Shown: piece by piece, positions 1-64,000 of the stretch
Layout of the letters: each line of letters starts with the position of its first letter
How positions within the stretch are numbered: position 1 is the first letter of the stretch
Assembly: GCA_001606155.1 (NCBI GenBank)
Contig: LODT01000028.1
Coordinates: 406,735 to 470,734 of the forward strand
DNA: 64,000 nucleotides
Direction: 5' to 3'
Source: Tieghemostelium lacteum
Taxonomy: Eukaryota
Made by a program: the position numbers and the translations under genes
Notes under the pieces: model-generated
The model's input: only the letters and a program-made list of their open reading frames with translations
Told to the model about the DNA's origin: nothing
Databases searched by the model: none

Positions 1-86
1 CATGTTCTAATTAATCTGATTTTATCTTTATCACTATGTAATAGTTTTACAATCTTTTGTATTACTAGATAATTATTATATGACAT
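1..86 (-). CDS. N-terminal fragment of an unidentified gene that continues past the left edge
   Basis: A minus-strand ATG at 86..84 is followed by an open frame to position 1 (MSYNNYLVIQKIVKLLHSDKDKIRLIRT..). Only about 28 codons are visible, so no family can be assigned. Confidence 0.3.
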   Translation of the reverse strand, partial: MSYNNYLVIQKIVKLLHSDKDKIRLIRT

Positions 87-331
87 GATATTACTGCAAT
101 TTAAAAATAAATCAAAAAATGATAAAAATCCAATTTCATTTTCAATAAAAGTAAAAGAAATTCTATTTAATAGCCATTGGCTCTGGATTGAAATTCAAAT
201 GGACAATAAGATTATATACTTGAAAATTTAGTTTTTTAAAAACACTCGGTCGTTTTCACTGTTAATAAATTATTTAATTAAATTTTATTATATTTTTTTA
301 CAAAAAAACGAAAAACAGATACATTTAAAAA

Positions 332-1192
332 ATGATTAGAAGAAATGCAAGATTAAGACAAGAATATTTATATAGAAAGAGTTTAGAAGGAAAAGAAAAA
401 GATATATATGAAAAGAAGAGAAAAATTAAAAAAGCATTAGATGAAGGTAAACCAATTCCTACAGATTTGGTAGATTTTGAATTCCAAGTTAGAGATGAAA
501 TGAAATTAAATGGTGATGGTGAAGTTAAACCACCATCTATAGATGATGAATACGCAAGATGTGGTATTGTAGATCCAAAAGTTTTTATTACAACCAGTAG
601 AGAACCATCAAGTAGATTGACACAGTTTGCTAAAGAGCTCAGAATGATATTTCCAAATTCACAAAAGATGAATAGAGGTTTACACATTTTAAAAGAGTTG
701 GTGGATGCATGTCGTGCTAATGATGTCACAGATTTGATTATTGCACATGAACACAGAGGTGAACCTACAGGTATCATTATATCACATCTTCCATATGGTC
801 CAACAGCCTATTTTGAAATTAAGAATTGTGTGATGATTCATGATATTCAAGATTCAACCCCACCCTCACTTGCATTCCCACATTTGATTTTTGATAATTT
901 CACAACACCTCTAGGTGAGAGAACAATGAATGTACTCAAATATCTCTTTCCAGTGCCAAAAGATGACAGCAAACGTGTCATTACCTTTGCCAACAATGAA
1001 GATTTTATTTCATTCCGTCATCACATTTACGAAAAAGATACTTATAAAAATGTAATACTAAAAGAAGTTGGTCCCCGTTTTGAATTAAAACTATACAAAA
1101 TCCAATTGGGAACTGTAGATCAAGAGGAAGCTGATGTAGAATGGGTATACAAACCATACATGAATTCTACTAAAAATAGATTATTCCTTTAA
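332..1192 (+). CDS. imp4: U3 snoRNP protein IMP4 (Brix-domain ribosome biogenesis factor)
   Basis: Single 286-aa ORF. The N-terminus MIRRNARLRQEYLYRKSLEGKE and the Brix blocks (KVFITTSREPSSRLTQFAKEL, GPRFELKLYKIQLGT) match the conserved IMP4 pattern. Confidence 0.9.
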   Translation: MIRRNARLRQEYLYRKSLEGKEKDIYEKKRKIKKALDEGKPIPTDLVDFEFQVRDEMKLNGDGEVKPPSIDDEYARCGIVDPKVFITTSREPSSRLTQFAKELRMIFPNSQKMNRGLHILKELVDACRANDVTDLIIAHEHRGEPTGIIISHLPYGPTAYFEIKNCVMIHDIQDSTPPSLAFPHLIFDNFTTPLGERTMNVLKYLFPVPKDDSKRVITFANNEDFISFRHHIYEKDTYKNVILKEVGPRFELKLYKIQLGTVDQEEADVEWVYKPYMNSTKNRLFL

Positions 1193-1235
1193 GATAATAA
1201 AACCTAGTTTCCTATACAATGTTTCCTTTATTTTT

Positions 1236-2303
1236 TTATATCATAAAAGAATCACGATCGAATAAATAGACTAACCATTGAATTAAATATAAAATGATTG
1301 GGTTCCAAACTACTAGATATCTAACAGAATCCAATAAGGATCCCCAGATAAAAGTTTGTTTTTCCCATGGATTATCAGAGAGTTCACGTAGGTTTACTTT
1401 TTCGTTGCAGTGTGGACACATGTTCTTTTTACCTACCAATGACCAACCTCTAATACACCATTCGTGAAATACATGTTTGCATCCTGGTAATTCAACTGGT
1501 TTCTTACTAAACAATTTATTCATTACCCAATCCATTTTAGTTTCAATCGATTTATCTCTACTGCTATTGTTAGCTGCATTACTACTGTTATTGATACTTG
1601 ATAATAATAGATCTGATCCGACTGAATTTGATGTACTGGATGCAATAGGTTTTAAATTATTTGTACAAATAGCACAATAGCTATTCGATATTGCAGTGAA
1701 GGGAAGTCTTGATCCACCAAGTCCTAAAATGGTTGCAATTCTATCAGAACACAATTCTGCGAAATCTCTTCCTAACAAACCAAAATAGAGTCCATAAAAG
1801 ATTATTGTAGCATAACCATCTGTTGATCCAGGTAAGAATATCATACCCAAAAATCCAATAACTGAAATTATAAAACTGATAATATAGATAAAATAGAACC
1901 AAATGAATACGATCTTTGGTGTCTTTCTATCCAATGGATTCTGAGTAGATAATCTGTAGAGGTAGACAAGTGCTCCTGAAAATGCACTCCATATCAATAT
2001 CATTCTGACATGCTGATAATAGAGTGAGAAGACTATAGGGAATACCCAAAGACCTAAAAGTGAAAGTCTAAGGAAGGATCTTGGATATTTATTCCTCCAT
2101 ATTAGTAATAGAAACTGAGAGACTACCATTACTAATATTACACCTAATGTTATCATTCGGTGTAGTTCATTGTGTCCTGGGTGGTTTATTATTCCACTGT
2201 CATCGGCATTGTGTGAATGTCCGTGTGCTTGACCAATCTTATCTTGTGTTAAATCTTGTTGGTGTTGTTGTTCTATACCACTATCTTCATTTATATTCAC
2301 CAT
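1236..2303 (-). CDS. Multi-pass membrane RING-finger E3 ligase, RNF121/RNF175 family
   Basis: 355-aa ORF with several hydrophobic segments (RDFAELCSD block). These are followed by CAIC...CKHVFHEWCIRGWSLVGKKNMCPHCNEKV and DSVRYLVVWNP, colinear with metazoan RNF121. Confidence 0.85.
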   Translation of the reverse strand: MVNINEDSGIEQQHQQDLTQDKIGQAHGHSHNADDSGIINHPGHNELHRMITLGVILVMVVSQFLLLIWRNKYPRSFLRLSLLGLWVFPIVFSLYYQHVRMILIWSAFSGALVYLYRLSTQNPLDRKTPKIVFIWFYFIYIISFIISVIGFLGMIFLPGSTDGYATIIFYGLYFGLLGRDFAELCSDRIATILGLGGSRLPFTAISNSYCAICTNNLKPIASSTSNSVGSDLLLSSINNSSNAANNSSRDKSIETKMDWVMNKLFSKKPVELPGCKHVFHEWCIRGWSLVGKKNMCPHCNEKVNLRELSDNPWEKQTFIWGSLLDSVRYLVVWNPIILYLIQWLVYLFDRDSFMI

Positions 2304-2671
2304 CCTCTGACCCCCCTTACACTATGTATAACCCTAAGATTAAATGATAAAAAAAAGTGAATAAAAAATTAAAATTAATTTAATTTTCAAAAGTGGTGGG
2401 GTAAAATGAGTGGGTTTTATGTCCCTAAGATTTTATACTGACTTGTATACACATCGATTTAAACTAAATTTTCACTGATATTATACCTTTTTGATTTTTT
2501 CATTATTATTTTCTTTTGATTACAATGCAAATACAAAACTCTACAACTATATTTTGACCAATTGGAAATCTATTGAAAAAAGACATAAAGAGTATAATAT
2601 ATTACAATTTTTAAATGGAATTAAAAAGTTATTTATTTTGTTTTTTAATTAACTGCCCATTAGTAGTAACA

Positions 2672-4931
2672 ATGAAATCCATACTAATTACAATAATTTG
2701 TATATTTCTATATTGTAGTATATTAAGTGTTGATGGTCAAGAAGAAATAGTTTTACAATCAATAATCAGAGATTTGACTCCATCGACCAATCCAGATTTT
2801 GAAATTGCTGGTTTAAATAAAATAATTAAAGGTCTTGTTAAAAGAAGACTTGGTGCTGATAGGAAACCAGTATATTCCTATAATTCACTGCCTGCTGAAT
2901 ATTCTGGAAATGTAATTATTCACAATCAAACTACTTTTTATTCATGGTTTCATAATGAACCTGGTGTATCAATTCCCATATCCATGCCAATAATTTTAAC
3001 CAACAATCAAACTTCAGAAGACCCTAGAATCTTTACTTACAAAAATCCAGCCTTTTTCCCAATTGATAACAAAGGTTGGGAGAAACCAAGTCTTGTTCAA
3101 AATTCCAATCACAAACTATACTATGATAAATATGAAAATGTTCATAACTTTCATTTTTGTTTGGAATTACATTCAACTTTTACCTACCAAGGTGGTGAGT
3201 TCTTTGAGTTTATAGGTGATGACGATGTGGTATGTATATTTAGGAATTTTAGGGATGTTGATAGAAATTCATAGACTAATTACATTGTTATTCGAATAGT
3301 GGGTTTTTATAAATAATCTATTGGTATTGGATTTAGGAGCACCACATGATACTATTGGAACTAATGGACATGGTTCAGTAGATTTGGATAGTTTAGATGG
3401 ACTGAAAATTGGTAAAGATTATCCATTTGATTTCTTTTATTGTGAAAGAAAATCAACTGAATCTTATATTGAAATTTCAACTAGTTTGAAATTAAAATGT
3501 AAATATCAGGATTACTGTGGTGTGTGTGAAGGTGATGGTTCTAGTTGTTGTAATGCTGAGGATAATTGTGATGACTATAATCCATGCACAATTGATAAGT
3601 GCCCACCTCCACTAACTAAACGATCTAAAGGTCAGTCAATTGATGAGATTTGCATACATGAACCTATACAATGCAACAGTACTGCTTGTGGTGAATATGC
3701 ATGTAATCGTAAATCAGGTCAATGTGAATTGGTCAGTGAAAAACTATGTACCTATAAAGACTCTTGTCAAATTGGTAAATGCCAAGAGAAGTTTGGTGGA
3801 TGCACTTATGACTCTATAAAATGTTTGGATAACCCATTATGTTCTGTTGGGCAATGTATGAATGGAACATGCCATTATACACCAATTACATGTGAAGACA
3901 ATAACAAGTGTACCATTGACGAATGTAACGATAAAATTGGATGTACCCATAGACTTTTGGATTGCAATGACCATGACCATTGCACAACAGACAGTTGTCA
4001 TAAAGATAAAGGATGTGTGCATACACCAATCTCACATTGTATTCCATGTTCAAATTCCACAAAATGTGAAACTAAAAATCCTTGTGTAAATATAGAATGT
4101 GATCCTGAAGCCATTGGGAAGTGTGTTAGTAAACCAGTGGTTTGTGATGACTTGAACAAATGTACAAATAATCAATGTGAAGTTGATCCAAAGACCAATC
4201 AACCATTTTGTAAGTTTACACCTATAGAGTGTCCCCAAACCAGTCTATGTGAGATTACATATTGTAATAGCACTCTTGGAAAATGTCAATCTATACCCAT
4301 GTCATGTGATGACTCTAATCCATGCACCATTGACTTTTGTGTTGATGGTCAATGCGAACATGTTTTGGATGCTTGTGATGACGGAGACAAATGCACAGTA
4401 GACCAATGTATAGTCGACAAAGGAGGATGTGTAAACTCTCCATTAGATTGTAGAGCTTCTTTTAACAGTAGCGATATATGTACAGAATTCACATGTGATT
4501 CACAATTGGGGTGTATACCAACACCTAAAATCTGTCCACAATCTGAGAGATTTTGTGAGATTTCACAATGTGATATAGTGGCTGGTGGTTGTATTTACTA
4601 CAACAAAACATGTATTACTGATAATCCTGATTGTGAATATGGACAATGTATTGAAGAATCAAGGTCATGTGAAACTAAGAGTTATAAACCTCTACCTTTT
4701 AAATGTTCTGGTGCTGCTAAAGCTGGTGTGGCAATTGCTGGTGCTGCTGTTGCTGGTATTGTCCTTGGTGGTGTTGCTGTATTATTATTGGCTGCATTTG
4801 GTGCCAAAAAAGGATTTGAACATTGGAGAGATTCCTCTAACCAACGAATGACACAAGTTCATGCTAATCCTCTATATGTCGAAAATCCTAATGTACAACA
4901 TAATCCTTTATATGTATCATCAACCATCTAA
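2672..4931 (+). CDS. Secreted/type-I membrane protein: fibro-slime (PA14-like) domain, many Dictyostelium-type Cys-rich repeats and a C-terminal TM
   Basis: Exons 2672..3229 and 3300..4931, with an alternative upstream ATG at 2615. The intron 3230..3299 runs GTATGT..TAG. Splicing restores the fibro-slime motif GDDDV|WVFINNLLVLDLGAPH. The signal peptide is MKSILITIICIFLYCSILSV. There are about 15 repeated C..D.C....C blocks, and the TM segment is GVAIAGAAVAGIVLGGVAVLLLAAF. Confidence 0.8.
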
Positions 4932-5124
4932 TACCTAAAAACCTAATTTATTAAGAACGTATATTTCCAAAAATAAAATCTTAACATTCACTTATTCTGG
5001 TGTTTGCAAGAAATAATTATAAACAATCTAAAAAAAATTTAAATTTTTTTATTTTGATATAAACACAGTCTTACCCACACACAAATAAAACCATAAAACC
5101 TTATTTAGGAAATTATATAATGAA

Positions 5125-5321
5125 ATGATAACCTGTAGGGATTTATCTGATAAATATTTTCAATTTAGAGAAGTTGCAAAACAAGAAAAAAAGAAAAGAG
5201 ATCAGCAAGAATTCCTTACATTTGTTCAAAACAGACCTATCACAAAGTCACCAAATAATGAAAATAATTCAAGTTTCTCCAAATTTCCAAATATATTTAT
5301 CAATAAAACACCTGTATCAAC

Positions 5322-5352
<31 letters not shown>

Positions 5353-6372
5353 CCAGTAAATGGTAATCTTACAAATCTTCCACATTGTAGCAGTTGTGGT
5401 AAAGAATTTGGATTATTTACATCAAAGATAGCATGTGATTTGTGTTATATAAACTTTTGTGAAAAGTGTGTAAAAAAGATAACTAGTAAAGATATAACAG
5501 GTGTATTACGTGAAGGTCAAGTTAAACAGTATTGCTCAAAATGTGTATTTATAGTTACTAGAGAAGAGAGTAAAAGGAGATTTGAATTCTCATGTAAAGC
5601 CTCTCTTTCTGATCCTCTACTTGTACTATTTCAAAAAATCACTGATATAAAGGATCTGATACAATCGAGAATACCAAATTTTGAATATCTCGGATCGACA
5701 ATAACTGATTTCAATAAGGTAAATGCAAAGAACAAAGAGGCATTCATACTGGTCTATGGAGAGGTTGTTAAATTTCAAAATGAATTACAACAATTATTTA
5801 TGGAATTTGATAAACATTTTAAATTGATACAGGCAGTACCAGTGGTAAAAGGTTCGTCTCAAGAAAAAGTACATGGAAATATGAAACATGTATACGTAAC
5901 CTTTCTCCAACAACATCTACCAAAATTCAATAATCTAAAAGAACAAATACAGCATTTGGAATTGAATACAATAACGAATATATATATTATCCTATGTAGA
6001 GTTTCAATGGATAATCAATTACATCGTGAATTTTGGTCCAAGTATCAAGTGGAATTCCAAACTGCCATCAAAAGCATTCGAACAGAACTCTTTAATTCCA
6101 CATTAAAGTGCGGTGAAAACTGGGATAAACATAAGAGTTTTATAGATGAGATGATATGTGCTACTGAGAAATCACATTTAAATATCGATGGTCATCCATC
6201 AAAAGAATTTGAAGGTACACTATTGCGAAAGAACAAAGAGATTATTCAAAAGATTCAAGAACAAGTCCATATGCGTACTAAACCAGATGAACTACCACAA
6301 TCTAAACAGTCCTTACAACAACTAGCTGGTTATTTAAATAGTTCTTATCAGTCAAGTATGATTTTTAAATAA
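5125..6372 (+). CDS. Cys-rich (FYVE/RH-like) zinc-finger protein with a helical C-terminal region
   Basis: 415-aa ORF containing CSSCGKEFGLFTSKIACDLCYINFCEKCV...YCSKCV after a poly-Pro/Thr linker. It lacks the basic RHHCR patch of true FYVE domains, so the family assignment is tentative. Confidence 0.55.
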
Positions 6373-6399
6373 AATTCAAGAAATAATAATAATAAGCAT

Positions 6400-6717
6400 T
6401 TATTTTTTTTTATAGTGTGAGAAATATTCTTCTACCCATTTATTATGTTTATCATCTGTTCCACCTTCCAAATAAGATTTGAAAACTAGAATTCCAATAT
6501 TATCCTCTACATAATTTCCTTTAAAATCGTGGAATTTGAAATAACTCTTACAAATTTGGGCATATTCTATAAGATCATCATATCTTTTTTCCATTAAATC
6601 TTTACAAGACTGGTTACATGATGAAGTAATAGGGCTTATATCTAAGTCTGTCAACACCTCATACCGTCGTATTCGGTTACATTTAACATAATATTCATGG
6701 TTTGGACAGGGTTGCAT
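6400..6717 (-). CDS. Small hypothetical protein (MQPCPNHEYYVKCNRIRRYE...)
   Basis: The ATG at 6717 lies inside track ORF 6400..6777. The part of that ORF upstream of the ATG translates AT-rich filler (FIYFIYVVIFILL). A 5' exon may be missing. Confidence 0.3.
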   Translation of the reverse strand: MQPCPNHEYYVKCNRIRRYEVLTDLDISPITSSCNQSCKDLMEKRYDDLIEYAQICKSYFKFHDFKGNYVEDNIGILVFKSYLEGGTDDKHNKWVEEYFSHYKKK

Positions 6718-6855
6718 ATTATTTTGGATATCAATTAAAAGAATAAAAATAACCACATAAATAAAATAAATAAACACACAAATATTTTTTTACTGGAAAA
6801 CAATCAAGTATTAATATTGATTTACCAAAAGATAATAAAACTCCTAATTGTAAAT

Positions 6856-7240
6856 TTATTTTAATAAATTGTCTTTGGTTTTATATACCAAATAGGCATA
6901 GATTTCATATTTATTAATCAAAGTATGTGAGAAATTTGTCAATATTGCCAACTTTTTTGCCACTAATAATGTTTCATCCTTCGATGTAACACCTCTTAAT
7001 CTATCTGTTTTACCATTCATCGCTGAAATGGTGTTATGTATTAAATTATCACTACAACAAACCCTTTTGAGCTTTAAAGAGGCTGTTTTATAAGACAAAG
7101 TTAGCCTTTTTAACTTTTCTTCTAATTTTTCAAAACCTATCCAAGATGTTATGTACTTCTTGTTATTATTTGAGTTATGGTGATTTATTTTTAATTTTAG
7201 GTGGACATATTCAATGAGAAAATAAAAATTTATTTAATTA
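6856..7240 (-). other. Open frame of about 128 codons with no ATG (possible exon or gene relic)
   Basis: The frame of track ORF 6856..7098 stays open upstream to about 7240 (..IEYVHLKLKINHHNSNNNKKYITSWIGFEKLEEKLKRLTLSYKTASLKLKR..). There is no in-frame ATG and I could not place a splice acceptor. Confidence 0.2.
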
Positions 7241-7654
7241 TTTAATTTTTAAGTAAATTATTTTGCACTAAATAGCTTTAAATCTTCCTTAGTGTTCGAT
7301 TTAGCTGTCAACCAGCATTAAATTGTAGATATGTTAATTAAAAAGGGTAAGAAAAAGGTTTTAAAATCTTATTCACTAGAGGTAGCGGGATTAAACCCCA
7401 AATATGCAGAAGATATCAAAATATATTTAACTAAAATTTCTAATAAATTGAACAACCTCAAATACAATCAATAAGTCTAACAGCTCTTCAGCAATAGTGA
7501 ATAACAACAATTTGATGAATTTTTTAAAAGACTTTAAGATTCATTTTATTTTTTTTTTAAGTTGCTAAGAAAAATATCTGAAATTTGATTACTTTTTAGA
7601 AGGAAGAAGGACAATCTTTCGAATTTTTTTTTTTTGATATTTCTTCATTTTAAA

Positions 7655-9181
7655 ATGAGAATAGTAAACAGTATTTTAGTTTTACTGTTTATATGTATTG
7701 TTGTCAACCAATGTATTGGTAAAACTATAGAAGTTCCAACTACTCAAAGACATTCTACAGTTGTGTCATCAGGACCATATGACAGTGGTTCAGGTGAAAA
7801 CTCTGCATCTGCATCAACAGCAACTGGAACTGGATATCAAACTACTAGATCTTCAACCACTGAATACACCACTCGAAGCAGTGGTCCATATGATAGTGGT
7901 TCAGGTCAAAACTCCGCCTCTTCATCAGGATCATCAGCATCTGCAACAGGATATCAAACTACCAGACCTTCAACCACTAAAAGATACACAACTCAAAGCA
8001 GTGGTCCATATGACAGTGGTTCAGGTCAAAACTCTGCCTCTTCATCAGGATCATCAGCATCTGCAACTGGATATCAAACTACCAGATACGCAACTACTAG
8101 AACCACCGAAAGCAGTGGTCCATATGACAGCGGTTCAGGTAAAAACTCTGCATCAGCCTCGTCAGCATCATCAGGATACGGTCCATATGACAGCGGTACA
8201 GGTAAAAGCTCTGCATCATCTTCAGCATCTTCTGGAACAGGATATCAAACTACCAGACCTTCAACTACTAAAAGATACACAACTCAAAGCAGCGGTCCAT
8301 ATGACAGTGGTTCAGGTAAAAACTCTGCATCTGCATCATCTTCAGCATCATCAGGATACGATAGCACAACTAGAAGATCAACTGATACATCAGGATTTGA
8401 TAGTGGAAGATCATCAACATTTAGACCACATAGTAGTAGTGGTCCATATGACAGCGGTTCAGGTCAAAGCTCTGCCTCTTCATCAGCCTCTTCAGATTCC
8501 GGAACAGGATATCAAACTACCAGACCTTCAACTACTAAAAGATACACAACTCAAAGCAGTGGTCCATATGACAGCGGCTCAGGTAAAAACTCTGCATCAT
8601 CATCAGCCTCTTCAGATTCTGGAACTGGATACCAAACAACAAGATATTCAACTACTAGAACCACAGAAAGCAGTGGTCCATATGACAGCGGTTCAGGTAA
8701 AAACTCTGCATCAGCATCATCTTCAGCATCATCAGGATACGATAGCACAACTAGAAGATCAACTGATACTTCTGGATTTGATAGTGGAAGATCATCAACA
8801 TTTAGACCACATAGCAGTAGTGGTCCTTACGATAGTGGTTCTGGTGGATCATCTGCATCAGGAACATCAGGATCATCATCAGGATATGACACAACTAAAA
8901 AATCCTCAGGACCATATAGTAGTGGATCATCAGGTGATATTCCAAATCTCCCAATTCCACCAGCTTCATCAACTCCACAACCAACACCAACTCCAACCCC
9001 ATCACCAAGTACTGTTGTAACACCACCAACTGAATCTGCTGATGTTTCCAACTCCAATTCCGAAGAACCTCCAACAACAACAGTTGGTATAATTTTTGGA
9101 TTCATTGTTTTCTCAACATCATTAATTTTCACTAGCATTTTCTTTAAAGCTATTTTTTGTAATACTTTAAATCAACATTGA
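7655..9181 (+). CDS. Secreted Ser/Gly/Thr-rich tandem-repeat protein with a hydrophobic C-terminus (GPI-signal-like)
   Basis: The ATG at 7655 starts the signal peptide MRIVNSILVLLFICIVVNQCIG. The unit SSGPYDSGSG[QK]NSAS..GYQTTRPSTTKRYTTQ is reiterated. A Pro/Thr linker (PQPTPTPTPSPS) and the hydrophobic tail FGFIVFSTSLIFTSIFFKAIFC follow. Confidence 0.75.
   Translation: MRIVNSILVLLFICIVVNQCIGKTIEVPTTQRHSTVVSSGPYDSGSGENSASASTATGTGYQTTRSSTTEYTTRSSGPYDSGSGQNSASSSGSSASATGYQTTRPSTTKRYTTQSSGPYDSGSGQNSASSSGSSASATGYQTTRYATTRTTESSGPYDSGSGKNSASASSASSGYGPYDSGTGKSSASSSASSGTGYQTTRPSTTKRYTTQSSGPYDSGSGKNSASASSSASSGYDSTTRRSTDTSGFDSGRSSTFRPHSSSGPYDSGSGQSSASSSASSDSGTGYQTTRPSTTKRYTTQSSGPYDSGSGKNSASSSASSDSGTGYQTTRYSTTRTTESSGPYDSGSGKNSASASSSASSGYDSTTRRSTDTSGFDSGRSSTFRPHSSSGPYDSGSGGSSASGTSGSSSGYDTTKKSSGPYSSGSSGDIPNLPIPPASSTPQPTPTPTPSPSTVVTPPTESADVSNSNSEEPPTTTVGIIFGFIVFSTSLIFTSIFFKAIFCNTLNQH
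7766..8850. repeat. In-frame coding tandem repeats (~120-nt unit nested in a ~390-nt higher-order unit)
   Basis: GGTCCATATGACAG[TC]GGTTCAGGT[CA]AAAACTCTGC recurs about 10 times. The block YDSTTRRSTDTSGFDSGRSSTFRPHSSSGPYDSGSG occurs twice about 390 nt apart. Confidence 0.85.
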
Positions 9182-9479
9182 ACATTAATAAAATCGAATT
9201 TTTGTGTATAAATTCATTCTCAGTGAATACCCATAGGAATTGATTCGGTGTATTTACTTTATCGATTCAATTGAATGACATATTTTTCAAAAATTGAGAA
9301 AAATAAAATATCATAAGATTTGCAGGAATTGCAAATTAATTAATAGGGTATTAATTTATTTTAATTAAATATCTGGATATTATGAATAAAAATTTCAGTT
9401 CTCTGAGGTTTCAATTAAAATTTCTGAAAAGGAATTTTATAAAATCTTGAATAAATTAATAGTTCCTTATTATAGAAGA

Positions 9480-10464
9480 ATGATATCCAAGACTACAAGT
9501 ATTATCTGTTTAATTGTTCTAGCTATCCAATGCTCTAAATCAGAGATATGTTTTGTTTCTAAGGTCTCAAATAACTTTGCCAATGTAAATTCACAAGATA
9601 GTATTGGGAAATGTTTAACCTACCTGGAAAGAAATTGTCAGCTATGTATGGAATTTGGAATCTATATTAAGGAGTCTGAATTGGAAATTTCAGAGACTGA
9701 AAATGTAACCTTCAATAAAGCCAATATGATCACCATTGAACCATATGATTTTTCAACACTCTTAACTATTAAATTTTTAAAGAATGTTAAAGTATTCATC
9801 AACCTAACCAGAGACCAAGTATCAAGTTCACCAACCACTATTTTCTTTGAAAATATAATTTTTGATGGTGGAAATAAAGAATATGAATCATCAGCCGTAG
9901 TTTACAATTCTGAAAATTCATTTCATTATGATAAATTACTCTTTAAGAATTGCCAGTTAAATAATTTCAAATCTGATGTTTCAGTTGTTTCTAAAAATTC
10001 CATTGAATTTCTAAAGCCAGTTAAATTTGTTAAAAAATTGGAATTTATCAGAGACCCTCATTATCTAGTATCTTCTGGAATTGGGAAAACTTTTTCTACA
10101 ACAAAAACTGATGGAAATGTTGATAGATGTATAACCGATTGTATTGGTAGAGAGGATTCTGATGAAGTTTATCAAATTGCTGAAGTAGCTCATCTGAAAG
10201 TAGTGAAATATCACCAACTACAATAACAACATCGTCACCAATGCCTGTAGTACCAGTTTCCGTAATCCCAATGAATCCAGTAGCGTATCAACCAATACAA
10301 ACATTTTCTCCAATGCCAGTATTCAAGTATCTGATTCAAGTTCTTTTGAATCAACTCCAGAGAAAGTAAATGTAAAATCTTCAATTAGTTCTATTCTATT
10401 AGGAGCATTTGCTTTTTCATCATCAATCTTATTAGCCATATTTTTTAAATCACTATTTTGTTAA
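9480..10464 (+). pseudogene. Secreted-protein gene whose C-terminal third is in the +1 frame (frameshifted paralogue-like neighbour of 7655..9181, or a sequencing error)
   Basis: The ATG at 9480 gives the signal peptide MISKTTSIICLIVLAIQCSKS, and this frame stops at 10226. A second stop-free frame runs from 10207 to 10464 (NITNYNNNIVTN...SSISSILLGAFAFSSSILLAIFFKSLFC). It ends with the same type of hydrophobic tail as the upstream gene. The two frames can be joined by removing one A from the AAA at 10206-10208. No intron of plausible length fits. Confidence 0.5.
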
Positions 10465-10632
10465 CAGTCAAAGAATGATAAAATTTAAAAATAAAAATCA
10501 ATAAATATTTATAAAGAATTGATTTTGAGCTTCCTTACTTTTAAAGTAAAGTTATAAATATTGACAATTGGTCAATTGAATGCATTTATTGGTTTAATAA
10601 TAATATATAATAGATACAATTGAGATAGATAG

Positions 10633-11527
10633 TTAAGAAACCATCTCATTATCAACAAAAGATTGATATCCACCAATTGGCATTGGATCTCTACAATGGT
10701 TGTTTCTAAAGAGTTTTTTAGGAGAAGGGAACGCAAATTTTGATGGTTGATTATTTTCACTATTACTCGCACATGACAATGAAGATGACGATGATAGACT
10801 GTGTTTGACAGGAACTGGTTTAATGATTGTAGACTTAGATTCACTATGAATGCTATTGGTAAAAGTAGGATTCTGATTTGGTGTACAAGTTGATTCAAAG
10901 TCACTAATTTGGCTATTGGTTGATGATGATCGAGAGTGGGAAGTAGATCTTGATGGAGAGGATCTTGGATATCGAGTGGATTTCTTATTATTTTTACTCT
11001 CTGGGTAAGTAGGAGTTGGTGGTAATTGAACTGATAGTTCATGTTGTGGGAAAATACTCTGGTCAATTTTTGGTCTTGGTGATGGTGTTCGTATTCTCCA
11101 TGATTTTCTTTTTGTCGATTTTCCAGAATTACTAAATGATGAAGCACTACTGGTACTACTAAAACTTGAATTTAAACTACTATTACTACCAATACTATTC
11201 ATAAAATTATTATTTAAATTGCTACTGTTTGAACTGGATTTTGGATTATAATATGACGAAGTAGTGGATCCTATATATTCACTGTACATTGAATTGGGAG
11301 AGCGATTCGAATATTGTGATGAACTACTTGTCGATGAAATTGATGAACAAATTGAACTATTGGATGATATTGAGGAACATGATGACATATTTGAATAATC
11401 AAATATCTGAATATTGTTTTTGTCTACTTGTTGATCGTTAACAAATTGTTGAGACACCTGAATTTCCTTTTCTTTCTTTAATTGTTTTTTAATCTTCTTA
11501 TTTAATTTCTTATTTTTCTTATTTTTC

Positions 11528-11584
<57 letters not shown>

Positions 11585-11791
11585 TCTACAGAAGGAGAAT
11601 CAATCTCTGATTCCCCATAATCATCTTCTTTTTTACCTTTTTGTAAAATTACCCATAGTCTAAAAAATTAAAATAAATTAATATTAATCTTTTGGATTCA
11701 TCATAGTTATAGATGGTACATACCCAAGTTTTTTAAAATGTAGACATTTATTAGGGAAAGAATTGGGTATGTAAAAAACCAAAACTTTCAT
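10633..11791 (-). CDS. Ser/Asn-rich low-complexity protein, two exons
   Basis: Exon 1 is 11724..11791 (MKVLVFYIPNSFPNKCLHFKKL), followed by a GTATGT donor. The intron is 11660..11723 (64 nt) and ends TTTTTTAG. Exon 2 is 10633..11659. The phase was checked (68 nt plus phase-2 continuation). The track ORF 10633..11457 is its 3' part. Confidence 0.6.
11528..11583. repeat. (ATT)n microsatellite, read as poly-Asn on the minus strand
   Basis: About 18 perfect ATT units lie inside exon 2 of the 10633..11791 gene. Confidence 0.9.
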
Positions 11792-12196
11792 TTCTACATT
11801 TATAAAGTACTTTTTTTTTTATCGATTTGGTAATATAATTAATATTTAATTTGGTTGTATTATACAATATATATATAAATAAAAAAACTAGATAGAATGA
11901 GATATGGATAGAGTGATTTAGCTGTTCATTATTTTCCAAAAATATAAAGTGTCATAAATTATAGTATAGATAGAAATTGTATATATAAGAAACAACTTTT
12001 AAAAAATAAACTAGTACTAGTTTTGAAGTTATTTTTTGTTGTTTTTTCGTTTCAAATTGATTATTACTACTGATAAATAGTTAAATAAATTATTGGATTT
12101 TGGTTGATTATTATTTGTTTTTTGTTTGTTTTGCTTGTGAAAATAATAGTATTTTTTAATATATAGGGAGAAAGATGGATTTAAATAACAGTACTA

Positions 12197-13153
12197 GCGT
12201 GGTGTTGTGGTTAAAGATGAGTGGGGATGGATAGAAATTATATAAAAAATGTTTAATAAGATGTAGGAATAAATTCCATTGATCTAAAAATTATAATAAT
12301 TTTTTTTTGGGATATTGATGTGTGACTACTATCACTTATTTAAAAAAATTACTATTAGGAATCGAAATTTAAGATCTAAAAATATAACTCTATAACACAC
12401 TCTCCACTAATTTAACCCCACCCCAATTTTCACACTAGACATTATTTTTTCGTGTTTTTTTATAGCACTAAATCTCAATAGAGGGAGATGAAATCGGTAT
12501 ATAAAAAATTATACAACTACTAATCATCCACAATAATAAAAATATTACAACAACAAAAACACAATCATTATAAAAACAGAAATAAAATCACATAAAATTC
12601 GAAATTAAACACAATTAAAACAAAATAAATCTGATTTTTTAACAATTAAAAAAACAACTGCAATAACAACAACAACAACAACAATCAAAAATTGCAAGGA
12701 TAATATAACTAAAAATAAATCAAAAATCATGCTGATTAAAATAAATTGATACTTACAATTTATCTAAATATATACTTTAAAATAATCTAATAATAATGAA
12801 TAAATTGATTACAGTGAAGAATCAATATTAATATAAATTCTTTATATTTATATTTATATGAATAGGTACATTGAATATTGTAACCTTTTAATCCAATAAA
12901 CCAAATTTTAAAAAAATAAATAAATAATTACCTGTACCACAACCAAATAAATATATTTCTAAATAAAAAAATGGTGTAGAAGAAATTGTTAAAAGTAACT
13001 TAAAGTAGAATTACTTTTAAGTAAATTTCTCTTGTTTTAAAAAGTGAACATGAGTAATCAATTATGAATTCGTATCACTGTTTATCTTTTTATATCAAGT
13101 TATATAAATATATCAAGTAATTTTTTAAAATGTGTGTGGTGTGAGTGTGGTGA
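12197..13153. promoter_or_regulatory. Intergenic region with GT-rich/CA-rich G-box-like clusters
   Basis: GCGTGGTGTTGTGGTTAAAGATGAGTGGGGATGG lies at 12197-12230, ACACACTCTCCACTAATTTAACCCCACCCCAATTTTCACAC at about 12405-12437, and TGTGTGTGGTGTGAGTGTGGTG at 13131-13153. These stand out in otherwise more than 80% AT DNA upstream of the 11791 start. Confidence 0.35.
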
Positions 13154-13192
13154 TATTTAAAAAAAAAAAATTATACTAATAATGTTATTCTA

Positions 13193-13624
13193 TTAACTAT
13201 TTTGATATGCAATTATTAATTGTTGAGTGTCATAAAGTGGAATAGAAGAGAAATTGACATAGGTTGTAGTTGTAATACTACTATTTGTTGTAAATGTGGG
13301 ATTGTTTTGATTGTAGCTTTTAATTTCATTCAATAATTGAAATTGAATAAACATTTGGTCAATGTGGTGTCTTCTTTGAATAATGTCATGTTTTAGCAGA
13401 TTAATGTCAACCAAAGAGACATTAGTTTCTATTGATTCAATTTTTTTTGGTTCAGATAATTTGAATAGTTTTGACTTAACATTTTTAAAAGATTTTTCTA
13501 TTTTAGTTTTTGTTATCTTTTCTTTACCTATTTTATATATTTGGATAAGAATTAGAATTTAAAGTAAATTAGTAATATAATAATACATACTTAGAACTTT
13601 TGGATTTCTTTTATTTGAATCCAT
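13193..13624 (-). CDS. Small (122 aa) hypothetical protein, two exons
   Basis: Exon 1 is 13591..13624 (MDSNKRNPKVL) with a GTATGT donor. The intron is 13528..13590 (63 nt) and ends AAAATAG. Exon 2 is 13193..13527. The total is 369 nt, or 123 codons. The track ORF 13193..13414 is the 3' part. Confidence 0.55.
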
Positions 13625-13747
13625 TGTTACCAATCTATTTAAAAAGGGGTAGAGAAAGAGTAATGACAATACATTTGAAAATTTGGAAATTTCATATTGT
13701 TTTATTCTATCCTATTTAATTAATTATTATATATTATTTGAAAATAC

Positions 13748-14962
13748 CTAATCGAGTGTTGATGATTTTTGTTTAAGATCAATAGTGTATTTTTTGTCAA
13801 CCCCACTCACACCGCTATCAGTAGTTGAGGTAATATCTGATTTGGTAAAACTTTTATCATTAATTTCTTGATTTTGCTTTTCAATATTATCAGTTTCCTC
13901 TTTACTTAGTTCTTTAAATTCTATAACATTCTTTGTCATATCAATTTCATTGGTTGTAGTAGTTGTAGTAGTTGTAGTAGTAGTTTTATCATCAGTTTTA
14001 GTTTTCTTATCAGCTAATGATAAAGCTTCCATATCTTTAATAACTACATCAAATGAAAACTTTTGTGGGTGATGATTAAACAATTGTAAATGTTGATATT
14101 TACTATCATCAAGTAAATACATTTGTGTTTGTTGATATAAATAATTGGCCTGAATAGAATTCAAAACCTCACTATATGACAGCAGAGTGTTAGTATTACA
14201 AACCAACCTAATACTAAAAAGAATATATAGGTGTACATACAAATTTGGATCAGCTCTCATTAAAACTATACCTTTGGAATCGATAAGATCTGTATAATGA
14301 GTTGCAGTTAACCAAGGTACAGCATTTACTGAATACTTTTTATATTGTTCTAAATAGGTATAAACAAAATGGTCACCTTGATTCTGGTATAGAATGGAAA
14401 TGTATCCTTTGTCACCTGGTAATGGGAATACAAATAGTGGGTTTTGTTTGGCTCTATCAATCATCTTTCTATAGGTTGCAGCTGGAATGACAGCACATAT
14501 ACAATCCTTTACAGAATGATACTGAATCCATAGATCTTTAATAGTTTTTACATCCTCTTTCATAAGTTTCTCTAATTTAACAACTTCATTCAAAGTTGCA
14601 GGTGGTCCCACATATTGTTTACTCTGAGATGAGTATCCTGGGTTGGTTGTATAGTATCTGTTACCTGCCAATGCCTCTGCACATTGTGAAATCTTAATAG
14701 ATGGTTGCATTGGTTTCTTTGTTCCATTATTATTATTATTTACTAATGTATTTTGATTCTTTGTTGTTGTTGAACTAGTGCTATTGTTTGTAGTTGTGGT
14801 TGTGGTTTTTATAAATTTATTACTATTATTAGAAATAGATGGACTTTGTCCACTCTGATTCTTTAATTTATTAAATAATGTTGATTGTGACATAATTTTT
14901 GAATCTCTAACAAATTTTAATAATGAGGTACTGGAATTTTGTATCAATCTACTTGAGATCAT
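13748..14962 (-). CDS. Mitochondrial F1-ATPase assembly factor ATP11 (ATPAF1)
   Basis: Conserved ATP11 core: LNEVVKLEKLMKEDVKTIKDLWIQYH...AVIPAATYRKMIDRAKQNPLFVFPLPGDKGY...TYLEQYKKYSVNAVPWLTATHYTDLIDSKGIVLMRADPN. A likely in-frame intron lies at 14172..14240 (69 nt, GTATGT..TACTAAC..TAG), giving exons 14241..14962 and 13748..14171. Confidence 0.8.
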   Translation of the reverse strand: MISSRLIQNSSTSLLKFVRDSKIMSQSTLFNKLKNQSGQSPSISNNSNKFIKTTTTTTNNSTSSTTTKNQNTLVNNNNNGTKKPMQPSIKISQCAEALAGNRYYTTNPGYSSQSKQYVGPPATLNEVVKLEKLMKEDVKTIKDLWIQYHSVKDCICAVIPAATYRKMIDRAKQNPLFVFPLPGDKGYISILYQNQGDHFVYTYLEQYKKYSVNAVPWLTATHYTDLIDSKGIVLMRADPNLYVHLYILFSIRLVCNTNTLLSYSEVLNSIQANYLYQQTQMYLLDDSKYQHLQLFNHHPQKFSFDVVIKDMEALSLADKKTKTDDKTTTTTTTTTTTNEIDMTKNVIEFKELSKEETDNIEKQNQEINDKSFTKSDITSTTDSGVSGVDKKYTIDLKQKSSTLD

Positions 14963-15271
14963 ATTTAATCGAAAAATAAAAAAAAAATTAAAATTAAAAT
15001 GAATTCATTTTATTTATACCAGATAGAATAATATTATAGTAAAGAAGTATTAAACGATAGAACATGTATTTGATAATGTAAAAGAATTTCAGAGTAAACA
15101 CATAATTACAATAAAAATATTTATTTACTAAGAAAACCTTAAGATGGTTTTGGTTTTTTTCTAAATTATTTTTTTTACAGTTATTCCATCATCCAATCAT
15201 TTTTTTAAAACTCAAAAAATCCACCCTTTTTTTCTTCATTTCCTTAATTCCTTTTTTATTATATATCGAGA

Positions 15272-16972
15272 ATGACCCATACTAGAGAGGAGCTCGAAAA
15301 GAAACTCTACAAAGAGATTGTAGCTATAGCTAAATCTCTTGAAGTCAAGGCATCTGGTAAAAAAGATGAAATAATAGATAGAATTTTATCTAGTGGTTCT
15401 GAGGAATCAAGTGAAAAGACTACAACTACCACTACAACCACCACTAATACTACAAGTACACCTTCTACAAAGAAACCAGCACCAAAAAGAAAGTTAGAGA
15501 CAAAAGAAGAATCTGAGGAAGAAGAATCTGAAGAGGAAGTTGTTGAAGAAAAAGTAAAGAAAGCTGCCGCCAAACCTAAACCAGCTGCCAGTAAGAAGAA
15601 AGCTGCTGCTAAGAAAGCTACTACTACCCGTTCTACTAAGAAACATAAGAAAGAGGCTGAAGAAGAAGAAGATGTTGAAATGGATAAAGAAGATGAAGAA
15701 GAAGATGGTGATGAAGACATGTCAATTGATCCAAATAATAATAATGTAAAGTCAAAGTCTCCAGACGTAAAACAAACTGTTTCTGCTAAGAAAGGTCCAA
15801 AGAGTTCTATTGAGCTAAAGAAATGGCATACTAAAGGATCTATTGTCTACTACCTTGACGAATATATCAGTAAACCAAAGATTGCTGGTTTCGATTTGGA
15901 TTACACCATTGTCAAGACTAAAAGTGGTAATGTACATTCTATAAACGCTAATGATTGGTTATGGTGGAACACTGTAGTCCCAGAGAGATTAGTTGAAAAG
16001 TACAAGGAAGGATACCACATTGTCATCTTTTCTAACCAAGGTGGTATTAAATCAGGTTCTCAACGTGATAATGTGAAATACAATGCCATTACTAAGAAGA
16101 TCTTGGCCATTGCTGATGAACTAAAGATCCCAATTGGTTGCTTTATAGCCACTGATGATGATATCAACAAGAAACCAAGCAAGAGCATGTGGGATTTCAT
16201 GTTGGAGGAATGTACCGATGGTTCTGATATACCAATTCAAATATCCGAAAGTTTCTATGTTGGTGATGCTGCTGGAAGACCAGAAGGATGGAAACCTGGT
16301 GCCAAGGCTGATTTCTCCAATTCTGACTCAGGATTTGCCAAAACTGTTGGTATGGAATTCCAGACCCCAGAGCAGTTTTTTCTCGACGAGCCACCTTTTG
16401 AAGTAAACCTTTCTGAATTAATTCCTGCTGCACCACGTACTGGTGCAGTCGTTGAAGGTGGCTCGATTACTTGTAAGGAATTTGAGATGGTTATCTTTGT
16501 AGGGTTCCCTGCCAGTGGCAAATCCACATTTGCCCGAAAACACTATGAACCTGCCGGCTATGTCATTGTCAATGGTGACACACTGAAATCAAAACCTGCA
16601 CAGATTAAACTCGCAAAACAAAGCTTAGCAGAAAAAAAATCTGTTGTAATTGATAATACCAATGGACTGAGCTCCACCAGAGCTGAATGGATTGCATTAG
16701 CAAAACAATATGGTGCTTCTATTAGATGTTTTAGATTTAGAACCTCCTATGATTTAGCTATGCATTTGAACTATTACAGGGAGAGAACATTGAATGTCAA
16801 ACACATCTCAGAGATGGTCTATCGTATTTTCAACAAAAACCTTGTAGAACCAACCCTTTCTGAAGGTTTCAAAGAAATCAATTTTGTAAATTTTATTTTA
16901 GATATAAAACCAGAACAAGAGTCCCAATATTTCATTGCAAATCCCAAAGCAAAATCAAAAAAAACTAAATAA
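15272..16972 (+). CDS. pnkp: Polynucleotide kinase 3'-phosphatase (PNKP) with an N-terminal SAP motif and a Lys/Glu-rich linker
   Basis: HAD phosphatase motif FDLDYTIVKTKSG..FSNQGGI..VGDAAGR, followed by the P-loop kinase VGFPASGKSTFARK. The N-terminal LYKEIVAIAKSLEVKASGKKDEIIDRILS fits a SAP helix-extended-helix. Confidence 0.9.
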   Translation: MTHTREELEKKLYKEIVAIAKSLEVKASGKKDEIIDRILSSGSEESSEKTTTTTTTTTNTTSTPSTKKPAPKRKLETKEESEEEESEEEVVEEKVKKAAAKPKPAASKKKAAAKKATTTRSTKKHKKEAEEEEDVEMDKEDEEEDGDEDMSIDPNNNNVKSKSPDVKQTVSAKKGPKSSIELKKWHTKGSIVYYLDEYISKPKIAGFDLDYTIVKTKSGNVHSINANDWLWWNTVVPERLVEKYKEGYHIVIFSNQGGIKSGSQRDNVKYNAITKKILAIADELKIPIGCFIATDDDINKKPSKSMWDFMLEECTDGSDIPIQISESFYVGDAAGRPEGWKPGAKADFSNSDSGFAKTVGMEFQTPEQFFLDEPPFEVNLSELIPAAPRTGAVVEGGSITCKEFEMVIFVGFPASGKSTFARKHYEPAGYVIVNGDTLKSKPAQIKLAKQSLAEKKSVVIDNTNGLSSTRAEWIALAKQYGASIRCFRFRTSYDLAMHLNYYRERTLNVKHISEMVYRIFNKNLVEPTLSEGFKEINFVNFILDIKPEQESQYFIANPKAKSKKTK

Positions 16973-17113
16973 TAATAATACCCATTTACACATTTATTTA
17001 AACAACAAATAAACACTTTTATCTCTTTGCTAAAAAAATCATGTTATTACATTTTTTGAAAATATTTTTTTTTTTTTTTGAAATCAGATTACAGTGATCG
17101 TGTTTGCATAAAA

Positions 17114-17844
17114 ATGAATTTCCTTGGTCACTTATCCAAACTTTCATTTAATATCTTAACACAAGTACCAGTTCAATTAAACCATGTTGTTAAAAGAGGT
17201 TTATTTGTTCGTGGTAAAAATATAGTAAGAGAAGTAGATCCAAATGCACCAAAGTAAATTTCATATCTATTTGACCATATTAGACATTCATAGACCAAAC
17301 AAATATTGATGATTATCTGTAAATATATAGAGTATATAAAATCAGACATATCTACTGTGAGAATCGTATAGTTAGAGGAAAAGCAGGTGTAAAGAAATTA
17401 AGATATTTAGATTTTGTACCAGCAACTATATCAGGTGGTGGATTGCCATATCAACATATAACAGTAGAGTGGAATAGAATCTCTGGTTTACTTCAAACCA
17501 ACAACTTTTATAAAGATAGAAAGTACATTTTGAATATTGGTGACAAAGAGAAAGTTGTCGGTAAATTGGCATTTGCTCAGTTGCATCCAACTACCGAGAG
17601 AACTTTATTTATTAAATTTACAAGAACCACTGATGACCCTACAACTCTTTTAGAAGAAACTCTACCTAATATTGTAGAACAAAAACAAAAAGATGAACAA
17701 AACATGATCAGAATGGAAAAAAGAAGACAAGCTAGAGCACTTCAGAATATTGACTTGTCATTTAAACCATCTATTAAAAAGAGCGATTTACAACAACAAC
17801 AACAAGAACAACAAAAAAAATCAAAACCTTCTACTAAAAAATAA
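17114..17844 (+). CDS. Hypothetical basic protein, two exons (function not assignable)
   Basis: Exon 1 is 17114..17253 (MNFLGHLSKLSFNILTQVPVQLNHVVKRGLFVRGKNIVREVDPNAPK). The intron is 17254..17330 (GTAAAT..ATATAG, 77 nt). Exon 2 is 17331..17844. The phase agrees with track ORF 17443..17844. Confidence 0.6.
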
Positions 17845-18008
17845 ATTTCAATAATATATATATACATAGAGACACTCAGTAATAATAATAATTATAAGAA
17901 TGAAGATTAAAAAATGTAATTATAAATAGGTATAGGTGGGTGGGGGTTGGTAATTTATTAAAATTTGGTTATGTGAATATAGGGAAGGATATTTATATAT
18001 GTTTTTTT

Positions 18009-20325
18009 TTACAATTGCAATTGCATAGTGGTATCAGCAACTTTATCATTCATTATCAAATCGTCATCATATTGGTGGTTTGAGACTATGGATTCATTAT
18101 GTTCATTATCATAATTATGGTGATGAGATGATTTTAAAGCTGAATTGAAAATTGGTTGTTGAAGAGGAGATGTGTTTCCACTACTACTACTACTACTACT
18201 TCCACTAGTTGAACTAAAATTACTGTGAACTGAACTTGTTGAATTTATAGACAACTGAGATGGCATTGGTTTTTTAAGATTACTATTAGTGTGCACTGAA
18301 TGTATTTGATTGAATTGGTTGATATTGTTTTCCTTGTTTTGCTTTTTCTTTAGTGCTGATGAACTGGTCTGGGTCTTCAAATGTGTAAGTTCAGAGATAA
18401 TAGGTTGTTTCAGTTTCTTTACAGCTCTTGGTGAGTTGTTATTTATAGGAGACAATGGGAACCGTTTCTTATTAGCTGTATTCTGTATCATTTTACCATA
18501 GGGTGAGGAAAGTAATTCTTGTTGTTTCAGCATTTGTATACGAGATGTTGGGGTTTTTGGTGTAGATGGTGTAGTAGTTTGTTGTTGTAGTTTCTTTTGT
18601 GGAGTTTTATTACCACTAGTAGAGGATGATGTACTAGTTTTATGTGAATTATTATTGTTACTGTTATTTTGACTATTACTACCATTACTAGTAGTAGATT
18701 GTTTATGATTTTGTAATAGTTTCTCTCTGTCTTTACGGATCTTTTCAGATTCTTTTAATTTTTTTTCATGTTCATATTGTTGGTGCATTAATTCCAAATA
18801 AGGAAACCCTTCATAACAAAATGGAGTTCCACGAGATTGATGCCATTGATGTAACTGTTTTTTCAGAGTCTCTTCAATTTGTGGGAGTTTCTGAAAGGTT
18901 TTTCTGAGTTTTTCTTCCTGGATAAATCTACCTCTATCGAATTTCTTGGAGAGTAGTCTTTCCTTATCACCAATAACAGTCTGTTCGTATTCAATCTTGT
19001 CATTTCTAATCTGTTCTCTCTTTTCAATGAGTGCTAACAGAGGTTTGGAAACCTCTAGAATCTCTTCAACTCTTTCCACTTCTCTCTCGTAGACTTCGAG
19101 TAACTCTTCACTTTCCTCCTCACAATTATGATTCTCATATATTTCATTTAACTGGTCCAGTGGTAAATGTAATTGAGCGTATATAACATGAATTCTTGAG
19201 ACTGCTCTGTTAATGTACTGACTAAGAGTAGCTTTTCTCAAATCGGATACTCTCTGAAGTTCCTCTTCACAAGCTTCGATGACATCGTATCCAAGTCCTG
19301 CTGTCTTTGAGAAGAATGATTCACGTTCGTCTTCAGGTACCTCTAATTTATCCCATAGTGATGTGATCTTTGTTGCATATTCTTTTACTATAATTTCATG
19401 TTCATTCTTGATTACTATTAATTTATCTCTCTTTTGTTCCAAAGTAGTCAAAGTACCCAAACTCAGACTTATTGGTGATTTTACATCTAAACTGTCTACC
19501 TGTGTCATCAAAAGTATTGATTGTTCAAATTCAGTTTCTGGTGAGAATCTTAGTTCTTCCCATAACTCTAATATCTCAATTGACAATTCCCTAATTGAAT
19601 TAAATTGTGTATCCTATAATATCATATTCCAAATATATTAGAAAATATACAATTTCCATCCATTCCTATACCCCCTATATTTACTCTTTGAATCTTTGTT
19701 GTATTTAAAATTTTTTGAACAGAAGATATTCTTTCCATTGAATAATCATTATGCATAGTGTCATCATGTGAATGTAAATTTGATTTCATCTCCATCTCTT
19801 GTGAAAGTTCATCAATTTTTGATTCCAAATCATCTATAATAATCATTCTATCTTGAATTCTTTTTCTCAATTTACTTAATTCTGATTCAATATATTGTGA
19901 TCTCTGTAATAAATTCAATGATGCCAATGTTTGATGACACTTTTTAAACCATTGTTAATATTATCCATAAACTATTCCAAACCATTACAAATCAACTAAA
20001 CCTACCTCTTTAACAGTCTCGCCTAATTCAGTAGTCATTGTACAAAGTGTTTCAAGTCCATTTATAATCTCTTTCACTATATCATCTTTCTTTTTCTCCT
20101 CACCTTTTAAAAGGTCAGTATAGATATTTAAAACCTGTAATTGAGCTCTGTTAATTTAAAACTAATGTTAATACCTAATGAATTTCAAATAATTATTCAA
20201 TCTATAATATGAGAGATTACAAACAAATCACATAATGATTTTCTATAATTTTGGTCAAATCCAATCTCATCCCAAACTCTAACTGTTTTTGTTAAGAGAT
20301 CTTTAATGTCCAATTCTATACTCAT
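18009..20325 (-). CDS. Microtubule-bundling protein of the PRC1/Ase1/MAP65 family, four exons
   Basis: Proposed exons are 20221..20325, 20006..20134, 19685..19939 and 18009..19613, with introns of 86, 66 and 71 nt. The last two junctions are phase-checked against the track ORFs. MAP65/Ase1 signature blocks are present (SLWDKLEVPEDERESFFSK, spectrin-like helical region), followed by a basic S/T/N-rich tail. The exon 1/2 junction is less certain. Confidence 0.75.
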
Positions 20326-20510
20326 TTTCAATAATTAGAAAACTTTGAACAATTAAATGTGGTTGTGTTTTAATCAATTTAATGAAAAGAAGTGTAATTT
20401 CAAAAAAATTTAATCTAACGGTCATTAATTTTTTGAATTTTTAAAAAAGACCGCAATATTATAATAACTTCAATAATTCTTTGGACATTTTTAAAATGGT
20501 GTATTAATAC

Positions 20511-20529
20511 AAGGCGCACTAAAATAATA
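20511..20529 (+). promoter_or_regulatory. AAGGCGCACT + AAAATAATA motif, copy 1 (186 bp upstream of the PRC1-like ATG)
   Basis: An isolated GC-rich 10-mer in AT-rich intergenic DNA, identical to the one at 23626. Confidence 0.4.
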
Positions 20530-20557
20530 CTAAATAAATGATCTTTTTACTAATACA

Positions 20558-20758
20558 TTACAATGTATTATAAATATATTTGTAAAAAATCTCTTTTCTT
20601 ATTTCACTAAATGGAAGTTTATCAGAAGTTTGGATTTGTAGTATATCAAATAAATTAATTGGCAAAGATGGTGCTGGATCTTGTTTAAGAATTTCTTCAT
20701 GTAAAGAGTAATGAAAATAAGTATCACAAACATTAGGTTTACCTTTTCGAGGGAAAAT
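20558..20758 (-). other. Coding-looking 66-codon open frame without an ATG (possible unannotated exon)
   Basis: IFPRKGKPNVCDTYFHYSLHEEILKQDPAPSLPINLFDILQIQTSDKLPFSEIRKEIFYKYIYNTL* lies between the PRC1-like and DBR1 genes. The only nearby ATG (20806, MAERNKG*) cannot be joined by an intron of realistic length. Confidence 0.2.
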
Positions 20759-20965
20759 CTAGAACATTTTAGTTCAACCTTTGTTTCTTTCTGCCATGCA
20801 CACCTTCCTCTAGGTTTATGATGGTAAATAAAGAAAATTTCTTTTAATAAATTAGATTTCTTTTAATCTTAATTATTTAGATGAAAATGTTATTTTTCTG
20901 AAAAAAATCACTATTTAATTAATAACTTCAATTTTTTTTTTATTCTTCATTGATATAATTAAAAA

Positions 20966-22395
20966 ATGAGAATTGCAATAGAAGGTTGTTGTCATGGAGA
21001 GGTAGAGACTATATATAATTCATTAGTTCATATAGAACAAAAAACCAATTCAAAAATAGATTTATTACTTTGTTGTGGTGACTATGAGGTTAATATTTAA
21101 AAACTCTACCATTTGAAGATTCAAATATATATATTAATATGATACTAAATGATTTATAGGCACTTAGAAATCAGAGTGATTTAAAGTCATTAGCAGTTAA
21201 AGATAAATATAGACAAATGGGATCATTTTATAAATATTATAGTGGTGAATTAGTTGCACCGATATTGACATTGGTAATTGGAGGTAACCATGAATCTAGT
21301 AACTACTTTTCAGAGTTACCAAATGGTGGTTGGTTAGCACCAAATATATATTATATGGGTAGAAGTGGTGTTGTGACTTTTGGTGGTTTACGTATCATGG
21401 GAATTTCAGGTATTTACAAACAATATGATTATCAAAAAGGTTATTATGAACGTAAACCTTTTTCAGAGGACCACATACGTTCTATATATCATGTCAGAGA
21501 AATGGATATACTTAAACTATCTGCATTGTCTGTGCCTAGACTAGACATTGCCTTTTCGCACGATTGGCCACTTTCCATTGTAGAATATGGAAATAAAGCA
21601 AAACTACTAAAACAAAAGAAAGGTTTTGAGGAAGACATAAACAAAGATGCTTTAGGTAATCCAGCAACTTTACAATTACTTAGACTTCACAAACCAAAGT
21701 TTTGGTTTTCAGGTCATTGTCATGTAAAGTTCCCAGCAGTTTATCCACATACCACTAAACAAGATCAACAGAATTCCAATGAAAACCTAACTGCAAACAC
21801 ATCTGATAATGATGATAGTAACAATGTGTTGGAAACCAGGTTCTTGGCATTGGATAAAGTACTACCAAATAGAGATTTTCTTCAAGTTTTAGATTTTGAA
21901 GCTAAAGGCTCACTAAAACTATGTTATGATATTCAATGGTTACTGATACTTGCCAAAACACAAGCACAAGTAAAACAACATACAAAATCTACAGCATCAC
22001 CATTGAACCCTAATGACTTTAAAAACCTCTATACTGTAGAGGAAATTGAAAGATTTGAAGGTAGATTTGAACTATTACATCAATTAAAAAACCCAAACAA
22101 CAATAATAAGGAGTTTAGTAAACAAGATATTCTTGAAATACCAAAGAATTTTGTACAGAATGCTTATTGTCATAATGCAAATGATCTAAAGAATATATGC
22201 GCATTTGATGATCCATATTTTGATAACCCACAAGAGATTGTTTTGAATAATTTAATCAATGTTTTATCGAGTAACACAGAAATCAATGAAGAAACACTGA
22301 AACAATTAAATGTAGAAACCTTCTCCAAATCAGTATCTCAACAAAATAAGAAAATTAAATATGTTGATGATTCTGAAATCAATATAGATGATTAA
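20966..22395 (+). CDS. dbr1: RNA lariat debranching enzyme DBR1
   Basis: Exons 20966..21088 and 21160..22395, with intron 21089..21159 (GTTAAT..TTATAG). Metallophosphoesterase motifs are present: MRIAIEGCCHGE, LLLCCGDYE, VIGGNHE, FSHDWP, SGHCH. A DBR1-type C-terminal domain follows. Confidence 0.9.
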
Positions 22396-22471
22396 TAAAA
22401 GTTACACCCCCCATCCTAATATATTTATATTTTGTATAAATGAAACCTGTTACAGTATTCCTTTTATTTTA

Positions 22472-23501
22472 TTATTTAGATTCAGTTGGTGGTGTAGTAG
22501 TTGTATTAGTTTGTGGTACCACTGGTGCTGGTATATTTAAAAGTTTTCTCTTTTGTTCCCATTCATCGGTTTCTCTCTTATTGGTAGTATTCAATGGTTT
22601 ACCAGTTTGAATAGCTTCGATTTCCAGTCTGGTCAATTTAATAGATTCATAAGAGTAATCCATAAAGGCTTCACAAGCAACTGGTACAATTTTTCTAATG
22701 AGAGCAAAAATAGTATTGGCATAATCTCTAATTTCCTTTTGACTGTGTGAGTCCATACGCAATTTAAGGAAATGGAAGAGATTGTGTAAATCAATTTTCC
22801 AGTACCATTCAGTGTATACACTAACTGGTAAACCAATTCTACCAAGTTCTCTACTCAAGCCCTTATCCAAAAGTTCATTATAGGTCTTGTAAGAGCTCTC
22901 TACTTGATCCAAATAGGCAAGAAATTCTTCTGCAGTCTTAGTTTCGAGTTGTTCCTCTCCACCTTGTCTGTTGCTAGCTGATTGTTTTCTGACATCTTCA
23001 ACTTTGGGATGATAAAATTTGTCTGGCATAACAGAATATCTAGCAGAGTATTCGTTAACATTAGCAGTTCTATGTCTAATCCATTGTCTAGCAATGAAAA
23101 CTGGCATTACACAATGAAATTTAAATTCAACCATTTCAAATGGTGCTGTTATTTAATGAGTATAAAGATACTTGGTATTAGTATACAAAGGGATATAATG
23201 TTATATTATAGTGTAAGATTAACATACATGTATGTTGATGTCTGAATAGGTAACGAATTAAACCTTTATCTTCGGAGACTTTTTTGGTACCTGCACCATA
23301 GGAGACTCTTGCAGCTTGTACAATAGAGAAATCAGCAGTTTGACCTACTGGTGCAAGTCTTGGCATACAATCTACCAATGCTACACTTCCATGATCGTGT
23401 ACTTTTACTTCATGACGATGGCTTCCACCCATAACATCATAGTATTCACATTCTGGTTTAGTAATATTAATTTGAATTTGATCAATTTCGTTTTGAATCA
23501 T
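22472..23501 (-). CDS. thyA: Flavin-dependent thymidylate synthase ThyX (Thy1)
   Basis: Exons 23228..23501 and 22472..23145, with intron 23146..23227 (82 nt, GTATGT..AACAG). Splicing gives ..LFRHQHT|[11 protein letters not shown].. followed by the ThyX motif [18 protein letters not shown]. Confidence 0.92.
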
Positions 23502-23625
23502 TTTTACTTTGAATTTTTAATATAATAAATATTTATATAAATAAGAATTATAGATTAGATTATACTGTACACAATAATGAAAATTTAAAAAAAAAAAAAG
23601 TTAAATTAGAATCAAATAAAAAAAA

Positions 23626-23649
23626 AAGGCGCACTCATAAAAATAATAT
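23626..23649 (+). promoter_or_regulatory. AAGGCGCACT + (CAT)AAAAATAATA motif, copy 2 (125 bp upstream of the ThyX ATG)
   Basis: The same 10-mer as at 20511, in the same orientation, preceded by an A-run. Confidence 0.4.
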
Positions 23650-23864
23650 AAAAACTGGTTTCAATTGAATACAGATTTTAATCATGAGTTATATAATCAA
23701 ATAGTTAAATTTTTGTAATTCATTTAACAAAAAATAGATAATATAATAGTAAGAAATTAATTGAATCATTCTATATTTTTAAAGAGAAAATACATCTAAA
23801 TTGATAGTGAACAATAGATTAGATAAGAGTAAATGCAAAGTTTAAACCTGTAGAGGTTGGAGAA

Positions 23865-24866
23865 ATGAAAAAAAAAGCTGGATCTATAGGTACCACTTTT
23901 GAAGGATGCCTAAGTATGAGTAGTTTTGCTGTAAATGAAATGATATCATATATTGAAAGACAACCAAATGAACCCTCTGATTTACACAAAGAGCATCAAA
24001 TTAAAGATTACAAAATCTCAGTTGGAAAAGATTCAAATTGTAACGTAAAATATCTCACTGGTAAAATTACATGTCCTAGACAGAATGCATCTTCTGGAAA
24101 TAGATTTCCATGTGCAGAAGACATTAGTAAACTTGTTAAATATTACCATCATCCAAGTCTAGATATCACCAATAACAAAAAAGAAACTATTCAAATACTA
24201 AAAGAAAACCATTATATTTGGCCTACTATTAGACAAGATTGTGAAGAAAAAATTAGTCATTGTAAACAGTGTATAAATCCAGTTCAAGAACTACAATCGG
24301 TAACAATACCTATACCCAATGTTCCTCCCACTCAAAGTTCCTCACCTCCGCATGCTGCTAATAACTTTATAGTCACACCAACACCAACATCACCCACCAA
24401 ACCACTTTTTCCAATAAAACCATCAATACCCATTAAAAATGAAATTACACCAGACCCTTACAATAATAGATATCAACCATATATAACTACACGAAACAAC
24501 CAACACCAACTTATGCAATCAACATCTTATAGACACAATCCAAATGACTTAAACCCAATGCCACATCATAACTATCCTCTTTATTATCATCCTAGTAACC
24601 ATAACAATAATAGCAATGGTTTTAGTGGAACACCTCAGAGACAGGTAAGGTCTCAAACATCAACAGAAATGCCGTTAGCCTATGTTGATGATATCAAAAG
24701 AAAGGTAAAAGTGGAAGTGGAGGAAAAGATGAAAGAAATCTATACTGCCAAGACCAAAATTCACATGGACAAGATTATTTCTCTTGAAAATCAAAATTCT
24801 CAACTCAAAAAGAATCTAACTGTAAAATTAGAATTATCAGAATACAAAAAGATATCAATAACATGA
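23865..24866 (+). CDS. Hypothetical protein with a degenerate retroelement integrase-type (H2C2-like) zinc-finger region, a P/N/H-rich linker and a C-terminal coiled coil
   Basis: 333-aa ORF. ISKLVKYYHHPSLDITNNKKETIQILKENHYIWPTIRQDCEEKISHCKQCIN follows the integrase N-terminal pattern H..H..KT...L...Y.WP....D.......C..C. No RT, RNase H or integrase core lies nearby. Confidence 0.45.
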   Translation: MKKKAGSIGTTFEGCLSMSSFAVNEMISYIERQPNEPSDLHKEHQIKDYKISVGKDSNCNVKYLTGKITCPRQNASSGNRFPCAEDISKLVKYYHHPSLDITNNKKETIQILKENHYIWPTIRQDCEEKISHCKQCINPVQELQSVTIPIPNVPPTQSSSPPHAANNFIVTPTPTSPTKPLFPIKPSIPIKNEITPDPYNNRYQPYITTRNNQHQLMQSTSYRHNPNDLNPMPHHNYPLYYHPSNHNNNSNGFSGTPQRQVRSQTSTEMPLAYVDDIKRKVKVEVEEKMKEIYTAKTKIHMDKIISLENQNSQLKKNLTVKLELSEYKKISIT

Positions 24867-25094
24867 AAGATGCATTTAAAGAAATATCTAAAATAGCTCT
24901 AACAGGTACCACCAACTCCAAAAAGGGTGCAAAAGGTAAATCTAAAAAATCAAAACATTAGCTAATATGTTGTCAAAATAAATAACTATTATTATAATTA
25001 TTATAAGTATTTTTAGTTGATTTAATCTAATTGCAGAGATAATTTATACAGCTTATTTATAGTATCCCTATTGTTTATAGAATGTTAATATATA

Positions 25095-26324
25095 CTAATA
25101 TAAAGAAACCCAATATAGTAATACAAACATTAATAATTCTCTTTTTACAGTACTAAAATAATTATAAAATTTACTGACAATTCCAATAGCCAAAACTGAG
25201 AATCTACTGAAATGCAACCTTTTTAAATGTGCCGCAATTACATTTAAACTATTTATCATCGAAGACAGTAACACTTCATTAGGTAACCAATATCTATCAT
25301 AGATATGTAAAATTATCAATTGAATAAAATCTTTGTTAATAACTCTACTTTGATTACTATTATTATCTATTGTGTTGCTTTCATTTTTCTTTTTGGATTT
25401 TGTTGTTTGTTGTTGTGTTACTGTGGTTTTTACAGGAAAGTCTTTAAATATAACTTTGGATTGAAAAGTTTCGGTAAAATTCTTTATATTATCTTCATCA
25501 GTGAAGATTGAATTTATCTTGCTCTTCACCATTGACAAATATTTAAAATGTATAAATTTCTTGTGCACTATTGATGATTTGGACATAAATTTACTATAGA
25601 TTTTCATTTCATCTCTCAAATCAACAGGAGCTCTATGACTTGTAAAATCAGATAACACATTGTTTATCATTGTCAATGTCTCTTCTAATTTACTTTTTTG
25701 ATCACTACTGTAATTTCTATAAAATGTATCATAACTTGTAATATTATCTATTGATATATACCCATTCTTTTCAAAAAGTGACTTAATTGAATGTATATTA
25801 AAAGTGAGTAGATTCTCTCTCTTTTGCATATATATATCCTGTTCCATTGCTTTCTGTTCCTTTTGTTGTTTTTCAGCAGTCTCAACTTTCTTATCAATTT
25901 TCTTGTTTTTTGGTTTATTCAATTGTTTCTCAATTTTGGTTTGTACATCTTTAGCAGTAGGCTTTCCTTTCCCTTTTCCATTAGCAACCTTACCGAATAC
26001 TCTATCACCAGAATTCTGTTTTCCTTTTATATGTTCATGTTTTTTTGGTACTTTTTTATCAAATTGTTTTTCTTCTGTTTCTTTTTGTTTCTTTAGTTTT
26101 GCATGACTTATTTTTTGATCTTTATCCTGTACAATTGATTTTACCTTTTTTGGCGTTGTGTTATCGTCATTTTCTGTGTTGGTGGTGTTTATTGTGCTAT
26201 TTTTGATTTTATCGTCTTTATCTTCTTTTTCATTAACAGGTTTAAACTTTTTTACTGGTCTATCATCGTCTTTGTTTTCTTTATCTTTTCTTTTTACTTT
26301 TTGTTGTTCTTTTTTATGATTCAT
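25095..26324 (-). CDS. Lys/Glu-rich (nucleolar-type) hypothetical protein
   Basis: The first true ATG of track ORF 25095..26345 is at 26324 (MNHKKEQQKVKRKDKE). The N-terminal half is highly basic and the C-terminal half looks globular. No family was recognised. Confidence 0.55.
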   Translation of the reverse strand: MNHKKEQQKVKRKDKENKDDDRPVKKFKPVNEKEDKDDKIKNSTINTTNTENDDNTTPKKVKSIVQDKDQKISHAKLKKQKETEEKQFDKKVPKKHEHIKGKQNSGDRVFGKVANGKGKGKPTAKDVQTKIEKQLNKPKNKKIDKKVETAEKQQKEQKAMEQDIYMQKRENLLTFNIHSIKSLFEKNGYISIDNITSYDTFYRNYSSDQKSKLEETLTMINNVLSDFTSHRAPVDLRDEMKIYSKFMSKSSIVHKKFIHFKYLSMVKSKINSIFTDEDNIKNFTETFQSKVIFKDFPVKTTVTQQQTTKSKKKNESNTIDNNSNQSRVINKDFIQLIILHIYDRYWLPNEVLLSSMINSLNVIAAHLKRLHFSRFSVLAIGIVSKFYNYFSTVKRELLMFVLLYWVSLY

Positions 26325-26562
26325 CGATCTGAAAATATTTTTCAATTTTAATAAATAAATTCAATTAATTTTTTTTTTTAATTTTTCATATTTATCATTC
26401 TGACTTCTACCACACATTTTGATATTTGTAAATATACATTTTTCAATTTATTATAACCAACAAGTGTGTGAATTCTTTTTTTTATTTTATAAATATATAC
26501 ATATAGATTTTTTGTACATTATTTTACTATTTCCTAAACTATAAACAACATTACATATAATC

Positions 26563-27952
26563 ATGAACACAATGAAACACATCCTTTTCAATCAGAGATC
26601 CCACAGCTCATCTCTAACAGTATCAATTAAAAGATACTATTGCACAAATAACAAAAATAATAACACAACCATCAGTAAACTCAATAATATACCATCATCT
26701 CCTTTGAATTCCATTCTAAAATACACCAAATCAAAACCTACCAAAAATATAATAATAAACGGTCACAATCAAATCTATAAAAGCAAAGAGCTAATAGAAA
26801 GGGGTTACTACAACAAAGCAGAGAAAAGTATATTATATGGATTTAGATATATGCAGAGGTAAGAAATAAATTATTTCCCAAAAAAAAATCCCATACAAAT
26901 CTCCCACCAAAAAATTAAAAGATTTTACTAACATTATTATATGATATTTTGTATTTAGTCGTGTTAACCCTTTATCATCAATATTTACTATTCCAAATCA
27001 TGCTGTAGGCCTGGTGTCTTACAAGATGGGTAAATTTTCAATAGGTGAACAATTTCTAAAATATTCTTTGGATAGAAAAGATGATGACACTGAGAAATCT
27101 ATATTTTTCACAAGACACCAAATAGGAGCTACCAATGACTTGGGTTTGACATTTTTGAGACAAGGTAGATCTCAAGAGGCTGAGGAGACATTGTTCAAGG
27201 CATTGGACATGGCTAACAAATATGAGTTATTCGATTTACTACCTACAATATATTCAAACTTGGGGGAATTTTATAAGGAAATGTGCTATTATGATAAAGC
27301 TGCTGAATATCACGGTTTAGCACATAGTCAAGCAAACTATAATAAGGATCTTATTAATGGTGCTGATATTGATATTTCCAGAATCTATTTGAATCGTGCA
27401 CAGATTCTCAGAATTTCAGGATCATTAGAAGAATGTAAGGTATTCTATGAACAGGGTGTAAAACACATGTTACAGTATTTTGACAAGATGGGGTACAGTA
27501 AGAATAGAGTACCCAAACACAATGACTGGGCAAAATCATTGATTGAGTTTGGTCATATCTATTATCAGGAGGGACAATACGAAAAGGCATTGTTGAAATT
27601 CCAAAATGCCAAAACTATCTTTGAGGAGATGGGTAATGCCAATACACTAGATGCATTGTTTAATCAGTTGAATATTGCATTGATTCTCAAACATTTCAAT
27701 CCCACACAATTAGACTCTAATGTGCAATTAGACAATATTCAACAGATTCTACAGAGAATTGAAAAACCTTATCAAGAGTTGAAACGTGAGAAATATATGT
27801 CACGTTTCAATCGTATCGATACTGTTATTCAATCTCTAAAAGAACAAAAATTCTTTAACTCTTTAGGAGAAAATATTGCTGCAAAAAAGAATTCAGAGAA
27901 AAACATTAAATTAATTGAACCACAACATTTTCAATTAACTTGTTTCAAATAA
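26563..27952 (+). CDS. TPR-repeat protein (kinesin-light-chain-like TPRs), two exons
   Basis: Exons 26563..26858 and 26959..27952, with intron 26859..26958 (GTAAGA..TATTTAG, 100 nt). The phase was checked against track ORF 27014. TPR-like repeats include ATNDLGLTFLRQGRSQEAEETLFKAL, IYSNLGEFYKEMCYYDKAAEYH and EFGHIYYQEGQYEKALLKF. Confidence 0.7.
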
Positions 27953-28067
27953 TAACAACCTGATATAGAACATATACAAACGCATTTGTAAATAGAATAG
28001 AAATAAATTAATAGTAATTATAGTTATTATTAGTTTAAAATTCATGTATTTTAATTAATTTATTGGT

Positions 28068-31000
28068 TTAAATTAATAGTTGTTTGAATTTTCCAGCTGT
28101 GATAATTAATTTAATTAGGTGGTCTTGAATGTTCAATTTACTAAGAGCAATTCTAGCTTCAGAGATTTTAAGTTTGGAAAGAAGTTCAGTAATCTGAGTT
28201 CTTGGTTGTTTTATATTGCTAAGGAAGACAAAGACTAGGAGAACTAATAGATGAGATAAGTTGGTACCTTGGGTTGCAGCAGGATTAAGACCGATCAATT
28301 GAGCTTCAGTAATACCAATGTTATTGTACAATGTAGCTTTATAGATGACTGGGAAAACACCATTTGCTAATATACTCTTAAGAGCAGTAGCTACAATTAA
28401 CTGTTGTTTTAGGTGTTCTGGATCTATTTGTTGTTGATCAGATGCTTTAAGAGCTGGTACCACTGGGGCCTTCATTGAACCTGATGCTCCAAATAATGCC
28501 TGTTTGAATGATAAACCCTCCGATGATGAGATAGAGGAAGATAAGGAAGATTTGGAGGAGGATGGAGTTGGAGCTTGTTGGACCTTGTTGAGAGACCATG
28601 ATCGCATTTTGGGTTCTTCCTCCTCCGGTTCCCATTTTTTTGACTTTGCAGCTTTGGAGTGTTTTTTATTCTTTTTTTTGGAGGTTTTGAGTTCTTCTTC
28701 ATCACTTATGTCATCACCCCAATTGTTTTTGAATATATCAAATGGTTGATCTTTTTCTACACTTTTTTTCTTTTGATCTTTTTCTATACTTTTTTGAACT
28801 GGTTCTTCAAAACTATCAAATAGAGAGAATCCCATGTCTTCATCGGAAGATTCTATCATTCTTTTTTCTGATTGTCTCATGGATAATGGCTGAGCTGGTT
28901 TGCTTGTTGATACAGTTGTTGGTGTTGGTGTTGGTGTAGTAATTGGTTCCAATGGATAATAACCAAATAAATCACCATCAGCGAATCCCATGTCAGATTC
29001 GTCTTCTTCTGGCATAGATTTTGCATAATGAGCACTTGTTGATTCTTTAGAATTGGTTCTTGAAACTGGCATACTGTAACCTCCACCATCGTCTCCAAAT
29101 AAGGAGAATCCCATATCATATTCTTCATCTTCTTCCTCTTCTAAATATTTTTCTTTCACCTCCTCTTGTTTAGCTAAAGGTTTTACAGAAGCAGCAGCAG
29201 AATAGACAGTACCTGATATTTTCGAATCAGATCTACCTCCGAAACCACCTTCACTATCCCAGTCTTCATCGTCGTCATCATCATCATTTTCTTCATTACT
29301 GTCATATTCTTTTCTGACAATAGATAGTCTTCTTGTTGACAATCTTGAAGAAAGAGTATCCATAAGAGCTGTTTTGAAAGACTTGTCATTTTCATTTTTA
29401 ACTTCTTTTGGAACAGATTTCAATGTCTGACCAGATTTAATAGACGATAATAGAGATTCAGTTGAAGACTCTTTTTTATCTTCAATAACTTTAGTTGGAA
29501 ATAAACTACCATGTTTCTTTCCACCACTTGGGACACCGCCAGTTGTAGGAGGTGTAATAGAGGATGATCTAGGTGATGGTGTGGTTGAAGAAGATGGTGG
29601 TGGAGGTGGTGGATATGATTGTCCTCCTCCGCCTCCCATGAAATACATAGCACCAGGAGCCATAGGTGGTGGTGTTGGTGATGAGTCCCAACCTATATGA
29701 GCTGCATTTTGGAATGAAGTTGGTGCACCAATTACTAAATCTTTATCATTTAATTTATCTTTCATAAATAGATCTCTCTTTCCCTTTTCTTGTTTAACTG
29801 GTGCCATTTGTTTTGGTGGAGGTGGACCTGAACTTACAGATGGTCTTGGAGGTGGAGTTGATGGTAATGGAGTGAGTGATTGTTGTGGTAGACCTCCAAA
29901 GGATGGCTTTGAATTACCAACTGAATAGAAAACTTGTTGAAAAGATGGTGTCTGTGGTGGACTTTGTACAGATTGTTGCTGTGGTAGACCTCCAAATAAT
30001 GACGTTGAAGGAACTGGGGCTCCAAATGCACTTGTTGATCCAAATTTTCCAGTAGCAGTAGAAGTTGAAGCTGATTGTACGACTGAGAAGCTTTGTTTCT
30101 GTAATTGGTGTTGTTGTATTTTTTGTGGTTGTGGTTGTTGCTGATATTGTACAATTGGAGTAGTTGGTGTATTATAAGGAAGTTGTTGCACAGTTATTGG
30201 TGATGGAGATGGAGGTGGAAGTGAGTTTGTAGATAATTTCTTTTTAAATGAAACCATTCCACCTTTGGATTTACTAAGCTTTTCTTTGTCAACAGATCTT
30301 TCTAAGACACTAAATGAAATATCACTTTTGATATCATTATTGTTATTATTATTGTTATTGTTATTGTTATTGTTATTGTTATTGTTATTGTTATTGTTTG
30401 AAAAATTATTTTTTAAATTGTTGAATGCTTCTCTTAAATTATTACTAAGTGATCTTTTTTTTTCTCCACTTTCTCTTGATCTGGAACCTCTACTTTCGCT
30501 CTCTTTGGGACTTTCATATATCTTTTTATCAATAACCTCAAGCTCACCAGATCCTAAAATGTCATCAACACTATTTTGAGGTGAATATCTAGAAGCACCA
30601 TTGCTCATAGTGGAACCTATTGTACCACCTCTACCTCTAGATCTACCATTGCTGCCACCTCTACCTCCATCTTTACCTCTTAGACTTACATTATCTCTAA
30701 TAGCATTTCTTGAATTTAATGCACCTGATAAATAAGAATCAAGCTCAAGGTCTAAAGAGTCAAAATGTTGATGTGCTTCTAATGATGGTTTTTCATCAGA
30801 TATGGGAATGTTTAATTCAATTGCACATAGTGATTCACTTTGTTCTTCAACTAGGTTTGCTAAATCTTGGAAAATGTCTTTAATTCCAGACATATCTGAT
30901 TGAAGTTGGAGGAGAGATTCATTTCTTTCATGGAGAATTTCATTATAATCCAACTCTTCTTTAGAAAGTTTGTAGGGTCCATATTCTTTTTCTACATTTC

Positions 31001-34000
31001 CAGTTGGATGAGGTCTATTAAGTTCCTTTACAGTTGGTGTGACCGTTTCAACTTTAAAAGTTACGGATGGTTTCATTGGAGATTTAATCCATTTATCTAG
31101 ATTGTTCTTTAACTGTTCTTGTTCATGTTCCTCATTTGAATCTCTGATAGAGGAACGTTCTTGTTCAGATTTCTTTCTTTCCAAACTCAACTCCAAGAGC
31201 TCTTGTTCATTTACAATAGTTGTAAGATCATCTCTAATCTCTTGCATAATCAATGTACTATCTGTATAAGAGTCCTCAGAAAGACTATCCAGTTCTGAGA
31301 TGGCATTGTCAAATGCCTCTTTAAGAATATGAGTTGATTTCTCAACTTGACCTGTTCTCTTATAGAATTGTCCTGCAAATTTACTAGCCCTTAATCTGTG
31401 TGGATGTGTTGATGGTAATGAAGAGAGTTTAGATAAGAGATTGTCAAGTTTTCCCGAGATCTTCTCATCCAATGATTTCTTGGCAATATCATTTTCTTCA
31501 AATTGACTTTGAGTGTCATAGAGTTGACACTCATCTTGAATTAAAGCAATTAGATTCTCATCAACTGCTTGGTTCTTTGGAACGGATTGTTCTATCAATC
31601 TCAATAGACTCTTAACCTGATAGATTAAATCAGTCTTTATCTTCAACTGACCTCTTTGAGCTTGTTTTAATTTTACAGGTGTCAATTTAGTTGGAGTTGA
31701 TACTTTAGTTGGTGTCTTTTTAGGTGTTGAAGTTGAGGGTTGTTGTTGTAAAAATACAGTTGGATCAAATTTAACTAATTCAATCTTGTCAAGAACCAAG
31801 TGTTTAATAGTTTCATTGATCATTTTAATCTCCTCTGTAGTATATTCTCCAAATTGTTCAGTAATTTGGTGGAAAATATTGATTGAATCTTGGTATTGTC
31901 CATTGGCATGCATGGATTTAGCCACATGAACTACTTGGTCTCTCTGGGAGAGTAAAGTGGAATCATTTGGATCTTGATCAGAGCCCTCAGCTTTTTCTTG
32001 CCATTGAATGTATGGTAATGTATCAATAACAGTTTGACTGACAATCTCTTGAATGGATGGTATATCTTTACGTTGAATTTCATTCTTTTCACGTTTTTCA
32101 ACAGCTACAAAACTGGTGAATTGTGTTACAATGGAATATTTAATACTGAGATTGATGATATCTTGTTTCTTTCCAAGTTTAATAAGGTCATTATCAAATT
32201 TTGAATTTGAATAGGTACCATCATTGTATTCTCTAATCATAGATCTTGCTGCTAATCTATGTATAAGACTACCACGAATGAAACCAATTTCAGGAGTGTG
32301 AACTGAATTTGTGATTAATCCACCACCTGGAGCTTGTGCAACGAGAGTAGCTCTAGTAGCAATTCCAGAGAATGCATATATCACTTGTCTTTCTTTCTTG
32401 AAGATTGAAGTAATGATATTAGGTGACTGAATAATCTTATCTGTAGAATCAAATTTAACTGAAATATTTGACATGGATGGTTGTAATGTTCTCTGAAGTT
32501 GATTGATAATCTTTTTTGGATTAGGTCTTTTGTTTGGTACAACAAACTCTGAATAACCACCACCTAGACGAGAGATGGATTTGATGAAATGTCTAGAAAC
32601 ATTTTCACCAATACCAAATGTAAATAATTTACAATAAGGTGATGCCTTTTTAACAAGTTCTTGCACTAAAGTTTCATTGGCAACGTTACCATCACTGTAT
32701 AGAATGATATTGTGTGGATTATTAGGTTTGGCATTCTCAGCTAACAAGAATAGTGATTGTAATGGTTGATGTAGTTGTGTGCCACCATAATGAGGTTTCA
32801 AACGATTGATATGATTCCAAGCCAATTGTAGATTGATTTCAGTTGGAGGTACATCTTCAACGAATAACCAATCAAATTGGTCACCAAACTGGACAATGTT
32901 AAAGAGTACTTTGAAACCACGAAGATTGGAAACAGTGAGTCTAAGAGCTCTTAACATATCCTCAAATGCATCACCAGCCATAGATGCTGAGAGATCAACA
33001 AGTAATGTCAAATGTGTTAGAGAATCCTTGTCATTGTCGATATCTAATTTTGGATAGAATGCCAACATGGATGCATGGTGACCTTGATCATCAACTTCCA
33101 CCCACATTCTAGGTGAATATGGTTCCTCAAGACCAATAAGTAACTGGAAGTTCTTACCAAGACTACTGTCTCCACTTGTGAGTTCAACAGTAGCTTTAGT
33201 GTTAGTCTTCTTTACACGAATTGGATGAGTTGGAGATGTTAATTTAACTATATTATAAGGCATTTCAACACCAACTTGTAGAGTCAAATCAAGGTTTTTG
33301 TCATCACCAATATGGGTAGTAGAAGTTGTGTTTTGAGTTACAGTACTACCACTTTTAGCACGTTGTTGAGGACTGATAGATGATGGTAAAATAAATGAAA
33401 TATCCAAACCATCCATTGACAGCTCTGTTATATAAGTTATCTTTATCAATACATCAGCTTGTGGTGGAAGATTACCAACTGAAACTGAGAAAACATCTGG
33501 TTTATCTTCATCCATTAAATAAGCACCATCACCTCTTTCAACAGCTTCCCTATACTCTCTATGTGCTTTCTCTTTCTCTTTACATTCACCAACTACATGT
33601 TTACCATTGATGAATGCTTCGAAACCACAAACTGCAGCCATTTCATCTAAAGGAAATACATATTTTGCCTCAATTTGAGAACTTGATGAATTCTTGTAAT
33701 GTTGATAGATAACAACCTCACCAATTAAATCCAGAACTTTAGCACGTACATGAACATCTTTTAATGGAATATCAACTTTTCCACCAGATGCAATAAGACC
33801 TACTTCCTTAGGTTCCTCTTCCATATCCTCAGGTTTAGAAGATGGTTGGATCTGGTCACTTACCTTGTCTTGTGGTAATGTTAGTTTTGGAGCACTTTGT
33901 GCACTAACTGCCATAGCTTGAGGTACTGCCAAAGGAGTTGATGTAGTTCTTGCATCAGGCATCTCAAATTCAACTAGATACAAGAGTTTTTGTTGTTTAG

Positions 34001-35935
34001 GATCATAGATTACAATTTCATCATCCTGGAAAGCACTTTGTACAGCAGATGTTGATGCAACACCTTGTACACTTTGGTAGCCTTTTGGAGGGCTGTCTAA
34101 TTGGTATTGATGTTGAGTGTATTTCTTTGTGTTACCCAAGGCAGCTTGGCATACAAACATGTATTTTCTTTGTGAGAAATCGGATCTCTTACAGTACTGG
34201 GTTGAAGTTGAACTCTTTAGACCAAAGTATATACCACTACCAAGGTAACCAATATCTCTTCTGCCTGTGGATAGAGATGTTGATACATTAGGTGTAAGCA
34301 AACCTCTTGACAAAATACCCAAGACATTACTAGGGTTACTACCATGATAGAGTGTCTTAATGTTAGGAATGGAGAACTGAAGATTCAACTCTTCGTTTCT
34401 CTGTGTTGAGTATATCTCCTTGATTACAATATCAGGATTCTGTTGTTTAATCTGGTCATAGAGTTTCTTGTGATCCTTGGAGTTATCAGAAAGACATTGA
34501 ATATTACAACGTAATGCACGATAACGTGTATCCACTATAGAGGTTGAAGAAACACCCAAAGACTCACCAACATTCAGTATATCCTTAATCAATTGAATGC
34601 AATCTTGAATATCCTGAAGTTCAGATACAATCTGAGGAAGATTTCCAGAGGCTGTCAACTGAGCAATCTTGCATTGCTTAAGTTGAGGTAAAGCCTGATA
34701 GACTTCATTGAATAGTTGTACAGTTGTTGGTGATGACAAAAGTGGTTTACCATTATCGGTTTTCATCAGAGTTGCCAATTGGAAGAGTGACAATTCAGCC
34801 TTCTCCACTTGAACCAATGTTATATCACCAAGGTCAGATTTGATTGCACCTTCAGGTGACAATGTCAATTTAGCCTTACACATCAGTTTAGTACCTAGAG
34901 TTGACATGGCTTCCTGATAAATACGTTCAATAAACTTTTGAATAGGTTCGGGAAGTGATGATTTCCCAGAAGAAGACTGTAAATTTGAACTTTGTTGCAG
35001 TCGATCTGAACCTACTCTAGCTGAAGAAACTTGAATTTTAGTGTATTGTCTATTGGAGGTGTACTCTAAAAATATTTGATTATAAAGTTTGAGAGCATCT
35101 TCAATGGTAGATGATGAAACCCATTCTTTAGTTTGATCAACACTACCAGTTGTACCATAGTGCATAAATACTCTATAGAAACTTGGTAATCCTGAATCTG
35201 AAGATCCACTATCACCTCCAAGTGATATAAGTGACAATGCTTTACCAGCTACGTGCAACTCCAAACACATAAACTCTTGTGTATCCAATCTATGAAGGAT
35301 ATTGTATTTAATAATGTGGTATTTATCTTCTGGAAATTGTGATCCAAGATCACTGGACTGCACAGCATTAGGTTGATATTTAACTTTCTTTAACTGTTCT
35401 AATGAAAAACCACTACTACTCTTGTTGTCACCATTTTCAAGAATATCAGAGAAATTCAATGACTTGTAATGAAACTCTTTAATATTATATTGAGATACTA
35501 ATGAATACTCACTAGTTGACAATAAAGTTCCAAATGAAATGGAATCATCAAGATATCTCTTTGAAAGTATTGGTATATTTAATTTTATAGCTTTTTTGAT
35601 ATTAAATGATAATGAATCCACATTTATATCTTTTTTATCTGAATCTGTTTCAGATACTTCTACTTGTTGTTGTTGTTGTTCATCTGCTTTAACTAAATCA
35701 TCAAAATCACCATTATAAATAAAGTAATTAACCTATTGTAAATTAAAGTATTAGTAAAGTAAATAAAATGGTCATTTTCAATGGTGTGTTGGTTCTTAAG
35801 TTAACTTACTTTATGATTTAAAACTGCAGAAACTGTTCCTTTATATTTTAAAACAAGATCTTGTAAAGCTTTTTTAGCTTTGTAACCTTGATTGGTACAA
35901 TCTAAAAAAAAGGTTTGATGTTCAAATATTGACAT
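28068..35935 (-). CDS. Giant (~2,596 aa) vault-PARP/PARP4-like poly(ADP-ribose) polymerase (BRCT-WGR-PARP-VIT-vWA) fused to a long C-terminal extension carrying a WASP-like CRIB/Pro/WH2/C/A module
   Basis: Exon 1 is 35810..35935 (MSIFEHQTFFLDCTNQGYKAKKALQDLVLKYKGTVSAVLNHK, BRCT start). The intron is 35733..35809 (GTAAGT..CAATAG). Exon 2 is 28068..35732, one uninterrupted ORF. The WGR domain is at about 35030-35330. The PARP catalytic domain is at about 33960-34370, with the H-Y-E triad in LYHGSNPSNVLGILSRGLL, GSGIYFG and DDEIVIYD. The VIT domain is at about 33400-33790 and the vWA domain (LLVDLSASMAGD) at about 32480-33020. The C-terminal motifs are listed under findings. Confidence 0.85.
30336..30398. 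repeat. (GTTATT)n microsatellite encoding a ~24-residue poly-Asn run in the PARP gene
   Basis: Perfect hexamer repeats on the plus strand, translated on the minus strand as NNNNN... within SNNNNNNNNNNN..DIKSD. Confidence 0.9.
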
Positions 35936-36294
35936 TTTTATATTCACTACTGATCAAGTAATAGAGAATAACAATAAGATATTTACAAATACTATTACTA
36001 ATTATCTGATCAGAAAAAAAATCTAATCAGTAAATTTGAAAAGTTTGAAAATTTATTAAAAACAGGATATTTTTTATAGAATTTTGTTGGAAAGCTCATT
36101 TATCTCAACATATTAAAAGATTTTTCATTTCTTTATTGTAATTCTCAAAATGAAATGTAATAAAATATGATAATATTATAATATATTTTAATATGTGTGG
36201 TTCTAGTTCTAACAATGTTAGACTATTTTCACCAATAAAACCAAAATTCAAAAAATCTAAAGTATCTAAAGAATCTTCTACTCTGAAATAACTC

Positions 36295-37885
36295 CTACAT
36301 ATCGTAAATGGATGAGTTTATTATGACATTATATTTGGAGAATACATCTAATAAATCAAGTTTAATTTGAGTTAAACGGTGTTCATTAGATAAATTAAAA
36401 CAATTCATTTGTTGAATTGTTGTATTGATTCTAAAGAGTTCAATAAATTCTTTTACTATATCAGTTGTGAATTCAAAGGTATCTGCCCATGGAGGTGGAA
36501 GAATAAATGTATGAAGAGTTTTGTTGATTGTTAGAATTTTAATATATAGTTCACAATGATTATAATTGATATTACGGCTGTACGAAAAATCCTCTATAAC
36601 TAACGCTGTTAGTGTGGTGTTGTGAGATAGTGATTTTATAAACAATGTTAAATCATTTTCAATACTATTTTCATTGTGATGGAGATAGTATACTATATCT
36701 TTGAATATTTGGATGTGGAATTGACAGAAGTTGATTTAGAACACCAAAATCCAATTCATAAAAATCAACAGTATGAAGATTTTTATGTACTGATATATCA
36801 TTAATCCTCATTGAGCTTGATAAATCATGTAATGTGAGATACCGTAGATTTTTAAATTCTTTAACTTTAACCGTATTTTCATTGGGTGCGAAAATGGATT
36901 TTATATTATCTTTGTGTTTCCATAACTCTAATATTCTGTCATTATTTGTTGTGAAAAGTTCTAGAGAATGTATCAATTGGTTTGTTATGTTATCTGATAA
37001 TGTTTCATTGTTCCATTTTAAAGAAACTAAAATTAGAGTACCAGTTTTGATATTGGATAGAAAATCAACAACTATTTGATGTGAGGTGGTAATATTTGAC
37101 ACCACTCTCAAACGTTGCAGATTCATTGATTGTGAAGAGTGATTTAATATTTCCAAAACTTTATCGTATTGGTTTTTATCTTCATTTAAGACTATATTCT
37201 CTATCTCTAGATTTTGGCAATTCAAAGAGTTTTCCAAGAGAGACTTTAACATCCATTGTGACATTGTAATTCTATCTAAACTTATTTTAGTTAGAGAATT
37301 GGGTTGAAAAGAATTATCATTTTCTCCAATAAAGGTAAAAAAACCAAACCCTAAGCTGATGACTCTTCTATTTTGAATTAACTCTCCAATTCTATTAAAT
37401 TCAATTTTGGATTGCCCTACACTCCAGGTCCAACTCCAACTTTTAATGTGGATGTCAACGTTTGATAATGATTTTAGTTTGTTGAATAGAAATTCTTCTG
37501 AATCTGAAAATGAGGTTTCAACAACTATAGATTCTAAATTCTTGAAATGAGATATTGATTGATCTAAAGTTTTATTTTGTTCATCTTTGATTTCAATCTG
37601 ACTAACTTGATCGCTAATGATTTCATTTAAATGTTTAACTGCATCAGTTGAATATCTAGGTAAAATGAATCTATAATTATACCATTTATATTTATTTGCA
37701 AGTGCTATGAAATCAGGTAATAATTTAATTGTTTTTGATAAATCATTCACATGTCTATATCGTAATTTTACAATTATTGATTGGTCCATTCTTTACTGAT
37801 CAATGTATATTTTCGTAAAAACATATAAACGTATTCAATATCTATTGAATGATTTAGAATTGGATCTAAAATATTAATTACAGAT
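36295..37885 (-). pseudogene. Decayed copy (A) of the F-box-like/LRR-like gene at 40395..41984
   Basis: Colinear with copy B but split into two ORFs (36671..37789 and 36295..36645). There is a 1-nt deletion at 37785 (TTGGTCC versus TTGGTTCC in B), which frameshifts the N-terminus. The start-codon region is replaced at 37880/37881. Confidence 0.7.
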
Positions 37886-39667
37886 ATTGATATACCAAAG
37901 GAACATTGGGACAATGAATCAGTTCAAAAATGGTGTAAATTCCAATGAATTTACCTGAAAAGGATTTATTAATTATTAATGACTTAGATGGATTTTGTTT
38001 AGTATATTTTTATCAATGTGGAAATTTAATAAAACAATTAAGGGATTTTGGTGTATCCCTCCCTTCTTCACATAGAATTCTTACAAAATTCAATCCACCA
38101 CAAACACAATGTAAACTAAACATCTATCATAATCTAACGCTTTTTGTTCATTTTAACTTATATTTTTTATATAAAATTCAACACAATTAAAAACCTGTTG
38201 ACATTCAACTACACTATAGGGCAGCAGGGTATGTAGATTGCTTGAATAATGTAAAGTATTTAGGTGTTGAAACTAGATATTAACTTAGTAATAATTAGCT
38301 GATAAAAGTTGGACATTTGTAAACCCAGTAAATCAAGGAAATTATTACCACATTGATCCAAAAAATTTACAATTATAAAAAAGCAATCCAAGGTGGGAGT
38401 TGGTTAGTTCAGGGGTCATATAGAAGTGGCAAAACAACCCATATGATAGCACTTGAAAAACAAATCCAAAAACAATTTTTTCCATTCATTTTCACTTTGA
38501 ACCCTTATATTGACATTTGGAAAAATATATCAGGTACAATCTCAATAGATTACCCTGATTGTGGGCCTATTAAAGATGTCAAGGAATTTAGAGACAAGTT
38601 TCTAGCCAATAAGAAGTATTTTGGAGGGAAGAATGTAGTTTTATTATTTGATGAGTTCCAATGTTTACTTGATACCGAAGAGTACTTTGTATTCTGCTCA
38701 GAAATGAAAAATATAATGGATAACAGAGCCACTTATAACATACAAGCCATTTTTGGTTTCGGGACATTTCAAACTACTAAATTGGCAAAAATAGATAGCA
38801 AAAGCACTTTTAGTCCATTTCATATGCCAGAAACAACTATTATAGAACCACTTCCAGAGAAATTGGTATATATACTACTCAATGAATGGGCAAGTACTAT
38901 AGGAATGGTAATACCACCTTCAATTCTAAAAGATATATATATAACTATTGGTGGGTATGCAGGTATTCTTGGACTGCTTGGATTAGCTCTCCAGAGTTCA
39001 ACTAGTATAACTTAAGTCTAGCCATAATAAAAATATGACAATGAACCAGTGGATGTTTATTCGTGAACAGACTTCTAGTAATTTACAAAAACAACCTCAT
39101 TCCAGAAATTAGTATTAATAATTTCAAGTGACGAGAAAATTTCAAAACTTGCAGAATATATTTTATATGGTCCAGAACCATTTTTTTTCTCACCAGAAAA
39201 TATTGAATATATGATGACGCTTTTAGATTATGGGTTGTTAAGACAAGATAGCAAAAGCAACAAATTTTATCTTTCCTCTCCATTAGTTAGAGAGTTCTTA
39301 TTAGCTAAATACTATAGAGAGGTTAACTCCATATATTATTTCAACAGAAGTTAAAACAAGTGTTATCGGAAACAGAAGAATAGATATTTTGGTTAGAAAT
39401 GGAAAAAGAATTATATTTGAATTGAAATCTGATTTGAAATGGGAGATTGCTGATTTAGCTCAACAATCTGTAATACAATTTGATAGAGATGCAGAGGATT
39501 TTCAAGTTCATACAGCCATTATATTAAATTTAGTCCCCAATGGATCAAAATTTTCTCATATAGAATTTATCCATAATCAAGTTAAATATTTTATATTCGA
39601 GGTAATTTTTGATGGAAACACATTCACACTCAACACAAAAGAAAATATTGAAGCAACTTTGAAATAA
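37881..39667 (+). pseudogene. Frameshifted gene encoding a SAM-like domain, a P-loop (Arch_ATPase/AAA-like) NTPase, a winged-helix region and a PD-(D/E)xK nuclease-like domain
   Basis: The pieces lie in different frames. The SAM-like part is HWDNESVQKWCKFQ* / MNLPEKDLLIINDLDGFCLVYFYQCGNLIKQLRDFGVSLPSSHRILTKF. SWTFVNPVNQGNYYHIDPKN follows. The NTPase part is ORF 38353..39015, with Walker A GSYRSGKTT and Walker B VVLLFDEFQ. The winged-helix part is KLAEYILYGPEPFFFSPENIEYMMTLLDYGLLRQDSKSNKFYLSSPLVREFLLAKYY. ORF 39389..39667 carries RRIDILVRNGKRIIFELKSD (D..ExK). The gaps between pieces are too short to be introns. Confidence 0.55.
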
Positions 39668-39774
39668 ACAATTTTTTTATTCCCATCATTTCCTATCTCT
39701 AATATCAATCAAAACAAATATCTCATAAATACCTGAATTACAACCTCCAATAATATTAAAATCTATTATTTACT

Positions 39775-40110
39775 TTTTGTAAATGGATGAGTTTATTATG
39801 ACATTATATTTGGAGAATACTTCCAATAAATCAAGTTTTATCGGATTCATCTGATAAATGAAAACATTTCATTTTTTGAATTGTTGTATTGATTATAAAG
39901 AGTTCAATAAATTCTTTAACCATATCAGTTGTGAATTCAAAGGTATCTGACCATGGAGGTGGAAGAATAAATGTATGAAGAGTTGTTGATTGTTAGAATT
40001 TTAATATATAGTTCACAATGAATATAATTGATATTACGGCGTAATCCTCTATAACTAATGCTGTTAGTGTGGTGTTATGAGACAGTGATGTTATAAACAA
40101 TCTTATATCA
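39775..40110 (-). pseudogene. Truncated third copy of the 3' end of the LRR-like gene family
   Basis: Strongly similar at the nucleotide level to 36295..36650 (AAATGGATGAGTTTATTATGACATTATATTTGGAGAATAC...). It has several indels and stops and no upstream continuation. Confidence 0.65.
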
Positions 40111-40394
40111 TTTTTTGTAAGACATCAATATCTAATTGTAAGACATCGATATCTAATAGAGTCTTATAGTCAAAGTATATATATATATATAGTTTTCCTA
40201 TATATAGAAGTATTCTTAGAGATCTTGAATCTCTTAATAATCTTATATAATATTATTGTTGTGTATGATATAGTTCAAGAGATAACAATAATATAGAACT
40301 ACGGTAAAGAGTAAATATCTTTATAATTTTCGTAAATATCTCTTTAGAAATGAAATGTAAAGTTATGTTGGTAATAAAGAATTTACATTTACAT

Positions 40395-41984
40395 TTAGTA
40401 AATGGATGAGTTTATTAGAACATTATATTTGGTGAATACATCCAATAAATCAATTTGAGTTAAACTGGGTTCTTTAGATAAATCAAAACAATTCATTTGT
40501 TGAATTGTTGTATTGATTCTAAAGAGTTCATTAAATTCTTTTACCATATCAGCTGTGAATTTAAAGGTATCTGACCTTGGAAGTGGTAGAATAAATGTAT
40601 GAAGAGTTTTGTTGATTGTTAGAATATCAATATATAGTTTACAATGATTATAATTGTTATTAAACATATACGAAAACCTTTTTATAGCTAACCCGGTTAG
40701 TGTGGTGTTGTAAGAGAGTGATGTTATAAATATGCCTAAATTATTTTCAATACTATTTACATAGGAACGGAGATCGTGTATATTATATCTTTGAACACTT
40801 GAATGTGGAATTGACAGAATTTGATTTAGAACACTTATATCCAATTCATAAAATTCAATAGTGTGAAGATTTTTAAGTGCAGAAAAATCATTAATCCCCA
40901 TTGAGCTTGTTAAATCTGGTAATGTGAGATACCGTAGATTTTTAAATTCTTTAACTTCATATTTACTAGCACCACTTACCCAAATGGATTTTATATTATC
41001 TTTATGTTTCCATAACTCTAATATCCTATCACCCTTAGTTGTGATGATAAGTTCTAGAGAATGAATCCATTGGTTTGATATATTATCTGGTAATGTTTCA
41101 TTGTTCCATTCTATATAAACTAAAATTAGAGTACCAGTTTTGATATTGGATAGAAAATCAACAACTACTTGATGTGAGGTGATTATATTTGCTGAGTCCA
41201 CCCTCAAACGTTGCAGATTCATTGATTGTGAAGCATGTTTTAATATTTCATAAACTTTATCGAAATTGTTTTCATCTTCATCTAAGACTATACCATGAAT
41301 TCCTAGATTTTGGCAATTCAAAGAGTTTTCCAAGAGAGACTTTAACATCCATTGTGACATTTTAATTCCATCTATAATTATTTTAGTTAGAGAATTGGGT
41401 TGAAAGGAATTTGTATTTTCACCAAAACAGGATAAAGACAAAAAATGTATGCTGATAACTCTTCTATTTTGAATTAACTCTCCAATTCTATTAAAATCTT
41501 CTAATTGTGGCACCACAAAAATTTTAATATTGATGTCAATGTTAGATAATGATTTTAGTTGGTTGATTAGATATTCTTGGGATTTTAAAAATGAAGTTTC
41601 AACAACTATAGATTCTGAATTCTTGAAATGAGATATTGTTTGATTTATATTTTTTCTTTGTTCATCATGGATTTCAATCTGACTAACTTGATCTCTAATG
41701 ATTTCATTTAAATGTTTATAATAACAATTAGGTAAAATGAATCTATAATTATACCATTTATATTTATTTGCAAGTGCTATGAAATCAGGTACTAATTTAA
41801 CTGTTCTTGGTCTTTGTAAATTATTAACATGTCTATATCGTAATTTTACAATTATTGATTGGTTCCATTCTTTACTGATCAATGTATATTTTCGTAAAAA
41901 CATATAAACGTATTCAATATCTATTGAATGATTTAGAATTGGATCTAAAATATTAATTATCAGATAATTAGGTATCATCGCCAT
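40395..41984 (-). CDS. F-box-like / leucine-rich-repeat-like protein (intact copy B)
   Basis: 529-aa uninterrupted ORF. The N-terminus is F-box-like (IPNYLIINILDPILNH..LISKEWNQ). Irregular LRR-type periodicity follows (NLRYLTLPDL, LKNLHTIEFYELD...). Confidence 0.7.
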   Translation of the reverse strand: MAMIPNYLIINILDPILNHSIDIEYVYMFLRKYTLISKEWNQSIIVKLRYRHVNNLQRPRTVKLVPDFIALANKYKWYNYRFILPNCYYKHLNEIIRDQVSQIEIHDEQRKNINQTISHFKNSESIVVETSFLKSQEYLINQLKSLSNIDINIKIFVVPQLEDFNRIGELIQNRRVISIHFLSLSCFGENTNSFQPNSLTKIIIDGIKMSQWMLKSLLENSLNCQNLGIHGIVLDEDENNFDKVYEILKHASQSMNLQRLRVDSANIITSHQVVVDFLSNIKTGTLILVYIEWNNETLPDNISNQWIHSLELIITTKGDRILELWKHKDNIKSIWVSGASKYEVKEFKNLRYLTLPDLTSSMGINDFSALKNLHTIEFYELDISVLNQILSIPHSSVQRYNIHDLRSYVNSIENNLGIFITSLSYNTTLTGLAIKRFSYMFNNNYNHCKLYIDILTINKTLHTFILPLPRSDTFKFTADMVKEFNELFRINTTIQQMNCFDLSKEPSLTQIDLLDVFTKYNVLINSSIY

Positions 41985-42222
41985 GCTTTAAAATCATAAA
42001 GTGTGTTAATATTCATTTAAATATCTTTAATCAATATTTTTGTTAATTTAAAAAATCCAGTAAATTTCGTTGAAAAAAATTCAAATCAATGATATAAGTT
42101 AGACTTGTAAAATAACACTTTATTTGAAACTTGGATTGTATTTAATTTTTTTTTTTTTATTAATTTATTTTTTTTGTAACGCTGACCAAATTAAACCGAT
42201 ATATTTAATTTCAGGGTGATAG

Positions 42223-45200
42223 ATGGAAGACTTAAAAATCACATCTGAGATTAAGGAAGAAAAAAACACAGATTCTTCTACTAATACCAAAGAAGCAACA
42301 GACAGTAAATCAGTCAGTGATACATTAATTAATCCTATCACAAATGAGCAGTCATCATCATTATCATCTACAGATAAACCTCAATCACCACCACAAAAAA
42401 CAGATGATGATATTGTAAATAATAATATTAATATAAGTATTAGTAGCAGTGGAAATGAAAGCACTGATACATTACTGAATACAGTAAAATCTAGTATAGA
42501 TCAATTACCAGATAAAGAAATTAAAGATAAATCTAATAGTAATGAGTCCAAAAATAGTAGTAGTAGTAATAATAATAATAATGGATTTGAATTATTTTCA
42601 AATGAATCCATGGCAATAACTGAAGTAACTACCTTACAGAGATCTAGGTCATCTTTGATTTCCTCTGCCAGTTGTATACCTTTAAAGACAGGAAATAACA
42701 TTTTATTAAATTCTGATGAAAATCAATTGGATTCTGTACAGAAAGTATCTATTAAGTCCACTGGACCTAATGTTGATCACAGTTTGAATATAAATAATAA
42801 TGAAAAATCACAGTCCAATGAGAAAAAAGTTAAACCTGTAAAATTACATTTATCTGATAATGCAATACCTACAATATCAAGTTCATCTTCATCGAATGTG
42901 GCCAATAGCAGTGGTGCTACTAGTGCACCTGTTGTAAAATATTTCCCATTGACTCCTTATCTATCGAAATTGGATCAAATTAAAATTGTTTCAGATACTC
43001 TGTCGAGTGCAGATCAAAAGTCACCTCAACAGTCACAAAAAGCATTGGAAAGTCTGTTAATTGAAAATAAAAGAGGAACTTCAGATATGACATCCCTAAT
43101 AAGTCAAGCTGATTCTGATAACCCTCAAACCAATACAACTTCAATTCCAACCAATGAAAACTCATCAACATTGGGATTCTCACAAGACTCCATAGACGAT
43201 GATGAGTTGTCATTTGATGATTTAAATAGTTCTTCAAATTTAACACCACCAACATCTCCAATTCCAATTCAGTTACCTCCCACACCTAACACCACTCCAA
43301 TTTCAAGTCCAATCAGATCATCCATTCTCACCAGTGAATTACTTTCATTTGCATCTGAAACACCTCAATCTAATACCCAAACCATTGAAAAACCAATCGA
43401 AAATGAACCAATAGAAACTGAAATTAAAAAAGTTGATATATCAAAAGAAGAAGGTAAAGAAGAAGTAAAACCTTCACCATCTATAGCATCATTAGTTAAA
43501 TCTGAAAAACCATCAACTCCAACTACCTCCACTGACACAACTAACACTAATACAACACAACCAACAACTCCAAAACAACCAGAATCACCAACTAAAAACA
43601 CTAATAACAATAATAATAATAATAACAACAATAATGGTAGTAAAGATGTATTTGATCAATTTAATGATCATAGATCATCACTACAATTTTGGAAAGAGAT
43701 GTTTAAGAAGAAGAAGAGATCTAATAAGATTGAACATGATAATGCAAAAATACAGAAAGCTAAAGAACTTGAAAAGAAACATAAAGATGAATTTGATAAA
43801 AAAGGTCCACAAATACAATACAAGAAACAATATAAACCTAAAGAAAAGGATGGTGCAAATAAGACTGATGATGATAATGATTATTTTAATAGAGTTATTG
43901 ATGATGGTTTTAAATTGACAACTCTACCTACTGAAGCTGAAGATGATGGTCATGTATTTATACTCTATGGAAATTTGAATAAATTAGTTGTTGATGTTAA
44001 AATGGTACCTTGTGGTAACCATGTAAGTTCATCAGTTGCACTTAATCATTGGTTGAAACATGACTGGGCACAGTTTCCACCTGATATCAGAAACAATATT
44101 CAAGTTTCAACATCACCAGTGGATTTCAAGAGAGGTAAAGATAGAGTTTATAAATTACAAAATTGGCCTACACAGTATCCGAATATAAGTCAACCTTGGT
44201 TTTGTAATGTTGTGCCCTCATTCTATCCATACCCTATTAAAGCTGAATGGTATGTCAAAGGTGCTCAAGAGTATTTAAATAAGGTTGGTGAAGATCTCCG
44301 AAAAACCAACCCACCAATTAAAAACGGTCGTGCAAAGTATCTTATATCACTTCCTATTGTTGGAACTGGTGGAGGTGGTGGTAGCTATCTAGCTGGTGAG
44401 ATCCTAACACTACTCATTAACGAACTCTATGCTGCATCTAGAAAATGGAAGTATGATGTAGTTTTAGTAACCAACGAGATTTCAATGTACACTGCTGCCA
44501 TAAACAAGAGAAATGAGCTAATTAGTAAAAACAAAACATTTAGCTACAATTACAGGACTTTACTAGGACCTTTAATGGGAAAAGCAGAGTATCTCTCCAA
44601 GTTGATAGATAAGGATAAACTGGCGTCTTTTGTAGGAAGTGGAATGTCAATATGTGCAGGGTTGCCTAACTGGCAGTACCTATTACAAATGTTGGGTGAG
44701 AAGTTGGGAATGTCAAAAGAAGAGATTAGGTCAATGGAACAATTACATTATCTAGATAGAGCAACGGTTTTGGAAGGTCGTTGGAAGAAGGCTTTGGCGA
44801 AATACCATCCACCGGATTTAAGTTCATTCAAGTCGCTGTATAATAGTAATAATCCAGATGAACAGTCTCAGGAGGAGGAATCGAATATTCAAATTAATAA
44901 GTTTCATCAGATGCATAAGGATATTTATAAGGAGGTTAATGTACCTATGCAAACAGAGATTGCAAATCTTATGAAGGTCTCACATGCAGGTTTAACTCAC
45001 TTCCTACTTACAAGTACAAATATTCAAGAGTTTATCACAACAAACTATGATGAGTGTTTGGAGATTGCCAGTAAGTCTATTGATAGACCTGTTTGTGTTT
45101 TACCTTATGAAAACCCTACATTGTCTAATAAGAGATGGGTATTGAAGCTTCATGGCTGTGTTAAACATCCTCAAGATATTGTCATTACACGTGAAGATTA

Positions 45201-45849
45201 CATTCGTTATGGTGATAAGAAAGAAGCACTTTCTGGAATTGTACAAGCATCTCTTTTGACTAAACACCTTTTATTTGTAGGCTTTAGTCTGGTAGATGAC
45301 AACTTTTATCAAGTAATGTCAGCTGTCAAGAAAGTAACCAACAACACTCAGAAAAAGAAATATGGTACCGTTTTATTCATTCAAAAGAATGACTTAATGT
45401 GTGAACTCTGGGGTGAACATCTAGACATTATCTGCTTTGATACCAGTACCAATGGAAAGTCACAAAGTATTGCAGAGTGTGCTAGAAAACAAGAAATATT
45501 CCTAGAGTATTTGGCATCACTATGTTGTGTCAATAATCATACTAGTCATCTAATGGAAAAAAGATTTGATTGTCTTCTATCGGAAGGTGAGAAAATATTT
45601 AGAGATAAAATTATATCATTTGTAGATGATCTACCTCAAGAAGCAAAAGAAACTCAAGCATTTCATAAATTCCAAGAGTTTCTCGACCAAATTGGTTACA
45701 ATTATGGTGGTTATCAATATCTTCATCAAATACAAAATATTCAAAAATCTTTTCAAAAACCAAAATGGAAGACTTTTGGTGAACCTTCCAATAATAATAA
45801 TAATAATAGTAATAATAATAATAGTAAATCGAACAGTAAAAAGCAATAA
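42223..45849 (+). CDS. Large protein with a low-complexity N-terminal half, a macro-like domain and a SIR2_2 (ThsA/FAM118-type) NAD-binding/NADase-like domain
   Basis: 1,208-aa ORF. The macro-like segment is at about 43950-44480 (HVFILYGNLNKLVVDVKMVPCGNH ... ISLPIVGTGGGGGSYLAGEILTLLINELY ... YDVVLVTNE). The SIR2_2 motifs are at about 44620-45500: FVGSGMSICAGLPNWQYLL, FITTNYDECLE, LKLHGCVKHPQDIVITREDYIRY and LLFVGFSLVDDNF. Confidence 0.8.
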   Translation: MEDLKITSEIKEEKNTDSSTNTKEATDSKSVSDTLINPITNEQSSSLSSTDKPQSPPQKTDDDIVNNNINISISSSGNESTDTLLNTVKSSIDQLPDKEIKDKSNSNESKNSSSSNNNNNGFELFSNESMAITEVTTLQRSRSSLISSASCIPLKTGNNILLNSDENQLDSVQKVSIKSTGPNVDHSLNINNNEKSQSNEKKVKPVKLHLSDNAIPTISSSSSSNVANSSGATSAPVVKYFPLTPYLSKLDQIKIVSDTLSSADQKSPQQSQKALESLLIENKRGTSDMTSLISQADSDNPQTNTTSIPTNENSSTLGFSQDSIDDDELSFDDLNSSSNLTPPTSPIPIQLPPTPNTTPISSPIRSSILTSELLSFASETPQSNTQTIEKPIENEPIETEIKKVDISKEEGKEEVKPSPSIASLVKSEKPSTPTTSTDTTNTNTTQPTTPKQPESPTKNTNNNNNNNNNNNGSKDVFDQFNDHRSSLQFWKEMFKKKKRSNKIEHDNAKIQKAKELEKKHKDEFDKKGPQIQYKKQYKPKEKDGANKTDDDNDYFNRVIDDGFKLTTLPTEAEDDGHVFILYGNLNKLVVDVKMVPCGNHVSSSVALNHWLKHDWAQFPPDIRNNIQVSTSPVDFKRGKDRVYKLQNWPTQYPNISQPWFCNVVPSFYPYPIKAEWYVKGAQEYLNKVGEDLRKTNPPIKNGRAKYLISLPIVGTGGGGGSYLAGEILTLLINELYAASRKWKYDVVLVTNEISMYTAAINKRNELISKNKTFSYNYRTLLGPLMGKAEYLSKLIDKDKLASFVGSGMSICAGLPNWQYLLQMLGEKLGMSKEEIRSMEQLHYLDRATVLEGRWKKALAKYHPPDLSSFKSLYNSNNPDEQSQEEESNIQINKFHQMHKDIYKEVNVPMQTEIANLMKVSHAGLTHFLLTSTNIQEFITTNYDECLEIASKSIDRPVCVLPYENPTLSNKRWVLKLHGCVKHPQDIVITREDYIRYGDKKEALSGIVQASLLTKHLLFVGFSLVDDNFYQVMSAVKKVTNNTQKKKYGTVLFIQKNDLMCELWGEHLDIICFDTSTNGKSQSIAECARKQEIFLEYLASLCCVNNHTSHLMEKRFDCLLSEGEKIFRDKIISFVDDLPQEAKETQAFHKFQEFLDQIGYNYGGYQYLHQIQNIQKSFQKPKWKTFGEPSNNNNNNSNNNNSKSNSKKQ

Positions 45850-45938
45850 CATCAAATAAATAATTTTAAATTGAGAAATGGAAGTATATTCAAAATTTTA
45901 TCAAAGTGCATTATATATTGAATGTAAAGGTCTGTCTT

Positions 45939-46245
45939 TTAGTAGCAACCACCACCTCTTCCATAACCACTATAGACATTGACATTTCCATAGATATTAA
46001 TATCAATATCAGCATAAACTATAGTGTTATAGGTATCACCACCACGACCACCATATGGACACCAACTAGCAGATTTCTCATTTGATTGACCAGAACTAAG
46101 GATGGGACCACTGCTTAAAGATGCATTGGTGACTGATTTGGTTGGGTTTCCGAGAGCTGAGATGGTTTCTATAGAAATTATTTAGAATGTTAATAAATAT
46201 TCTTTATTATCAAATATTTTTATAATATTTACTTAATAATGTCAT
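45939..46245 (-). CDS. HssA/2C/7E-family small Gly-rich protein (80 aa), two exons
   Basis: Exon 1 is a 13-nt micro-exon at 46233..46245 (ATGACATTATTAA) with a GTAAAT donor. The intron is 46169..46232 (64 nt) and ends CTATAG. Exon 2 is 45939..46168. The product is MTLLKTISALGNPTKSVTNASLSS...YGNVNVYSGYGRGGGCY. It is not in the ORF track because it is spliced and short. Confidence 0.7.
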
Positions 46246-46350
46246 TGTTGAATGATGATGAAGTAAAATTTGAAATGTATTTATACGAATTTAAAAGATT
46301 TAAATTAACTGAATGAAGTATTTCCATATTTTATTTTGATATATAATTCG

Positions 46351-46435
46351 TGTGTGTTTCTTTTGGTGTGTTGGGTTTTTTTTAGAAAATATACAAATAC
46401 AGGAGAGTGACGCGAAGTACACACCCCACACACTC
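46351..46435. promoter_or_regulatory. GT-rich and CA-rich G-box-like pair upstream of the HssA-like gene
   Basis: TGTGTGTTTCTTTTGGTGTGTTGGGTT lies at 46351-46377 and ACACACCCCACACACTC at 46419-46435. Confidence 0.35.
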
Positions 46436-47979
46436 TAATTGATTTTTATAATTACTTTTTTCTTTTTTTTTGATTCTCTGATGATGACATTATTATTGAA
46501 AATTGGATTATAGTTTGGTGGTATACCATTTTTATAGTATGCCACTCTTTTTACTTTGGGATTTTGTAAATTTGGTATATGTTCACAAGTTAGATTATAT
46601 TGACCAAAGTTCTTGATAATTTTCATGTCCTTATCAGGTGATGGTACTGAATATTCAATGGAAATACCTAGAAGTTTAGGAGCACCTTCTGGTAAATGTG
46701 AGAAGAGTTTCTCAATGCTATTCTCTTGACTTAGATAATCAGGTGTAATCAAGTGTAATTGTTCTAGTGATTTACTCTGTGATATGGCTTTTGAAAAACA
46801 CCATCCTAATGATCCGTATAGTTCATATCTTGTTATATTCATTGTAAGGATTCTCAGTGACTTACAATCAGTTAGCATGGCTTTAAAGTTTGTACTGGTT
46901 GATAATGAACATTCTTCAGATAGTGTTAGGTTATCAATACGAAGATTTACCAATGACTCTGATTTGTTATTGAGATGTAGATAACTTTCAATACATCCTT
47001 GAAAAGCATGTATAGTAAATGATGTAATATGTTTCAGAAATATCCATCTAGCAAAATAATTTTCATCAGTTATCCAATAAAGATCCAGTGTCTTTATATT
47101 TTCATATTTGTTTAAAAGTGGGAATAGTTCGTTTAGTTCTTGGTATGCATGAACCTTCAATGTCAGAGTAGACAGATTTGTAAGAGAATCAAACATCAAA
47201 AATACAGAAGAAGATATATAACTAATAGTCAGATTCTTTAGTGACTCTACCTGGTTATTGATAATCCTTGGATCCATAGTATAATCATCTGAGATAAACT
47301 TTAATCTCTCTAATCTATTTGGAGCATAAGTTGACAAAAAGTCAATTGAAGTCAATTTACTAGTTGGATGGTGAAAGTTAATTAAACTGGTTGTATTGGG
47401 TTTCTTGAATTCTAAGTGAAATGATGTTATTGATTTTTCAACTGCCAATAACAAAACTTTAAATGTGTCAACATGGTCACGGTTATCGAGTGTCAGAGTA
47501 AGATGTTCTAGATTTGGTATAACCATTGTAGATTGAAAAGGTGGAAGTAAACCATTTATACCAACACTATTCAATTTTAGAGTTTTTAACACAGGAAAGT
47601 TTTTTACAGATAACAAGTTGTGTGATAATTGATTGTAATGGATATCTAATGACTCTACGTGTACAAATAGTGTTGATAAACCTTTAACGAAGGTTAAACC
47701 TGCCATGTTATTTACTGCCATATTTGATATTATCAATGAGCTAGGTAACCCAAGTAAACAGTAAGGACTACGTAAATGTTCAACAGCTTCTCTAATATTA
47801 CCATTATTTTTCATTAAATCCCAAACTGATATAAATTTGAAATAGTGTTTATGTAGATATTCAAATAGTGCCTTATTGACTAACCCTAAATGCATCTTAT
47901 ATCTAAAATCATAATAATCTGTATCAACTACATAATGAATAATTTGATACAACAATACATGAGGTATTGGAAAATACAT
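46435..47979 (-). CDS. F-box-like / LRR-like protein (a family distinct from 40395..41984)
   Basis: 514-aa ORF. The N-terminus FPIPHVLLYQIIHYVV is followed by repeated L..L.L/N-type segments (LKTLKLNSVGINGL, LEHLTLTLDN, LKNLTISYIS, LSTLTLKVHA...). Confidence 0.65.
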   Translation of the reverse strand: MYFPIPHVLLYQIIHYVVDTDYYDFRYKMHLGLVNKALFEYLHKHYFKFISVWDLMKNNGNIREAVEHLRSPYCLLGLPSSLIISNMAVNNMAGLTFVKGLSTLFVHVESLDIHYNQLSHNLLSVKNFPVLKTLKLNSVGINGLLPPFQSTMVIPNLEHLTLTLDNRDHVDTFKVLLLAVEKSITSFHLEFKKPNTTSLINFHHPTSKLTSIDFLSTYAPNRLERLKFISDDYTMDPRIINNQVESLKNLTISYISSSVFLMFDSLTNLSTLTLKVHAYQELNELFPLLNKYENIKTLDLYWITDENYFARWIFLKHITSFTIHAFQGCIESYLHLNNKSESLVNLRIDNLTLSEECSLSTSTNFKAMLTDCKSLRILTMNITRYELYGSLGWCFSKAISQSKSLEQLHLITPDYLSQENSIEKLFSHLPEGAPKLLGISIEYSVPSPDKDMKIIKNFGQYNLTCEHIPNLQNPKVKRVAYYKNGIPPNYNPIFNNNVIIRESKKKKKVIIKIN

Positions 47980-48290
47980 GTATTTATAAATAAATATCTA
48001 ATTTTTCAATCAAAAAATCGATTTTAAAACTGATCAAAAATATTTTTTCAAATATAATTAATAATTTAAATTCAATTAATTTATAATAATTGAATTATAA
48101 ATAAAATTTGTATTAACATTGGTATTTAAGTAACTAGATTGGGGAATGTGGTTTTCAAATTCCCAATTTCACAAGAAGGTCAATCGAAATTTTTTTTTTT
48201 TTGATGGGTCCGTTATTTTTTTTGGTCATACAACTTTTCTGTCAGTTTTTTGTTGTTATTGCACAATAATTATATTAATTCTATTTAAAA

Positions 48291-49008
48291 ATGGGTATGA
48301 TGATGAAAGCTGTAATATTACTCTTGGTAGTATTTTCATTAGTATGTAATCAAATGTACAGTTTTGGGTACCCATAGGTAATGAAGATTTAGAGTCTAAT
48401 TTAAAAGTGAATAGATATCAAGTATATCTTTGGCAGGATATTCATTTACACAGGTACAAAGTAAAGAATTAGGAGGAATTAACATATGTGAAGCTAATAA
48501 TGTGCAATTGAATTTCCCAATTCGAATATATTCTAATAGCACACAAGATGGAAAGGTTGTTGAGGTGTATGGACAGTGTCCATGGGCAACTAAAAACAAT
48601 GCTATTAGAGTTGTAATTGGAATTGTAGGGTTCCTACTTTCATGTGTATTGGGAATTATGGTTGTCAAGGGTAAAACTGGACGTAGTATCGTCTTGGCTG
48701 TTTTGTTGTTGGGTTTAGGTGCAGCAGGTATATACAGTGCCATTATTGATGGTATGAATCTAAAGGATTCGGATTCATTCTGTGAAACAGCTGGAAACTG
48801 TACCACCAAACCATTCATTATCACCATCCTATTGGATGTTTTAAATGCAGTTTTATTAGCTGTATCAGCAATTGTTTTAATTAGATTCAGAAAGAATATT
48901 CATCATCACCATCACCATGAAGATGAAGTTATTCCCGGTAGTGTTGATGAAAAGATTGAAACTACTCCTTTGGTTGGAAATGATCATTCAGCTTCCAATG
49001 CCATTTAA
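48291..49008 (+). CDS. Small multi-pass membrane protein with a His6 run, two exons
   Basis: Exon 1 is 48291..48341 (MGMMMKAVILLLVVFSL) with a GTATGT donor. The intron is 48342..48414 (73 nt) and ends AATAG. Exon 2 is 48415..49008, in phase with track ORF 48430. There are three or four TM segments and the run NIHHHHHHEDE. Confidence 0.65.
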
Positions 49009-49234
49009 AAATATAGAGATAGACATCAACCAACATTCATTTTATATATATTTAAACCTAACCCACACACAAATATCATTAAAGTTTTTTTTTAATTTTT
49101 TATTTTGATTATTCCTTTAATAGAACTTAGAAGAGTAACTATATAATATATACTCTCAATTCATTAATTCCCTCACCCAGATTATTTTTTTTATTGTTTT
49201 TTTTTTAGTTTTTGTTTATTTTTGTAAAAAGGAT

Positions 49235-49500
49235 GAATCCTTCAACAAATCTACAATCACGATGAGAAAATGGATTTGGTCTTTTCTGGAGTGAACCTTT
49301 TTAATGAAAAACTGTTATTAGGATCTGTAGATTAGTGGGAAGAAGAGATATTATCCAATTAGGAATTACACCATATTTATTGGATGTTGCCAAAAACTTT
49401 TCGAATGCCAAACGGGTCAAGTCTATGGTGTAAAAGTTTAAATCTCCACAAATTAATAAATTTGACCAAAAAACTTTTTGAAGATTACTTCAAATTATAT
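49235..49500 (-). mobile_element. Possible relic of an endonuclease/exonuclease/phosphatase (APE-type, non-LTR retrotransposon-like) domain
   Basis: One minus-strand frame reads SNLQKVFWSNLLICGDLNFYTIDLTRLAFEKFLATSNKYGVIPNW...*...NPFSHRDCRFVEG. The GDLN and S.RD.RF spacing resembles the EN-domain GDFN ... SRLDRF motifs. The frame is interrupted by stops, and no RT domain follows. Confidence 0.25.
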
Positions 49501-50114
49501 CAAAGGGGAATTACAAAAATGCATATATTACCAATTTATTAATGTTTTTCCTACATAAATATCTTATGGGGTACTTGCATCCAAACCGAACTGGAGTATA
49601 AAAAAAAAAAAAATAATTTAGTTCCTTCTATTTCTTTTTTCTTTTAATTTAAATAATTTCAATCTAAATCGAACATCATTTATTTCAAAAAAAATTATAA
49701 ATTTTTATTCAATTGTAATTTTATTATAAAAATATTTTAAAACAAATCCTTATTTGTATTTCTATTCTCAAATTAAAAAGAAAAGGTTAAATTTCTTATT
49801 CTTTTTAATATAAATTTTAAATTAATTAAAAAACAATCAACACCATTAAAAAGGTTAAAAACAACACTTTTTATTGTATTTTAGGATCTTTAGGAATTTT
49901 GTGATTCTATTTCAATATCACATCAACGAACATTATAATCAAATTTATTTGTAAGTATATATATATGTCTGAAATTCACTACCCCCACTATTTACAACAC
50001 CACAATAGAAGACCTATTTTAATTACCCTCCATATATCATTAAAACCCAAATTTGTCATTTTCAAATGAATAACCTATTTGTAAACTAGTTTTAACATTA
50101 TGATAAAATGCTTA

Positions 50115-50246
50115 TCATACACACACACATCACCACATTTAATCAAAACAAATATCTTTTTTTAAAAATTTTTTTACAACTTTTTTTTTTATTAATACAA
50201 TAGTTATATGACGTTGATGTAATGGTTGAGTGTGCGTGTGTGTGTT
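50115..50246. promoter_or_regulatory. Inverted (CA)n / (GT)n pair
   Basis: CATACACACACACATCACCACA at 50115-50137 faces GGTTGAGTGTGCGTGTGTGTGTT at 50224-50246, across about 85 nt of A/T runs. A further CA-rich block lies at 51381-51420. Confidence 0.3.
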
Positions 50247-50379
50247 TTATTAATGTCAAATTTTAGTGGTTCTTATTTTTAGAGTAAAGAAACTGTTGTT
50301 GTTATGTTTTTTTTCATTAAAACTTTGAAAAATTACTCAAATTAGAGTAGTCTAATAATTGATCCACACCAAGTAAATA

Positions 50380-50535
50380 CAAATCCTAGAGCAACCGCTA
50401 TATGATAATGGAGCTAAATTCATCAGAATTGCACGGGGTTTGCTCTGAAATTGGGCAAGCTCCAGTGCTGTCATTTCATAGGCACCATTTATAAAATGTG
50501 GTGTAACAATCAGGCCAAATCCAAAAATTTTTTTT
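50380..50535 (-). other. GC-richer island with a 57-codon ATG-less open frame (orphan exon or pseudogene fragment?)
   Basis: FGFGLIVTPHFINGAYEMTALELAQFQSKPRAILMNLAPLSYSGCSRICIYLVWINY* lies inside a 2.8-kb region with no other ORF. The local composition is clearly unlike the flanking AT-rich DNA. Confidence 0.2.
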
Positions 50536-51892
50536 TGTGATTCTACAATTTTGTGTCTATAAATATCAAATCTCTCTAGCAGGAAGTGTGATTTTTTTAA
50601 TATATTAAAAGTGTAATAATGGGGGTTTTATTTATAATTCTAAACTGTTTATCTTTTTGTGATTTTTCATTGTAATCAATGATTTAAAAAAAGTCTCTAC
50701 ACTCTTTTTTTAAAATTAAATCATTGCTTTATAAATCTCAGTTTTCTTGTTGTTATAAATATAAAAACAATTAATAATTGAAAAGACAATACTCAACTTT
50801 CTCAATTATCTAATTTAAATAATATTCTTTTATTTTTTTTTTCAAATAAATTTCATCGTTTATATAATACTTCAATTACTTGTATATACTCACTTCACCA
50901 ATTGAATTATATATGACATTTTAAACACCTTTTGTACAAAAATTTTAATAATTATTAATATAATATATATATATATAAATTGTAAATTTAGATATTTGAT
51001 TTCCACATTTTAAATCAGAGTTATTATTATCATTTTTAATTGAATTGTAATTATAACTAAACCGCTGTGACAACAACTACACCAGCACTATCTTTTTTGA
51101 TTTTCAAATTCAACTACTTTCCAGAGTAAACCCCTCACACTAAAAGGTAAATAGATCATTGTGAATTAATTGGTTAATCTCATACTAACATGTTTCCATT
51201 CTATTAAAAACTGATCAAATAACACAACAAAAAACCTATCTTTTAATTTGCTGTTTGTTTGTTAACTTTTAATTTGCTCTCTTTATGAAATCAGATTTCA
51301 TCACCACTTAACATTCCTATCAAATTTGCAGCAGTAAAAACATCAACACCCAAATACTCCCCACTCCTTTTTTTAAAAACCACTACCCCCCATAAACCCA
51401 CCACACACTGACTCACACAAAAAACTTTTAAAATTATATTTTGGGTGTCATTTTAATTTGAATCAAAGTTGTTTAAAAGAAATTTTAAAATTCATCCCTA
51501 TCACATTTTAATATAATTTGCTGCTTGTTTGTTGCTGTTGTTGAACAAATTCTATTTATAACTCGATTATTTATAGAGTAGTTTTAGTAACTTTTTTTTT
51601 TTTTTATACTGTTTTACTCCTCTATTTGTTTGGTTATGATCTATTGATTTACATCAATCAATTATTACAATAACCTAAACCATTTTATTCTAAATAACAA
51701 AACTAATTTATCCGATTTTCAATTTATATACATATAAAAAAATATATTCAACATCATTCCAAATTTTAGAATTTGTAGTAAATTATTTAATTTTAATTTA
51801 TTAAAATATATTTATTTCCTTATTTATATTTTTCTTTGACATATTATATATAAATATTGTTGTATTATCCTATATATAAAAACTATTACAAT

Positions 51893-52802
51893 ATGGAATC
51901 CTATCGTCAATCAACTCTATTAGAAAATATAAAATCTTCAATTCCATCTAGAGAATTTTCTGAAAAAGAAAAAGATAGTTTATTGTTAGAGATTTTAAAT
52001 CAATGTATAGTAAACTTGGTTAAAATTGGTGATAAAGTATGTATTGTTGAACTTCACTAATTGTCATATTATACATAATAAATATTAATATTTAATTATT
52101 TAATAATTTCAGAATGGAAGAGATACACATGAACAATTTATGCCACCAAATAAGAAATTACCAACCATCAGTATTAAAGATTATCTAGCAAGATTAATGA
52201 AATATTCTCCATGTTCCAAAGAATGTTTTGTAGCATCTCTATTGTATATGGATAGATTAACTGTAGAATGTGGTTTGATATTAAACTCATATAATATTCA
52301 CAGAATTCTTATTACAACTGTATTAATTTCAACTAAATATATGGATGATATGTAAGTTGTTTATTATAATATTGTAGTTCTATGAAACAAATCAAATTCT
52401 AATAACTTTTTTATATATATTAGATTTTATAATAATGAATTTTATTCACAAGTTGGTGGTATAAGCCTAAAAGAAATGAATAATCTAGAATTAGAATTCC
52501 TTAAGCTTTTGAAATTCTCTGCATTTTGTTCAGTTCCGATCCTAAATGATTATCAAAGAGAAATCGAAGCCTGTAAAGACAGATATCTATCCTACCTTAA
52601 CCCAAGCAGTGTTGGTAAACTGTTGATAATTTCACCATTAGAATACTCCCCTTCTAATTTGTCACCTAGAAGAACTCATTCACCACAAGTACCAAACTCT
52701 GGTCCATATTATCAATCATCTAGAAGAGGTTCATGTGATTATGATCCAAATTTTCGAGTAGTTCCAAACAATAACACAATCAATTCAAATTGTGCTGCCT
52801 AA
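51893..52802 (+). CDS. PHO80-like (cyclin U/P-type) cyclin, three exons
   Basis: Exons 51893..52036, 52113..52351 and 52424..52802 (762 nt, 254 codons). The introns run GTATGT..TTTCAG and GTAAGT..ATTAG. The spliced product reads ..ISTKYMDD|IFYNNEFYSQVGGISLKEMNNLELEFLKLLKF.., the PHO80-cyclin signature. Confidence 0.8.
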
Positions 52803-53569
52803 GAAAGTAAAAAAACAAAAATAATAATAATAATACCTCAACTAAAATAATATAATATCTCCTGATCATCTCTATCATACCTCTCCCCCTTTGGTTTGAT
52901 CAACCAAATATAGAAAAAATATTTTTAATTTTTAAATCTATTATTTGTAATAATAGAACAAAGAACTCAAACTAATAATGAAAACAACAGATTTTTATAA
53001 TTAAATAAATTAATCATAATGTGATTTTAAATGTACATACCTCCTTAAAGAACAAGAATAGAAGAAATTCTCTGCACATAGTCATTTCTGTCTTTTCATT
53101 TAATTTATAAAGTCAATTTTAGATGTTTACACTATTTTATGTCGATATTACCCAAAAATAAATACAAAAAAGAATTTAATTTATGATGAGATTACATTCA
53201 ACATAAAATCCCCAACTCGAGCAGTAAATTTCTTTTTTTTTTAAATTTATTTTTTTTTTTTTTTCTCATTCAATTCAATTTCGTTAATTTCTTCCCTTTC
53301 CCGACCACATTTAATTATCACACCACACTTCTTTGTTTTTTAGTTGTTTTTGTTTTTTTTTTTTAATTATATATAATTAATTTATCTATTTGTACAACTA
53401 TATTCTCAATTTTTCAATTTTTATTTATACAATCAAGTAATATCTAATCTCAAAACTATTATTTGTCCAAAAATTTTTTTTAAAAGATATATTACCACCT
53501 TTCACAAATTACCAATACCAAAAAGAAATATTATAATTTGATTTTAGATTTTTAGATATATTAGGAAAA

Positions 53570-54601
53570 ATGTGTAGATTTATATATTATCTAGGACCAC
53601 CAACCAAGTTATCTACAATTATATCAGAGCCATCACACGGATTGATTAATCAATCACTGCATTCTACATGTCCAGGATTAACATTGAATGCTGATGGATT
53701 TGGAGTTGCATGGTATAACGATTTCTCTGCAATTCCTGGTGTATTTAAAGATATTACACCTGCATGGTCAAATATAAATCTGCGACAATTGGCAAAGAGT
53801 ACCAAGAGTTCATGCATTATGGCACATGTTAGAGCTGCCTCTGCAGGTGCTATTGTGAATACCAATTGCCATCCATTCACTTTTAAAAACCTCTCCTTTA
53901 TGCACAATGGTACCATTACCTACTTTTCTAAACTAAAGAGAAGCATTCTATCTATGCTCTCTGATACTGCTTTTGAAATGATAAAAGGTACTACCGATTC
54001 CGAAGTACTATTTGCACTATTTATTACAAACTACGAAAAAGAGATAAAATACGTTCAAGAACAGGTTAAACCCTCCGGTGCTGTTTATTACAGTACACAC
54101 TGTCAATTGGAGATGGAGGAGAAACCATACCCTCCAACAGGTATTGATGTTCTTCCCAAAGTTCTAAGGGAGACCATTCAACAGATACACAGATTGATTC
54201 TGGAATTTGAAATTCAACAGGAAATTTTACCAAAAGACTATCAAGTCGAATCTGGTGCCTCTATGAATCACACTCATACATGCTCTAAATTGAATCTGGC
54301 TGTTACAGATGGTGTAAATGTAGTTGTGAGTCGTTATGCAACTGGACAAATTGAGAATGCACATACACTCTATTGGTCAAGAGGTACAACTATTCAATGT
54401 GACTCTGGTCACTGTAAAATTGGAAGATCTTGCGAACTATCTCCAATGTCTTTACAATACGGTCAAGGAAATACAATTCAACATTCTCTAGTCATAAGTT
54501 CAGAACCACTAGCTCAAGATTTCAAATGTGAAGAAGTACCAATCAATCATATGGTGATAGGTAATTGTCATGGTGGATTTTCAATAGACGCAATAAATTA
54601 A
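53570..54601 (+). CDS. Class-II (Ntn-type) glutamine amidotransferase-like protein (YafJ/EgtC-like)
   Basis: 343-aa ORF starting MCRFIYYLG, so Cys2 is the nucleophile. It also contains DGFGVAWY, MAHVRAAS and NCHPF..FMHNG, typical of the GATase_4/6 families. Confidence 0.75.
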   Translation: MCRFIYYLGPPTKLSTIISEPSHGLINQSLHSTCPGLTLNADGFGVAWYNDFSAIPGVFKDITPAWSNINLRQLAKSTKSSCIMAHVRAASAGAIVNTNCHPFTFKNLSFMHNGTITYFSKLKRSILSMLSDTAFEMIKGTTDSEVLFALFITNYEKEIKYVQEQVKPSGAVYYSTHCQLEMEEKPYPPTGIDVLPKVLRETIQQIHRLILEFEIQQEILPKDYQVESGASMNHTHTCSKLNLAVTDGVNVVVSRYATGQIENAHTLYWSRGTTIQCDSGHCKIGRSCELSPMSLQYGQGNTIQHSLVISSEPLAQDFKCEEVPINHMVIGNCHGGFSIDAIN

Positions 54602-54669
54602 CAATTCTAGAGATACCCACTTTTTATAATATATATATATATTCCTCATATACCCAAAAAACACTTTGT

Positions 54670-57600
54670 TTATTTAGTTTTTCTGAGATTATCTTTGGTT
54701 TTGTAAAATTGAGAAAGTGATTCTAGGGATTTAGTGCACTTTAAGTTATTTTGTAGACATACTCTTGCCCATTTTGATAGTTTTTCACTGTACAATGATT
54801 TTGAGTATCTTTCATCAACTAACAATATAGAACCATAATCATTACGATGTCTGATACATCTACCTATAGCTTGATTGAGTGCACGGAATGCTTGTAAATT
54901 GTACCAATAGTGTCCGTCAATGGCCTTCTGTTCTTGTTGTTTTATAGTGTCATTATAAGCTTTCTTTAATTTAACCTTGATATCACCAAGATTCGGATAT
55001 GGAATACCAACTACTATAACACCTCTGGCATATTCATCAGAGAAATCAATACCTTCTGAGATCTTTCCTCTGCAGACTGCCATCAGAATGGCACCGTCTC
55101 TACCAGGTGGATTATCTCTGATGGTTACATAGTAGTCTGATAGAGTCTCTTTAAAGTTACTAGAACGTTCTCTAAAGATTTTCTTTACATTATTCAAACG
55201 ATCATAGAGTTTAGTGGATTTCCAACGTGCTTCAATTTTATCTAAAAAACCATAGGATGGGAAAAACAAAAGGACACCATGAGGTATAAGTTTACAATGC
55301 TCCAGAATAGCCTCTCCAAGTGCATCTTGAAATTGTAAAGATTCTGAGGGTTTGGAAGTACAATCCATTTTGATTTGATCATTTTGACCTGCGAAACCTA
55401 GGGTGTTGATCCAAACTCTAGATTTAATGTCACTGAGATTTCCCAGTTCAGCAGTGATTGGAAATGGAGCTGAGAGTTCGAATGCAAAACTATTCAATGG
55501 CGTAAGGGTACCACTGGTCAATATAACAGTTCTAACCTGATCGAATATTAATGATGAAAACGCCACCCTAGGTGACATTGCCCAGATACCCAGTGTATGA
55601 GCCCACTTTGTTCCACTCTGTCCTTTACCAGTTGGCACAAAAACAGAGTTCTTTTGAATGACCAATTTGTAATCTTTCAGAAATGTATAATCTCTCTCGA
55701 ATATAAATTTTATAGATTTGACAAAAGAGTCCAAGAGAATAACAGTTTTAGGTGACACAAATTCATAGAGTACATCACCCTTATTTCCAAAAAAGTCATC
55801 ACCTTTCTTAAGATCTAGTTCACTGGATAGCATAGCAATGTTGGTTTCCAGATCGGGAAATGTAAATTTAGAAACACCCATCTCTTCCAAAGCACTTAAT
55901 ATATCATCCTTTTTCTCTAGAACCAATGCATATTTTTCAAAATCCACTTTCTCTACAGACGCTAGTTTCTTCTTGAACCATGTATTTATCTTCTCCAATT
56001 GTCTAAATATATAGGTCATCGATTGTAAACGTGTGGGATGTTTGGTTGTTAAATCGTTGTATAGTGTAGGGTTCTCCAAAGTACTTCTAATCTGTTGATA
56101 GGATTCAAATAGTTCTTCAAGAGACACATTAAAACTTGCAGCATCCATAAATGCATCCTCTACATTATGTGCCTCATCAAAAATCACAATGGAATTTTTC
56201 ACCTTTTTTTTAAATGCTTTTCTAATGGAGGGATCAATGAGATAATTGTATGGACAGAATATCAAATCTGCAAACTCAATCATATCCTTACTGGCAAAGA
56301 ATGGACATTCTCTAGTTTTCTTTCCTTCCAATATAAGATCCTCTATATCCCATACTGCCAATTCACCACCAGCCTTAAACTTTGATGATTTTGCTATAGA
56401 ATATGTATTTTTTACAAATTTACATCCACTGTCTCTTATCAATTTCATACATCTTTCTTTTTTCTTTGCAATATTCTTTAGTTCTGGATTGACACAATAG
56501 TGATCTCTTGACCCCAACACCAACATATTAGGTTGATAAACTGTCTTTTTTAATTCCTTTGTCAACTGTTTAATTTGTGAATGTGTTCTACTACAATAAA
56601 ATATAGTTGGAACTGGTGGTGCCTTAAAACTATCTTCGTTATCTTCTATATTATCAACATTACCATTTCCATTATTATTATTATTATTATTTTCATTATT
56701 TTTGTTTGGATTATATTTATATTGTGAAATAAATTCATCAAAATCATTGTTCATATTATTATTATTTTCATTTTTGATTTTGTTTGGATTATATTTATAT
56801 TGTGAGACGAATTCATCAAATCCATCATCCATTGTTTTTCGTTTTAATCCATTTGCATTGTCATTGCTATTATTATTATTATTTAAATGTCCAAATCTAT
56901 TGAGTGCATCTTTAAATTCTACAAAATCAGTTTGTAATTTATCTGCAAGTTGTTGTGATATTTGACTAGTTTGTAAATCGTCTAGAGGTGTAGTGGCGGA
57001 GGCTTGTGGGTCAATTTTAACTTTTTTTTGTTGGTTTTTCATCTTTTCCATGAGCTCTGTTTCTTGATGCTTTAGCAAGTTCTTTTGCTTGCTCTAATAA
57101 CTTATTTGCCTTTTGTTTTTGAGTGAACTGCCATTCCAATGTACTTGCCAAGAGAGTTAGTGTTTTTCCAGTGCCTGTTGCAGACTCCAATACACAATGT
57201 GTAGAGTTATCCAATGATTCCAATATATGAGAAATCATTGTTGACTGACATTCATATGGTTCATATGGGAATTTAACTTTATAACCTTTGATTAAATAGG
57301 TATTATCACCTAAATTCGTACATATTGGTGTTTGTATTTTTGGTGGTGATTTACTAGTATCATTATTATTATTGTTGTTATTTTTGTTAAGATTTAATTT
57401 AAGTGTAGATGATGATGATGATGTAGTGGTTGTTGTAGTTGTAGTGGTAGGTTTTTGAGGGAGTTTTAATTTCAATGTCAATTTAGGTTGAGAATTTTGA
57501 GATGAACCTTGTGATGAGTTTTGTAAATTTTCAGTTGGAGTTGGGGTTGGAGTTGGGGTTGAGGTTACTGTATCTTGAGATTGTTGTGAACATTTTGAAG

Positions 57601-57712
57601 AGTCTTGTGTATTTGGTAGAGGTGGTGGATTCAAATTTTGTGATGCATTTTGAGTGGTGTTTTTATTTAGTGAGAGTTTAAGTGCTGGTAATTTTAATGG
57701 TCTTTTGTCCAT
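54670..57712 (-). CDS. Fe-S DEAH helicase of the XPD family, most similar to FANCJ/BRIP1 (RTEL1 not excluded), with an apparent frameshift near 57022-57029
   Basis: Motif I is FPYEPYECQSTMISHILESL..CVLESATGTGKTLTLLASTLEW, in ORF 57017..57712. A spacer of about 180 aa follows. ORF 54670..57078 then carries IFYCSRTHSQIKQL, four Fe-S cysteines (YCVN..RCMKLIRDSGCKF..ECPFF), DEAH (VIFDEAHNVED) and WYNLQAFRALNQAIGRCIRHRNDYGSILLVDERY. The two ORFs overlap by 62 nt in different frames around an A8 run. Confidence 0.8.
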
Positions 57713-57970
57713 TTTAATTACTTTACTCCTATTATTGAATTTAACTTAATAAGAGATAAAGAACAAAAGAGTAGAGATGCACCAACTGGATACGAATGAT
57801 CAAAATATGTCAGAATTAATTTTTTTATTTTTTTTTTTTAATTTTCAAAGTATTTTTGGACCATACATTACTCTTTTATTTTCTTCTTTTACGTTATATT
57901 TATTATTAGGGTTTTAAATAAGTAATTTGAAAACTCAAATTTAGATATTTAAAGGAAATTAAACTAGAGA

Positions 57971-59301
57971 ATGTCATCCAATTATAATAACAATTGGTAC
58001 TTTACCAAAAAACAGGTACAGAAACACTTTGGAGATTCTAAACATGAGATACTCTACAGAAGATCTTCTGCAACTTTTATTCAAGAAGTTGGAATAAAAT
58101 TGAAATTGTAAGAACCTTCTGATACTGGAAATTGAGTATTATAAAGGTTTAGTGTACTAATAACTATAATTCAGACCACAACTTACAATAGCTACAGCTA
58201 TAGCATATTTTCATAGATTCTTTATCAGACATCAATTAAAAGATCATGATAGATATGTACGAAATCTTATTCAATTCAGATCTAAATTGTCAATCTATAG
58301 AATGATTTTTTTATTAATCTCAAAACTCTTTATTGTTATTTAGATTGTTTCAACAGCTTGTTTGTTTTTAGCTGGAAAAGTTGAAGAAGCACATAGAACA
58401 CTTGTCGATGTTATAAATATCTCCTATAGAATAAAGAATAAGATTACAACACCAGGTTATGAAATGGATAAAAATGTATTTATATCTCCTAATCTACTAG
58501 ATTTTAAAACCCCCTATAGTGTATACTAACATGAAATTACTAATACCTCAGGAACTTGATGATATAAAAAGAAAAATTCTAGTTAGTGAACATCAAATTC
58601 TAACAACCATTGCATTTGATTTGGCGGTCGAACACCCATACAAATGTCTATTGGAATATATTAAACATATAGGAGGTAGTAAACATCTGTGTCAAGTAGC
58701 ATGGAATTTTGTTAATGATAGGTATGATATTATTATGATAAGTATATTCTTAGGAATGGACATTTATTAATATTGAAAAATGTATAGTTTAAGAACAACA
58801 TTATGTTTACATTACCCACCAGACTTGATATCATATGCATCGGTGTATTTAGCAACTAAATTCTTAAACTTACAATTGAGTTCTGGTGGTGATGTTAAAA
58901 AACAGTGGTGGGAAATTTTAAATATAAAATTAGAGGTATTAGAAGATATCTCTAAACAGATTTTGGATTTATACGAACCAGTTCCTAATGGAAATGCAAG
59001 TGCAACTAGTGGTACCTCTACTTCTAGTGCACCTCTTACACCAAATGGAAAACATAAAGAAAGTCCTTTGAAATCGGAGTCTTCCGCATCTAATGGTGCT
59101 GTAACTCCACAAATGGAAGTAACTATTCAACCACTAAAAACAGAAACTACACCAACTATAACAGATAGAGAAAGTTCACCAAATGCCAAAAGATCACAAC
59201 CTCCCTACAATTTAGAAACTAATCAACCTAAAGACAATTTGTATACTCCCTATAAGAAACCACATAACAGTGAATCTCCAGGATCTTTGAAACAAGAATA
59301 A
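57971..59301 (+). CDS. Transcription-type cyclin (cyclin K/T/L family), five exons
   Basis: Exons 57971..58107, 58175..58256, 58344..58475, 58552..58721 and 58788..59301 (1,035 nt, 345 codons; all junctions GT..AG and phase-checked against the track ORFs). The product contains NWYFTKKQ..., PQLTIATAIAYFHRFFIRHQLKDHDRY|IVSTACLFLAGKVEEAHR and a second cyclin fold, followed by an S/T/P-rich tail. Confidence 0.8.
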
Positions 59302-59574
59302 TAAGATTCATTGCCAATGAAGAATAGTAGTAGTAAATTATTATTTGTTTTTTTTTTTTTTTTTATTTTTATCTTAATTTGTATATTGCCCGAACATTTA
59401 TACACACACTTCACACCTTTTTGATGTACAAATAATAATATTTTTTTTATTATCATAATTTTTAATATAATCTCAGTAATTTCAACTTAAAAAACCTTAA
59501 AGATCAACAAACATATACAAACATATACGCAATCATGAATAATGGTGATAATATTTTAGATACTTTTATTGGAA

Positions 59575-60113
59575 ATGAAGATATATCAGGTACTATAATT
59601 GAAAAATTTCCAGTTGGTATTTTCATCATTTTATATATATATAACCAATAAACAAAAAAAAGAAATGAAATAAAGAAAAATTTAATATTTACTCATTTGA
59701 TTGTTTAATTATAGGATCAAACCTCTAATACAGTAAGAGTTGCTTTGGTAACTAATGTTAATTCATATACCAAGAATCTTACTATACATGTAAATAGAGA
59801 TAAAGTTTATACAATCTATTGTGGTTACAGAAATGGTTATTCACATAGTGGCGGAATAAAATATAATTACACTAGTTTTGAAATTGATGAATCCAGACCA
59901 AATTTACTTTTGAGTTTCTGGAAAGCCAAAGATTTTGGGTTACTTGAAAGAATCACTGATAGAAATTATCCAGTGTCATCTGTGCGTGGTAATACCTTGG
60001 TTGTCTCTTGGCCAAATAAAAATAACCATAAACAGTTTTTATCAAAATCTAATAGATTAACACCAACACAATTGGGATTGTTCAATCCCTATATGTCAAA
60101 TTACATTGGATGA
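59575..60113 (+). CDS. Small hypothetical protein, probably with a 15-nt first exon
   Basis: Track ORF 59745..60113 stays open upstream to an acceptor (TTATAG) at 59714. The only phase-compatible start is ATGAAGATATATCAG|GTACTA at 59575..59589 (MKIYQ). The longer ATG at 59535 is out of phase. Confidence 0.45.
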
Positions 60114-60315
60114 AAGTACAGTGTCTCCACTGGTGAATTACATTTACATTACCTGAATTTCAAAATTCAGATAATTTAATAAATTGTTGAAGATTATTCA
60201 TTAAATTATTATTTAAAAACTATTCATATTAAATTTAATGAATTGTAAGCAAAAGTGTAAATTTACCATTTTGTTTCAAGAAAATCATTGTGAGAAAGAA
60301 AATTCAATTTTTAAA

Positions 60316-60498
60316 GGTGTGGTGGTGATAGTAACATTGTGTTGATATTAAATTATATAGATAGTAATTTTATATATCAACCTCTTAATTAGTAGATAGT
60401 TTTTTTTAAAAAATGGTGTGGGTAGTGTGTGTTAATAAAAGACAATAACCACAAGTGACAAATCCAAAACCACACCCACAACACACCACCACACCTCA
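60316..60498. promoter_or_regulatory. GT-rich / CA-rich G-box-like cluster in the 1.7-kb region upstream of the 61800 gene
   Basis: GGTGTGGTGGTGA lies at 60316-60328, TGGTGTGGGTAGTGTGTGTT at 60413-60432, and AAAACCACACCCACAACACACCACCACACCTC at 60465-60498. More lie at 61193-61213 and 61535-61554. Confidence 0.35.
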
Positions 60499-61799
60499 AC
60501 AAACTCTTTAATAGTGTTATTTAGAGAATAGGAAAAAAGGGGTAGAGACATGTGGAGAATTGATTAGTTTAGATTTTATTATTTTCTATCTATTTATTCA
60601 TTTTCCATTTCACATTCACACTCTATTTATATTTTAAACCAATTTAAAAGTAAACGTCTGTCTATCTTTCCATCTGTGACTTTTCAATTTTTGACCTAAA
60701 AGTAAATATCAATTATAAAAGTTAAAGTTTATTCATATAATCTAGTTGTAGAACCTCTTCATAAACTGAAAAGTTATCACATCAAAAATAGCAAGTATAG
60801 TTATAATGCAATGATTCTTTAATCACCACATTTAAAGAGTTGGTTTATTAAATTAAATTTAATGGGTGCATTAAAACATTTAATATTATCCCTGCCTTTT
60901 TAAAAACTCATAGAGATCATCATTGGTGTGGTTATTAATTAAAAACTATATGATATACATTATATTTTATACACATTGTAATGCATTATAAATTTTGTTG
61001 ATCACTTTTTGATTTTTTATAATCATTTAAAGAATGATTAAAGATAACTGACGAACCACCCTCCACCACTACTATTTTTTTAAATGTATTATATGTGATT
61101 ACTAATGATTAATAATAACTTTTAAAATGCTTGATTGTTTTTAATATTAAAATTGTTTATAATGTTTTTTTAATTTAAATTAAATTTTAAGAGATTGTGG
61201 TGTGTGGTTGTTGATATTTTTGATCATTAGATAGTATTGTGTTAGTTTACTAGGGTATCTGCAGTATAATATTTACCATCGCTCTATAAAATTTTAACCA
61301 ATTTTGGTTGAATTAAATTCAAACAGTACTGAAAATTATTTATATATAGAAAATATATAATGTAAACACTTTGTTTTAAATATTTCAAAGGCGTTTAAAG
61401 AGATATTCAGAATCATTATTCATTTTTAAAAATTAAAAATAATTTCTGTTTAACTTTAAATTTGTTGTGTATTTTTTTTACAGTATAGCTGACAATTGGA
61501 CAATCAAAAACCATTTGTAGAGTGACCCTAGAGAGACACCAACCCACACAACACTAGCTTCATTCAACTTCTTTTTTATATTTTTGTGATTCAATATAAA
61601 TTTATCAAAAATTTCATTTCATTATTAATCAAATTTGTACATTATTTAATTAATCTAAAAATATTAACTTTGTTTACTATTTTTGTATTATAACCATCAA
61701 CAGCAGTAGTAATAATAATCAAGGACCTTTTTTGTAAAATATATAATTTATCCTTAATTTTTATATATCATATATAAATATCCGAATTAGTAATAAAAA

Positions 61800-63260
61800 A
61801 TGATGTTAATGAACCAGTCACTTGCCGAAATTGTCAAACAAGGTGCTGTAGCAGTTGAAGAAGTTAAAGTTGCACAACCTAAACACCAAACACCTGGATC
61901 TACTAATAGCTCGCCAAAGAAGTCTAATCAGACACCAAATATAACTTCAAATGGGTCCAGTGACACCTACCAATACCAGTCTATGAATCCATATTATATT
62001 CAACAGACAATGTATCATGGTCAACAACCAGGATCATTTATGAAACAGATTCATGTCGTCGTCAAAAACACTCCATTTGGAATCACATTGAGAACTAATG
62101 ATATCAATAGACTGAATTTTCATAATTATGTAGTTAAAGCTACTCTTTTATATGATTCTGATCCACCAAAGTACGTAGACTTTATTCACAATGAACCATT
62201 ACAATATGTAGCTACTGTATCTGAAGATGGATCTGAAGTTACCGTTGATGTAAAAGTTGGAATATTGTCAAGTCAACACCAAGGCTCATTATTCATTGTT
62301 GTTTTGTATATAACCTATGTCAATACACCATCACCATCAAACAACGAACCAATTCCAAATATTTTATCACAAATCGGTAACAATTCCATACATAGTCTGT
62401 CACTTCAGAATCTTTGTGCAGTTTCACATCCAATTCGTATAGTTTCTAAAGTTGATCATGTAAAGAAAGAAGGTATTCCCATTTTGAAAAAGAAAACATT
62501 CCATGAGATTCTAACAGACAAATTAAAGAAACTTCAAAAGTCACAAGAACACCAAAGTAAATGGATAAAGAATCTCTATGATCAACATCACATTAGTTTT
62601 GATATGGTACCTTATAGTAGCAACCAGTCACCAACTCAACTGGGTTCCACTTTACTAGTTGCAGCCAATAGCAGTACCACATCCACTCCATTATCAGTTA
62701 AAGGAATTCAAAATAACTCATCAACATCCACACCATCATTTGACAGTATATGTCACCAAACCATGATTAAAACTGAATCTTCTGATGAATCTCAAGATTC
62801 TGATTGTGGACAACAAGATAATCAATCGACACTTGACTATTCACCATCCGTTCACCATCCCAACCCATTTTCCCATTCACCTATATCCACCGAAACCAAT
62901 TTCCAAAATTCCTTTAATCGTGTTGTAGAAGCATACAAATCAGTTCCATCCGATCAGAAACTTCAACAAATTAAACTAATGGTCAGCCTCTTAAAATCAG
63001 AGGATCTAAGTCAACTTGTAGCCACATTTATGGACGAATTAAACAAAACCCCAAACCAAACCGATAACCAACAACAACAAGTACAAAACGAAAATGATTG
63101 TCAATGTCAAGAATGCCCATCTCGATTGGAATTAGAAAAATTCCAAGGTCTTTGTATGAATTTCTTAGTACCACCAACCAACACTATTTCTCTGGGCACT
63201 AATCCATCTTTGTTGATACATGACACCAATGATTATTTGCAACTGCCAATTCAGCTATAA
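61800..63260 (+). CDS. Hypothetical protein with a structured N-terminal half and an S/T/Q-rich C-terminal half (regulator-like)
   Basis: 486-aa single ORF. The beta-rich block HVVVKNTPFGITLRTNDINRLNFHNYVVKATLLYDSDPPKYVDF...VKVGILSSQHQGSLFIVVLYI is followed by low-complexity Q/S/T sequence. I cannot assign a family from reading alone. Confidence 0.6.
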   Translation: MMLMNQSLAEIVKQGAVAVEEVKVAQPKHQTPGSTNSSPKKSNQTPNITSNGSSDTYQYQSMNPYYIQQTMYHGQQPGSFMKQIHVVVKNTPFGITLRTNDINRLNFHNYVVKATLLYDSDPPKYVDFIHNEPLQYVATVSEDGSEVTVDVKVGILSSQHQGSLFIVVLYITYVNTPSPSNNEPIPNILSQIGNNSIHSLSLQNLCAVSHPIRIVSKVDHVKKEGIPILKKKTFHEILTDKLKKLQKSQEHQSKWIKNLYDQHHISFDMVPYSSNQSPTQLGSTLLVAANSSTTSTPLSVKGIQNNSSTSTPSFDSICHQTMIKTESSDESQDSDCGQQDNQSTLDYSPSVHHPNPFSHSPISTETNFQNSFNRVVEAYKSVPSDQKLQQIKLMVSLLKSEDLSQLVATFMDELNKTPNQTDNQQQQVQNENDCQCQECPSRLELEKFQGLCMNFLVPPTNTISLGTNPSLLIHDTNDYLQLPIQL

Positions 63261-63588
63261 AAAACCTAATAATAAATTTACAATAATAAGATTATTTATT
63301 AACCTCCAAAATACTCTAATTTTCCATCACAAATATGTGTTATTTTTAAGAATCTTCAAAGTTCTTTTAAAAACTTTAGTTGTTGTAACAATCTATAACA
63401 TAAAAAGTTTCAAAGAAGATATTTCACAACAAAAAAGTTAAAAAAATATTTTTTTTTTTTGATCACACATCACCCCCTTATCCAAAAATAAAAATTTTTT
63501 TTTATTTGTGAATATTTATCTCTTTTGATATTTTAGTGTATATATTTAGTAAAGGGGTATATATTTCAATATATATAAAAAATAAATC

Positions 63589-64000
63589 ATGACAACTCTT
63601 AGTGATTTAATTAATGAATTAATTAAACAAAATATCTCATTGGATGAGAAAGAAGGTTCAGATAACCATCACAGCAATAATAACAACAATGGGAATACCA
63701 ACTCTACAATTGATAATGAAAAAACTTTTAATCAATTGTCAACCTATTTACCAATCATTCCAATAAAGAACCTTGAATCATTTATTGACGACACCAAAAA
63801 TAAATTTCATGAGATTGAAAATTATTTAAATAGATCAAACATTAATAACAATAATAATAATAACAATAGTACAATTAGTAAAGATGTAAATAAACTCATT
63901 AAACAATTCTATAGAATCAACAATTCATTTTATGATACAATAAATGAATCGTCTTTAAAATATAACTCAATCATTAGAAAACAGACAACTAGTAGTAATA
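63589..64000 (+). CDS. 5' part of an unidentified gene that continues past the right edge
   Basis: The ATG at 63589 opens a frame with no stop to position 64000 (MTTLSDLINELIKQNISLDEKEGSDNHHSNNNNNGNT...). It is absent from the ORF track because no stop falls inside the window. Confidence 0.5.
   Translation, partial: MTTLSDLINELIKQNISLDEKEGSDNHHSNNNNNGNTNSTIDNEKTFNQLSTYLPIIPIKNLESFIDDTKNKFHEIENYLNRSNINNNNNNNNSTISKDVNKLIKQFYRINNSFYDTINESSLKYNSIIRKQTTSSN

What the first reader, a model, noticed from the sequence alone, without database searches (positions are those of the whole stretch)
20511..23649. Identical GC-rich 10-mer AAGGCGCACT (plus AAAATAATA) upstream of two cell-cycle genes
AAGGCGCACTAAAATAATA lies at 20511-20529, 186 bp upstream of the PRC1/Ase1-like ATG. 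AAGGCGCACTCATAAAAATAATA lies at 23626-23648, 125 bp upstream of the ThyX ATG. I did not notice any other GGCGC in the 64 kb. By rough base-frequency reasoning, a specific 10-mer with six G/C positions should appear far less than once here by chance. Both downstream genes (a mitotic spindle bundler and thymidylate synthase) are classic cell-cycle-regulated genes. The GGCGC core resembles the core of E2F/DP sites (TTTSSCGC), although the A/T flank is on the opposite side from the canonical site. This may be a lineage-specific cell-cycle promoter element.
Basis: partly seen in the sequence, partly recalled or inferred. Interest (0 to 1): 0.6.

Follow-up and report, generated by a model that had tools for sequence, protein, structure and literature searches.

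The report
E2F-type promoter site, two cell-cycle genes
The repeated AAGGCGCACT word is real and is most likely an ordinary E2F/DP (retinoblastoma-pathway) binding site in the promoters of the spindle gene ase1 and the thymidylate synthase gene thyX of the social amoeba Tieghemostelium lacteum; related species carry E2F-like sites, several of them textbook ones, at the same promoter positions.

Summary
AAGGCGCACT occurs exactly twice (20511-20520, 23626-23635). These are the only two GGCGC in the 64 kb window. They lie 186 bp and 125 bp upstream of the ATGs of ase1/PRC1 and thyX, both on the minus strand. The window is from Tieghemostelium lacteum.

In D. discoideum both orthologues are RblA (retinoblastoma)-repressed and peak in late G2 (PMC3386910, Table S2).

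I fetched the orthologous loci from seven other dictyostelids. The canonical E2F core SSCGC lies within 400 bp upstream of the ATG in 9 of 10 promoters (P about 3e-9). Without the two discovery sites it is 7 of 8 (P about 1e-6). Exact TTTSSCGC occurs 6 times in 264 kb, and 4 of those are in these promoters. An unbiased k-mer search ranks GGCGC and AGGCGC first.

There is no surrounding repeat and no Rfam match.

The best reading is an E2F/DP site of the RblA regulon. It has a species-specific flank: the T-tract of the textbook site is missing. This is a new member of a known kind and only moderately interesting. Binding and genome-wide enrichment in T. lacteum could not be tested.

The parts
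20511..20520 (+). Motif copy 1, AAGGCGCACT (E2F-like core GGCGC at 20513-20517). It reads AGTGCGCCTT in the sense of ase1, 186 bp upstream of the ase1 ATG.
20521..20529 (+). AAAATAATA flank directly following copy 1.
   Evidence: The 9-mer occurs 6 times per strand in the window.
23626..23635 (+). Motif copy 2, AAGGCGCACT (core GGCGC at 23628-23632), 125 bp upstream of the thyX ATG, in the same orientation relative to its gene as copy 1.
23640..23648 (+). AAAATAATA flank of copy 2, separated from the 10-mer by 4 extra bases (CATA).
18009..20325 (-). ase1/PRC1 (MAP65_ASE1) gene, the presumed target of copy 1. Its D. discoideum orthologue DDB_G0280249 is RblA-repressed and peaks in late G2.
22472..23501 (-). 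thyX (Thy1, FAD-dependent thymidylate synthase) gene, the presumed target of copy 2. Its D. discoideum orthologue thyA DDB_G0280045 is RblA-repressed and peaks in late G2.
20966..22395 (+). DBR1 (lariat debranching enzyme), divergent neighbour of ase1. Its ATG is 455 bp from copy 1. It is probably not the target, because the E2F-like site stays with ase1 in species where DBR1 is not the neighbour.
20416..20421 (+). TAACGG (Myb/MSA-like word), 96 bp upstream of the ase1 ATG. A possible partner element.
23865..24866 (+). Uncharacterised ORF divergent from thyX, with a weak Integrase_H2C2 hit. It shares the intergenic region that holds copy 2.

Best explanation
The two copies are binding sites for the E2F/DP heterodimer. 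Through them the retinoblastoma orthologue RblA represses ase1 and thyX outside the proliferative window and releases them in late G2.

Dictyostelids have no G1, and S-phase and mitotic genes are induced together in one late-G2 wave. That is why a spindle gene and a nucleotide-synthesis gene can share one element.

Shown here:
- The sites exist and are the only GGCGC in 64 kb.
- They sit 125-186 bp upstream of the start codons.
- The core fits the E2F core (SGCGS).
- Orthologous promoters in seven other species carry E2F-type sites, several of them canonical, at equivalent positions and almost nowhere else in the intergenic DNA of those loci.

Taken from the literature:
- The D. discoideum orthologues are RblA-repressed and peak in late G2.
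- e2f and tfdp2 orthologues exist in T. lacteum.

Inferred:
- That E2F/DP physically binds AAGGCGCACT.
- That RblA control holds in T. lacteum.

The identical flanks (AA..ACT plus AAAATAATA) probably reflect a local flank preference or a degenerate A-tract in place of the textbook GCGCCAAA.
For: Sequence and position:
- exact sites; GGCGC is unique to them.
- gene identities and ATGs.

Literature:
- thyA and ase1 are both in the RblA-repressed, 'max late G2' table of PMC3386910. [quoted passage not shown]
- (PMC4862756): the E2F/DP RRXYD helix reads a GCGC core; the family consensus is GCGSSAAA; the PBM-derived E2F-only 8-mer is NNSGCGSN. AAGGCGCA matches that last pattern position for position.
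- (PMC6873476): e2f and tfdp2 orthologues are present in all taxon-group representatives, including D. lacteum.

Orthologous promoters, distance to the ATG in brackets:
- thyX: C. fasciculata GGCGGGAAA (-198); D. purpureum GCGCCAAA (-257) and GGCGCACTAA (-205); A. subglobosum GCGCGCCAAA (-160); D. firmibasis AAACGCGCG (-193); P. violaceum CCGCGC (-405).
- ase1: H. album TTTGGCGCC (-310); A. subglobosum TTTAGGCGCG (-167); D. purpureum AATCCCGC (-291); D. citrinum ACCCGC (-291).

Statistics:
- SSCGC lies within 400 bp of the ATG in 9 of 10 promoters, against a per-locus background of 0.04-0.35 (P=2.8e-9).
- 7 of 8 without the discovery sites (P=1.2e-6). Intergenic SSCGC sites in these loci lie almost only at thyX and ase1 promoters.
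- exact TTTSSCGC occurs 6 times in 264 kb, 4 of them in these promoters, which make up about 1.8% of the DNA.
- in an unbiased k-mer search GGCGC is the top 5-mer (6 of 12 promoters, expected 0.68, P=1.7e-6) and AGGCGC the top 6-mer (5 of 12, expected 0.18, P=2.6e-8).

Other points:
- The orientation relative to the gene flips between T. lacteum and D. purpureum, as expected for a DNA-level factor site.
- The site stays with thyX or ase1 when the neighbouring gene changes.
Against: - Neither T. lacteum copy matches the full textbook consensus TTTSSCGC / GCGSSAAA in either orientation. The T-tract is missing: the copies read AAGGCGCA, or AGTGCGCC on the other strand (one search finds no TTTSSCGC or TTSSCGC in the window).
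- No binding or expression data exist for T. lacteum itself.
- Only two T. lacteum promoters could be examined, so the genome-wide test was not possible.
- The best block in the H. album thyX promoter (CCGCCAAT) fails the SSCGC criterion and could equally be a CCAAT box.
- The D. citrinum/D. firmibasis ase1 site (ACCCGC) is a weak match.
- The within-window alignment test alone is only P about 0.03.
- The RblA table held in the library is truncated, so I cannot exclude that other window genes are RblA targets that lack the motif.
Confidence: 0.75

Rival explanations
1. The sites are bound by a different, possibly dictyostelid-specific, sequence-specific factor that recognises the longer word (A)AGGCGCACT, alone or with the AAAATAATA flank. 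E2F is not involved.
For: - Five flank positions are identical between the two copies in addition to the core, and the same AAAATAATA follows both.
- GGCGCACTAA recurs in the D. purpureum thyX promoter.
- The textbook T-tract is absent.
Against: - Most orthologous promoters carry sites whose flanks differ completely but which match the canonical E2F consensus (GGCGGGAAA, GCGCCAAA, TTTGGCGCC, GCGCGCCAAA).
- What is conserved is the SSCGC core, not the ACT flank.
- By my own estimate from base composition, given a GGCGC core, finding ACT after one of about ten oriented cores is not unlikely (roughly 0.1).
- AAAATAATA is not conserved next to the sites in other species.
Confidence: 0.12
2. Chance. 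Two GGCGC-containing words happen to share flanks in AT-rich intergenic DNA and have no function.
For: - Two GGCGC in 64 kb is within expectation.
- The alignment block is reached by 14 of 500 shuffles.
- Other GC-rich 10-mers also recur in non-coding DNA.
Against: - Both copies are in promoters of genes whose orthologues belong to one regulon.
- The same class of site recurs at the same place in 7 of 8 independent orthologous promoters (P about 1e-6).
- It tops an unbiased k-mer search.
Confidence: 0.04
3. The element serves the divergent neighbours (DBR1 and the ORF at 23865), or acts as a generic bidirectional-promoter or nucleosome-positioning GC island, rather than serving ase1 and thyX.
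For: Both copies lie in intergenic regions shared with a plus-strand gene. In H. album DBR1 and ase1 are also divergent neighbours and share the TTTGGCGCC site.
Against: - In D. purpureum, D. citrinum and D. firmibasis, ase1 is not next to DBR1 yet keeps an E2F-like site.
- The upstream neighbour of thyX differs between species (CMS1, Serinc, a cyclin-like gene, unknown ORFs), yet the site stays with thyX.
- Copy 1 is 186 bp from ase1 but 455 bp from DBR1.
- DBR1 was not found in the RblA table, although that table is truncated.
Confidence: 0.06
4. The two copies are remnants of a dispersed repeat or transposon end, or part of a small non-coding RNA gene.
For: The ORF next to copy 2 has a weak integrase zinc-finger hit.
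Against: - No repeat family extends beyond the short block.
- There is no Rfam match at E<=1 in 19900-24300 and no tRNA in the window.
- The word occurs nowhere else in the window.
Confidence: 0.02

Closest known systems
E2F/DP binding sites of RB-E2F-regulated promoters (consensus TTTSSCGC / GCGSSAAA; core read by the RRXYD helices)
   Same: - SGCGS core (GGCGC).
- Promoter-proximal position.
- Target genes are an S-phase nucleotide-synthesis gene and a mitotic gene whose orthologues are Rb-repressed.
- Canonical sites sit at the same place in orthologous promoters.
- The site works in either orientation.
   Different: - The T. lacteum copies lack the T-tract. An A-run precedes the core, and ACT plus a displaced A-rich stretch follows it.
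- Binding has not been demonstrated.
CDE/CHR and Myb-MuvB (DREAM) elements of animal G2/M promoters; plant MSA (AACGG) elements
   Same: - ase1/PRC1 is a G2/M gene.
- A TAACGG word is the second most enriched 6-mer in the promoter set and often lies within 10-60 bp of the E2F-like site.
- lin54 is RblA-repressed in D. discoideum.
   Different: - No TTYGAA lies at CHR spacing next to the T. lacteum sites, and TTTGAA is not enriched.
- thyX in T. lacteum has no TAACGG.
- The GGCGC word is E2F-like rather than CDE-like in most species.
Fungal MCB/SCB boxes (ACGCGT, CGCGAA) bound by MBF/SBF
   Same: Short CpG-containing boxes shared by G1/S genes, which overlap the E2F consensus.
   Different: - SBF/MBF-type APSES/KilA-N factors are listed as absent from Dictyostelia.
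- The motif has G, not C, before the CG, which is the E2F-specific position.

Membership tests
E2F/DP binding site (RB-E2F regulon) | Core GCGC flanked by S on both sides (SGCGS; PBM E2F-only 8-mer NNSGCGSN) | tested here: met
   Both copies read AAGGCGCA, which matches N-N-S-G-C-G-S-N. Consensus taken from PMC4862756.
E2F/DP binding site (RB-E2F regulon) | Full textbook consensus TTTSSCGC / GCGSSAAA, including the T-tract | tested here: not met
   There is no TTTSSCGC or TTSSCGC anywhere in the window. The consensus is met in 4 orthologous promoters: D. purpureum thyX, C. fasciculata thyX, A. subglobosum thyX and H. album ase1.
E2F/DP binding site (RB-E2F regulon) | Location in the proximal promoter of the regulated gene | tested here: met
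   186 bp and 125 bp upstream of the annotated ATGs. Transcription start sites are not known.
E2F/DP binding site (RB-E2F regulon) | Target genes respond to Rb/E2F and are periodically expressed | not testable with these tools
   There are no T. lacteum data. The D. discoideum orthologues thyA and ase1 are RblA-repressed and peak in late G2 (PMC3386910 Table S2).
E2F/DP binding site (RB-E2F regulon) | Conservation of the site class in orthologous promoters | tested here: met
   9 of 10 promoters (7 of 8 without the discovery sites), P=2.8e-9 and 1.2e-6. GGCGC and AGGCGC rank first in the unbiased k-mer search.
E2F/DP binding site (RB-E2F regulon) | Cognate E2F and DP proteins encoded by the organism | not tested
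   Not searched here. PMC6873476 reports e2f and tfdp2 orthologues in all group-representative species, including D. lacteum.
E2F/DP binding site (RB-E2F regulon) | Physical binding by E2F/DP | not testable with these tools
   Needs EMSA, DAP-seq or ChIP.
CDE/CHR (DREAM) tandem element | CHR (TTYGAA) 4 nt downstream of a GC-rich CDE | tested here: not met
   There is no TTYGAA adjacent to either copy. TTTGAA is not enriched in the promoter set. Only A. subglobosum thyX has GCGCGCCAAATTTGAA.
Dispersed repeat / mobile-element end | Similarity extending beyond the short word, with multiple copies | tested here: not met
   No repeat family includes the sites at >=14 nt. There are only two copies in 64 kb.
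Known structured RNA gene | Match to an Rfam covariance model | tested here: not met
   No match at E<=1 in 19900-24300.

The most novel reading that the evidence does not exclude
Dictyostelid E2F/DP, or E2F together with a partner, may prefer an extended site that differs from the animal and plant consensus. That site would be an A-preceded core followed by a purine-pyrimidine step and TAA or an A-tract: AGGCGC-RY-TAA, as in T. lacteum ACTAA, D. purpureum ACTAA and ATTAA, D. firmibasis/D. citrinum GTTAA and A. subglobosum GTTAA. It may often be paired with a nearby TAACGG Myb-type site.

Together these would form a composite module that drives the single late-G2 wave of both S-phase and mitotic genes. 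That module would also have captured thyX, which looks horizontally acquired from bacteria.
Probability: 0.15. Interest if true: 0.5.

Novelty: new member of a known kind. Interest (0 to 1): 0.3.

Why it matters
This result gives sequence-level evidence that the RblA/E2F regulon defined by expression in D. discoideum works through recognisable E2F-type sites conserved across the dictyostelid species sampled here.

One site class serves both an S-phase gene and a mitotic gene, which fits the organism's cell cycle without a G1 phase.

It also shows that thyX, a thymidylate synthase with very close bacterial relatives, carries a eukaryotic cell-cycle element.

In practice, (A)GGCGC/SSCGC within about 400 bp of the ATG stands out strongly in these AT-rich genomes. 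It could be used to predict E2F targets in dictyostelids.

None of this changes what is known about E2F biology in general.

Tried and rejected
- **Dispersed repeat or duplication:** The repeat finder on 19900-24300 found nothing that includes the sites.
- **ncRNA:** no Rfam hit and no tRNA.
- **Other E2F-like words in the window:**
  - TTTGGCGG at 58623 lies inside a coding exon of a cyclin-like gene.
  - TTTAATCCCGC at 7385 lies between a Ser/Gly-rich secreted-type ORF and small unassignable ORFs.
  - The FANCJ-like helicase and the cyclin-like gene share an intergenic region with no such site.
- **CHR (TTTGAA):** not enriched.
- **Extended flank SGCGC-RY-TAA:** I noticed it only after seeing the data. 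By my own rough estimate it is not significant once the core is given, so I keep it only as the novel reading.
- **T. lacteum gene calls:** the look-up by exact protein failed because P0121 is not on record.
- **A third RblA-target promoter:** Ctf4 is a strong RblA target. However, the A. subglobosum gene flagged with a WDHD1-type WD40 hit is a nucleotide-sugar transferase fused to WD40 repeats, not Ctf4, so I dropped it.
- **Literature:** searches for a described dictyostelid E2F or cell-cycle box sequence found none. A raw search for the string AAGGCGC returned only unrelated papers.
Full report
**What is there.** The window is AT-rich (30% G+C) dictyostelid DNA. The ThyX and Ase1 proteins it encodes are 100% identical to the annotated proteins of Tieghemostelium lacteum, formerly Dictyostelium lacteum.

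AAGGCGCACT occurs exactly twice, at 20511-20520 and 23626-23635 on the + strand. These are the only two GGCGC on either strand. GCGC itself occurs at only three places in 64 kb.

Copy 1 is followed directly by AAAATAATA. Copy 2 is followed by the same 9-mer after four extra bases.

Both presumed target genes are on the minus strand:
- ase1/PRC1 (Pfam MAP65_ASE1), ATG at 20325.
- thyX (Pfam Thy1), ATG at 23501.

The annotated N-termini confirm both start codons. The sites are therefore 186 bp and 125 bp upstream, and in the same orientation relative to their genes. Both intergenic regions are shared with a plus-strand gene: DBR1 (ATG at 20966, 455 bp from copy 1) and an uncharacterised ORF at 23865.

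**Is it more than chance?** Two GGCGC in 64 kb is not unusual in itself. The unusual parts are the identical flanks and the placement.
- With up to one mismatch, the 10-mer has 3 matches against 0.47 expected.
- A composition-aware local alignment of the two intergenic regions picks out exactly AAGGCGCACT----AAAATAATA as the best block. However, 14 of 500 dinucleotide shuffles score as high.
- Recurring GC-rich 10-mers are common in the non-coding DNA of this window: 14 against 0.29 expected. The others are CA-rich words or an AGGGGTAGAGA pair.

On within-window statistics alone the finding is suggestive, not compelling. The two copies are not part of a longer repeat and match no Rfam family.

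**Are the two genes co-regulated?** In D. discoideum, thyA (DDB_G0280045) and ase1 (DDB_G0280249) are both in the table of genes de-repressed in the rblA (retinoblastoma) mutant. Both are scored 'max late G2' after synchronisation (PMC3386910 Table S2).

[quoted passage not shown] This explains why a spindle bundler and a thymidylate synthase could share one element. The paper reports no promoter motif analysis; it only remarks that one Tdd-5 transposon contains a consensus E2F element.

I did not find the other window genes I could name in the held copy of the table (FANCJ-like helicase, PNKP, DBR1). That copy is truncated, so this is weak evidence.

**Orthologous promoters.** I fetched the thyX locus from D. 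firmibasis, D. purpureum, H. album, C. fasciculata, P. violaceum and A. subglobosum. I fetched the ase1 locus from D. purpureum, H. album, D. citrinum and A. subglobosum. The D. firmibasis and D. citrinum loci each also contain the other gene's promoter.

Each promoter carries one or two isolated GC-rich sites in otherwise very AT-rich DNA:

| Gene | Species | Site | Distance to ATG |
|---|---|---|---|
| thyX | C. fasciculata | GGCGGGAAA | -198 |
| thyX | D. purpureum | GCGCCAAA | -257 |
| thyX | D. purpureum | CTGGCGCACTAAC | -205 |
| thyX | A. subglobosum | GCGCGCCAAATTTGAA | -160 |
| thyX | D. firmibasis | AAACGCGCGTTAAT | -193 |
| thyX | D. citrinum | AGCGCGTTAAT | -192 |
| thyX | P. violaceum | CCGCGCTTAAA | -405 |
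| thyX | H. album | CCGCCAATTTT | -291 |
| ase1 | H. album | TTTGGCGCCTTTTT | -310 |
| ase1 | A. subglobosum | TTTAGGCGCGTTAAC | -167 |
| ase1 | D. purpureum | AATCCCGC | -291 |
| ase1 | D. citrinum / D. firmibasis | CACCCGCTAAAAA | about -290 to -320 |

**Statistics across species.**
- Using the core of the textbook E2F consensus (SSCGC, both strands) as an a-priori pattern, 9 of 10 promoters have a site within 400 bp of the ATG. The background is 4-35% of 400-bp windows in the same loci (Poisson-binomial P=2.8e-9).
- Without the two T. lacteum discovery sites it is 7 of 8 (P=1.2e-6).
- In the intergenic DNA of these loci, SSCGC occurs almost only at these promoters. It is the single intergenic site in L004, L005 and L006. 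In L007 and L001 there are two intergenic sites, and they are the thyX and ase1 promoters.
- Exact TTTSSCGC occurs six times in all 264 kb fetched. Four of the six are in thyX or ase1 promoters, which make up about 1.8% of the DNA.
- An unbiased k-mer enrichment over 12 lineage-independent promoters ranks GGCGC/GCGCC first among 5-mers (6 of 12, expected 0.68, P=1.7e-6). It ranks AGGCGC/GCGCCT first among 6-mers (5 of 12, expected 0.18, P=2.6e-8). Both survive correction for the number of words tested.

The site stays with thyX and ase1 when the neighbouring gene changes. Its orientation relative to the gene is not conserved: GGCGCACT is on the sense strand in D. purpureum thyX and on the antisense strand in T. 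lacteum. Both observations point to a DNA-level factor site that belongs to these two genes.

**What it most likely is.** The E2F/DP winged-helix heterodimer reads a GCGC core through its invariant RRXYD helices. The family consensus is GCGSSAAA. Protein-binding-microarray data give NNSGCGSN as the E2F-specific 8-mer, with a strict G before the CG (PMC4862756). AAGGCGCA fits that pattern exactly.

e2f and tfdp2 orthologues are reported in all dictyostelid taxon-group representatives, including D. lacteum. APSES/KilA-N factors, the fungal MBF/SBF type, are absent from Dictyostelia (PMC6873476).

I therefore read the two copies as E2F/DP sites of the RblA regulon (confidence about 0.75).
- Shown here: the sites, their position, the core match and the cross-species conservation.
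- Taken from the literature: RblA dependence of the orthologues and the presence of the factor.
- Inferred: binding, and regulation in T. lacteum itself.

**How it differs from the textbook site.** Neither copy has the T-tract. In the H. album ase1 site, read on the other strand (AAAAAGGCGCCAAAC), the same A-run + GGCGC is followed by the canonical CAAA. In T. lacteum the A-rich stretch is displaced: GGCGC-ACT-AAAATAATA in copy 1 and GGCGC-ACTCAT-AAAAATAATA in copy 2.

The ACT flank recurs once, in D. purpureum thyX. Several GCGC-type sites share a purine-pyrimidine-TAA continuation. I saw this only after looking at the data, and given a core it is not clearly beyond chance. I keep it as the most novel reading that is not excluded (probability about 0.15).

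**Rivals.**
- A non-E2F factor that reads the long word (0.12). This is disfavoured because the orthologous sites conserve the core and not the flank.
- Chance (0.04). This is disfavoured by the cross-species tests.
- An element serving the divergent neighbours (0.06). This is disfavoured by the changes in neighbouring genes and by the distances.
- A repeat or RNA gene (0.02). This was tested and not found.

**Verdict.** The element is an ordinary E2F-type site rather than a new, lineage-specific kind of element. It is a new member of a known kind and of moderate-to-low interest (0.3).

The genome-wide enrichment test, binding assays and reporter assays remain to be done.

Noticed in passing
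window 20416-20421; L002 about 9757; L003 about 9650; L005 about 381; L008 about 9820: TAACGG/CCGTTA (Myb or plant-MSA-like word) is the second most enriched 6-mer in the thyX/ase1 promoter set (5 of 12, expected 0.39, P=1.7e-5). It usually lies 10-60 bp from the E2F-like site, for example in D. purpureum thyX (GCGCCAAATTATTTAACGG) and A. subglobosum ase1 (CCGTTAAAATTTAGGCGCG). It may be a Myb-type partner element.
   Followed up: partly
window 5073-5087 and 49061-49075; 60315-60327 and 60486-60498; 13132; 51399: CA/GT-rich GC islands recur in non-coding DNA. ACCCACACACAAATA occurs identically twice, and there is an inverted pair AGGTGTGGTGGTG / CACCACCACACCT about 170 bp apart. From memory, they resemble the C/A-rich or G-box elements known from Dictyostelium promoters.
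   Followed up: no
window 13640-13655 and 60533-60548: AAAAAGGGGTAGAGA occurs twice on the + strand. GGGGTAG also occurs on the other strand at 49979 and 51383. Its meaning is unknown.
   Followed up: no
window 22472-23501 (thyX): Dictyostelid ThyX is 70-73% identical to bacterial ThyX proteins, many of them from planctomycete-type metagenome bins. This fits the horizontally acquired origin which, from memory, has been proposed for this gene. The gene now carries a eukaryotic E2F-type promoter site and an intron.
   Followed up: partly
window 18009-23501; L006 7758-12441; L001 10001-13274; L002 10001-12704: Gene order around these genes is partly conserved. DBR1 and ase1 are divergent neighbours in T. 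lacteum and H. album. thyX and DBR1 are tail-to-tail neighbours in T. lacteum, D. firmibasis and D. purpureum. thyX and ase1 lie within about 10 kb of each other in D. citrinum and D. firmibasis.
   Followed up: partly
window 46411-46414: This is the only CGCG in the window (GAGTGACGCGAAGTAC, an MCB/SCB-like word). It lies just downstream of the stop of the minus-strand ORF at 46435-47979. It has not been assigned to any gene.
   Followed up: no
window 7380-7395: An isolated TTTAATCCCGCTACC (minus strand) is the only other intergenic SSCGC in the window. It lies about 250 bp upstream of a Ser/Gly/Thr-rich repetitive secreted-type ORF (7634-9181) and about 290 bp upstream of small minus-strand ORFs. 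No cell-cycle gene is evident nearby.
   Followed up: partly
window 54670-57712 (minus) and 57972-59301 (plus): A FANCJ/BRIP1-like helicase (E=3e-130 to PDB 9ej9) and a cyclin-like gene (cyclin C-terminal domain hits) are divergent neighbours with a 260-bp shared promoter that has no E2F-like word. The TTTGGCGG at 58623 is inside a cyclin coding exon.
   Followed up: partly
window 23865-24866 and 40395-41984: ORFs with weak hits to the integrase zinc-binding domain (H2C2) and to reverse transcriptase. They may be remnants of retroelements, one of them directly beside the thyX promoter.
   Followed up: no

Follow-up and report, generated by a model that had tools for sequence, protein, structure and literature searches.

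A PARP4 protein of Tieghemostelium lacteum with a WASP-like VCA pattern in a multi-motif linker

Gene structure and PARP4-type domains

The features described here belong to a single gene on the reverse strand of the window, the whole 64,000-nucleotide stretch of Tieghemostelium lacteum DNA (contig LODT01000028.1) that was analyzed. The gene model has one intron and encodes a protein of 2,596 amino acids (Table 1). Exon 2 is a frame of 2,554 codons without interruption, in DNA of about 30% GC. Since a poly-Asn tract is its only very AT-rich stretch, hidden introns are not indicated. The frame runs through both the vWA region and the WH2-C-A (VCA) region, with no stop codon between them. An earlier note on this DNA, made from the letters alone, had placed a product of this length in one open reading frame, and this was borne out.

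Table 1. Features of the gene, with positions in the window
Feature	Coordinates	Strand	Amino acids	Evidence or remark
Whole gene	28068..35935	(-)		2,596-aa product; ATG at 35935
Exon 1	35935..35810	(-)		
Intron	35809..35733	(-)		77 nt, GTAAGT..AG; sole intron of the gene model
Exon 2, stop included	35732..28068	(-)		
BRCT domain	35505..35932	(-)	2-118	Across intron; Pfam BRCT 23.0 bits (cut-off 21.3), BRCT_2 25.3 bits
PARP catalytic domain	33963..34433	(-)	~476-632	H505, Y543, E614 (H-Y-E triad); Pfam PARP 76.6 bits; 8sx1, E 4e-38
VIT domain	33432..33764	(-)	699-809	Pfam VIT 126 bits
vWA domain	32544..33011	(-)	950-1105	Pfam VWA_3 59.7 bits, VWA 48.9 bits
Divergent 14-3-3 domain	31221..31922	(-)	1313-1546	Pfam 47.1 bits (cut-off 33.2); 14-3-3 zeta structures, E 7e-17
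Partial Qa-SNARE motif	30795..30935	(-)	1642-1688	Zero-layer Gln; syntaxin 7 1gl2_B, E 3.8e-6
FG-repeat stretch	29889..30053	(-)	1936-1990	KFGS, SAFGA, SLFGG, PSFGG
CRIB-like core LVIGAPTSFQNAAHIGWDS	29682..29738	(-)	2041-2059	Pfam PBD 16.5 bits, below cut-off
CRIB-like motif IGAPTSFQNAAHIG	29691-29732	(-)		Within the CRIB-like core
Proline-rich stretch	29544..29681	(-)	2060-2105	PPPPPP; orthologues have longer proline-rich tracts in this position
YPPPPPPSSS	29586-29615	(-)		
WH2 (V) motif ESLLSSIKSGQTLKSVPKE	29403..29459	(-)	2134-2152	Conserved L-L-x-x-I-x-x-G; profile; predicted helix
C (connector) amphipathic helix KTALMDTLSSRLSTRRLSI	29319..29375	(-)	2162-2180	RR; alignment to N-WASP/WAVE1 C; predicted helix
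Acidic (A) region NEENDDDDDDEDWDSE that contains the invariant Trp	29250..29297	(-)	2188-2203	Alignment to WAVE1/N-WASP A
Acidic-Trp motif NDDDDDDEDWDSE	29250-29288	(-)		Within the A region
Ribosomal P-stalk C-terminal tail, three copies: EEYDMGFSLFGD, ESDMGFADGDLFG, SDEDMGFSLFDS	28812..29141	(-)	2240-2349	Pfam Ribosomal_60s
C-terminal all-helical domain	28071..28445	(-)	2472-2596	Conserved in 6/6; candidate vault (MVP)-anchoring domain

The curated Pfam cut-offs were passed by BRCT, PARP, VIT, VWA_3 and VWA. This confirms the PARP4/vPARP domain order with an intact H-Y-E triad that the earlier note had read from the sequence. Its "WGR-like segment" was not confirmed: Pfam gave no WGR match in the window protein, and only a weak match to PARP_reg was obtained (E 0.08). 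The catalytic domain has a mid-protein location, its nearest structures are those of human PARP4, and VIT and then vWA follow downstream, as in PARP4. All three residues of the triad aligned to human PARP4 catalytic-domain structures (8sx1); the corresponding segments of the window protein and human PARP4 are LYHGS/LLHGS, GSGIYF/GSGIYF and DDEIVIY/DDEFVVY. Animal PARP4 was matched at E ~1e-159, and BLAST against animal PARP4 gave ~1e-170 with 31-35% identity, collinear over amino acids 1-1290. On these sequence comparisons, the N-terminal ~1,290 amino acids are unambiguously a PARP4/vault-PARP (clade 5) orthologue.

Downstream lie the 14-3-3 domain, a disordered linker of ~900 amino acids and the C-terminal helical domain, which appears to resemble the vault-bound fragment of human PARP4. 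In the 14-3-3 alignment, which covers neither K49 nor R56, the R127/Y128 positions of 14-3-3 zeta, which bind phosphopeptides there, are D/T in the window protein. The linker contains many poly-N, poly-P, poly-D/E and S/T runs.

We compared the protein with five full-length dictyostelid orthologues, including those of Cavenderia fasciculata, Synstelium polycarpum, D. purpureum and Heterostelium album. The order BRCT-PARP-VIT-vWA-14-3-3, linker, C-terminal domain is common to all of them and the window protein. The folded domains of the N-terminal 1,290 amino acids are 55-62% identical to those of the orthologues, whereas the linkers are mostly unalignable.

The VCA pattern and the CRIB-like core

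The claim that WASP-type poly-Pro, WH2, C and A motifs share the reading frame of the PARP was confirmed. These motifs, together with the CRIB-like one, were found in the C-terminal part at the positions previously described. Pfam WH2 gave 12.8-13.0 bits on the window protein, below the cut-off of 23.1. On fragments, it was the top match for two of the five orthologues and ranked second for a third orthologue and for the window protein, and every single sequence stayed under the cut-off (11.8-18.4 bits). No single sequence gave the expected Pfam WH2 match above the cut-off; a profile derived from the orthologues matched chains that contain WH2, with E-values of 1e-6 to 1e-2. This profile reached N-WASP (3m3n_W, 1.4e-6; 6uhc_H, 1.1e-5) and WAVE1 (3p8c_D, 7.9e-5), spanning V, C and A in 6uhc_H and 3p8c_D, and also matched WH2 chains of Spire, WAVE2, VopL and MIM.

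The C helix and the acidic Trp region come directly after V, collinear with the C and A regions of N-WASP and WAVE1. In an alignment of five sequences, with VCA boundaries set by eye, L-L-x-x-I-x-x-G, RR and W were invariant. A sixth protein, outside this alignment, retains C and A, and the Trp of the acidic region is kept in 6/6 proteins. AF2 predicted two helices in a non-globular chain, one at WH2 and one at the C region, with pLDDT up to 81 in the latter. In the orthologue comparison, WH2 and the acidic-Trp tail formed conservation islands, and the rest of the linker could not be aligned. The strict V-C-A geometry is not kept, because orthologue P0017 has no recognizable WH2 and, in orthologue P0020, a ~50-amino-acid run of RNA polymerase II CTD heptads is inserted between V and C.

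Given the many homopolymeric runs of the linker, and individual Pfam WH2 and CRIB scores that are all below the cut-off, the motifs might be functionless by-products of a fast-evolving low-complexity tail, with a convergent or accidental resemblance to VCA. We consider this very improbable, because the V, C, A order and the key residues are kept at the divergence of the folded domains given above, where the linkers are otherwise unalignable, and because the profile matches to N-WASP and WAVE1 have E-values between 1e-6 and 1e-4. Furthermore, relaxed patterns, drawn up post hoc, were rare when the protein was shuffled 20,000 times: WH2 was found in 0.34%, C in 0.13%, acidic-W in 0.8% and CRIB in 0, the last with 1.7e-6 expected from composition. 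We regard the matches of the orthologue-derived profile as stronger evidence for VCA than the shuffle test. Judged from these comparisons, the WH2-C-A part exceeds chance, and its pattern is homologous to the VCA of N-WASP/WAVE and retained across Dictyostelia.

Membership of the window protein in the WASP family was rejected, because ~390 amino acids follow the acidic region, so that VCA is internal, and because WH1, SHD and WAHD1 are absent. None of WH1/EVH1, SHD and WAHD1 was detected in the window protein by the Pfam scan, and its N-terminal part contains only PARP4-type domains.

An internal VCA is unusual for class I activators.

The earlier note had also read the CRIB-like motif as the entry point of Rho-GTPase control. 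The core motif is present, but it is incomplete in several respects. Pfam PBD/CRIB remained below its cut-off of 21.3 bits (E 0.011) and covered profile positions 2-18 of 59 only; positions 19-59 were unmatched in the Pfam scan, leaving nothing that resembles the autoinhibitory part of a GBD. The first conserved His is replaced (FQN vs FxH), and a Pro/Gly-rich stretch follows the motif. In a true Rac/Cdc42-gated nucleation-promoting factor, a GTP-bound GTPase on the CRIB would free the VCA for Arp2/3 branching and couple GTPase signalling to ADP-ribosylation. The PBD match is consistent with such a factor, and so are the best matches of the core among PDB sequences, the WASP and N-WASP CRIB (E 0.24 and 0.65), the WASP order of CRIB, poly-Pro, V, C and A, and possible CRIB relics at the equivalent position in D. 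purpureum (VIGAP...) and H. album (IGSPSNF[N6RDGS]FQHIG). We nevertheless consider it quite unlikely. The first conserved His is an Asn, the GBD part whose helices bind the C region is unmatched, which removes the basis for autoinhibition, and VCA is not C-terminal in a protein that lacks WH1. In addition, CRIB is absent or broken in 5/5 orthologues while V/C/A persist. Thus, Rho-GTPase control is unsupported, since the CRIB is sub-threshold, without the first conserved His and the rest of the GBD, and absent or decayed in the orthologues; and since the autoinhibitory GBD is missing, WASP-style gating is not indicated. A lineage-specific or decaying remnant is the best explanation of the CRIB core in this species. 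VCA is thus present in the five dictyostelid orthologues, with WH2 missing in one, and CRIB is absent or decayed in all of them.

Further motifs of the linker

The Qa-SNARE match to syntaxin 7 covers 47 amino acids with the Gln in place and stops at a Pro-containing stretch; syntaxin 1A was matched at ~2e-3. No hydrophobic segment that could serve as a membrane anchor follows the match, Pfam SNARE was not reported in the scan of the window protein, and no match to the motif was found in the five orthologues. A full Qa-SNARE, with layers -7 to +8 and a membrane anchor, was therefore rejected, the match being partial and the anchor missing. FG is enriched 4-8x over composition in the linker of 6/6 proteins. 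Ribosomal_60s was reported by Pfam at 44.4 bits (cut-off 28.1) in three stretches, and the PDB sequences that match them best are the P0/P1/P2 tails; by pattern, every orthologue has 1-4 copies. Four of the five orthologues carry RNA polymerase II CTD heptads; these are missing from the window protein, which alone among the six has the Qa-SNARE motif and a CRIB core of good quality.

Because a 14-3-3 domain, a Qa-SNARE motif, three P-stalk tails, FG repeats and a C-terminal helical domain, none of them listed in the earlier note, are present beside the VCA, the best reading of the window protein is a PARP4 with a multi-motif linker, not a "PARP fused to WASP".

Interpretation and comparison with known systems

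We propose, with a probability of roughly 0.55, that the dictyostelid PARP4 linker is a string of hub-binding motifs that tethers actin, Arp2/3 and other machines to the enzyme or the vault. The motifs would be copies of peptides from other hub proteins of the cell. The WH2 helix may bind an actin monomer, and the C helix together with the acidic-Trp tail may bind the Arp2/3 complex. This would tether both to an ADP-ribosyltransferase that is catalytically competent (H-Y-E) and, via the C-terminal domain, to vaults; they could be substrates, cargo or seeds of local branched actin. The P-stalk-tail copies may do likewise for translational GTPases. Gene structure, PARP4 orthology, the intact catalytic triad, the presence and conservation of V/C/A and the presence of the other motifs are observed; the binding events, the association with vaults and a possible influence on actin are inferred. 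The motif set gives clues to the targets of the poorly understood PARP4.

In human PARP4, the C-terminus anchors in the vault and long disordered regions lie in the lumen (PMC12280208). If the window protein were located in the vault lumen in the same way, its VCA would be unable to nucleate actin at membranes.

In vertebrate PARP4, the corresponding disordered region has been proposed to serve in target recognition; it is under recurrent positive selection and has been proposed to bind pathogen factors (PMC4038475). P-stalk tails are known as the site at which ricin and Shiga toxin dock (PMC9823235, PMC5322317). Both points suggest that the linker could display integrated baits (WASP VCA/CRIB, P-stalk tails, syntaxin SNARE, CTD heptads, FG repeats and 14-3-3), decoys of host hub peptides that would lure effectors and toxins of intruding pathogens, which would then be ADP-ribosylated or sequestered in vaults. 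The copying of several unrelated hub peptides within one disordered region fits such an array, as does the turnover of its repertoire, with CRIB and SNARE here only, CTD heptads in most orthologues and not here, and WH2 lost in one. If true, vaults and PARP4 would gain a concrete mechanism in innate immunity, in line with the disordered exon under positive selection in vertebrate PARP4. We consider it unlikely, and the conservation of C/A and the P-stalk tails in 6/6 species would equally fit an endogenous role. Tethering by hub-binding motifs remains our preferred reading.

The protein family itself is already known. Perina et al. 2014 (PMC4245714) described proteins of D. purpureum, D. fasciculatum and P. 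pallidum as PARP4-like, carrying VIT and vWA and, added to these, a 14-3-3 domain. The text of that paper names 14-3-3 and does not name WH2 or VCA, and our literature search found no paper naming WH2/VCA in dictyostelid PARP4 proteins. The VCA module is thus undescribed in the literature found. The earlier assertion that no described protein couples a WASP module to a PARP is only partly right. In the literature found it holds for the VCA, but the family had been published, and PARP4-like proteins of Salpingoeca, Capsaspora and Acanthamoeba had been noted to bear actin or actin-binding domains, as a PARP-cytoskeleton link (PMC4245714). These proteins (of S. rosetta, C. owczarzaki and A. castellanii) resemble the window protein in that a single polypeptide joins a clade 5 PARP to the actin system; by their published description, they carry whole actin or actin-binding domains, in contrast to a VCA of short motifs.

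With WASP/N-WASP and SCAR/WAVE, the window protein shares a proline-rich region, a probable WH2, a C helix that is amphipathic and has a conserved Arg, and a Trp-bearing acidic stretch. It differs from them in lacking WH1, SHD, WAHD1 and the GBD autoinhibitory helices, and its VCA is internal and embedded in an enzyme. As in the ribosomal stalk proteins P0/P1/P2 (tail SDDDMGFGLFD), an acidic run precedes each of the three near-exact tail copies, but the copies are internal rather than at a free C-terminus, and the stalk dimerization domain is missing.

Human and vertebrate PARP4 have the same BRCT, mid-protein H-Y-E PARP, VIT and vWA, collinear with ~33% identity over 1,290 amino acids, and a long disordered region ahead of a C-terminal helical domain. 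The linker measures ~360 amino acids in vertebrate PARP4 and ~900 in the window protein, and the vertebrate PARP4s found in this analysis lack the 14-3-3, VCA, P-stalk-tail and SNARE motifs. Also close are the dictyostelid "third type" PARP4-like proteins with 14-3-3 of Perina et al. 2014 (F0ZTJ5 of D. purpureum, F4PYX9 of C. fasciculata and D3B7W6 of H. album), which are direct orthologues and share the domain order, VCA, P-stalk tails and C-terminal domain.

Gene model and PARP4 part of the protein

The gene model consists of two exons on the minus strand (Table). Its product has the length given in an earlier note made from the sequence alone (2,596 aa), and all motifs listed there lay on, or a few bases off, the positions assigned to them. 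The open frame of exon 2 comprises 2,554 codons. Since the GC content of the window is about 30% (window, 29.9%; intergenic, 23.5%; CDS, 35%), a frame of this length is not accidental. On its base composition, the window does not belong to D. discoideum. The poly-Asn-encoding AAT run is the sole very AT-rich stretch within exon 2; AAT-encoded Asn runs are typical of dictyostelid coding microsatellites. A hidden in-frame intron or a two-gene artefact was rejected because very AT-rich DNA is confined to this tract and the same architecture occurs in five independently annotated genomes. Neither the 2,596-aa product nor the ATG-started exon-2 product had an exact match in the databases.

An ORF for a TPR protein, 27014-27952 (+), neighbors the gene. 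The other neighboring ORFs gave no Pfam match, and the neighboring ORFs were uninformative. A 566-aa PNK3P-domain protein is encoded at 15272-16972 (+). The same protein is encoded exactly on Logan contigs of about 1.8 kb from the runs ERR3252995 and ERR3252991, and these contigs, which are of gene size, may derive from transcripts of this species. The ORF at 23865-24863 (+) showed a weak match to Integrase_H2C2 (E ~1e-3, under the cut-off) and may be a retroelement remnant.

Table. Features of the PARP4-like gene and of the linkers in its orthologues (P0014, P0016, P0017 and P0020). Nucleotide positions are those of the window.
Feature	Nucleotides	Residues	Strand	Remarks
Whole gene	35935 (ATG) to 28068 (stop)		minus	single gene, 2,596-aa product
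Exon 1	35935-35810		minus	126 nt, begins with ATG
Intron	35809-35733		minus	77 nt, GTAAGT...AG
Exon 2	ends with stop at 28068		minus	7,665 nt
14-3-3 domain	31221-31922	1313-1546	minus	Pfam 47 bits vs cut-off 33; 14-3-3 zeta E 7e-17
Partial Qa-SNARE motif	30795-30935	1642-1688	minus	syntaxin 7 E 3.8e-6
RGG box	30624-30680		minus	RGKDGGRGGSNGRSRGRGG
Poly-Asn run	30336-30398	1821-1841	minus	21 Asn from AAT repeat
FG-nucleoporin-like repeats	29889-30053		minus	KFGS, SAFGA, SLFGG, PSFGG; FG enrichment
Three ribosomal P0/P1/P2 C-terminal tail copies	28812-29141	2240-2349	minus	Pfam Ribosomal_60s 44.4 bits vs 28.1
CTD heptads, P0014		1734-1768
CTD heptads, P0016		1632-1680
CTD heptads, P0017		2023-2036
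CTD heptads, P0020		1991-2032

The window protein matched Pfam PARP (76.6 bits), VIT (126 bits), VWA_3 (59.7 bits) and BRCT (23.0 bits), each above the curated cut-off. No Pfam match was obtained for a segment described earlier as WGR-like. Animal PARP4 proteins match at E ~1e-159 to 1e-170 and are collinear with the window protein from residue 1 to about 1290, with 31-35% identity. The catalytic domain is nearest to human PARP4 structures (8sx1, E 4e-38), and the His, Tyr and Glu of the H-Y-E triad all align with the human enzyme. By these similarities, the N-terminal 1,290 aa are PARP4, and every sequence feature tested assigns the protein to PARP4 (clade 5). The results show a PARP4 orthologue that is predicted to be catalytically competent.

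This part is followed by a 14-3-3 domain, the presence of which within dictyostelid PARP4 orthologues is already known (Perina 2014, PMC4245714). The domain is divergent: Asp and Thr occupy the positions of R127 and Y128, which bind phosphate in 14-3-3 zeta. Since both residues are replaced, canonical phosphopeptide binding by the PARP4-embedded domain is doubtful. The inventory in the earlier note was accurate in that the listed motifs are present, but the 14-3-3 domain, the SNARE, P-stalk and FG motifs of the linker, and a C-terminal helical domain had gone unreported.

The WH2-C-A module and the CRIB-like motif

Five full-length orthologues (2,327-2,504 aa) were obtained by an exhaustive HMMER search of representatives with residues 1397-2596 as the query. 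They derive from Cavenderia fasciculata (F4PYX9), Synstelium polycarpum, Dictyostelium purpureum (F0ZTJ5), Heterostelium album (D3B7W6) and one EukProt species. Across the folded N-terminal region, their identity to the window protein is 55-62%. Only the exhaustive search recovered them. The word-index search with the C-terminal half gave no match, probably owing to low-complexity words that crowded out the candidates. With the N-terminal 1,259 aa it found animal PARP4 only, and with the vWA-to-14-3-3 segment two unrelated short proteins; no dictyostelid relative appeared in either.

The tail after the 14-3-3 domain is a non-globular linker of about 900 aa. In four orthologues it contains a proline-rich region followed by a WH2 motif (LLxxIxxG...LK), a C helix (L..L.S.LS.RR) and an acidic run ending in Trp (A). 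The fifth, P0017, keeps C and A and has no recognisable WH2. The WH2 and the acidic-Trp tail form conservation islands in an otherwise unalignable linker. Pfam WH2 ranked first in two of the five orthologue fragments and second in those of P0020 (the orthologue with heptads between V and C) and the window protein, with scores of 11.8-18.4 bits that are all under the cut-off of 23.1.

A profile of the VCA region, built from five aligned sequences with alignment bounds set by eye, was compared with all PDB sequences. It matched N-WASP at E 1.4e-6, N-WASP a second time at E 1.1e-5 across V, C and A, and WAVE1 at E 7.9e-5 from the WH2 via 'SRRIAVEY' to the last Trp. WH2 chains of Spire, WAVE2, VopL and MIM were also matched. 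AF2 predicted two helices in this region (WH2 and the C region; pLDDT up to 81) and no globular fold (pTM 0.24), and the modelled chain has the appearance expected of a VCA.

The earlier note had claimed a WH2, C and A module fused to a vault PARP and had suggested searching other dictyostelids for the fusion. The order of the motifs is conserved in the orthologues, the profile matches to N-WASP and WAVE1 lie between E 1e-6 and 1e-4, and the fusion recurs. As judged by sequence, PARP4 is genuinely fused to a VCA-type module, and this fusion is conserved.

The CRIB-like motif, LVIGAPTSFQNAAHIGWDS, resembles that of WASP (IGAPSGFKHVSHVGWD) and that of N-WASP. These two proteins were its best PDB matches (E 0.24 and 0.65, each non-significant alone). 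The CRIB claimed in the earlier note thus stands as a core resembling WASP and N-WASP, but it is below the Pfam cut-off (PBD, 16.5 bits against 21.3, E 0.011), with the CRIB core alone covered (profile positions 2-18 of 59), has Asn at the first conserved His, and is intact in none of the five orthologues. A Pro/Gly-rich stretch follows the motif where WASP has autoinhibitory helices. D. purpureum retains 'VIGAP' at the corresponding relative position and H. album has IGSPSNF-[NNNNNNRDGS]-FQHIG; both fragments may be relics of an ancestral CRIB. As a family feature the CRIB was rejected, since the fragment has no significant match in the orthologues.

The resemblance of the core to WASP would fit a true Rac-gated nucleation-promoting factor, and Rho-GTPase control of the module had been proposed in the same note. 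This explanation is weak and the proposed control is not supported, because a GBD is absent and the CRIB is not conserved; WASP-like GTPase gating of the window protein is unlikely for the same reasons.

Other linker motifs and the proposed role of the linker

C-terminal to the VCA, the linker contains three internal copies of the ribosomal P-stalk tail (…EEYDMGFSLFGD, …ESDMGFADGDLFG and …SDEDMGFSLFDS) with the pattern [D/E]n-DMGF-x-LF. Translational GTPases, GCN2 and ribosome-inactivating toxins dock on the P-stalk tail, and its presence on a vault PARP was unexpected. Every orthologue has one to four copies by pattern, and in D. purpureum the match also attains the Pfam cut-off. Within the linker, the three tails stand out as islands of conservation.

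The Qa-SNARE-like stretch possesses the zero-layer Gln and also matches syntaxin 1A, syntaxin 13 and Sso1 at ~2e-3. The motif is followed by no membrane anchor and is missing in the five orthologues. A syntaxin fragment seems to have been captured in this lineage only, and SNARE as a family feature was rejected because the segment has no significant match in the orthologues. FG dipeptides are enriched 4-8x in all six linkers, where their contexts resemble those in FG nucleoporins. Tandem RNA polymerase II CTD heptads (YSPTSPS; 2-7 copies) occur in the linkers of four orthologues, and none were found in the window protein. Those of H. album score 36.6 bits with Pfam RNA_pol_Rpb1_R and are placed between the WH2 and the C helix.

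Since the VCA, the stalk tails, the SNARE and FG motifs and, in relatives, the heptads share one linker, the VCA is, on this motif content, one element of a series of peptides, copied from hub proteins that are unrelated to one another. Meaningless low-complexity drift, as a rival explanation, is opposed by the motif conservation and the profile statistics. Our analysis shows that the linker, predicted to be disordered, carries, besides stalk-tail copies, VCA-type motifs that are conserved as a set. In the proposed mechanism, the WH2 would bind G-actin, and C and A would bind Arp2/3. Actin and Arp2/3 would thereby be tethered to the enzyme and, via the C-terminal domain, to the vault; they would be substrates or cargo, or would seed local actin assembly. 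The stalk tails would likewise recruit translational GTPases.

An attractive alternative is that the linker serves as an array of baits for factors from pathogens. Its set of motifs changes from species to species, and toxins dock on P-stalk tails. In vertebrate PARP4, moreover, the corresponding disordered exon shows recurrent positive selection, and pathogen proteins have been proposed as its binding partners (PMC4038475).

The vault and comparison with known systems

The final 125 aa form a helical domain that is conserved in all relatives and confidently folded in prediction (pLDDT 79, pTM 0.74). Since hhalign and Foldseek gave no match for this domain, its homology to the PARP4 vault anchor is likely but unproven. 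In human PARP4, the C-terminus is the vault anchor, and long disordered regions extend into the lumen (PMC12280208). In D. discoideum, MVP proximity labelling recovered several PARPs, TEP1 and 69 of 79 ribosomal proteins (PMC13100048). A vault PARP with ribosomal stalk tails on display would at least fit these data.

The linker motifs name candidate partners: actin and Arp2/3 through the VCA, translational GTPases or other P-stalk binders through the three stalk-tail copies and, in relatives, CTD-binding factors and FG-binding transport receptors. To our knowledge, the functions of PARP4 and the vault have been unclear for decades. The question of their targets is narrowed to a short list of partners that is testable in genetically tractable social amoebae. 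Our results further suggest a role in partner recognition for the disordered, fast-evolving region of vertebrate PARP4.

The window protein lacks WH1, SHD, WAHD1 and GBD, and its VCA is internal; on these features it falls outside the WASP family. It may nevertheless act like a WASP protein in binding actin and Arp2/3. As for novelty, the literature searched on WH2 or VCA with PARP4, vault or Dictyostelium yielded no description of this module, and neither WH2 nor VCA is mentioned in the text of Perina et al. (PMC4245714). However, the same paper had already published the dictyostelid PARP4-like family, and had noted that PARP4-like proteins of Salpingoeca, Capsaspora and Acanthamoeba carry actin or actin-binding domains, as evidence of a link between PARP and the cytoskeleton; the complete novelty claimed earlier is therefore unsupported. 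Compared by description with these non-dictyostelid fusions, the VCA finding extends the PARP4-actin link at which the actin fusions of other protists had hinted.

Follow-up and report, generated by a model that had tools for sequence, protein, structure and literature searches.

Does a cluster of NAD+/ADP-ribose enzymes, repeat-rich genes and a decayed ATPase-nuclease gene in the genome of Tieghemostelium lacteum constitute a defence island, or have genes of separate function come to lie side by side? The cluster occupies positions 28068-47979 of the window, the 64,000-nt stretch of contig LODT01000028.1 that we analyzed, and includes genes DLAC_05563 to DLAC_05565. If the genes were truly linked they would give eukaryotes a rare equivalent of the defence islands of bacteria, with a testable immune role for the vault PARP, and such an island would tie this long-enigmatic protein to NAD+-depletion immunity in an amoeba. 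An earlier note had proposed the island from five elements within 20 kb, all of which we located where it had placed them (Table 1), and had called the remainder of the window housekeeping, in agreement with the Brix, ATP11, PNKP, MAP65, DBR1, ThyX, and DEAD_2 helicase genes that we found. We lean, with reservation, towards reading the interval as a patch prone to rearrangement, in which lineage-specific genes of conflict type adjoin a conserved PARP4, and not as a co-inherited module.

Table 1 Features of the interval, in coordinates of the window.
Feature	Position	Strand	Basis or remarks
PARP4 (vault PARP)-type gene	28068..35935	(-)	Pfam domains and animal PARP4 matches
PARP gene structure	exon 1 35935-35810, intron 35809-35733, exon 2 35732-28068	(-)	
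F-box/LRR-like copy B, pseudogene	36296..37886	(-)	87% nt identity to copy A
Identical 96-nt tract, copies B / A	37785..37880 = 41864-41959		100% identity, F-box end
SAM-header / AAA-type NTPase / wHTH / PD-(D/E)xK gene in decay, annotated in part as DLAC_05563	37880..39664	(+)	paralogy to DLAC_07413
F-box/LRR-like relic C, 3' end only	39768..40154	(-)	similarity to copies A and B
F-box/LRR-like copy A, intact, 529 aa, DLAC_05564	40395..41984	(-)	ORF; UniProt entry
Macro-SIR2_2 gene DLAC_05565, 1208 aa, intronless	42223..45849	(+)	Pfam, fold
Macrodomain, about aa 577-780	43951..44562	(+)	motifs GHVF..GNL, D..P, LPIVGTGGGGG
SIR2_2 / SIRim domain, about aa 798-1108	44614..45546	(+)	TTNYD at 939, KLHG at 975
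Repeat-rich ORF, intact, 514 aa	46435..47979	(-)	convergent with the SIR2 gene

The PARP4-type gene

The main PARP ORF (28068-35621(-), 2517 aa) passed the Pfam cut-offs for a PARP catalytic domain, VIT, and vWA (PARP 2.3e-21, VIT 9.8e-37, VWA_3 4.6e-16) and also contained a 14-3-3-like domain (14-3-3 2.9e-12). An upstream exon contributed a BRCT domain (BRCT_2 on the spliced N-terminus, 29.4 bits with a cut-off of 27.3), giving the order BRCT, PARP catalytic, VIT, vWA, 14-3-3-like, and a long low-complexity tail. What had been described as a PARP with VIT-vWA has the complete PARP4 layout BRCT-PARP-VIT-vWA. The protein contained LYHGS, GSGIYFG, and DDEIVIYD, which we take to be the motifs of the H-Y-E catalytic triad, and its top database matches were animal PARP4 proteins, at 30–38% identity and with 90–100% of 1100 aa covered in most. 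BRCT, PARP (H-Y-E), VIT, and vWA stand in identical order in PARP4, or vault PARP. Judged by domain order and database matches, the gene is an orthologue-grade PARP4, conserved rather than specific to an island. The C-terminal 1400 aa, which contain the 14-3-3-like domain, a WH2-like motif, and three motifs resembling ribosomal P-stalk tails, are in contrast unrelated to animal PARP4, and association with vaults is a candidate property only. The database search returned animal and a few other sequences and no dictyostelid VIT-vWA orthologue, possibly owing to a word-index limit, and the PARP may therefore be patchy in distribution and not simply housekeeping. Proteins of the vPARP clade in D. 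discoideum have been reported without VIT and vWA (PMC2964712).

The complete PARP4 architecture favors an alternative in which the genes are juxtaposed by chance and have no immune role. The PARP would then serve the vault particle, the Macro-SIR2 protein would be an NAD+ / O-acetyl-ADP-ribose enzyme with a role in metabolism or regulation, the F-box/LRR-like genes ordinary SCF substrate adaptors undergoing drift, and the pseudogenes debris. We consider this alternative rather unlikely in light of the SIR2 domain, its bacterial relatives, and the SAM-header family described below.

F-box/LRR-like copies and the decayed SAM-NTPase-wHTH-nuclease gene

The earlier note had reported signs of duplication, gene conversion, and pseudogenization, and all of them were observed. 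Copy B had three frame-breaking indels (-1, -1, and -2 nt) and had lost about its first six codons, including the ATG. Relic C kept the last ~130 codons, with stop codons, and was 88% identical to copy B and 83% identical to copy A. The 96-nt stretch that is invariant between copies A and B, against a background identity of 87%, is a probable gene-conversion tract, through which copy A, itself intact, probably exchanged sequence with copy B. The dN/dS analysis that the note had suggested gave 1.03 (CI 0.73–1.49) for the F-box/LRR-like paralogues, so these are not under plain purifying selection; a ratio of ~1 shows what looks like relaxed or diversifying evolution. Together with gene conversion, this ratio would suit members of an immune island, while neutral drift, as in chance juxtaposition, also gives dN/dS ~1. 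For a young F-box/LRR-like family, the copies document an episode of birth-and-death evolution.

Three related copies do exist, as had been claimed, but the curated F-box model was unmatched. Pfam gave no F-box match in these genes even at E=10, and the F-box assignment of DLAC_05564 comes solely from its UniProt label, 'F-box domain-containing protein'. Likewise, no Pfam LRR match fell below E=0.016, and neither LRR motif counts nor hydrophobic periodicity in the protein rose above shuffled expectation. That Pfam supports neither F-box nor LRR at a useful threshold is a further point for chance juxtaposition. The AF2 model of copy A, which is of low confidence (pLDDT 51), had alternating beta/alpha repeats, and the best 30 Foldseek matches to this low-confidence model were almost all LRR proteins (e.g., NLRC4, TIR1, MAX2, SKP2, and RNase inhibitor).

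The 514-aa repeat-rich ORF had been counted as another LRR-like gene. An intact ORF is indeed present, but it had no Pfam LRR support and no detectable similarity to copies A–C (hhalign probability 0.2%), and its weak assignment is the single weak point of the original observation. It was also unrelated (E=0.46) to the FNIP gene that lies in the same position downstream of the SIR2 gene of Heterostelium album. Since the ORF matched neither copies A–C nor this FNIP gene, we rejected a conserved SIR2-LRR gene pair.

The gene described as SAM / P-loop / wHTH / PD-(D/E)xK in advanced decay is a multiply frameshifted paralogue of DLAC_07413. Compared with this intact gene it was 5'-truncated, without a start codon, interrupted by at least four frameshifts or stops, and shortened by a deletion of ~59 aa. 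Searches of the pseudogene translation with Pfam and PADLOC gave no matches, and its identity was therefore taken from DLAC_07413, which, like further paralogues, sits on another contig. The Walker A motif GSYRSGKTT and the Walker B motif LLFDEFQ could be seen, and the RIDILV...IFELK motif of PD-(D/E)xK was present. NTPase matches among 14 family members, compared with a possible STAND-type (NACHT / NB-ARC-like) module, were mostly below cut-off (AAA_22 in 6/14, AAA_16, AAA_35, and TniB in 3/14 each, nSTAND3 in 2/14), and the PDDEXK_3 match, found in three of the 14, was sub-threshold (best E 3.3e-4). The SAM header had profile matches to solved SAM domains, and in T. lacteum this header occurred in 11 or more genes, combined with six or more different C-terminal modules.

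This family may be the more original lead from the locus. Crinkler-type proteins reportedly include NTPase+REase conflict proteins built from a header plus variable effectors (Zhang et al. 2016). The likeness to them is one of architecture: both have a conserved N-terminal header to which various C-terminal modules are attached, among them a P-loop NTPase with a PD-(D/E)xK nuclease after it. The T. lacteum family is expanded in one species, has weak TniB-like matches, and has a SAM-like header, whereas the Crinkler header is ubiquitin-like with LxLFLAK. The domain content of CRN proteins has been summarized (PMC12957317). Pairing of one SAM header with numerous variable C-terminal modules is characteristic of conflict proteins and counts against chance juxtaposition.

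The 5' end of the decayed gene directly adjoins that of copy B, the latter being truncated. The arrangement shows a tandem array of a young F-box/LRR-like gene, partly overwritten by an ectopic, 5'-truncated copy of the SAM-NTPase-wHTH-nuclease gene, with a single junction that removed the start codons of both the ATPase-nuclease gene and copy B and with decay of both afterwards. No tRNA genes or inverted repeats pointing to a transposon were found, and a transposon as the source of the rearrangement was rejected for want of these features.

The Macro-SIR2_2 gene and its relatives

The protein called macro-like+SIR2_2 proved to be a true macrodomain, by profile and fold, fused to a ThsA-like SIRim SIR2 domain. 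SIR2_2 (PF13289) scored 104 bits (cut-off 24.5) and PADLOC ThsA 4.7e-34. The catalytic residues N392, D394, and H428 were invariant in 32 aligned Macro-SIR2 sequences and match the TTNYD (939) and KLHG (975) motifs of the T. lacteum protein. A CxxC zinc motif was absent from the entire protein, and the missing zinc-binding Cys tetrad is what separates SIRim from classical sirtuins (bioRxiv 10.1101/2024.09.18.613514). The closest relatives of the SIR2 domain by sequence or fold were the defence NADases ThsA, KomC, Avs5, and FAM118B; this grouping, with the lack of the classical zinc Cys motif, argues against a chance neighbor without immune role. The macrodomain matched the profile of known macrodomains, with PARP9, MacroD, and Af1521 as nearest folds. 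In alignment, its glycine-rich LPIVGTGGGGG loop was conserved and the first GGG loop was not obvious, and the domain could be an eraser rather than a sensor. The N-terminal ~575 aa were eukaryote-specific and of low complexity, with a conserved KY(F/L)PLTP.LS.L.QIK motif, an extension that distinguishes the protein from ThsA and the sirims.

A search with the Macro-SIR2 protein returned three other dictyostelid relatives (four dictyostelids in all; self-hits omitted). The remaining matches, roughly 115, were almost all ~520 aa long with the same two domains, and all others that were named or could be placed on a contig were bacterial. The dictyostelid copies were monophyletic in 50/50 NJ bootstraps, which shows them, on sequence grounds, as a single clade in an otherwise bacterial family. 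A eukaryotic SIRim+Macro clade of bacterial origin and patchy distribution has already been described (bioRxiv 10.1101/2024.09.18.613514), and the gene fits this class. As a candidate member, it shares with the sirims that Bonhomme et al. assign to clade C (bioRxiv 10.1101/2024.09.18.613514) a SIR2_2/SIRim domain that has the catalytic N and H but lacks the zinc tetrad, the macrodomain fusion, an apparent bacterial origin, and a patchy eukaryotic distribution.

With ThsA of Thoeris the protein shares the SIRim domain, and its closest solved relatives are ThsA, KomC, DSR2, and Avs5. The architectures differ, in that ThsA has SIR2 followed by SLOG and the T. lacteum protein Macro followed by SIR2, while type II ThsA has a TM plus Macro without SIR2. 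Thoeris also has a TIR protein, ThsB, beside ThsA, whereas no match to a TIR (ThsB-type) partner was found among window ORFs of 150 aa or more, or in any of the five Macro-SIR2 neighborhoods from bacteria.

Conflict-system genes were found in three of these five neighborhoods, another point against a purely metabolic Macro-SIR2 protein. Genes adjoining the bacterial homologues encoded ARH+DSPc, NrtR-like Nudix, ARPP-1, and TY-Chap3, which are components of the ARG-centric ADP-ribose conflict systems of bacteria (Iyer et al. 2022, PMC9503650), as well as GmrSD, an SLFN-like helicase, and NERD. The other two contexts favor chance juxtaposition, as one homologue lies beside the NAD-salvage genes PncA + NAPRTase and the other has no conflict genes nearby. 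Unlike the ARG-centric systems, the amoeba locus has none of these partners (nor do those two bacterial contexts), and it appears that only the Macro-SIR2 gene was transferred. A precedent for lone transfer of a bacterial NADase domain into dictyostelids is TirBCD of Dictyostelium, in which an immune NADase domain arrived unaccompanied by the other genes of its operon and was later domesticated (Culbertson et al. 2026, PMC13142454). TirBCD differ in having the TIR fold and not SIR2 and in belonging to another species group, and TirC has been tested experimentally while Macro-SIR2 is known from sequence.

We infer that an early dictyostelid acquired Macro-SIR2_2 once from bacteria. The gene would then have gained its long N-terminus of low complexity, and several lineages would have lost it. 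The protein may work like ThsA: the macrodomain would bind an ADP-ribose-containing ligand that controls oligomerization and activation of the SIR2 domain, which would then hydrolyze NAD+. As the evidence stands, the gene is a clean, dated case of a bacterial Macro-SIR2 NADase gene, of predicted activity, domesticated in social amoebae.

Linkage between the genes

A co-functional NAD+/ADP-ribose immune island would have PARP4 write an ADP-ribose signal or be triggered by infection, the macrodomain read that signal and switch on the SIR2 NADase, the F-box/LRR-like proteins serve as sensors or regulators, and the ATPase-nuclease be a former effector. The PARP, macrodomain, and SIR2 domain can indeed be connected biochemically through NAD+ and ADP-ribose, and it is suggestive that two NAD+-consuming enzymes, one of them with an ADP-ribose-binding domain, lie 6.3 kb apart (PARP gene to Macro-SIR2 gene). 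The SIR2 gene and copy A are divergently transcribed from a spacer of only 238 bp, bacterial Macro-SIR2 relatives occur in ADP-ribose-centered conflict neighborhoods (PMC9503650), and a recent report describes an NADase domain of immune type in TEP1, another vault component (bioRxiv 10.64898/2026.09.04.749371). Set against these points, short intergenic distances are the rule across the whole window, the dead ATPase-nuclease copy arrived through a rearrangement in which two genes were destroyed, and the 514-aa gene has no relationship to the remaining repeat genes. The gene combination was moreover picked out post hoc, and such domains may co-occur by chance. We regard such an island as improbable. 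The more specific version, a eukaryotic defence island in which a PARP4-type writer, a bacterial-derived Macro-SIRim reader/NADase, and fast-evolving F-box/LRR-like sensors act together, seems to us a shade less probable again.

The earlier note's view that the component classes are of immune type is borne out for several of them, among these the SIR2 domain (ThsA-like) and the ATPase-nuclease family, and the dN/dS of the LRR-like genes also agrees with it. The PARP is an orthologue-grade PARP4 and not an island gene, and the ATPase-nuclease copy of this locus is dead. The outcome that the note had named first as refuting the island, a lack of conserved linkage, was observed in the one locus compared, that of H. 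album, a distant species (closer relatives might keep the linkage): the SIR2 orthologue there has no neighbor in common with T. lacteum, which also weighs against the island, and tblastx detected no further shared genes within +/-10 kb. Its neighbors are TTL, bZIP-like, FNIP, FN3/EGF, and PKS genes. For a functional or inherited link between the genes we found no evidence, given the absence of shared H. album neighbors, the scattering of the component families across many contigs, and the unrelated 514-aa gene. Under the rearrangement-prone patch that we favor, the genes of the interval would act independently, and their proximity would reflect dispensable, fast-turnover genes gathering in a permissive region.

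Gene content of the interval and the PARP4-type gene

The gene cluster described in an earlier note on this stretch was correctly observed, and its anatomy is now precise (table). Three ORFs in the interval were exact matches to Tieghemostelium lacteum GenBank proteins, all from one 1.86-Mb contig; hit lists from homology searches exclude self-hits throughout. G+C was ~30% along the whole window, with no compositional break seen at the interval within it, and the remaining ORFs of the window were housekeeping genes (Brix, RING protein, ATP11, PNKP, MAP65, DBR1, ThyX, GATase, and DEAD_2 helicase). ThyX (Thy1, flavin-dependent thymidylate synthase), which sits amid these housekeeping genes, is otherwise a mainly bacterial enzyme type.

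Features of the window and their positions
Feature	Position	Strand	Description
ThyX ORF	22472-23134		Thy1
PARP ORF, C-terminal half	28068-31900	-	aa ~1230-2517
BRCT-PARP-VIT-vWA portion	32322-35935	-	
PARP upstream exon	35935-35810	-	126 nt
Copy B	36296-37886	-	F-box/LRR-like, broken
Decayed gene	37880-39664	+	SAM header, NTPase-nuclease pseudogene
SAM header in decayed gene	37880-38110	+	
Intron-like gap in decayed gene	~38110-38296	+	after N-terminal domain
DLAC_05563	38443-39015		190-aa ORF, annotated 'hypothetical protein'; exact GenBank match
Relic C	39768-40154	-	F-box/LRR-like 3' remnant
DLAC_05564	40395-41984	-	529-aa ORF, copy A; exact GenBank match; UniProt: F-box domain-containing protein
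DLAC_05565	42223-45849		1208-aa ORF, Macro-SIR2; exact GenBank match
KY(F/L)PLTP motif	42937-42984		aa 239-254 of DLAC_05565
514-aa gene	46435-47979		

The 2517-aa minus-strand ORF contained PARP catalytic, VIT, vWA, and 14-3-3-like domains, each above the Pfam cut-off. Splicing in the upstream exon across a 77-nt GT..AG intron gave the protein a complete BRCT domain, above the curated cut-off. The protein also had the H-Y-E motifs. Its N-terminal 1100 aa matched animal PARP4 at 30–38% identity, with 90–100% query coverage in most hits and no dictyostelid sequence among the database matches; for the BRCT-PARP-VIT-vWA portion the best database matches were likewise animal PARP4. The two D. discoideum proteins of the vPARP clade were reported to lack VIT and vWA (Citarelli et al., PMC2964712), and the T. 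lacteum PARP4 is therefore more complete than that of the model species. Its gene type is conserved among eukaryotes rather than invented for an island.

In its C-terminal half, the PARP ORF had the 14-3-3-like domain (Pfam 2.9e-12), a WH2-like motif (LLSSIKSGQTLKSV) at aa 2057, and three DMGF motifs (aa 2169, 2210, and 2262) resembling the conserved tail of ribosomal P-stalk proteins; the Ribosomal_60s match on this half, at 2e-5, was below the cut-off. Animal PARP4 lacks the 14-3-3-like, WH2-like, and P-stalk-tail-like features.

Duplication and decay in the F-box/LRR-like set

Searches by tblastn and blastn found three related F-box/LRR-like copies, whose similarity ends where the CDS ends. 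Copy A is intact. Copy B shares 87% nucleotide identity with it across ~1600 nt, has lost its first codons, and carries deletions of 1, 1, and 2 nt plus in-frame indels relative to A; relic C retains ~390 nt with internal stop codons. The dN/dS check proposed for these paralogues gave 1.03 for A vs B (Nei-Gojobori, bootstrap CI 0.73–1.49). Because copy B is dead, a ratio near 1 means that the A lineage is also relaxed or diversifying. At the 5' end, A and B are 100% identical over a 96-nt run, and since, at 13% divergence, we put the probability of a run this long arising at any point along the gene at ~2e-3, gene conversion between the two copies is likely. Of the events proposed earlier for this set, duplication and pseudogenization are borne out by its three copies, two of them broken, and the identical tract makes gene conversion probable.

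Support for the fold is weak: no Pfam F-box or LRR was found in the copies, nor were LRR motif counts enriched. An AF2 model (pLDDT 51) showed regularly alternating strand and helix, and nearly every Foldseek match to it was an LRR protein, among them the F-box proteins TIR1, MAX2, D3, and SKP2. The 514-aa gene, counted in the earlier note as another LRR-like gene, is unrelated in sequence to A, B, and C. An FNIP gene of Heterostelium album was considered as a counterpart of the 514-aa gene and rejected, the two having no relationship.

The decayed gene and its SAM-header family

The stitched translation of the decayed gene found a single protein, DLAC_07413 (618 aa), on a different contig. 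Alignment of that protein to the window showed frame shifts near 37943, 38370, 39010, and 39100, in-frame stops, and the loss of residues 447–505, while the closing PD-(D/E)xK segment was well kept at 89% identity. The annotated gene DLAC_05563 is an ORF fragment of this pseudogene and no real gene. The decayed gene begins at DLAC_07413 residue 15 and directly abuts copy B at its truncated 5' end; therefore one junction beheaded both. Relic C, on the opposite flank, shows that a third LRR copy was largely replaced.

An exhaustive HMMER search recovered 100 relatives, from T. lacteum (DLAC_06663, DLAC_01878), Acytostelium, Cavenderia, Arcella, and Soliformovum, so the NTPase-nuclease core occurs widely across Amoebozoa. 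A near-identical header of ~90 aa (MNTDNNNTQPTSFNDIDIPKEHWNNESVQKWCK...) lies at the N-terminus of the products of at least 11 T. lacteum genes, spread over at least seven contigs (carriers: the window copy, P0121, P0203, P0207, P0209, P0213, P0220, P0225, P0226, P0229, P0232, and P0278). PDB matches of the header profile were almost exclusively SAM domains (liprin at 2e-4, then polyhomeotic and SARM1). Behind the header stand at least six C-terminal modules: NTPase-nuclease, AAA_35, STAND-like NTPase, REase-like, RING-H2, and coiled coil. The intron-like gap directly behind the header in the window copy suggests that a header exon has been shuffled. Of the earlier description of a decayed SAM-NTPase-nuclease gene, the decay and the SAM domain stood, and the NTPase and nuclease assignments correspond to sub-threshold Pfam matches among family members (AAA_22, AAA_16, AAA_35, TniB, nSTAND3, and PDDEXK_3).

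The Macro-SIR2 gene and linkage of the interval

Pfam assigned SIR2_2 to DLAC_05565, and PADLOC matches across the SIR2 part were ThsA, PDC-S25, LmuA, and Dsr2. A PDB profile search returned ThsA (1e-33), DSR2, KomC, and FAM118B, with macroH2A1.1 for the N-terminal part. TTNYD and KLHG residues were invariant in the family alignment, GHVF..GDL / LP.VGTGGGG was conserved in its N-terminal domain, and the CxxC motif was absent from the 1208-aa protein. A eukaryotic SIRim clade with a Macro fusion has been described, patchy and branching with ThsA-like bacterial proteins (Bonhomme et al., bioRxiv 10.1101/2024.09.18.613514), and DLAC_05565 fits this class.

The nearest relatives were three dictyostelid proteins (H. 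album PPL_12611, one from Synstelium polycarpum, and one EukProt entry). A further ~115 hits were nearly all ~520-aa proteins covered over both domains at 25–37% identity, and those named outside dictyostelids came from Chloroflexi, Deltaproteobacteria, Arthrobacter, and Mycobacterium. The dictyostelid proteins were monophyletic (50/50 NJ bootstraps), and D. discoideum, D. purpureum, Cavenderia, and Acytostelium had no protein among the search hits. Together, the bacterial relatives, monophyly, and absences make a single ancient acquisition from bacteria, followed by losses, the simplest history. An interruption in the H. album gene, at a point where the T. lacteum gene runs on, argues against contamination.

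DLAC_05565 and the dictyostelid orthologues (P0001–P0003) share the short conserved motif KY(F/L)PLTP.LS.L.QIK..SE in the eukaryote-specific, low-complexity N-terminus; this motif may serve in docking or regulation and may have been acquired after transfer. The deposited 909-aa model of PPL_12611 (10001-13173 of the H. album locus L001) lacks ~160 SIR2-linker residues present in the continuous ORF; with the ORF break near 12850, the model appears to misplace an intron.

We read five bacterial Macro-SIR2 neighborhoods. Three matched the ARG-centric conflict systems predicted to counter viral ADP-ribosylation (Iyer et al., PMC9503650): Arthrobacter (NrtR-like Nudix regulator, ARPP-1, ARH+DSPc, and NERD), Mycobacterium (ARH+DSPc and NrtR-like Nudix regulator), and a metagenomic contig (TY-Chap3, ARPP-1, GmrSD, and SLFN-like helicase). 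A fourth contig carried PncA and NAPRTase, and no relevant gene was found on the fifth. ARH+DSPc, NrtR-like Nudix, ARPP-1, and TY-Chap3 recur next to bacterial Macro-SIR2_2 genes (bacterial loci L004, 5480-9569, and L005, 7001-11634, and the JGI contig of the bacterial protein P0030). These neighbors tie a sirtuin-type enzyme to ARG-centric systems, which were first defined by having no coupled ADP-ribosylating enzyme. The amoeba locus has none of the ARG-centric partners.

The neighbors of the H. album SIR2 orthologue were two TTL genes and one gene each of the bZIP-like, FNIP-repeat, FN3/EGF, and PKS types, and tblastx of the whole window against this 23-kb locus found no shared gene except SIR2. 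The proposal that the T. lacteum genes form one functional island fails this sole synteny test and has no support. That they are of immune type, as proposed, is plausible in the case of the Macro-SIR2 gene and the SAM-header family and possible in that of the LRR-like genes; for the PARP it is unproven. An immune-type NADase has been reported in the vault protein TEP1 (bioRxiv 10.64898/2026.09.04.749371) and a domesticated bacterial TIR NADase in Dictyostelium (Culbertson et al. 2026, PMC13142454); because of these precedents, the bolder island reading is still worth checking.

Follow-up and report, generated by a model that had tools for sequence, protein, structure and literature searches.

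A small cluster of Tieghemostelium lacteum F-box/LRR-like genes with one probable working copy, two decayed copies and a putative short gene-conversion tract

The window, that is, the whole stretch of 64,000 nucleotides that was analysed, is nuclear DNA of Tieghemostelium lacteum and contains three related sequences on its minus strand. Copy B (40395-41984) is 100% identical to DLAC_05564, an intact single-exon gene of 529 amino acids. Copy A (36285-37880), delimited by alignment to B and by tblastn, is a decayed member of the same T. lacteum-specific F-box/LRR-like family, and fragment C (39760-40114) retains the last ~114 codons of another. On the plus strand, between A and C, lies the relic N (37880-39667), placed by tblastn in the DLAC_07413 family (parent of 618 amino acids). 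A divergent intergenic region of 238 bp (41985-42222) separates B from a SIR2_2 gene, and this spacer exemplifies the type of region that would have been lost between A and N. Neither tblastn nor a family HMM run on all ORFs detected further family copies in the window beyond A, C and B. Therefore, the "LRR-like array" of the original prediction reduces to three copies; its LRR-type fold is borne out by the structure model and Foldseek.

The family of B appears to be restricted to T. lacteum: close matches numbered six among 5.8 billion proteins, and a profile run against 1.84 billion representatives yielded 29 matches, the full-length ones that were looked up (18/18) being all from T. lacteum. 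The family comprises roughly 25 or more divergent members. In the model of B three N-terminal helices precede an LRR solenoid of ~17 alternating strand/helix units (pLDDT 60); the helices themselves have pLDDT 36-41 and the N-terminal 80 residues remain below 50. The 41 PDB matches found by Foldseek at E<=1e-3 were all LRR proteins, among them TIR1, SKP2, COI1 and D3, and the LRR fold of the family is thus predicted with moderate model confidence. The predicted N-terminal helices followed by an alpha/beta solenoid of ~17 repeats recall the FBXL adaptors SKP2, TIR1, COI1 and D3, but at 9-15% sequence identity and TM-scores of 0.25-0.5 the similarity is one of fold and does not imply membership. 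The Pfam F-box gave no match on the isolated N-terminus even at E<=10, and the UniRef name of P0001, P0002, P0017 and P0021 is 'F-box domain-containing'. Apart from LRR_At5g56370, which scored below threshold in A and in distant relatives, Pfam gave no signal. Amino-acid divergence has proceeded as fast as silent divergence (dN/dS ~1), and the variation within the family is concentrated in the predicted strands and loops.

Copy A has neither the first 25 nt of its coding sequence nor an upstream region, and two deletions that can be read directly break its frame; its in-frame stops are only those that the frameshifts produce. The first is a 1-nt deletion at 37785-37786 (B codon 41), where the plus strand has TT in B and T in A, so that the single-T deletion formerly proposed at 37785 is real. 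The second, of 2 nt at 36689-36690 (B codon 402), leads to a stop at 36671 and splits A into two ORFs, which accounts for the break already perceived between them. The remaining A/B indels are all multiples of 3, and A terminates in YDM*, the same as DLAC_00201. Fragment C, which corresponds to the copy reported earlier as preserving its 3' end only, has suffered deletions of 7, 2 and 11 nt, and a tandem repeat of 21 nt x 2 (40115-40157) abuts its 5' breakpoint. Both A and C are hence decayed, as had been proposed, by frameshifts and truncations. No poly(A) was found downstream of the stops of A, B and C.

The relic N shares 74% amino-acid identity with DLAC_07413 across 78% of the reconstructed relic query, and is a dead copy of this unrelated P-loop NTPase/nuclease-like gene. 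It contains five frame-breaking lesions, including the deletion of residues 447-505, as well as in-frame stops. An intron of 188 nt (38111-38298, plus strand), read from the sequence, is retained with GT..AG ends and with the reading phase kept, which makes N a DNA-level copy and rules out a processed pseudogene. Sequence motifs place a P-loop NTPase core at 38413-38658, from a Walker A (GSYRSGKTT, 38413-38439) to a Walker B-like motif (VVLLFDEF, 38635-38658), and a PD-(D/E)xK-like motif (D-ILV...FELK) at 39383-39427. In the relative P0008 these correspond to an AAA_22 match (E=2.4e-5; 25.1 bits, below the Pfam cut-off of 27) and to a weak PDDEXK_3 match (E=0.011), while DLAC_07413 had no Pfam match and the AF2 model of the NTPase/nuclease-like protein is unusable (pLDDT 42). 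The label "SAM-like" given originally to this gene is not sustained: the 84-aa module, taken alone from DLAC_07413 or from DLAC_07649, matched neither SAM_1, SAM_2 nor any other Pfam domain at E<=10, the putative SAM region is modelled with low confidence, and its likeness to the SAM consensus is a visual impression only.

A and N, both truncated at the 5' end, abut head to head at 37880/37881 with nothing intergenic between them, an arrangement observed directly. By tblastn, at 37880 A begins with codon 9 in B numbering and N with residue 15 of DLAC_07413; a possible short microhomology, CAGATA, lies at the junction with a 1-nt offset relative to B. The sharp breakpoint with loss of the start codon announced by the original prediction is therefore correct, the first 25 nt of the coding sequence being gone, and a gene does start there on the other strand, but it is itself a 5'-truncated pseudogene. 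The truncation and head-to-head fusion of both genes are most simply explained by one deletion that removed a shared promoter. A and N would formerly have stood head to head, as B and its SIR2 neighbour do today, and a single deletion of ~300 bp would have taken the promoter and both 5' ends, fusing the genes at 37880/37881. We infer this deletion from its products, and an ectopic fragment of N pasted at the site would look alike. In such an insertion, the ectopic repair of a double-strand break would have placed a partial DLAC_07413 copy, perhaps along with C, in the 5' end of A, and N would never have been complete at the locus; this is possible but rather unlikely. The first 14 codons of N are indeed absent, and the partial state of C and the 21-nt repeat at its breakpoint suggest untidy repair in the interval. 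N has also more frame-breaking lesions than A (five versus two), which would be compatible with N dying before A and would count against one shared event, but the difference is not significant (P=0.45). However, the 25 nt displaced from A and its promoter appear neither on the far side of N nor anywhere else in the window, and N retains its intron and full 3' end and lies ~100 bp from C, a normal spacing for convergent genes.

The 5' end of what remains of A is identical to B. The block of 95 nt reported earlier (37786-37880 = 41865-41959) is an exact match, and past the missing T the identity runs without mismatch to 37749, so that the identity blocks are no shorter than claimed and the tract reaches 132 nt (37749-37880, minus strand, versus B 41827-41959, with one missing base and 0 mismatches, compared with 13% divergence elsewhere), ending exactly at the A/N junction. 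When mismatch positions were shuffled, a run of at least 95 nt had P = 3e-4, and one of at least 132 nt occurred in 0/20,000 shuffles. Third positions mismatch in 1/45 cases in the tract region compared with 13.2% elsewhere, and at this rate the 43 third positions of the tract give P ~0.002 (0.868^43). At the protein level the N-terminal 55 amino acids of the family have only two variable residues, I22 and R49, and both are common to A and B only (P = 0.025, given a background share of 0.16); at the tract sites A groups with B, and in the rest of the gene with DLAC_00201 and DLAC_00202. The test is based on one nucleotide pair, A and B, and on this protein-level incongruence with unlinked paralogs. 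An abrupt identity block that includes silent sites looks like a short gene conversion between A and B, as originally suspected, and conversion in the 5' tract is supported as a reading of the sequence. Very strong family-wide selection, acting either on the F-box-like domain at the N-terminus or on a nucleic-acid element within it, would offer an explanation that requires no conversion, but it is unlikely. Across the five intact paralogs the first 56 amino acids hardly vary. The tract is thereby left with only ~26 synonymous sites, at which 3.5 differences would be expected, and taken by themselves these sites yield P ~0.03. Against it, the third positions are identical too, the two residues shared by A and B run counter to the phylogeny of the remaining gene, and in A the tract is pseudogene sequence, out of frame with its ORF, where protein selection cannot act now.

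Under conversion, the 132 nt of A would have become equal to B by interlocus gene conversion or by break repair templated on the paralog 4 kb away, and since the homology goes no further than the junction, neither would the tract. The 1-nt deletion lies inside the identical tract and is hence younger than it; this deletion and that of 2 nt at codon 402 would both be later events, making the death of A recent. Over 1.6 kb at 26% GC, A has just two frameshifts and not a single in-frame stop, which points in the same direction. The loss of the 5' 1.25 kb of fragment C would be of earlier date, and its decay would have gone further than that of A. In human CYP21A2/CYP21A1P, interlocus gene conversion links a gene with the pseudogene next to it; there too a short tract of perfect identity is found in diverged linked paralogs, one of them inactive. 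The A/B tract differs in that it abuts a deletion junction and in that a single nucleotide pair stands behind it.

GenBank annotates the 372-aa ORF at 36671-37789 (minus strand) as the gene DLAC_05562. That A is alive through it, encoding an expressed LRR protein of 372 amino acids that lacks the F-box, would agree with the annotation and with a frame of 372 codons open in DNA of 26% GC, but is improbable. The ATG of DLAC_05562 is a by-product of the 1-nt deletion, which converted GAATGGAAC into GAATGGAC, only the antisense N relic and no intergenic DNA lies upstream, and the 2-nt deletion cuts off the last 127 codons; a search for an expression record of DLAC_05562 found none, which also counts against it. 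DLAC_05562 is a pseudogene fragment, the middle piece of A, and the likely situation is that B (DLAC_05564) is the working gene and that A and C, local sister copies of each other, are dead.

The kinship of A, B, C and the unlinked paralogs is directly established, as is the colinearity of A with B, which had been claimed before and which pairwise alignment confirmed at 87-90% identity: A 36285-37880 is colinear with B 40379-41959 (1385/1541 = 89.9% in the local alignment, 87.1% in the global MAFFT alignment), and six colinear repeat families were found. The two copies lie 4.08 kb apart, and dS between them is 0.15. The amino-acid identity of A is 81% with DLAC_00201 and 78% with DLAC_00202, both on another contig, and 76% with B, and among the informative sites A agrees with DLAC_00201 and not with B at 58, versus 27 at which it agrees with B and not with DLAC_00201. 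A and B as mutual closest relatives are thereby ruled out. Fragment C is closer to A, at 91.3% nucleotide identity versus 87.5% for A-B and 85% identity of the conceptual C-A proteins; A and C agree against B at 32 sites, A and B against C at 18, and C and B against A at 8, some amino-acid states being exclusive to A and C. From these comparisons the local sister of A is fragment C, not B. Homology ends ~10-16 nt past the stop codon in A, B and C, and sensitive blastn found no flank homology outside their coding sequences. The original prediction had taken A and B for a recent segmental duplication whose unit already carried the NTPase gene, followed by decay of one copy. The colinearity across the whole coding sequence at 4.08 kb, the shared identical tract of 132 nt and the order A-N-C-B, which resembles a repeated unit, invite this explanation, but the greater closeness of A to DLAC_00201 and DLAC_00202, the dS of 0.15 with 76% amino-acid identity, the lack of homology outside the coding sequence, the presence of N once only and the grouping of C with A speak against it. 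Moreover, no gene was inserted into a copy: N is a separate, unrelated pseudogene that is cut off at its 5' end by the very junction that truncates A. The comparison with DLAC_00201 and DLAC_00202 largely refutes the segmental duplication, which retains little probability, and A and B are most likely old paralogs rather than recent duplicates.

Homopolymer indels are a common error of 454 chemistry, whose reads are probably longer than 132 nt. The single-base indel calls rest on an assembly of such reads, 454 FLX at 29x (PMC4931340), but the weakest of the explanations, that junctions or frameshifts are 454/Newbler errors in a repeated family, is very improbable, since the tract is short and flanked by ~12% divergent sequence, which makes assembly collapse unlikely, neither indel falls in a run longer than two bases, an A/B swap at the tract would still give a tract-to-N junction, and finishing of the contigs made use of fosmids and primer walking (PMC4931340).

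Lineage-specific F-box families of plants and Caenorhabditis undergo birth-and-death evolution (PMC3030570, PMC8665587). They resemble the T. lacteum family in that they have expanded to large size within single species, form clusters of paralogs, include numerous pseudogenes and fragments, and have fast-evolving substrate-binding repeats behind a conserved N-terminal module; the T. lacteum family differs in its dictyostelid host, in having no significant Pfam F-box or LRR match and no relatives beyond one species, and in that its F-box and any Skp1 binding are putative. It fits the class of lineage-specific dictyostelid expansions, of which 53 families were counted for T. lacteum (PMC8535579); neither the family nor the locus is named in the text of that study or in the supplements considered. 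The locus is hence probably a small birth-and-death cluster of a T. lacteum-specific F-box/LRR-like family. Its evolution is ordinary birth-and-death, and the whole case is ordinary gene-family turnover plus one short copy-correction patch. It is doubtful that the locus is a snapshot of ongoing concerted evolution limited to coding sequences, in which pseudogenes would be partners of short interlocus conversions in a fast-evolving family, and that it belongs to an arms-race or immune-type cluster, a reading that draws on the dN/dS, on the head-to-head ThsA-like SIR2 gene and on the adjoining dead NTPase/nuclease gene.

The locus documents family turnover by duplication, truncation and short conversion, and leaves the current view of gene-family evolution unchanged. 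To the dictyostelid record, in which such families are little studied, it adds a one-species family with a predicted LRR fold. In practical terms the gain is one of annotation: DLAC_05562 should be marked as the fragment of a pseudogene, and beside it lie two unannotated pseudogenes, the DLAC_07413-like relic and fragment C. In the former, the product of the last 58 codons (39491-39664, plus strand) is 100% identical to DLAC_07413, compared with ~74-85% outside them, and this segment may be a second conversion tract.

The feature at this locus is real and had been described correctly; it represents ordinary gene-family birth-and-death, with two fused pseudogenes and a probable short tract of conversion. 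Its intact member, copy B (40395-41984, minus strand), is an ORF of 529 amino acids that corresponds to DLAC_05564 of Tieghemostelium (Dictyostelium) lacteum at 100% identity, on a contig of 1.86 Mb. Copy A (36285-37880, minus strand) is a pseudogene colinear with B (40379-41959) across the whole CDS, with 89.9% local and 87.1% global identity, and fragment C (39760-40114, minus strand) retains the last ~114 codons of a family member and carries deletions of 7, 2 and 11 nt. Both the colinearity and the third, 3'-only copy had been anticipated in the original prediction, as had the break between two ORFs in A, caused by a 2-nt deletion at ~36689/90, and the absence of a T at 37785/6, now seen in the A/B alignment. 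All other A/B indels are multiples of three. GenBank annotates the middle ORF of pseudogene A as DLAC_05562 (372 aa; 36671-37789, minus strand), with an ATG that is the product of the 1-nt deletion. A wider array within the window was rejected, as A, C and B were the only family copies found. At 40115-40157, two tandem copies of a 21-nt unit, TTGTAAGACATCAATATCTAA, abut the 5' breakpoint of fragment C and may be a repair footprint.

A recent segmental duplication relating A to B, as initially proposed, is contradicted by several lines of comparison. Frame-corrected A is nearer to DLAC_00201 and DLAC_00202, unlinked paralogs on another contig (81% and 78% amino acid identity, respectively), than to B (76%); A and B already differ by dS = 0.152 and dN = 0.159 over codons 86-529; sensitive blastn detected no flank homology among A, B and C; and the sister of A within the locus is C. 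At 58 sites A agrees with DLAC_00201 against B, compared with 27 at which it agrees with B against DLAC_00201, and the C-terminal 'YDM*' is common to A and DLAC_00201. Nucleotide identity is 91.3% for A-C, 87.5% for A-B and 84.3% for C-B, A and C agree against B at 32 sites while C and B agree against A at 8, and residues absent from every other paralog are common to A and C. Judged by these sequence counts, A and C are the local sister pair. Private changes number 18 in C and 8 in A (P=0.08), consistent with an earlier death of C. Nor is the locus a recent segmental duplication in which a copied unit brought the inserted gene along. Homology among A, C and B stops ~10-16 nt past the stop codon (3' ends at 36285, 39760 and 40379) although dS is only 0.15, and this abrupt end suggests either that concerted evolution is confined to the CDS or that the duplicated unit was itself CDS-sized.

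The predicted sharp breakpoint at 37880/37881 was recovered: A/B homology ends there abruptly and A lacks the first 25 nt of its CDS, which were not found elsewhere in the window. Two genes meet head to head at this point, each without its first 8-14 codons and with no intergenic DNA between them. The second, N (37880-39667, plus strand), is a pseudogene of the DLAC_07413 family, with 74% identity across 78% of the query as reconstructed. A gene had been expected to begin at the junction on the other strand; the strand and position stand, as N starts exactly at 37880, but it is a relic that begins at DLAC_07413 residue 15 and has no start. Intact B is head to head with a SIR2_2 gene, the two having in common a divergent intergenic region of 238 bp (41985-42222). 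Given this layout, the simplest history is that A and N were once a divergent pair of the same kind and that one deletion of ~300 bp would have taken out the promoter along with both starts. At the junction, CAGATA may be a 6-nt microhomology, but with a one-base offset with respect to B it is not convincing.

Beside the junction, a block of 95 nt (37786-37880) is identical in A and B, exactly where it had been located originally, and beyond the missing T the two copies go on matching as far as 37749, so that the tract measures 132 nt with 0 substitutions. When mismatch positions were shuffled, a run of at least 95 had P=3e-4 and a run of at least 132 occurred in 0/20,000 trials. The tract is best read as a short A/B gene conversion, a claim for which the near-invariance of the family N-terminus is a caveat and which silent sites and two shared residues nevertheless support. 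Third-position mismatches are 1/45 against 13.2% elsewhere (calculated P ~0.002 inside the tract), and I22 and R49, the only two positions at which this N-terminus varies, are common to A and B alone (P=0.025). The conversion would either have stopped where homology ends or have taken place within the same repair event. The 1-nt deletion is younger than the tract, because it sits inside an otherwise perfect stretch; as A moreover has no in-frame stops beyond those from its two frameshifts, its inactivation would be recent.

Five lesions, including a deletion of 59 residues, break the frame of relic N, which retains a GT..AG intron of 188 nt (38111-38298, plus strand). Retroposition was rejected, since the intron has not been lost and a poly(A) is lacking. 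N was also rejected as a transposon, because it has a single close paralog in the proteome, and no terminal repeats were seen. That paralog, DLAC_07413, is a 618-aa protein encoded on another contig. N is tentatively assigned to an NTPase/nuclease family from its Walker A, Walker B and D...ExK motifs and from AAA_22 and PDDEXK_3 Pfam matches of a relative, both below threshold. The term 'SAM-like' was not confirmed, as Pfam gave no match to that N-terminus even at E<=10. Built on an alignment of 3 sequences, the AlphaFold model for DLAC_07413 was unusable (pLDDT 42), a PDB sequence search with this protein returned only noise, and PADLOC matched 70 aa of it to LeoB at E=4e-4; nothing meaningful was found in PADLOC for either B or N. 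The last 58 codons of N (39491-39664, plus strand) encode 100% identity to DLAC_07413, compared with 74-85% elsewhere, and may represent a second interlocus conversion tract. Outside the window, DLAC_07413 (P0007) and DLAC_07649 (P0009) have in common only an N-terminal module of ~95 aa (59% identical where the two match). Each protein attaches it to a different P-loop NTPase body, with a weak nSTAND3 match in P0009, a pattern that resembles the shuffling of modules among STAND-like proteins.

The B family is a species-specific expansion, since every homologue looked up comes from T. lacteum. Among 5.8 billion clustered proteins, only six are close to B, all of them from this species, and a profile search against 1.84 billion representatives yielded 29 proteins, of which the full-length ones looked up are from T. 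lacteum in 18/18 cases. Most of the distant relatives are carried by a single T. lacteum contig of 1,098,390 bp outside the window (DLAC_04354 to DLAC_04507), which suggests a large cluster of the expansion there. Pfam detected no significant domain in the family, nor any match to the F-box-like N-terminus even at E<=10, and a PDB sequence search with the family profile returned only noise. In the AlphaFold model of B (pLDDT 60), three N-terminal helices precede ~17 strand/helix repeats. Foldseek gave 41 PDB matches at E<=1e-3, every one of them an LRR protein; the F-box/LRR adaptors TIR1, SKP2, COI1 and D3 are among them. Hence, the 'LRR-like' description is supported at the fold level; the 'F-box' label comes from UniRef labels and was not confirmed. 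Between A and intact B dN/dS is ~1.05, and family-variable columns are commoner in predicted strands and loops (57%) than in helices (34%; Fisher P=1.7e-5), which may indicate diversifying selection on the modelled LRR surface. Taken with the CDS-limited homology, these values suggest that the family is under diversifying selection and/or undergoes concerted evolution.

The three copies are surrounded by unremarkable eukaryotic genes, for ATP11, polynucleotide kinase-phosphatase, MAP65, DBR1, an XPD-type helicase, a Dicty_CTDC repeat protein and a PARP/VIT/VWA protein. Together with a GC content of 23-36%, these identify the window as nuclear DNA of a social amoeba. Its genome assembly is based on 454 sequencing at 29x, supplemented by fosmid maps and primer walking (PMC4931340). 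No tRNA genes were found in the window, and neither DLAC_05562 nor DLAC_05564 occurs in the supplements to PMC4931340 and PMC8535579, which were checked for expression. The SIR2_2 gene next to B (42223-45849, plus strand) encodes 1208 aa, with a Pfam match of 7e-30 to that domain and a PADLOC match of 4.7e-34 to bacterial Thoeris ThsA models. A single ORF of 2517 aa (28068-35621, minus strand) carries a PARP catalytic domain together with VIT, VWA and a 14-3-3-like region and is similar to a vault-PARP protein.

Follow-up and report, generated by a model that had tools for sequence, protein, structure and literature searches.

The locus at 37880-39667 on the + strand of the window (the whole 64,000-nucleotide stretch of DNA analysed here) is, with a probability of roughly 0.88, an unprocessed, intron-retaining pseudogene, a duplicate of a DLAC_07413-type gene of Tieghemostelium lacteum. 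Three-frame translation and tblastn with the DLAC_07413 protein resolve it into colinear pieces of one gene spread over three reading frames. The two largest pieces match DLAC_07413 in tblastn at E = 1.9e-160 and E = 1e-58, and the resemblance is therefore not due to chance. Over all seven colinear pieces, the window copy is 85.2% identical to DLAC_07413 across 528 aligned residues (DLAC_07413 match, E = 1e-268). A sequence-only reading had described a dying gene at 37881-39667. Frameshifts, a ~191-nt deletion and a missing ATG relative to DLAC_07413 confirm that the copy is broken, and the proposed extent holds except that homology begins one base earlier, at 37880. The damage is nevertheless greater than that reading recorded, as it overlooked the loss of the first 14 codons and ATG and a ~63-codon deletion at ~39328.

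DLAC_07413 is an intact gene of 618 aa on a different, 884-kb contig of the same T. lacteum genome; the window lies on a 1.86-Mb contig, and four of its long ORFs are exact T. lacteum proteins. The short introns had suggested a source outside the dictyostelids, for example an AT-rich fungus, an idea that these exact matches rejected. The two copies are colinear, have the header, NTPase, winged helix and nuclease in common, and are identical over their last 53 residues. Unlike the window copy, DLAC_07413 has an ATG with 14 more N-terminal residues, carries no frameshifts, and keeps residues 442-504 with the catalytic-glutamate helix. Measured against this intact paralogue, the window copy has lost its start codon and carries four small frameshifting indels besides the ~191-nt deletion.

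Lesions and introns along the locus

Lesions were read from three-frame translation, tblastn, exact reading of the junctions and a three-way alignment with its 63-residue gap, and the indel sizes and intron positions are those implied by the DLAC_07413 protein. All pieces, motifs, introns and lesions described here lie on the + strand. By tblastn, homology begins at 37880 with residue 15 of DLAC_07413; the first 14 codons and the ATG were lost at a junction at 37881-37887, and three-frame translation finds no ATG upstream of the first piece in its frame. This piece A (37880-37942; TDIDIPKEHWDNESVQKWCKF) is the first part of a SAM-like header and corresponds to residues 15-35 at 81% identity. 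The first lesion, two extra bases (or a 1-nt loss) at 37943-37944, shifts the frame between KWCKF and (M)NLPEKD, and a TGA stop comes next in the old frame. The remainder of the header follows in piece B (37945-38110; residues 36-92, 71% identity).

The next frame change, at 38111-38298, is on the sequence one or two ordinary GT..AG introns and not a lesion. Intron 1 (38111-38219; 109 nt, GTAAAC...TATAG, 23% GC) restores the frame on splicing, and intron 2 (38229-38298; 70 nt, GTATGT...AATTAG, 24% GC) has GT..AG borders. Between them lies a putative 9-nt micro-exon (38220-38228) encoding WQQ, proposed from the protein alignment only, where DLAC_07413 has GMQ. Splicing out both introns restores the frame exactly, giving ...PPQTQ-WQQ-ADKSWTF against ...PPETQ-GMQ-ADKRWTF in DLAC_07413; alternatively, 38111-38298 could be a single 188-nt intron, and the frame is kept either way. 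The earlier view that the gaps between pieces are too short for introns is thus wrong for this interval. Real frame breaks do exist, as that view also held, but the change it placed at 38190-38350 is mostly intron, and the true lesion there is a ~11-nt deletion at 38376.

Piece C (38299-38375; ADKSWTFVNPVNQGNYYHIDPKNLQL, 88% identity) supplies the linker and the N-terminal strand of the NTPase module. It ends in the second lesion, the ~11-nt deletion (DIL + 2 nt) at 38374-38378, with a TAA stop at 38376-38378. No intron can repair this break because the codons that match DLAC_07413 in one frame extend 2 nt into those of the other (38374-76). Piece D (38374-39012; 85% identity) is the AAA+ NTPase core, with Walker A GSYRSGKTT (38413-38439), Walker B VVLLFDEFQ (38635-38661), SPFH (38812-38823) and GGYAG (38944-38982). 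The third lesion, a ~5-nt deletion at 39011-39015 that removes the E336 codon and 2 nt, is followed by a TAA stop and likewise cannot be rescued by splicing because the frames overlap by 2 nt (39011-13). Piece E (39011-39097; LKSSHNKNMTMNQWMFIREQTSSNLQKQP, 93% identity) is a helical lid segment, separated by a 1-nt deletion at 39098-39099, in the codon equivalent to Q366 (tblastn and junction reading), from piece F (39100-39327; 87% identity), which holds a helical region and the winged helix with its wing YGLLRQDSKSNKFYLSSPLVREFL (39229-39300).

The fifth lesion is a frame-shifting deletion of ~191 nt at 39325-39331 (about 39328) that removes DLAC_07413 residues 442-504 (~63 codons) and with them the family-invariant E485 in the SEYxFQAE helix of the PD-(D/E)xK domain. 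Piece G (39329-39667; 90% identity) carries the remaining PD-(D/E)xK core with RRIDILV (39374-39394) and FELK (39416-39427), the C-terminal beta region and a TAA stop. The nuclease domain of the window copy is therefore incomplete: the D and ExK are kept and the E485 helix is lost. No A-tract follows the stop at 39667 and no retroposition signature is seen; with introns retained and no poly(A) tract, the copy is a duplicative (unprocessed) pseudogene.

Deletions of ~5, ~11 and ~191 nt, together with a 5' end that is gone at a junction with unrelated sequence, make it very unlikely that the organism carries an intact gene whose frame breaks are sequencing or assembly errors in a poor consensus, as the sequence-only reading had allowed. 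Two of the five lesions are of 1-2 nt (37943-44 and 39098-99), and the lesions at 37943 and 39098 may be single-base errors; on inspection, however, the 1-2-nt lesions lie outside homopolymers, and although one lesion sits beside the A6 run at 38376-38382, none of the four small indels inspected can be put down to simple slippage in a homopolymer. Beyond this locus, window ORFs of 415-1208 aa are exact deposited proteins, a 2517-aa ORF is unbroken, and the flanking duplicated genes show the same kind of decay. The pieces contain no nonsense substitutions despite 15% amino-acid divergence from DLAC_07413, which counts in favour of errors. Taken with the identity of the last 53 residues, this lack would suit recent inactivation or gene conversion more than an ancient death of the copy, and it is slightly awkward for a copy that was dead on arrival.

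GenBank annotates only one part of the locus, DLAC_05563 (KYQ92962.1; 190 aa, 38443-39015, +), which is 100% identical to the translated stretch and begins past the Walker A motif. Judging from the reading frames, DLAC_05563 is the longest ORF fragment of the pseudogene and not a 190-aa protein. Even less likely than sequencing error is a working locus, whether it relies on very short introns of an unusual kind, on programmed frameshifting or on this 190-aa product. The short introns at 38111-38298 are genuine and the 190-aa ORF is annotated, but no intron fits where the frame codons overlap at 38374-76 and 39011-13, and a full-length product requires five independent recoding events in a frame without a start codon and with the invariant E485 helix deleted. 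The 190-aa ORF, for its part, begins past the Walker A lysine and stops short of the lid, winged helix and nuclease. The pseudogene, lacking a start codon and upstream region, would not be expected to yield a functional protein, because it has no ATG, four frameshifting indels and a ~191-nt deletion in the nuclease active site.

Rearrangement junction and flanking genes

The junction at 37881-37887, with CAGATA common to both sides, is a head-to-head meeting of two 5'-truncated copies. Alignment of 37760-37960 with 41839-42039 reveals near-identity to ~37887 and unrelated sequence beyond. On the far side of the junction lies a flanking pseudogene, copy A of a neighbour family (36304-37881, - strand), which is spread over three frames and is missing 8 codons at its start compared with the intact copy B (40395-41984). 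The decayed 3' end of a third copy, covering residues ~399-529, lies at 39779-40154 on the - strand. An F-box/LRR assignment for this neighbour family was dropped after no Pfam match was found, and the family is left unnamed. Both genes that flank the DLAC_07413-type pseudogene are thus decayed duplicates too, frameshifted or truncated. A search of the whole 64-kb window found no further copies of the pseudogene's own family.

The parent family and its SAM-like header

The parent family consists of a SAM-like header, an ORC/Cdc6-like AAA+ NTPase, a winged helix and a PD-(D/E)xK nuclease. The colinear motifs first noticed in the window (Walker A, Walker B, the wing, RIDILV and FELK) were all recovered on the + strand by three-frame translation and tblastn, and the original calls of P-loop NTPase, winged helix, PD-(D/E)xK and SAM-like N-terminus hold at the superfamily level. 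The family comprises 326 representatives at E <= 1e-3, from Amoebozoa and fungi. An intact copy had been expected to define a new eukaryotic family; intact DLAC_07413 and its amoebozoan and fungal homologues do define a eukaryotic one, but it is not wholly new, since the nearest relative so far described is the NTPase-HTH-REase module of Crinkler/RHS-type (CR) effectors.

Pfam searches with four raw window pieces returned nothing significant, and DLAC_07413 taken singly gave nothing useful in Pfam, NCBIfam or PDB sequence searches, so that domain assignment needed family-wide and profile searches. Among 86 members, AAA_35 is matched in 52, AAA_22 in 49 and ATPase_2 (PF01637, a family also named in the sequence-only reading) in 25. 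A P-loop NTPase with Walker A and Walker B is present, as is a helix-turn-helix between NTPase and nuclease; in a good AlphaFold model of DLAC_07413 built from a 150-sequence alignment, the winged-helix region reads H398-409, hairpin 413-424, H427-437. The Crinkler N-terminal domain (PF20147) occurs in 11/86 members (best E = 1.3e-26), and it has no match on DLAC_07413, the window pieces or the header alignment.

The nuclease fold is assigned from topology, motifs and profile matches. The domain has the secondary structure alpha-beta-beta-beta-alpha-beta in the family and in DLAC_07413. Across the family E485 is invariant, D525 and E537 are nearly invariant, and K539 is the consensus residue, substituted in several fungal members. 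A nuclease-domain profile matches Cas4 (4ic1) at E = 0.001, with RaDilirn...iviElK aligned. PDDEXK_3 is found in 14 of 35 C-terminal domains (best E = 1e-5), nearly all Pfam matches in this set being PD-(D/E)xK families, and the C-terminal domain of DLAC_07413 itself has weak matches to PDDEXK_3, Hjc and PDDEXK_10. From CR homology, intact members would be NTP-regulated nucleases in which the winged helix binds nucleic acid and an E...D...ExK site cuts; the nuclease and NTPase activities, like a function of the family in biological conflict, are predicted.

Least likely of all is a recent bacterial acquisition, with the window copy an AAA-ATPase/PD-(D/E)xK gene of the PF09820+PF08011 type that decays after horizontal transfer. 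Its nearest relative is a same-genome paralogue at 85% identity, the remaining relatives come from Amoebozoa and fungi, and the locus has spliceosomal-type introns and a host-like GC content of 27-33%; a horizontal origin, which the sequence-only reading had considered, is accordingly not indicated. The architecture is analogous, and weak matches exist to PF09820 (2/86 relatives, best E = 0.004) and PF08011 (6/35 C-terminal domains, best E = 0.002), but neither family is matched by the window pieces or DLAC_07413, nor PF09820 by P0002, and the PF09820/PF08011 architecture proposed at the outset does not stand. More distantly, a review (PMC5289972) regards the whole CR module as an ancient derivative of prokaryotic transposon proteins. 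Duplication of a resident DLAC_07413-type gene remains the preferred account of the locus.

The SAM-like header is common to at least 11 T. lacteum proteins with differing C-termini. SAM_Ste50p is matched by 3/10 headers below threshold (best E = 0.006), and a header profile has two PDB matches in all, both sub-threshold SAM domains: 2dkz (E = 0.43) and liprin-beta (E = 1.8). Three header-only paralogues carry the UniRef name 'SAM domain-containing protein', and the N-termini of other family members match SAM_1 or SAM_2 at a sub-threshold E = 0.01-0.08. Weak as each signal is, they agree in direction. In the AlphaFold model the header is mixed helix/strand with a pLDDT of 35-67, only ~10 header sequences being present in the alignment. 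The 'warheads' behind the header include two divergent NTPase-HTH-REase modules, another STAND-like P-loop NTPase, a RING finger and a small nuclease-like domain, and some proteins are header only. The header would serve as an interchangeable targeting or oligomerisation module. More tentatively, it might mark a lineage-specific, Crinkler-like modular repertoire of effector or immune proteins in T. lacteum, with one header, varied warheads and turnover by duplication and decay, of which this locus would be one casualty. If true, this would be a header class, perhaps undescribed, for CR-type conflict proteins in social amoebae.

The broken copy is ordinary and its parent family mildly interesting. 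The immediate consequence is an annotation correction: DLAC_05563 should be treated as a pseudogene fragment, with decayed sequence on both sides, in its left neighbour and in the gene fragment on its right. What the pseudogene itself contributes is limited to a record of duplication and decay within such a family. The parent family ties dictyostelid genes to NTPase-HTH-nuclease effectors of the Crinkler/RHS type, for which a part in conflict between organisms or against invaders is discussed, and the header that at least 11 T. lacteum proteins have in common offers a small, testable way into the innate-immunity or conflict systems of social amoebae.

Comparison with known systems

Bacterial PF09820 proteins with PDDEXK_9 (PF08011) have an analogous order, in which a PD-(D/E)xK nuclease comes after an AAA-type NTPase, but the DLAC_07413 family as a whole gives far better scores with AAA_35, AAA_22 and PDDEXK_3. 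Archaeal AAA+ ATPases with a C-terminal winged helix (PDB 2qen, PAB2304; 2fna, SSO1545; PF01637, ATPase_2), of the ORC/Cdc6-STAND neighbourhood, are among the closest known systems, although their sequence identity to the family is 13-14% and they have neither a nuclease domain nor a SAM-like header. The R-x-D ... E-x-K core of the family aligns with the catalytic strands of Cas4 (4ic1), of the Cas4/RecB-like PD-(D/E)xK nucleases. Cas4 differs in its Fe-S cluster cysteine motif, absent from the family, and in its context, and the likeness is at the superfamily level only.

The CR effector module, a P-loop NTPase with HTH and REase, was reportedly set out by Zhang, Burroughs, Vidal, Iyer and Aravind in NAR in 2016. 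NTPase-HTH-REase is the commonest C-terminal architecture of CR proteins, and their header domains vary (PMC5289972). CR homologues are reported in amoebozoans (PMC12957317). A profile of the amoebozoan subfamily matches Crinkler-headed fungal proteins in a single domain that spans positions ~100-590 of 632, with E-values from a small local set. Because the module aligns end to end with these proteins, the NTPase-HTH-nuclease part of the family is, by alignment, assigned to the known CR effector module and not to PF09820/PF08011. Where Crinklers have an LxLFLAK ubiquitin-like header, the DLAC_07413 family has a SAM-like one. CR proteins also use unrelated alpha-helical headers (PMC5289972), so the ubiquitin-like header is not strictly required. 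The family resembles CR effectors by sequence, with no sign of secretion here and a dead copy in the window. The two share the same three-domain order and the same habit of fusing one header to varied C-termini.

The broken locus and its intact paralogue

The locus at 37880-39667 on the forward strand is best read as an unprocessed pseudogene of a Crinkler/RHS-type (CR) NTPase-HTH-nuclease gene with a SAM-like header. Translation of 37700-39750 recovers every segment quoted in the sequence-only reading, colinear and spread across all three forward frames. A protein search matches the conceptual join of the pieces to DLAC_07413 (P0001), an intact 618-aa Tieghemostelium lacteum paralogue, at E = 1e-268, and also returns a second homologue, P0002 (545 aa, 34% identity). 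DLAC_07413 sits on a different T. lacteum contig (884 kb). In a tblastn search of the window, P0001 matches no locus besides the pseudogene, so the window carries a second, separate copy. Aligned piece by piece, this copy and DLAC_07413 share 85.2% identity across 528 residues (71-93% per piece). Its sole GenBank annotation is DLAC_05563 (38443-39015, 190 aa, 100% identical to P0010), whose ORF begins directly after the Walker A motif.

Junctions were read base by base, with indels sized relative to the DLAC_07413 protein. Homology starts at 37880 at residue 15, leaving the first 14 codons and the ATG missing, and frame translation finds no in-frame ATG upstream. Two additional bases at 37943-44 shift the frame within the header, and deletions follow at 38376 (~11 nt; the DIL residues plus 2 nt), 39013 (~5 nt), 39098-99 (one nt), and ~39328 (~191 nt, taking out residues 442-504). 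The copy is without the E485 helix of the nuclease domain. At 38376 and 39013, the homologous codons of both frames overlap by two bases, making repair by splicing or introns impossible. Two other interruptions are intron-like: 38111-38219 (109 nt, GTAAAC...TATAG) and 38229-38298 (70 nt, GTATGT...AATTAG). Excising both restores the frame, giving ...PPQTQ-WQQ-ADKSWTF against ...PPETQ-GMQ-ADKRWTF in the paralogue; the 9-nt micro-exon between them is dispensable, as one 188-nt intron is likewise in frame. The earlier count of at least four frame changes was correct in number, but one of the four sites is actually intronic, and the 5' truncation and the ~191-nt deletion were overlooked. Overall, the sequence-only observation stands with these corrections, and its interpretation holds in part.

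Poor consensus quality had been offered as an alternative to gene decay. Four long ORFs in the window exactly match deposited T. lacteum proteins (DLAC_05546, DLAC_05565, and others) from a 1,864,556-bp contig, in agreement with the dictyostelid origin first guessed, and such intact ORFs elsewhere in the window argue against it. Given the missing start codon, five frame-breaking lesions, and a partly deleted nuclease active site, the best-supported conclusion is that the locus does nothing. No piece contains an internal stop, and the final 53 residues equal those of DLAC_07413 without a difference, which hints that the copy was inactivated fairly recently or underwent gene conversion with its parent.

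Flanking duplicates and the head-to-head junction

The pseudogene is flanked by a direct repeat (36285-37880 and 40379-41959; 86-100% identity, ~4.09-kb spacing) whose two units are minus-strand copies of one neighbour gene. Copy B (40395-41984) keeps an intact ORF of 529 codons, and copy A (36304-37881) is itself a pseudogene, broken into three frames and without its first 8 codons. The neighbour family has no Pfam match. Copies A and B align near-perfectly until ~37887 and are unrelated past that point, which is where DLAC_07413 homology starts on the opposite strand; 37881-37887 is thus a head-to-head fusion of two truncated genes, with CAGATA common to both sides. A 96-nt stretch of the repeat (37785-37880 versus 41864-41959) is 100% identical while the remainder is 86-92%, suggesting that this stretch was converted locally or that the repeat is mosaic in origin.

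Directly downstream of the pseudogene lies a third neighbour-family copy, a decayed 3' fragment on the minus strand (39779-40154, residues ~399-529, two frames). With decayed neighbour copies on both flanks, the pseudogene lies within a ~3.8-kb patch of decaying duplicates. Between this fragment and copy B, 40176-40200 holds a short (TA)n run and an AT-rich spacer. Elsewhere, the GC-richest kilobase of the window (8001-9000, 43% versus ~29%) overlaps two long, mutually overlapping ORFs at 7634-9181 and 7761-9020.

The parent family and its SAM-like header

An exhaustive HMMER search with a P0001+P0002 profile returns 326 cluster representatives at E <= 1e-3, 101 of them at E <= 1e-10. Named members include Amoebozoa (T. 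lacteum DLAC_06663 and DLAC_01878, Acytostelium subglobosum, Heterostelium album PPL_10591, Dictyostelium cf. discoideum, Soliformovum, and Arcella) and fungi (Serendipita, Gryganskiella, Entomortierella, and Apophysomyces). DLAC_07413 by itself matches no Pfam family. Among 86 members scanned singly, the matches are AAA_35 (52), AAA_22 (49), AAA_16 (28), ATPase_2 (25), the Crinkler N-terminal domain (11, best E = 1.3e-26), and PDDEXK_3 (5). PF09820 appears in only 2/86 (best E = 0.004). The earlier PF09820/PF08011 comparison is an analogy of architecture rather than membership. In the PDB, the family profile matches ORC4 (E = 1e-6), Cdc6, and 2fna.

In the predicted model of DLAC_07413, the C-terminal domain follows the canonical alpha-beta-beta-beta-alpha-beta order (H485-503, E509-514, E524-529, E533-540, H547-564, E568-575). 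Among 35 aligned sequences, E485 never varies, R523, D525, and E537 are nearly invariant, and K539 follows in most members. Pfam matches of the 35 C-terminal domains are nearly all PD-(D/E)xK families: PDDEXK_3 in 14 (best E = 1e-5), PDDEXK_9 in 6, then HSDR_N_2, DpnII-MboI, Hjc, and CoiA_nuc. The nuclease-domain profile places the R-x-D...E-x-K strands on the Cas4 nuclease 4ic1 (E = 0.001). For the intact relatives, the analysis shows folds, motifs, and homology, and the NTPase, winged-helix, and nuclease calls made from sequence hold at superfamily level. The nuclease-domain profile also matches two separate regions of PDB 7esz ("Bacteria factor B", 740 aa; overall E = 4e-4), which may be two related PD-(D/E)xK-like domains.

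At least ten further proteins among the family-search matches have the header (residues 1-92 of DLAC_07413) as their N-terminus, all from T. lacteum where the source was looked up (all but P0100). Outside the window, the header's ~90 residues occur in DLAC_01878, 08954, 08806, 08578, 02354, 07968, 07094, and 08539. It precedes a divergent AAA_35-type NTPase-nuclease in DLAC_01878, a STAND-like P-loop NTPase in DLAC_07094, a RING-H2 finger in DLAC_08539, and a short, small nuclease-like domain with a D...ELK motif in DLAC_08806; in header-only proteins it stands alone. Every signal is below threshold and consistent with a SAM-like fold: SAM_Ste50p (best E = 0.006), two SAM domains that are the sole PDB profile matches (E = 0.43 and 1.8), and SAM_1 or SAM_2 at the N-termini of other amoebozoan members (E = 0.01-0.08). 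Three header-only paralogues carry the UniRef name "SAM domain-containing protein". In the predicted model of DLAC_07413, the header region is of low confidence (pLDDT 35-67), with mixed helix and strand. This modular SAM-like header family is the only part meriting further study.

NCBI labels P0043 (T. lacteum, 158 aa) as a "T7-like mitochondrial DNA helicase", but the protein consists of the header and a short low-complexity tail; the label is probably a mis-annotation, or the protein a fragment. A second segment (GIDDS[AV]AESI[AT]EQLV...LRPKYFPNW) stands beside the header in P0133 (DLAC_08539, ~29-95) and P0100 (~70-130), and in P0133 weakly matches SAM_KIDINS220 (E = 0.009).

Relation to Crinkler/RHS-type systems

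The amoebozoan-only subfamily profile aligns with fungal Crinkler-header proteins in a single unbroken domain spanning positions ~100-590 of its 632, making the entire NTPase-HTH-nuclease module homologous to that behind Crinkler headers. Amoebozoans are said to have CR homologues (PMC12957317). As summarised in a review (PMC5289972), Zhang et al. 2016 defined "NTPase + HTH + REase" as the commonest CR C-terminal module, traced it to prokaryotic transposon-linked proteins, and proposed that the REase is the toxic moiety, regulated by the NTPase. By homology, the activity, targets, and biological role of the intact relatives would follow this model: an AAA+/ORC-like NTPase switch, coupled through the winged helix to a PD-(D/E)xK nuclease, would attack nucleic acid, while the header might provide targeting or oligomerisation. 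CR headers, per the same review of Zhang et al. 2016 (PMC5289972), include several unrelated alpha-helical domains alongside the ubiquitin-like one. DLAC_07413 shares the NTPase-HTH-nuclease order with the CR module and carries a header that appears SAM-like.
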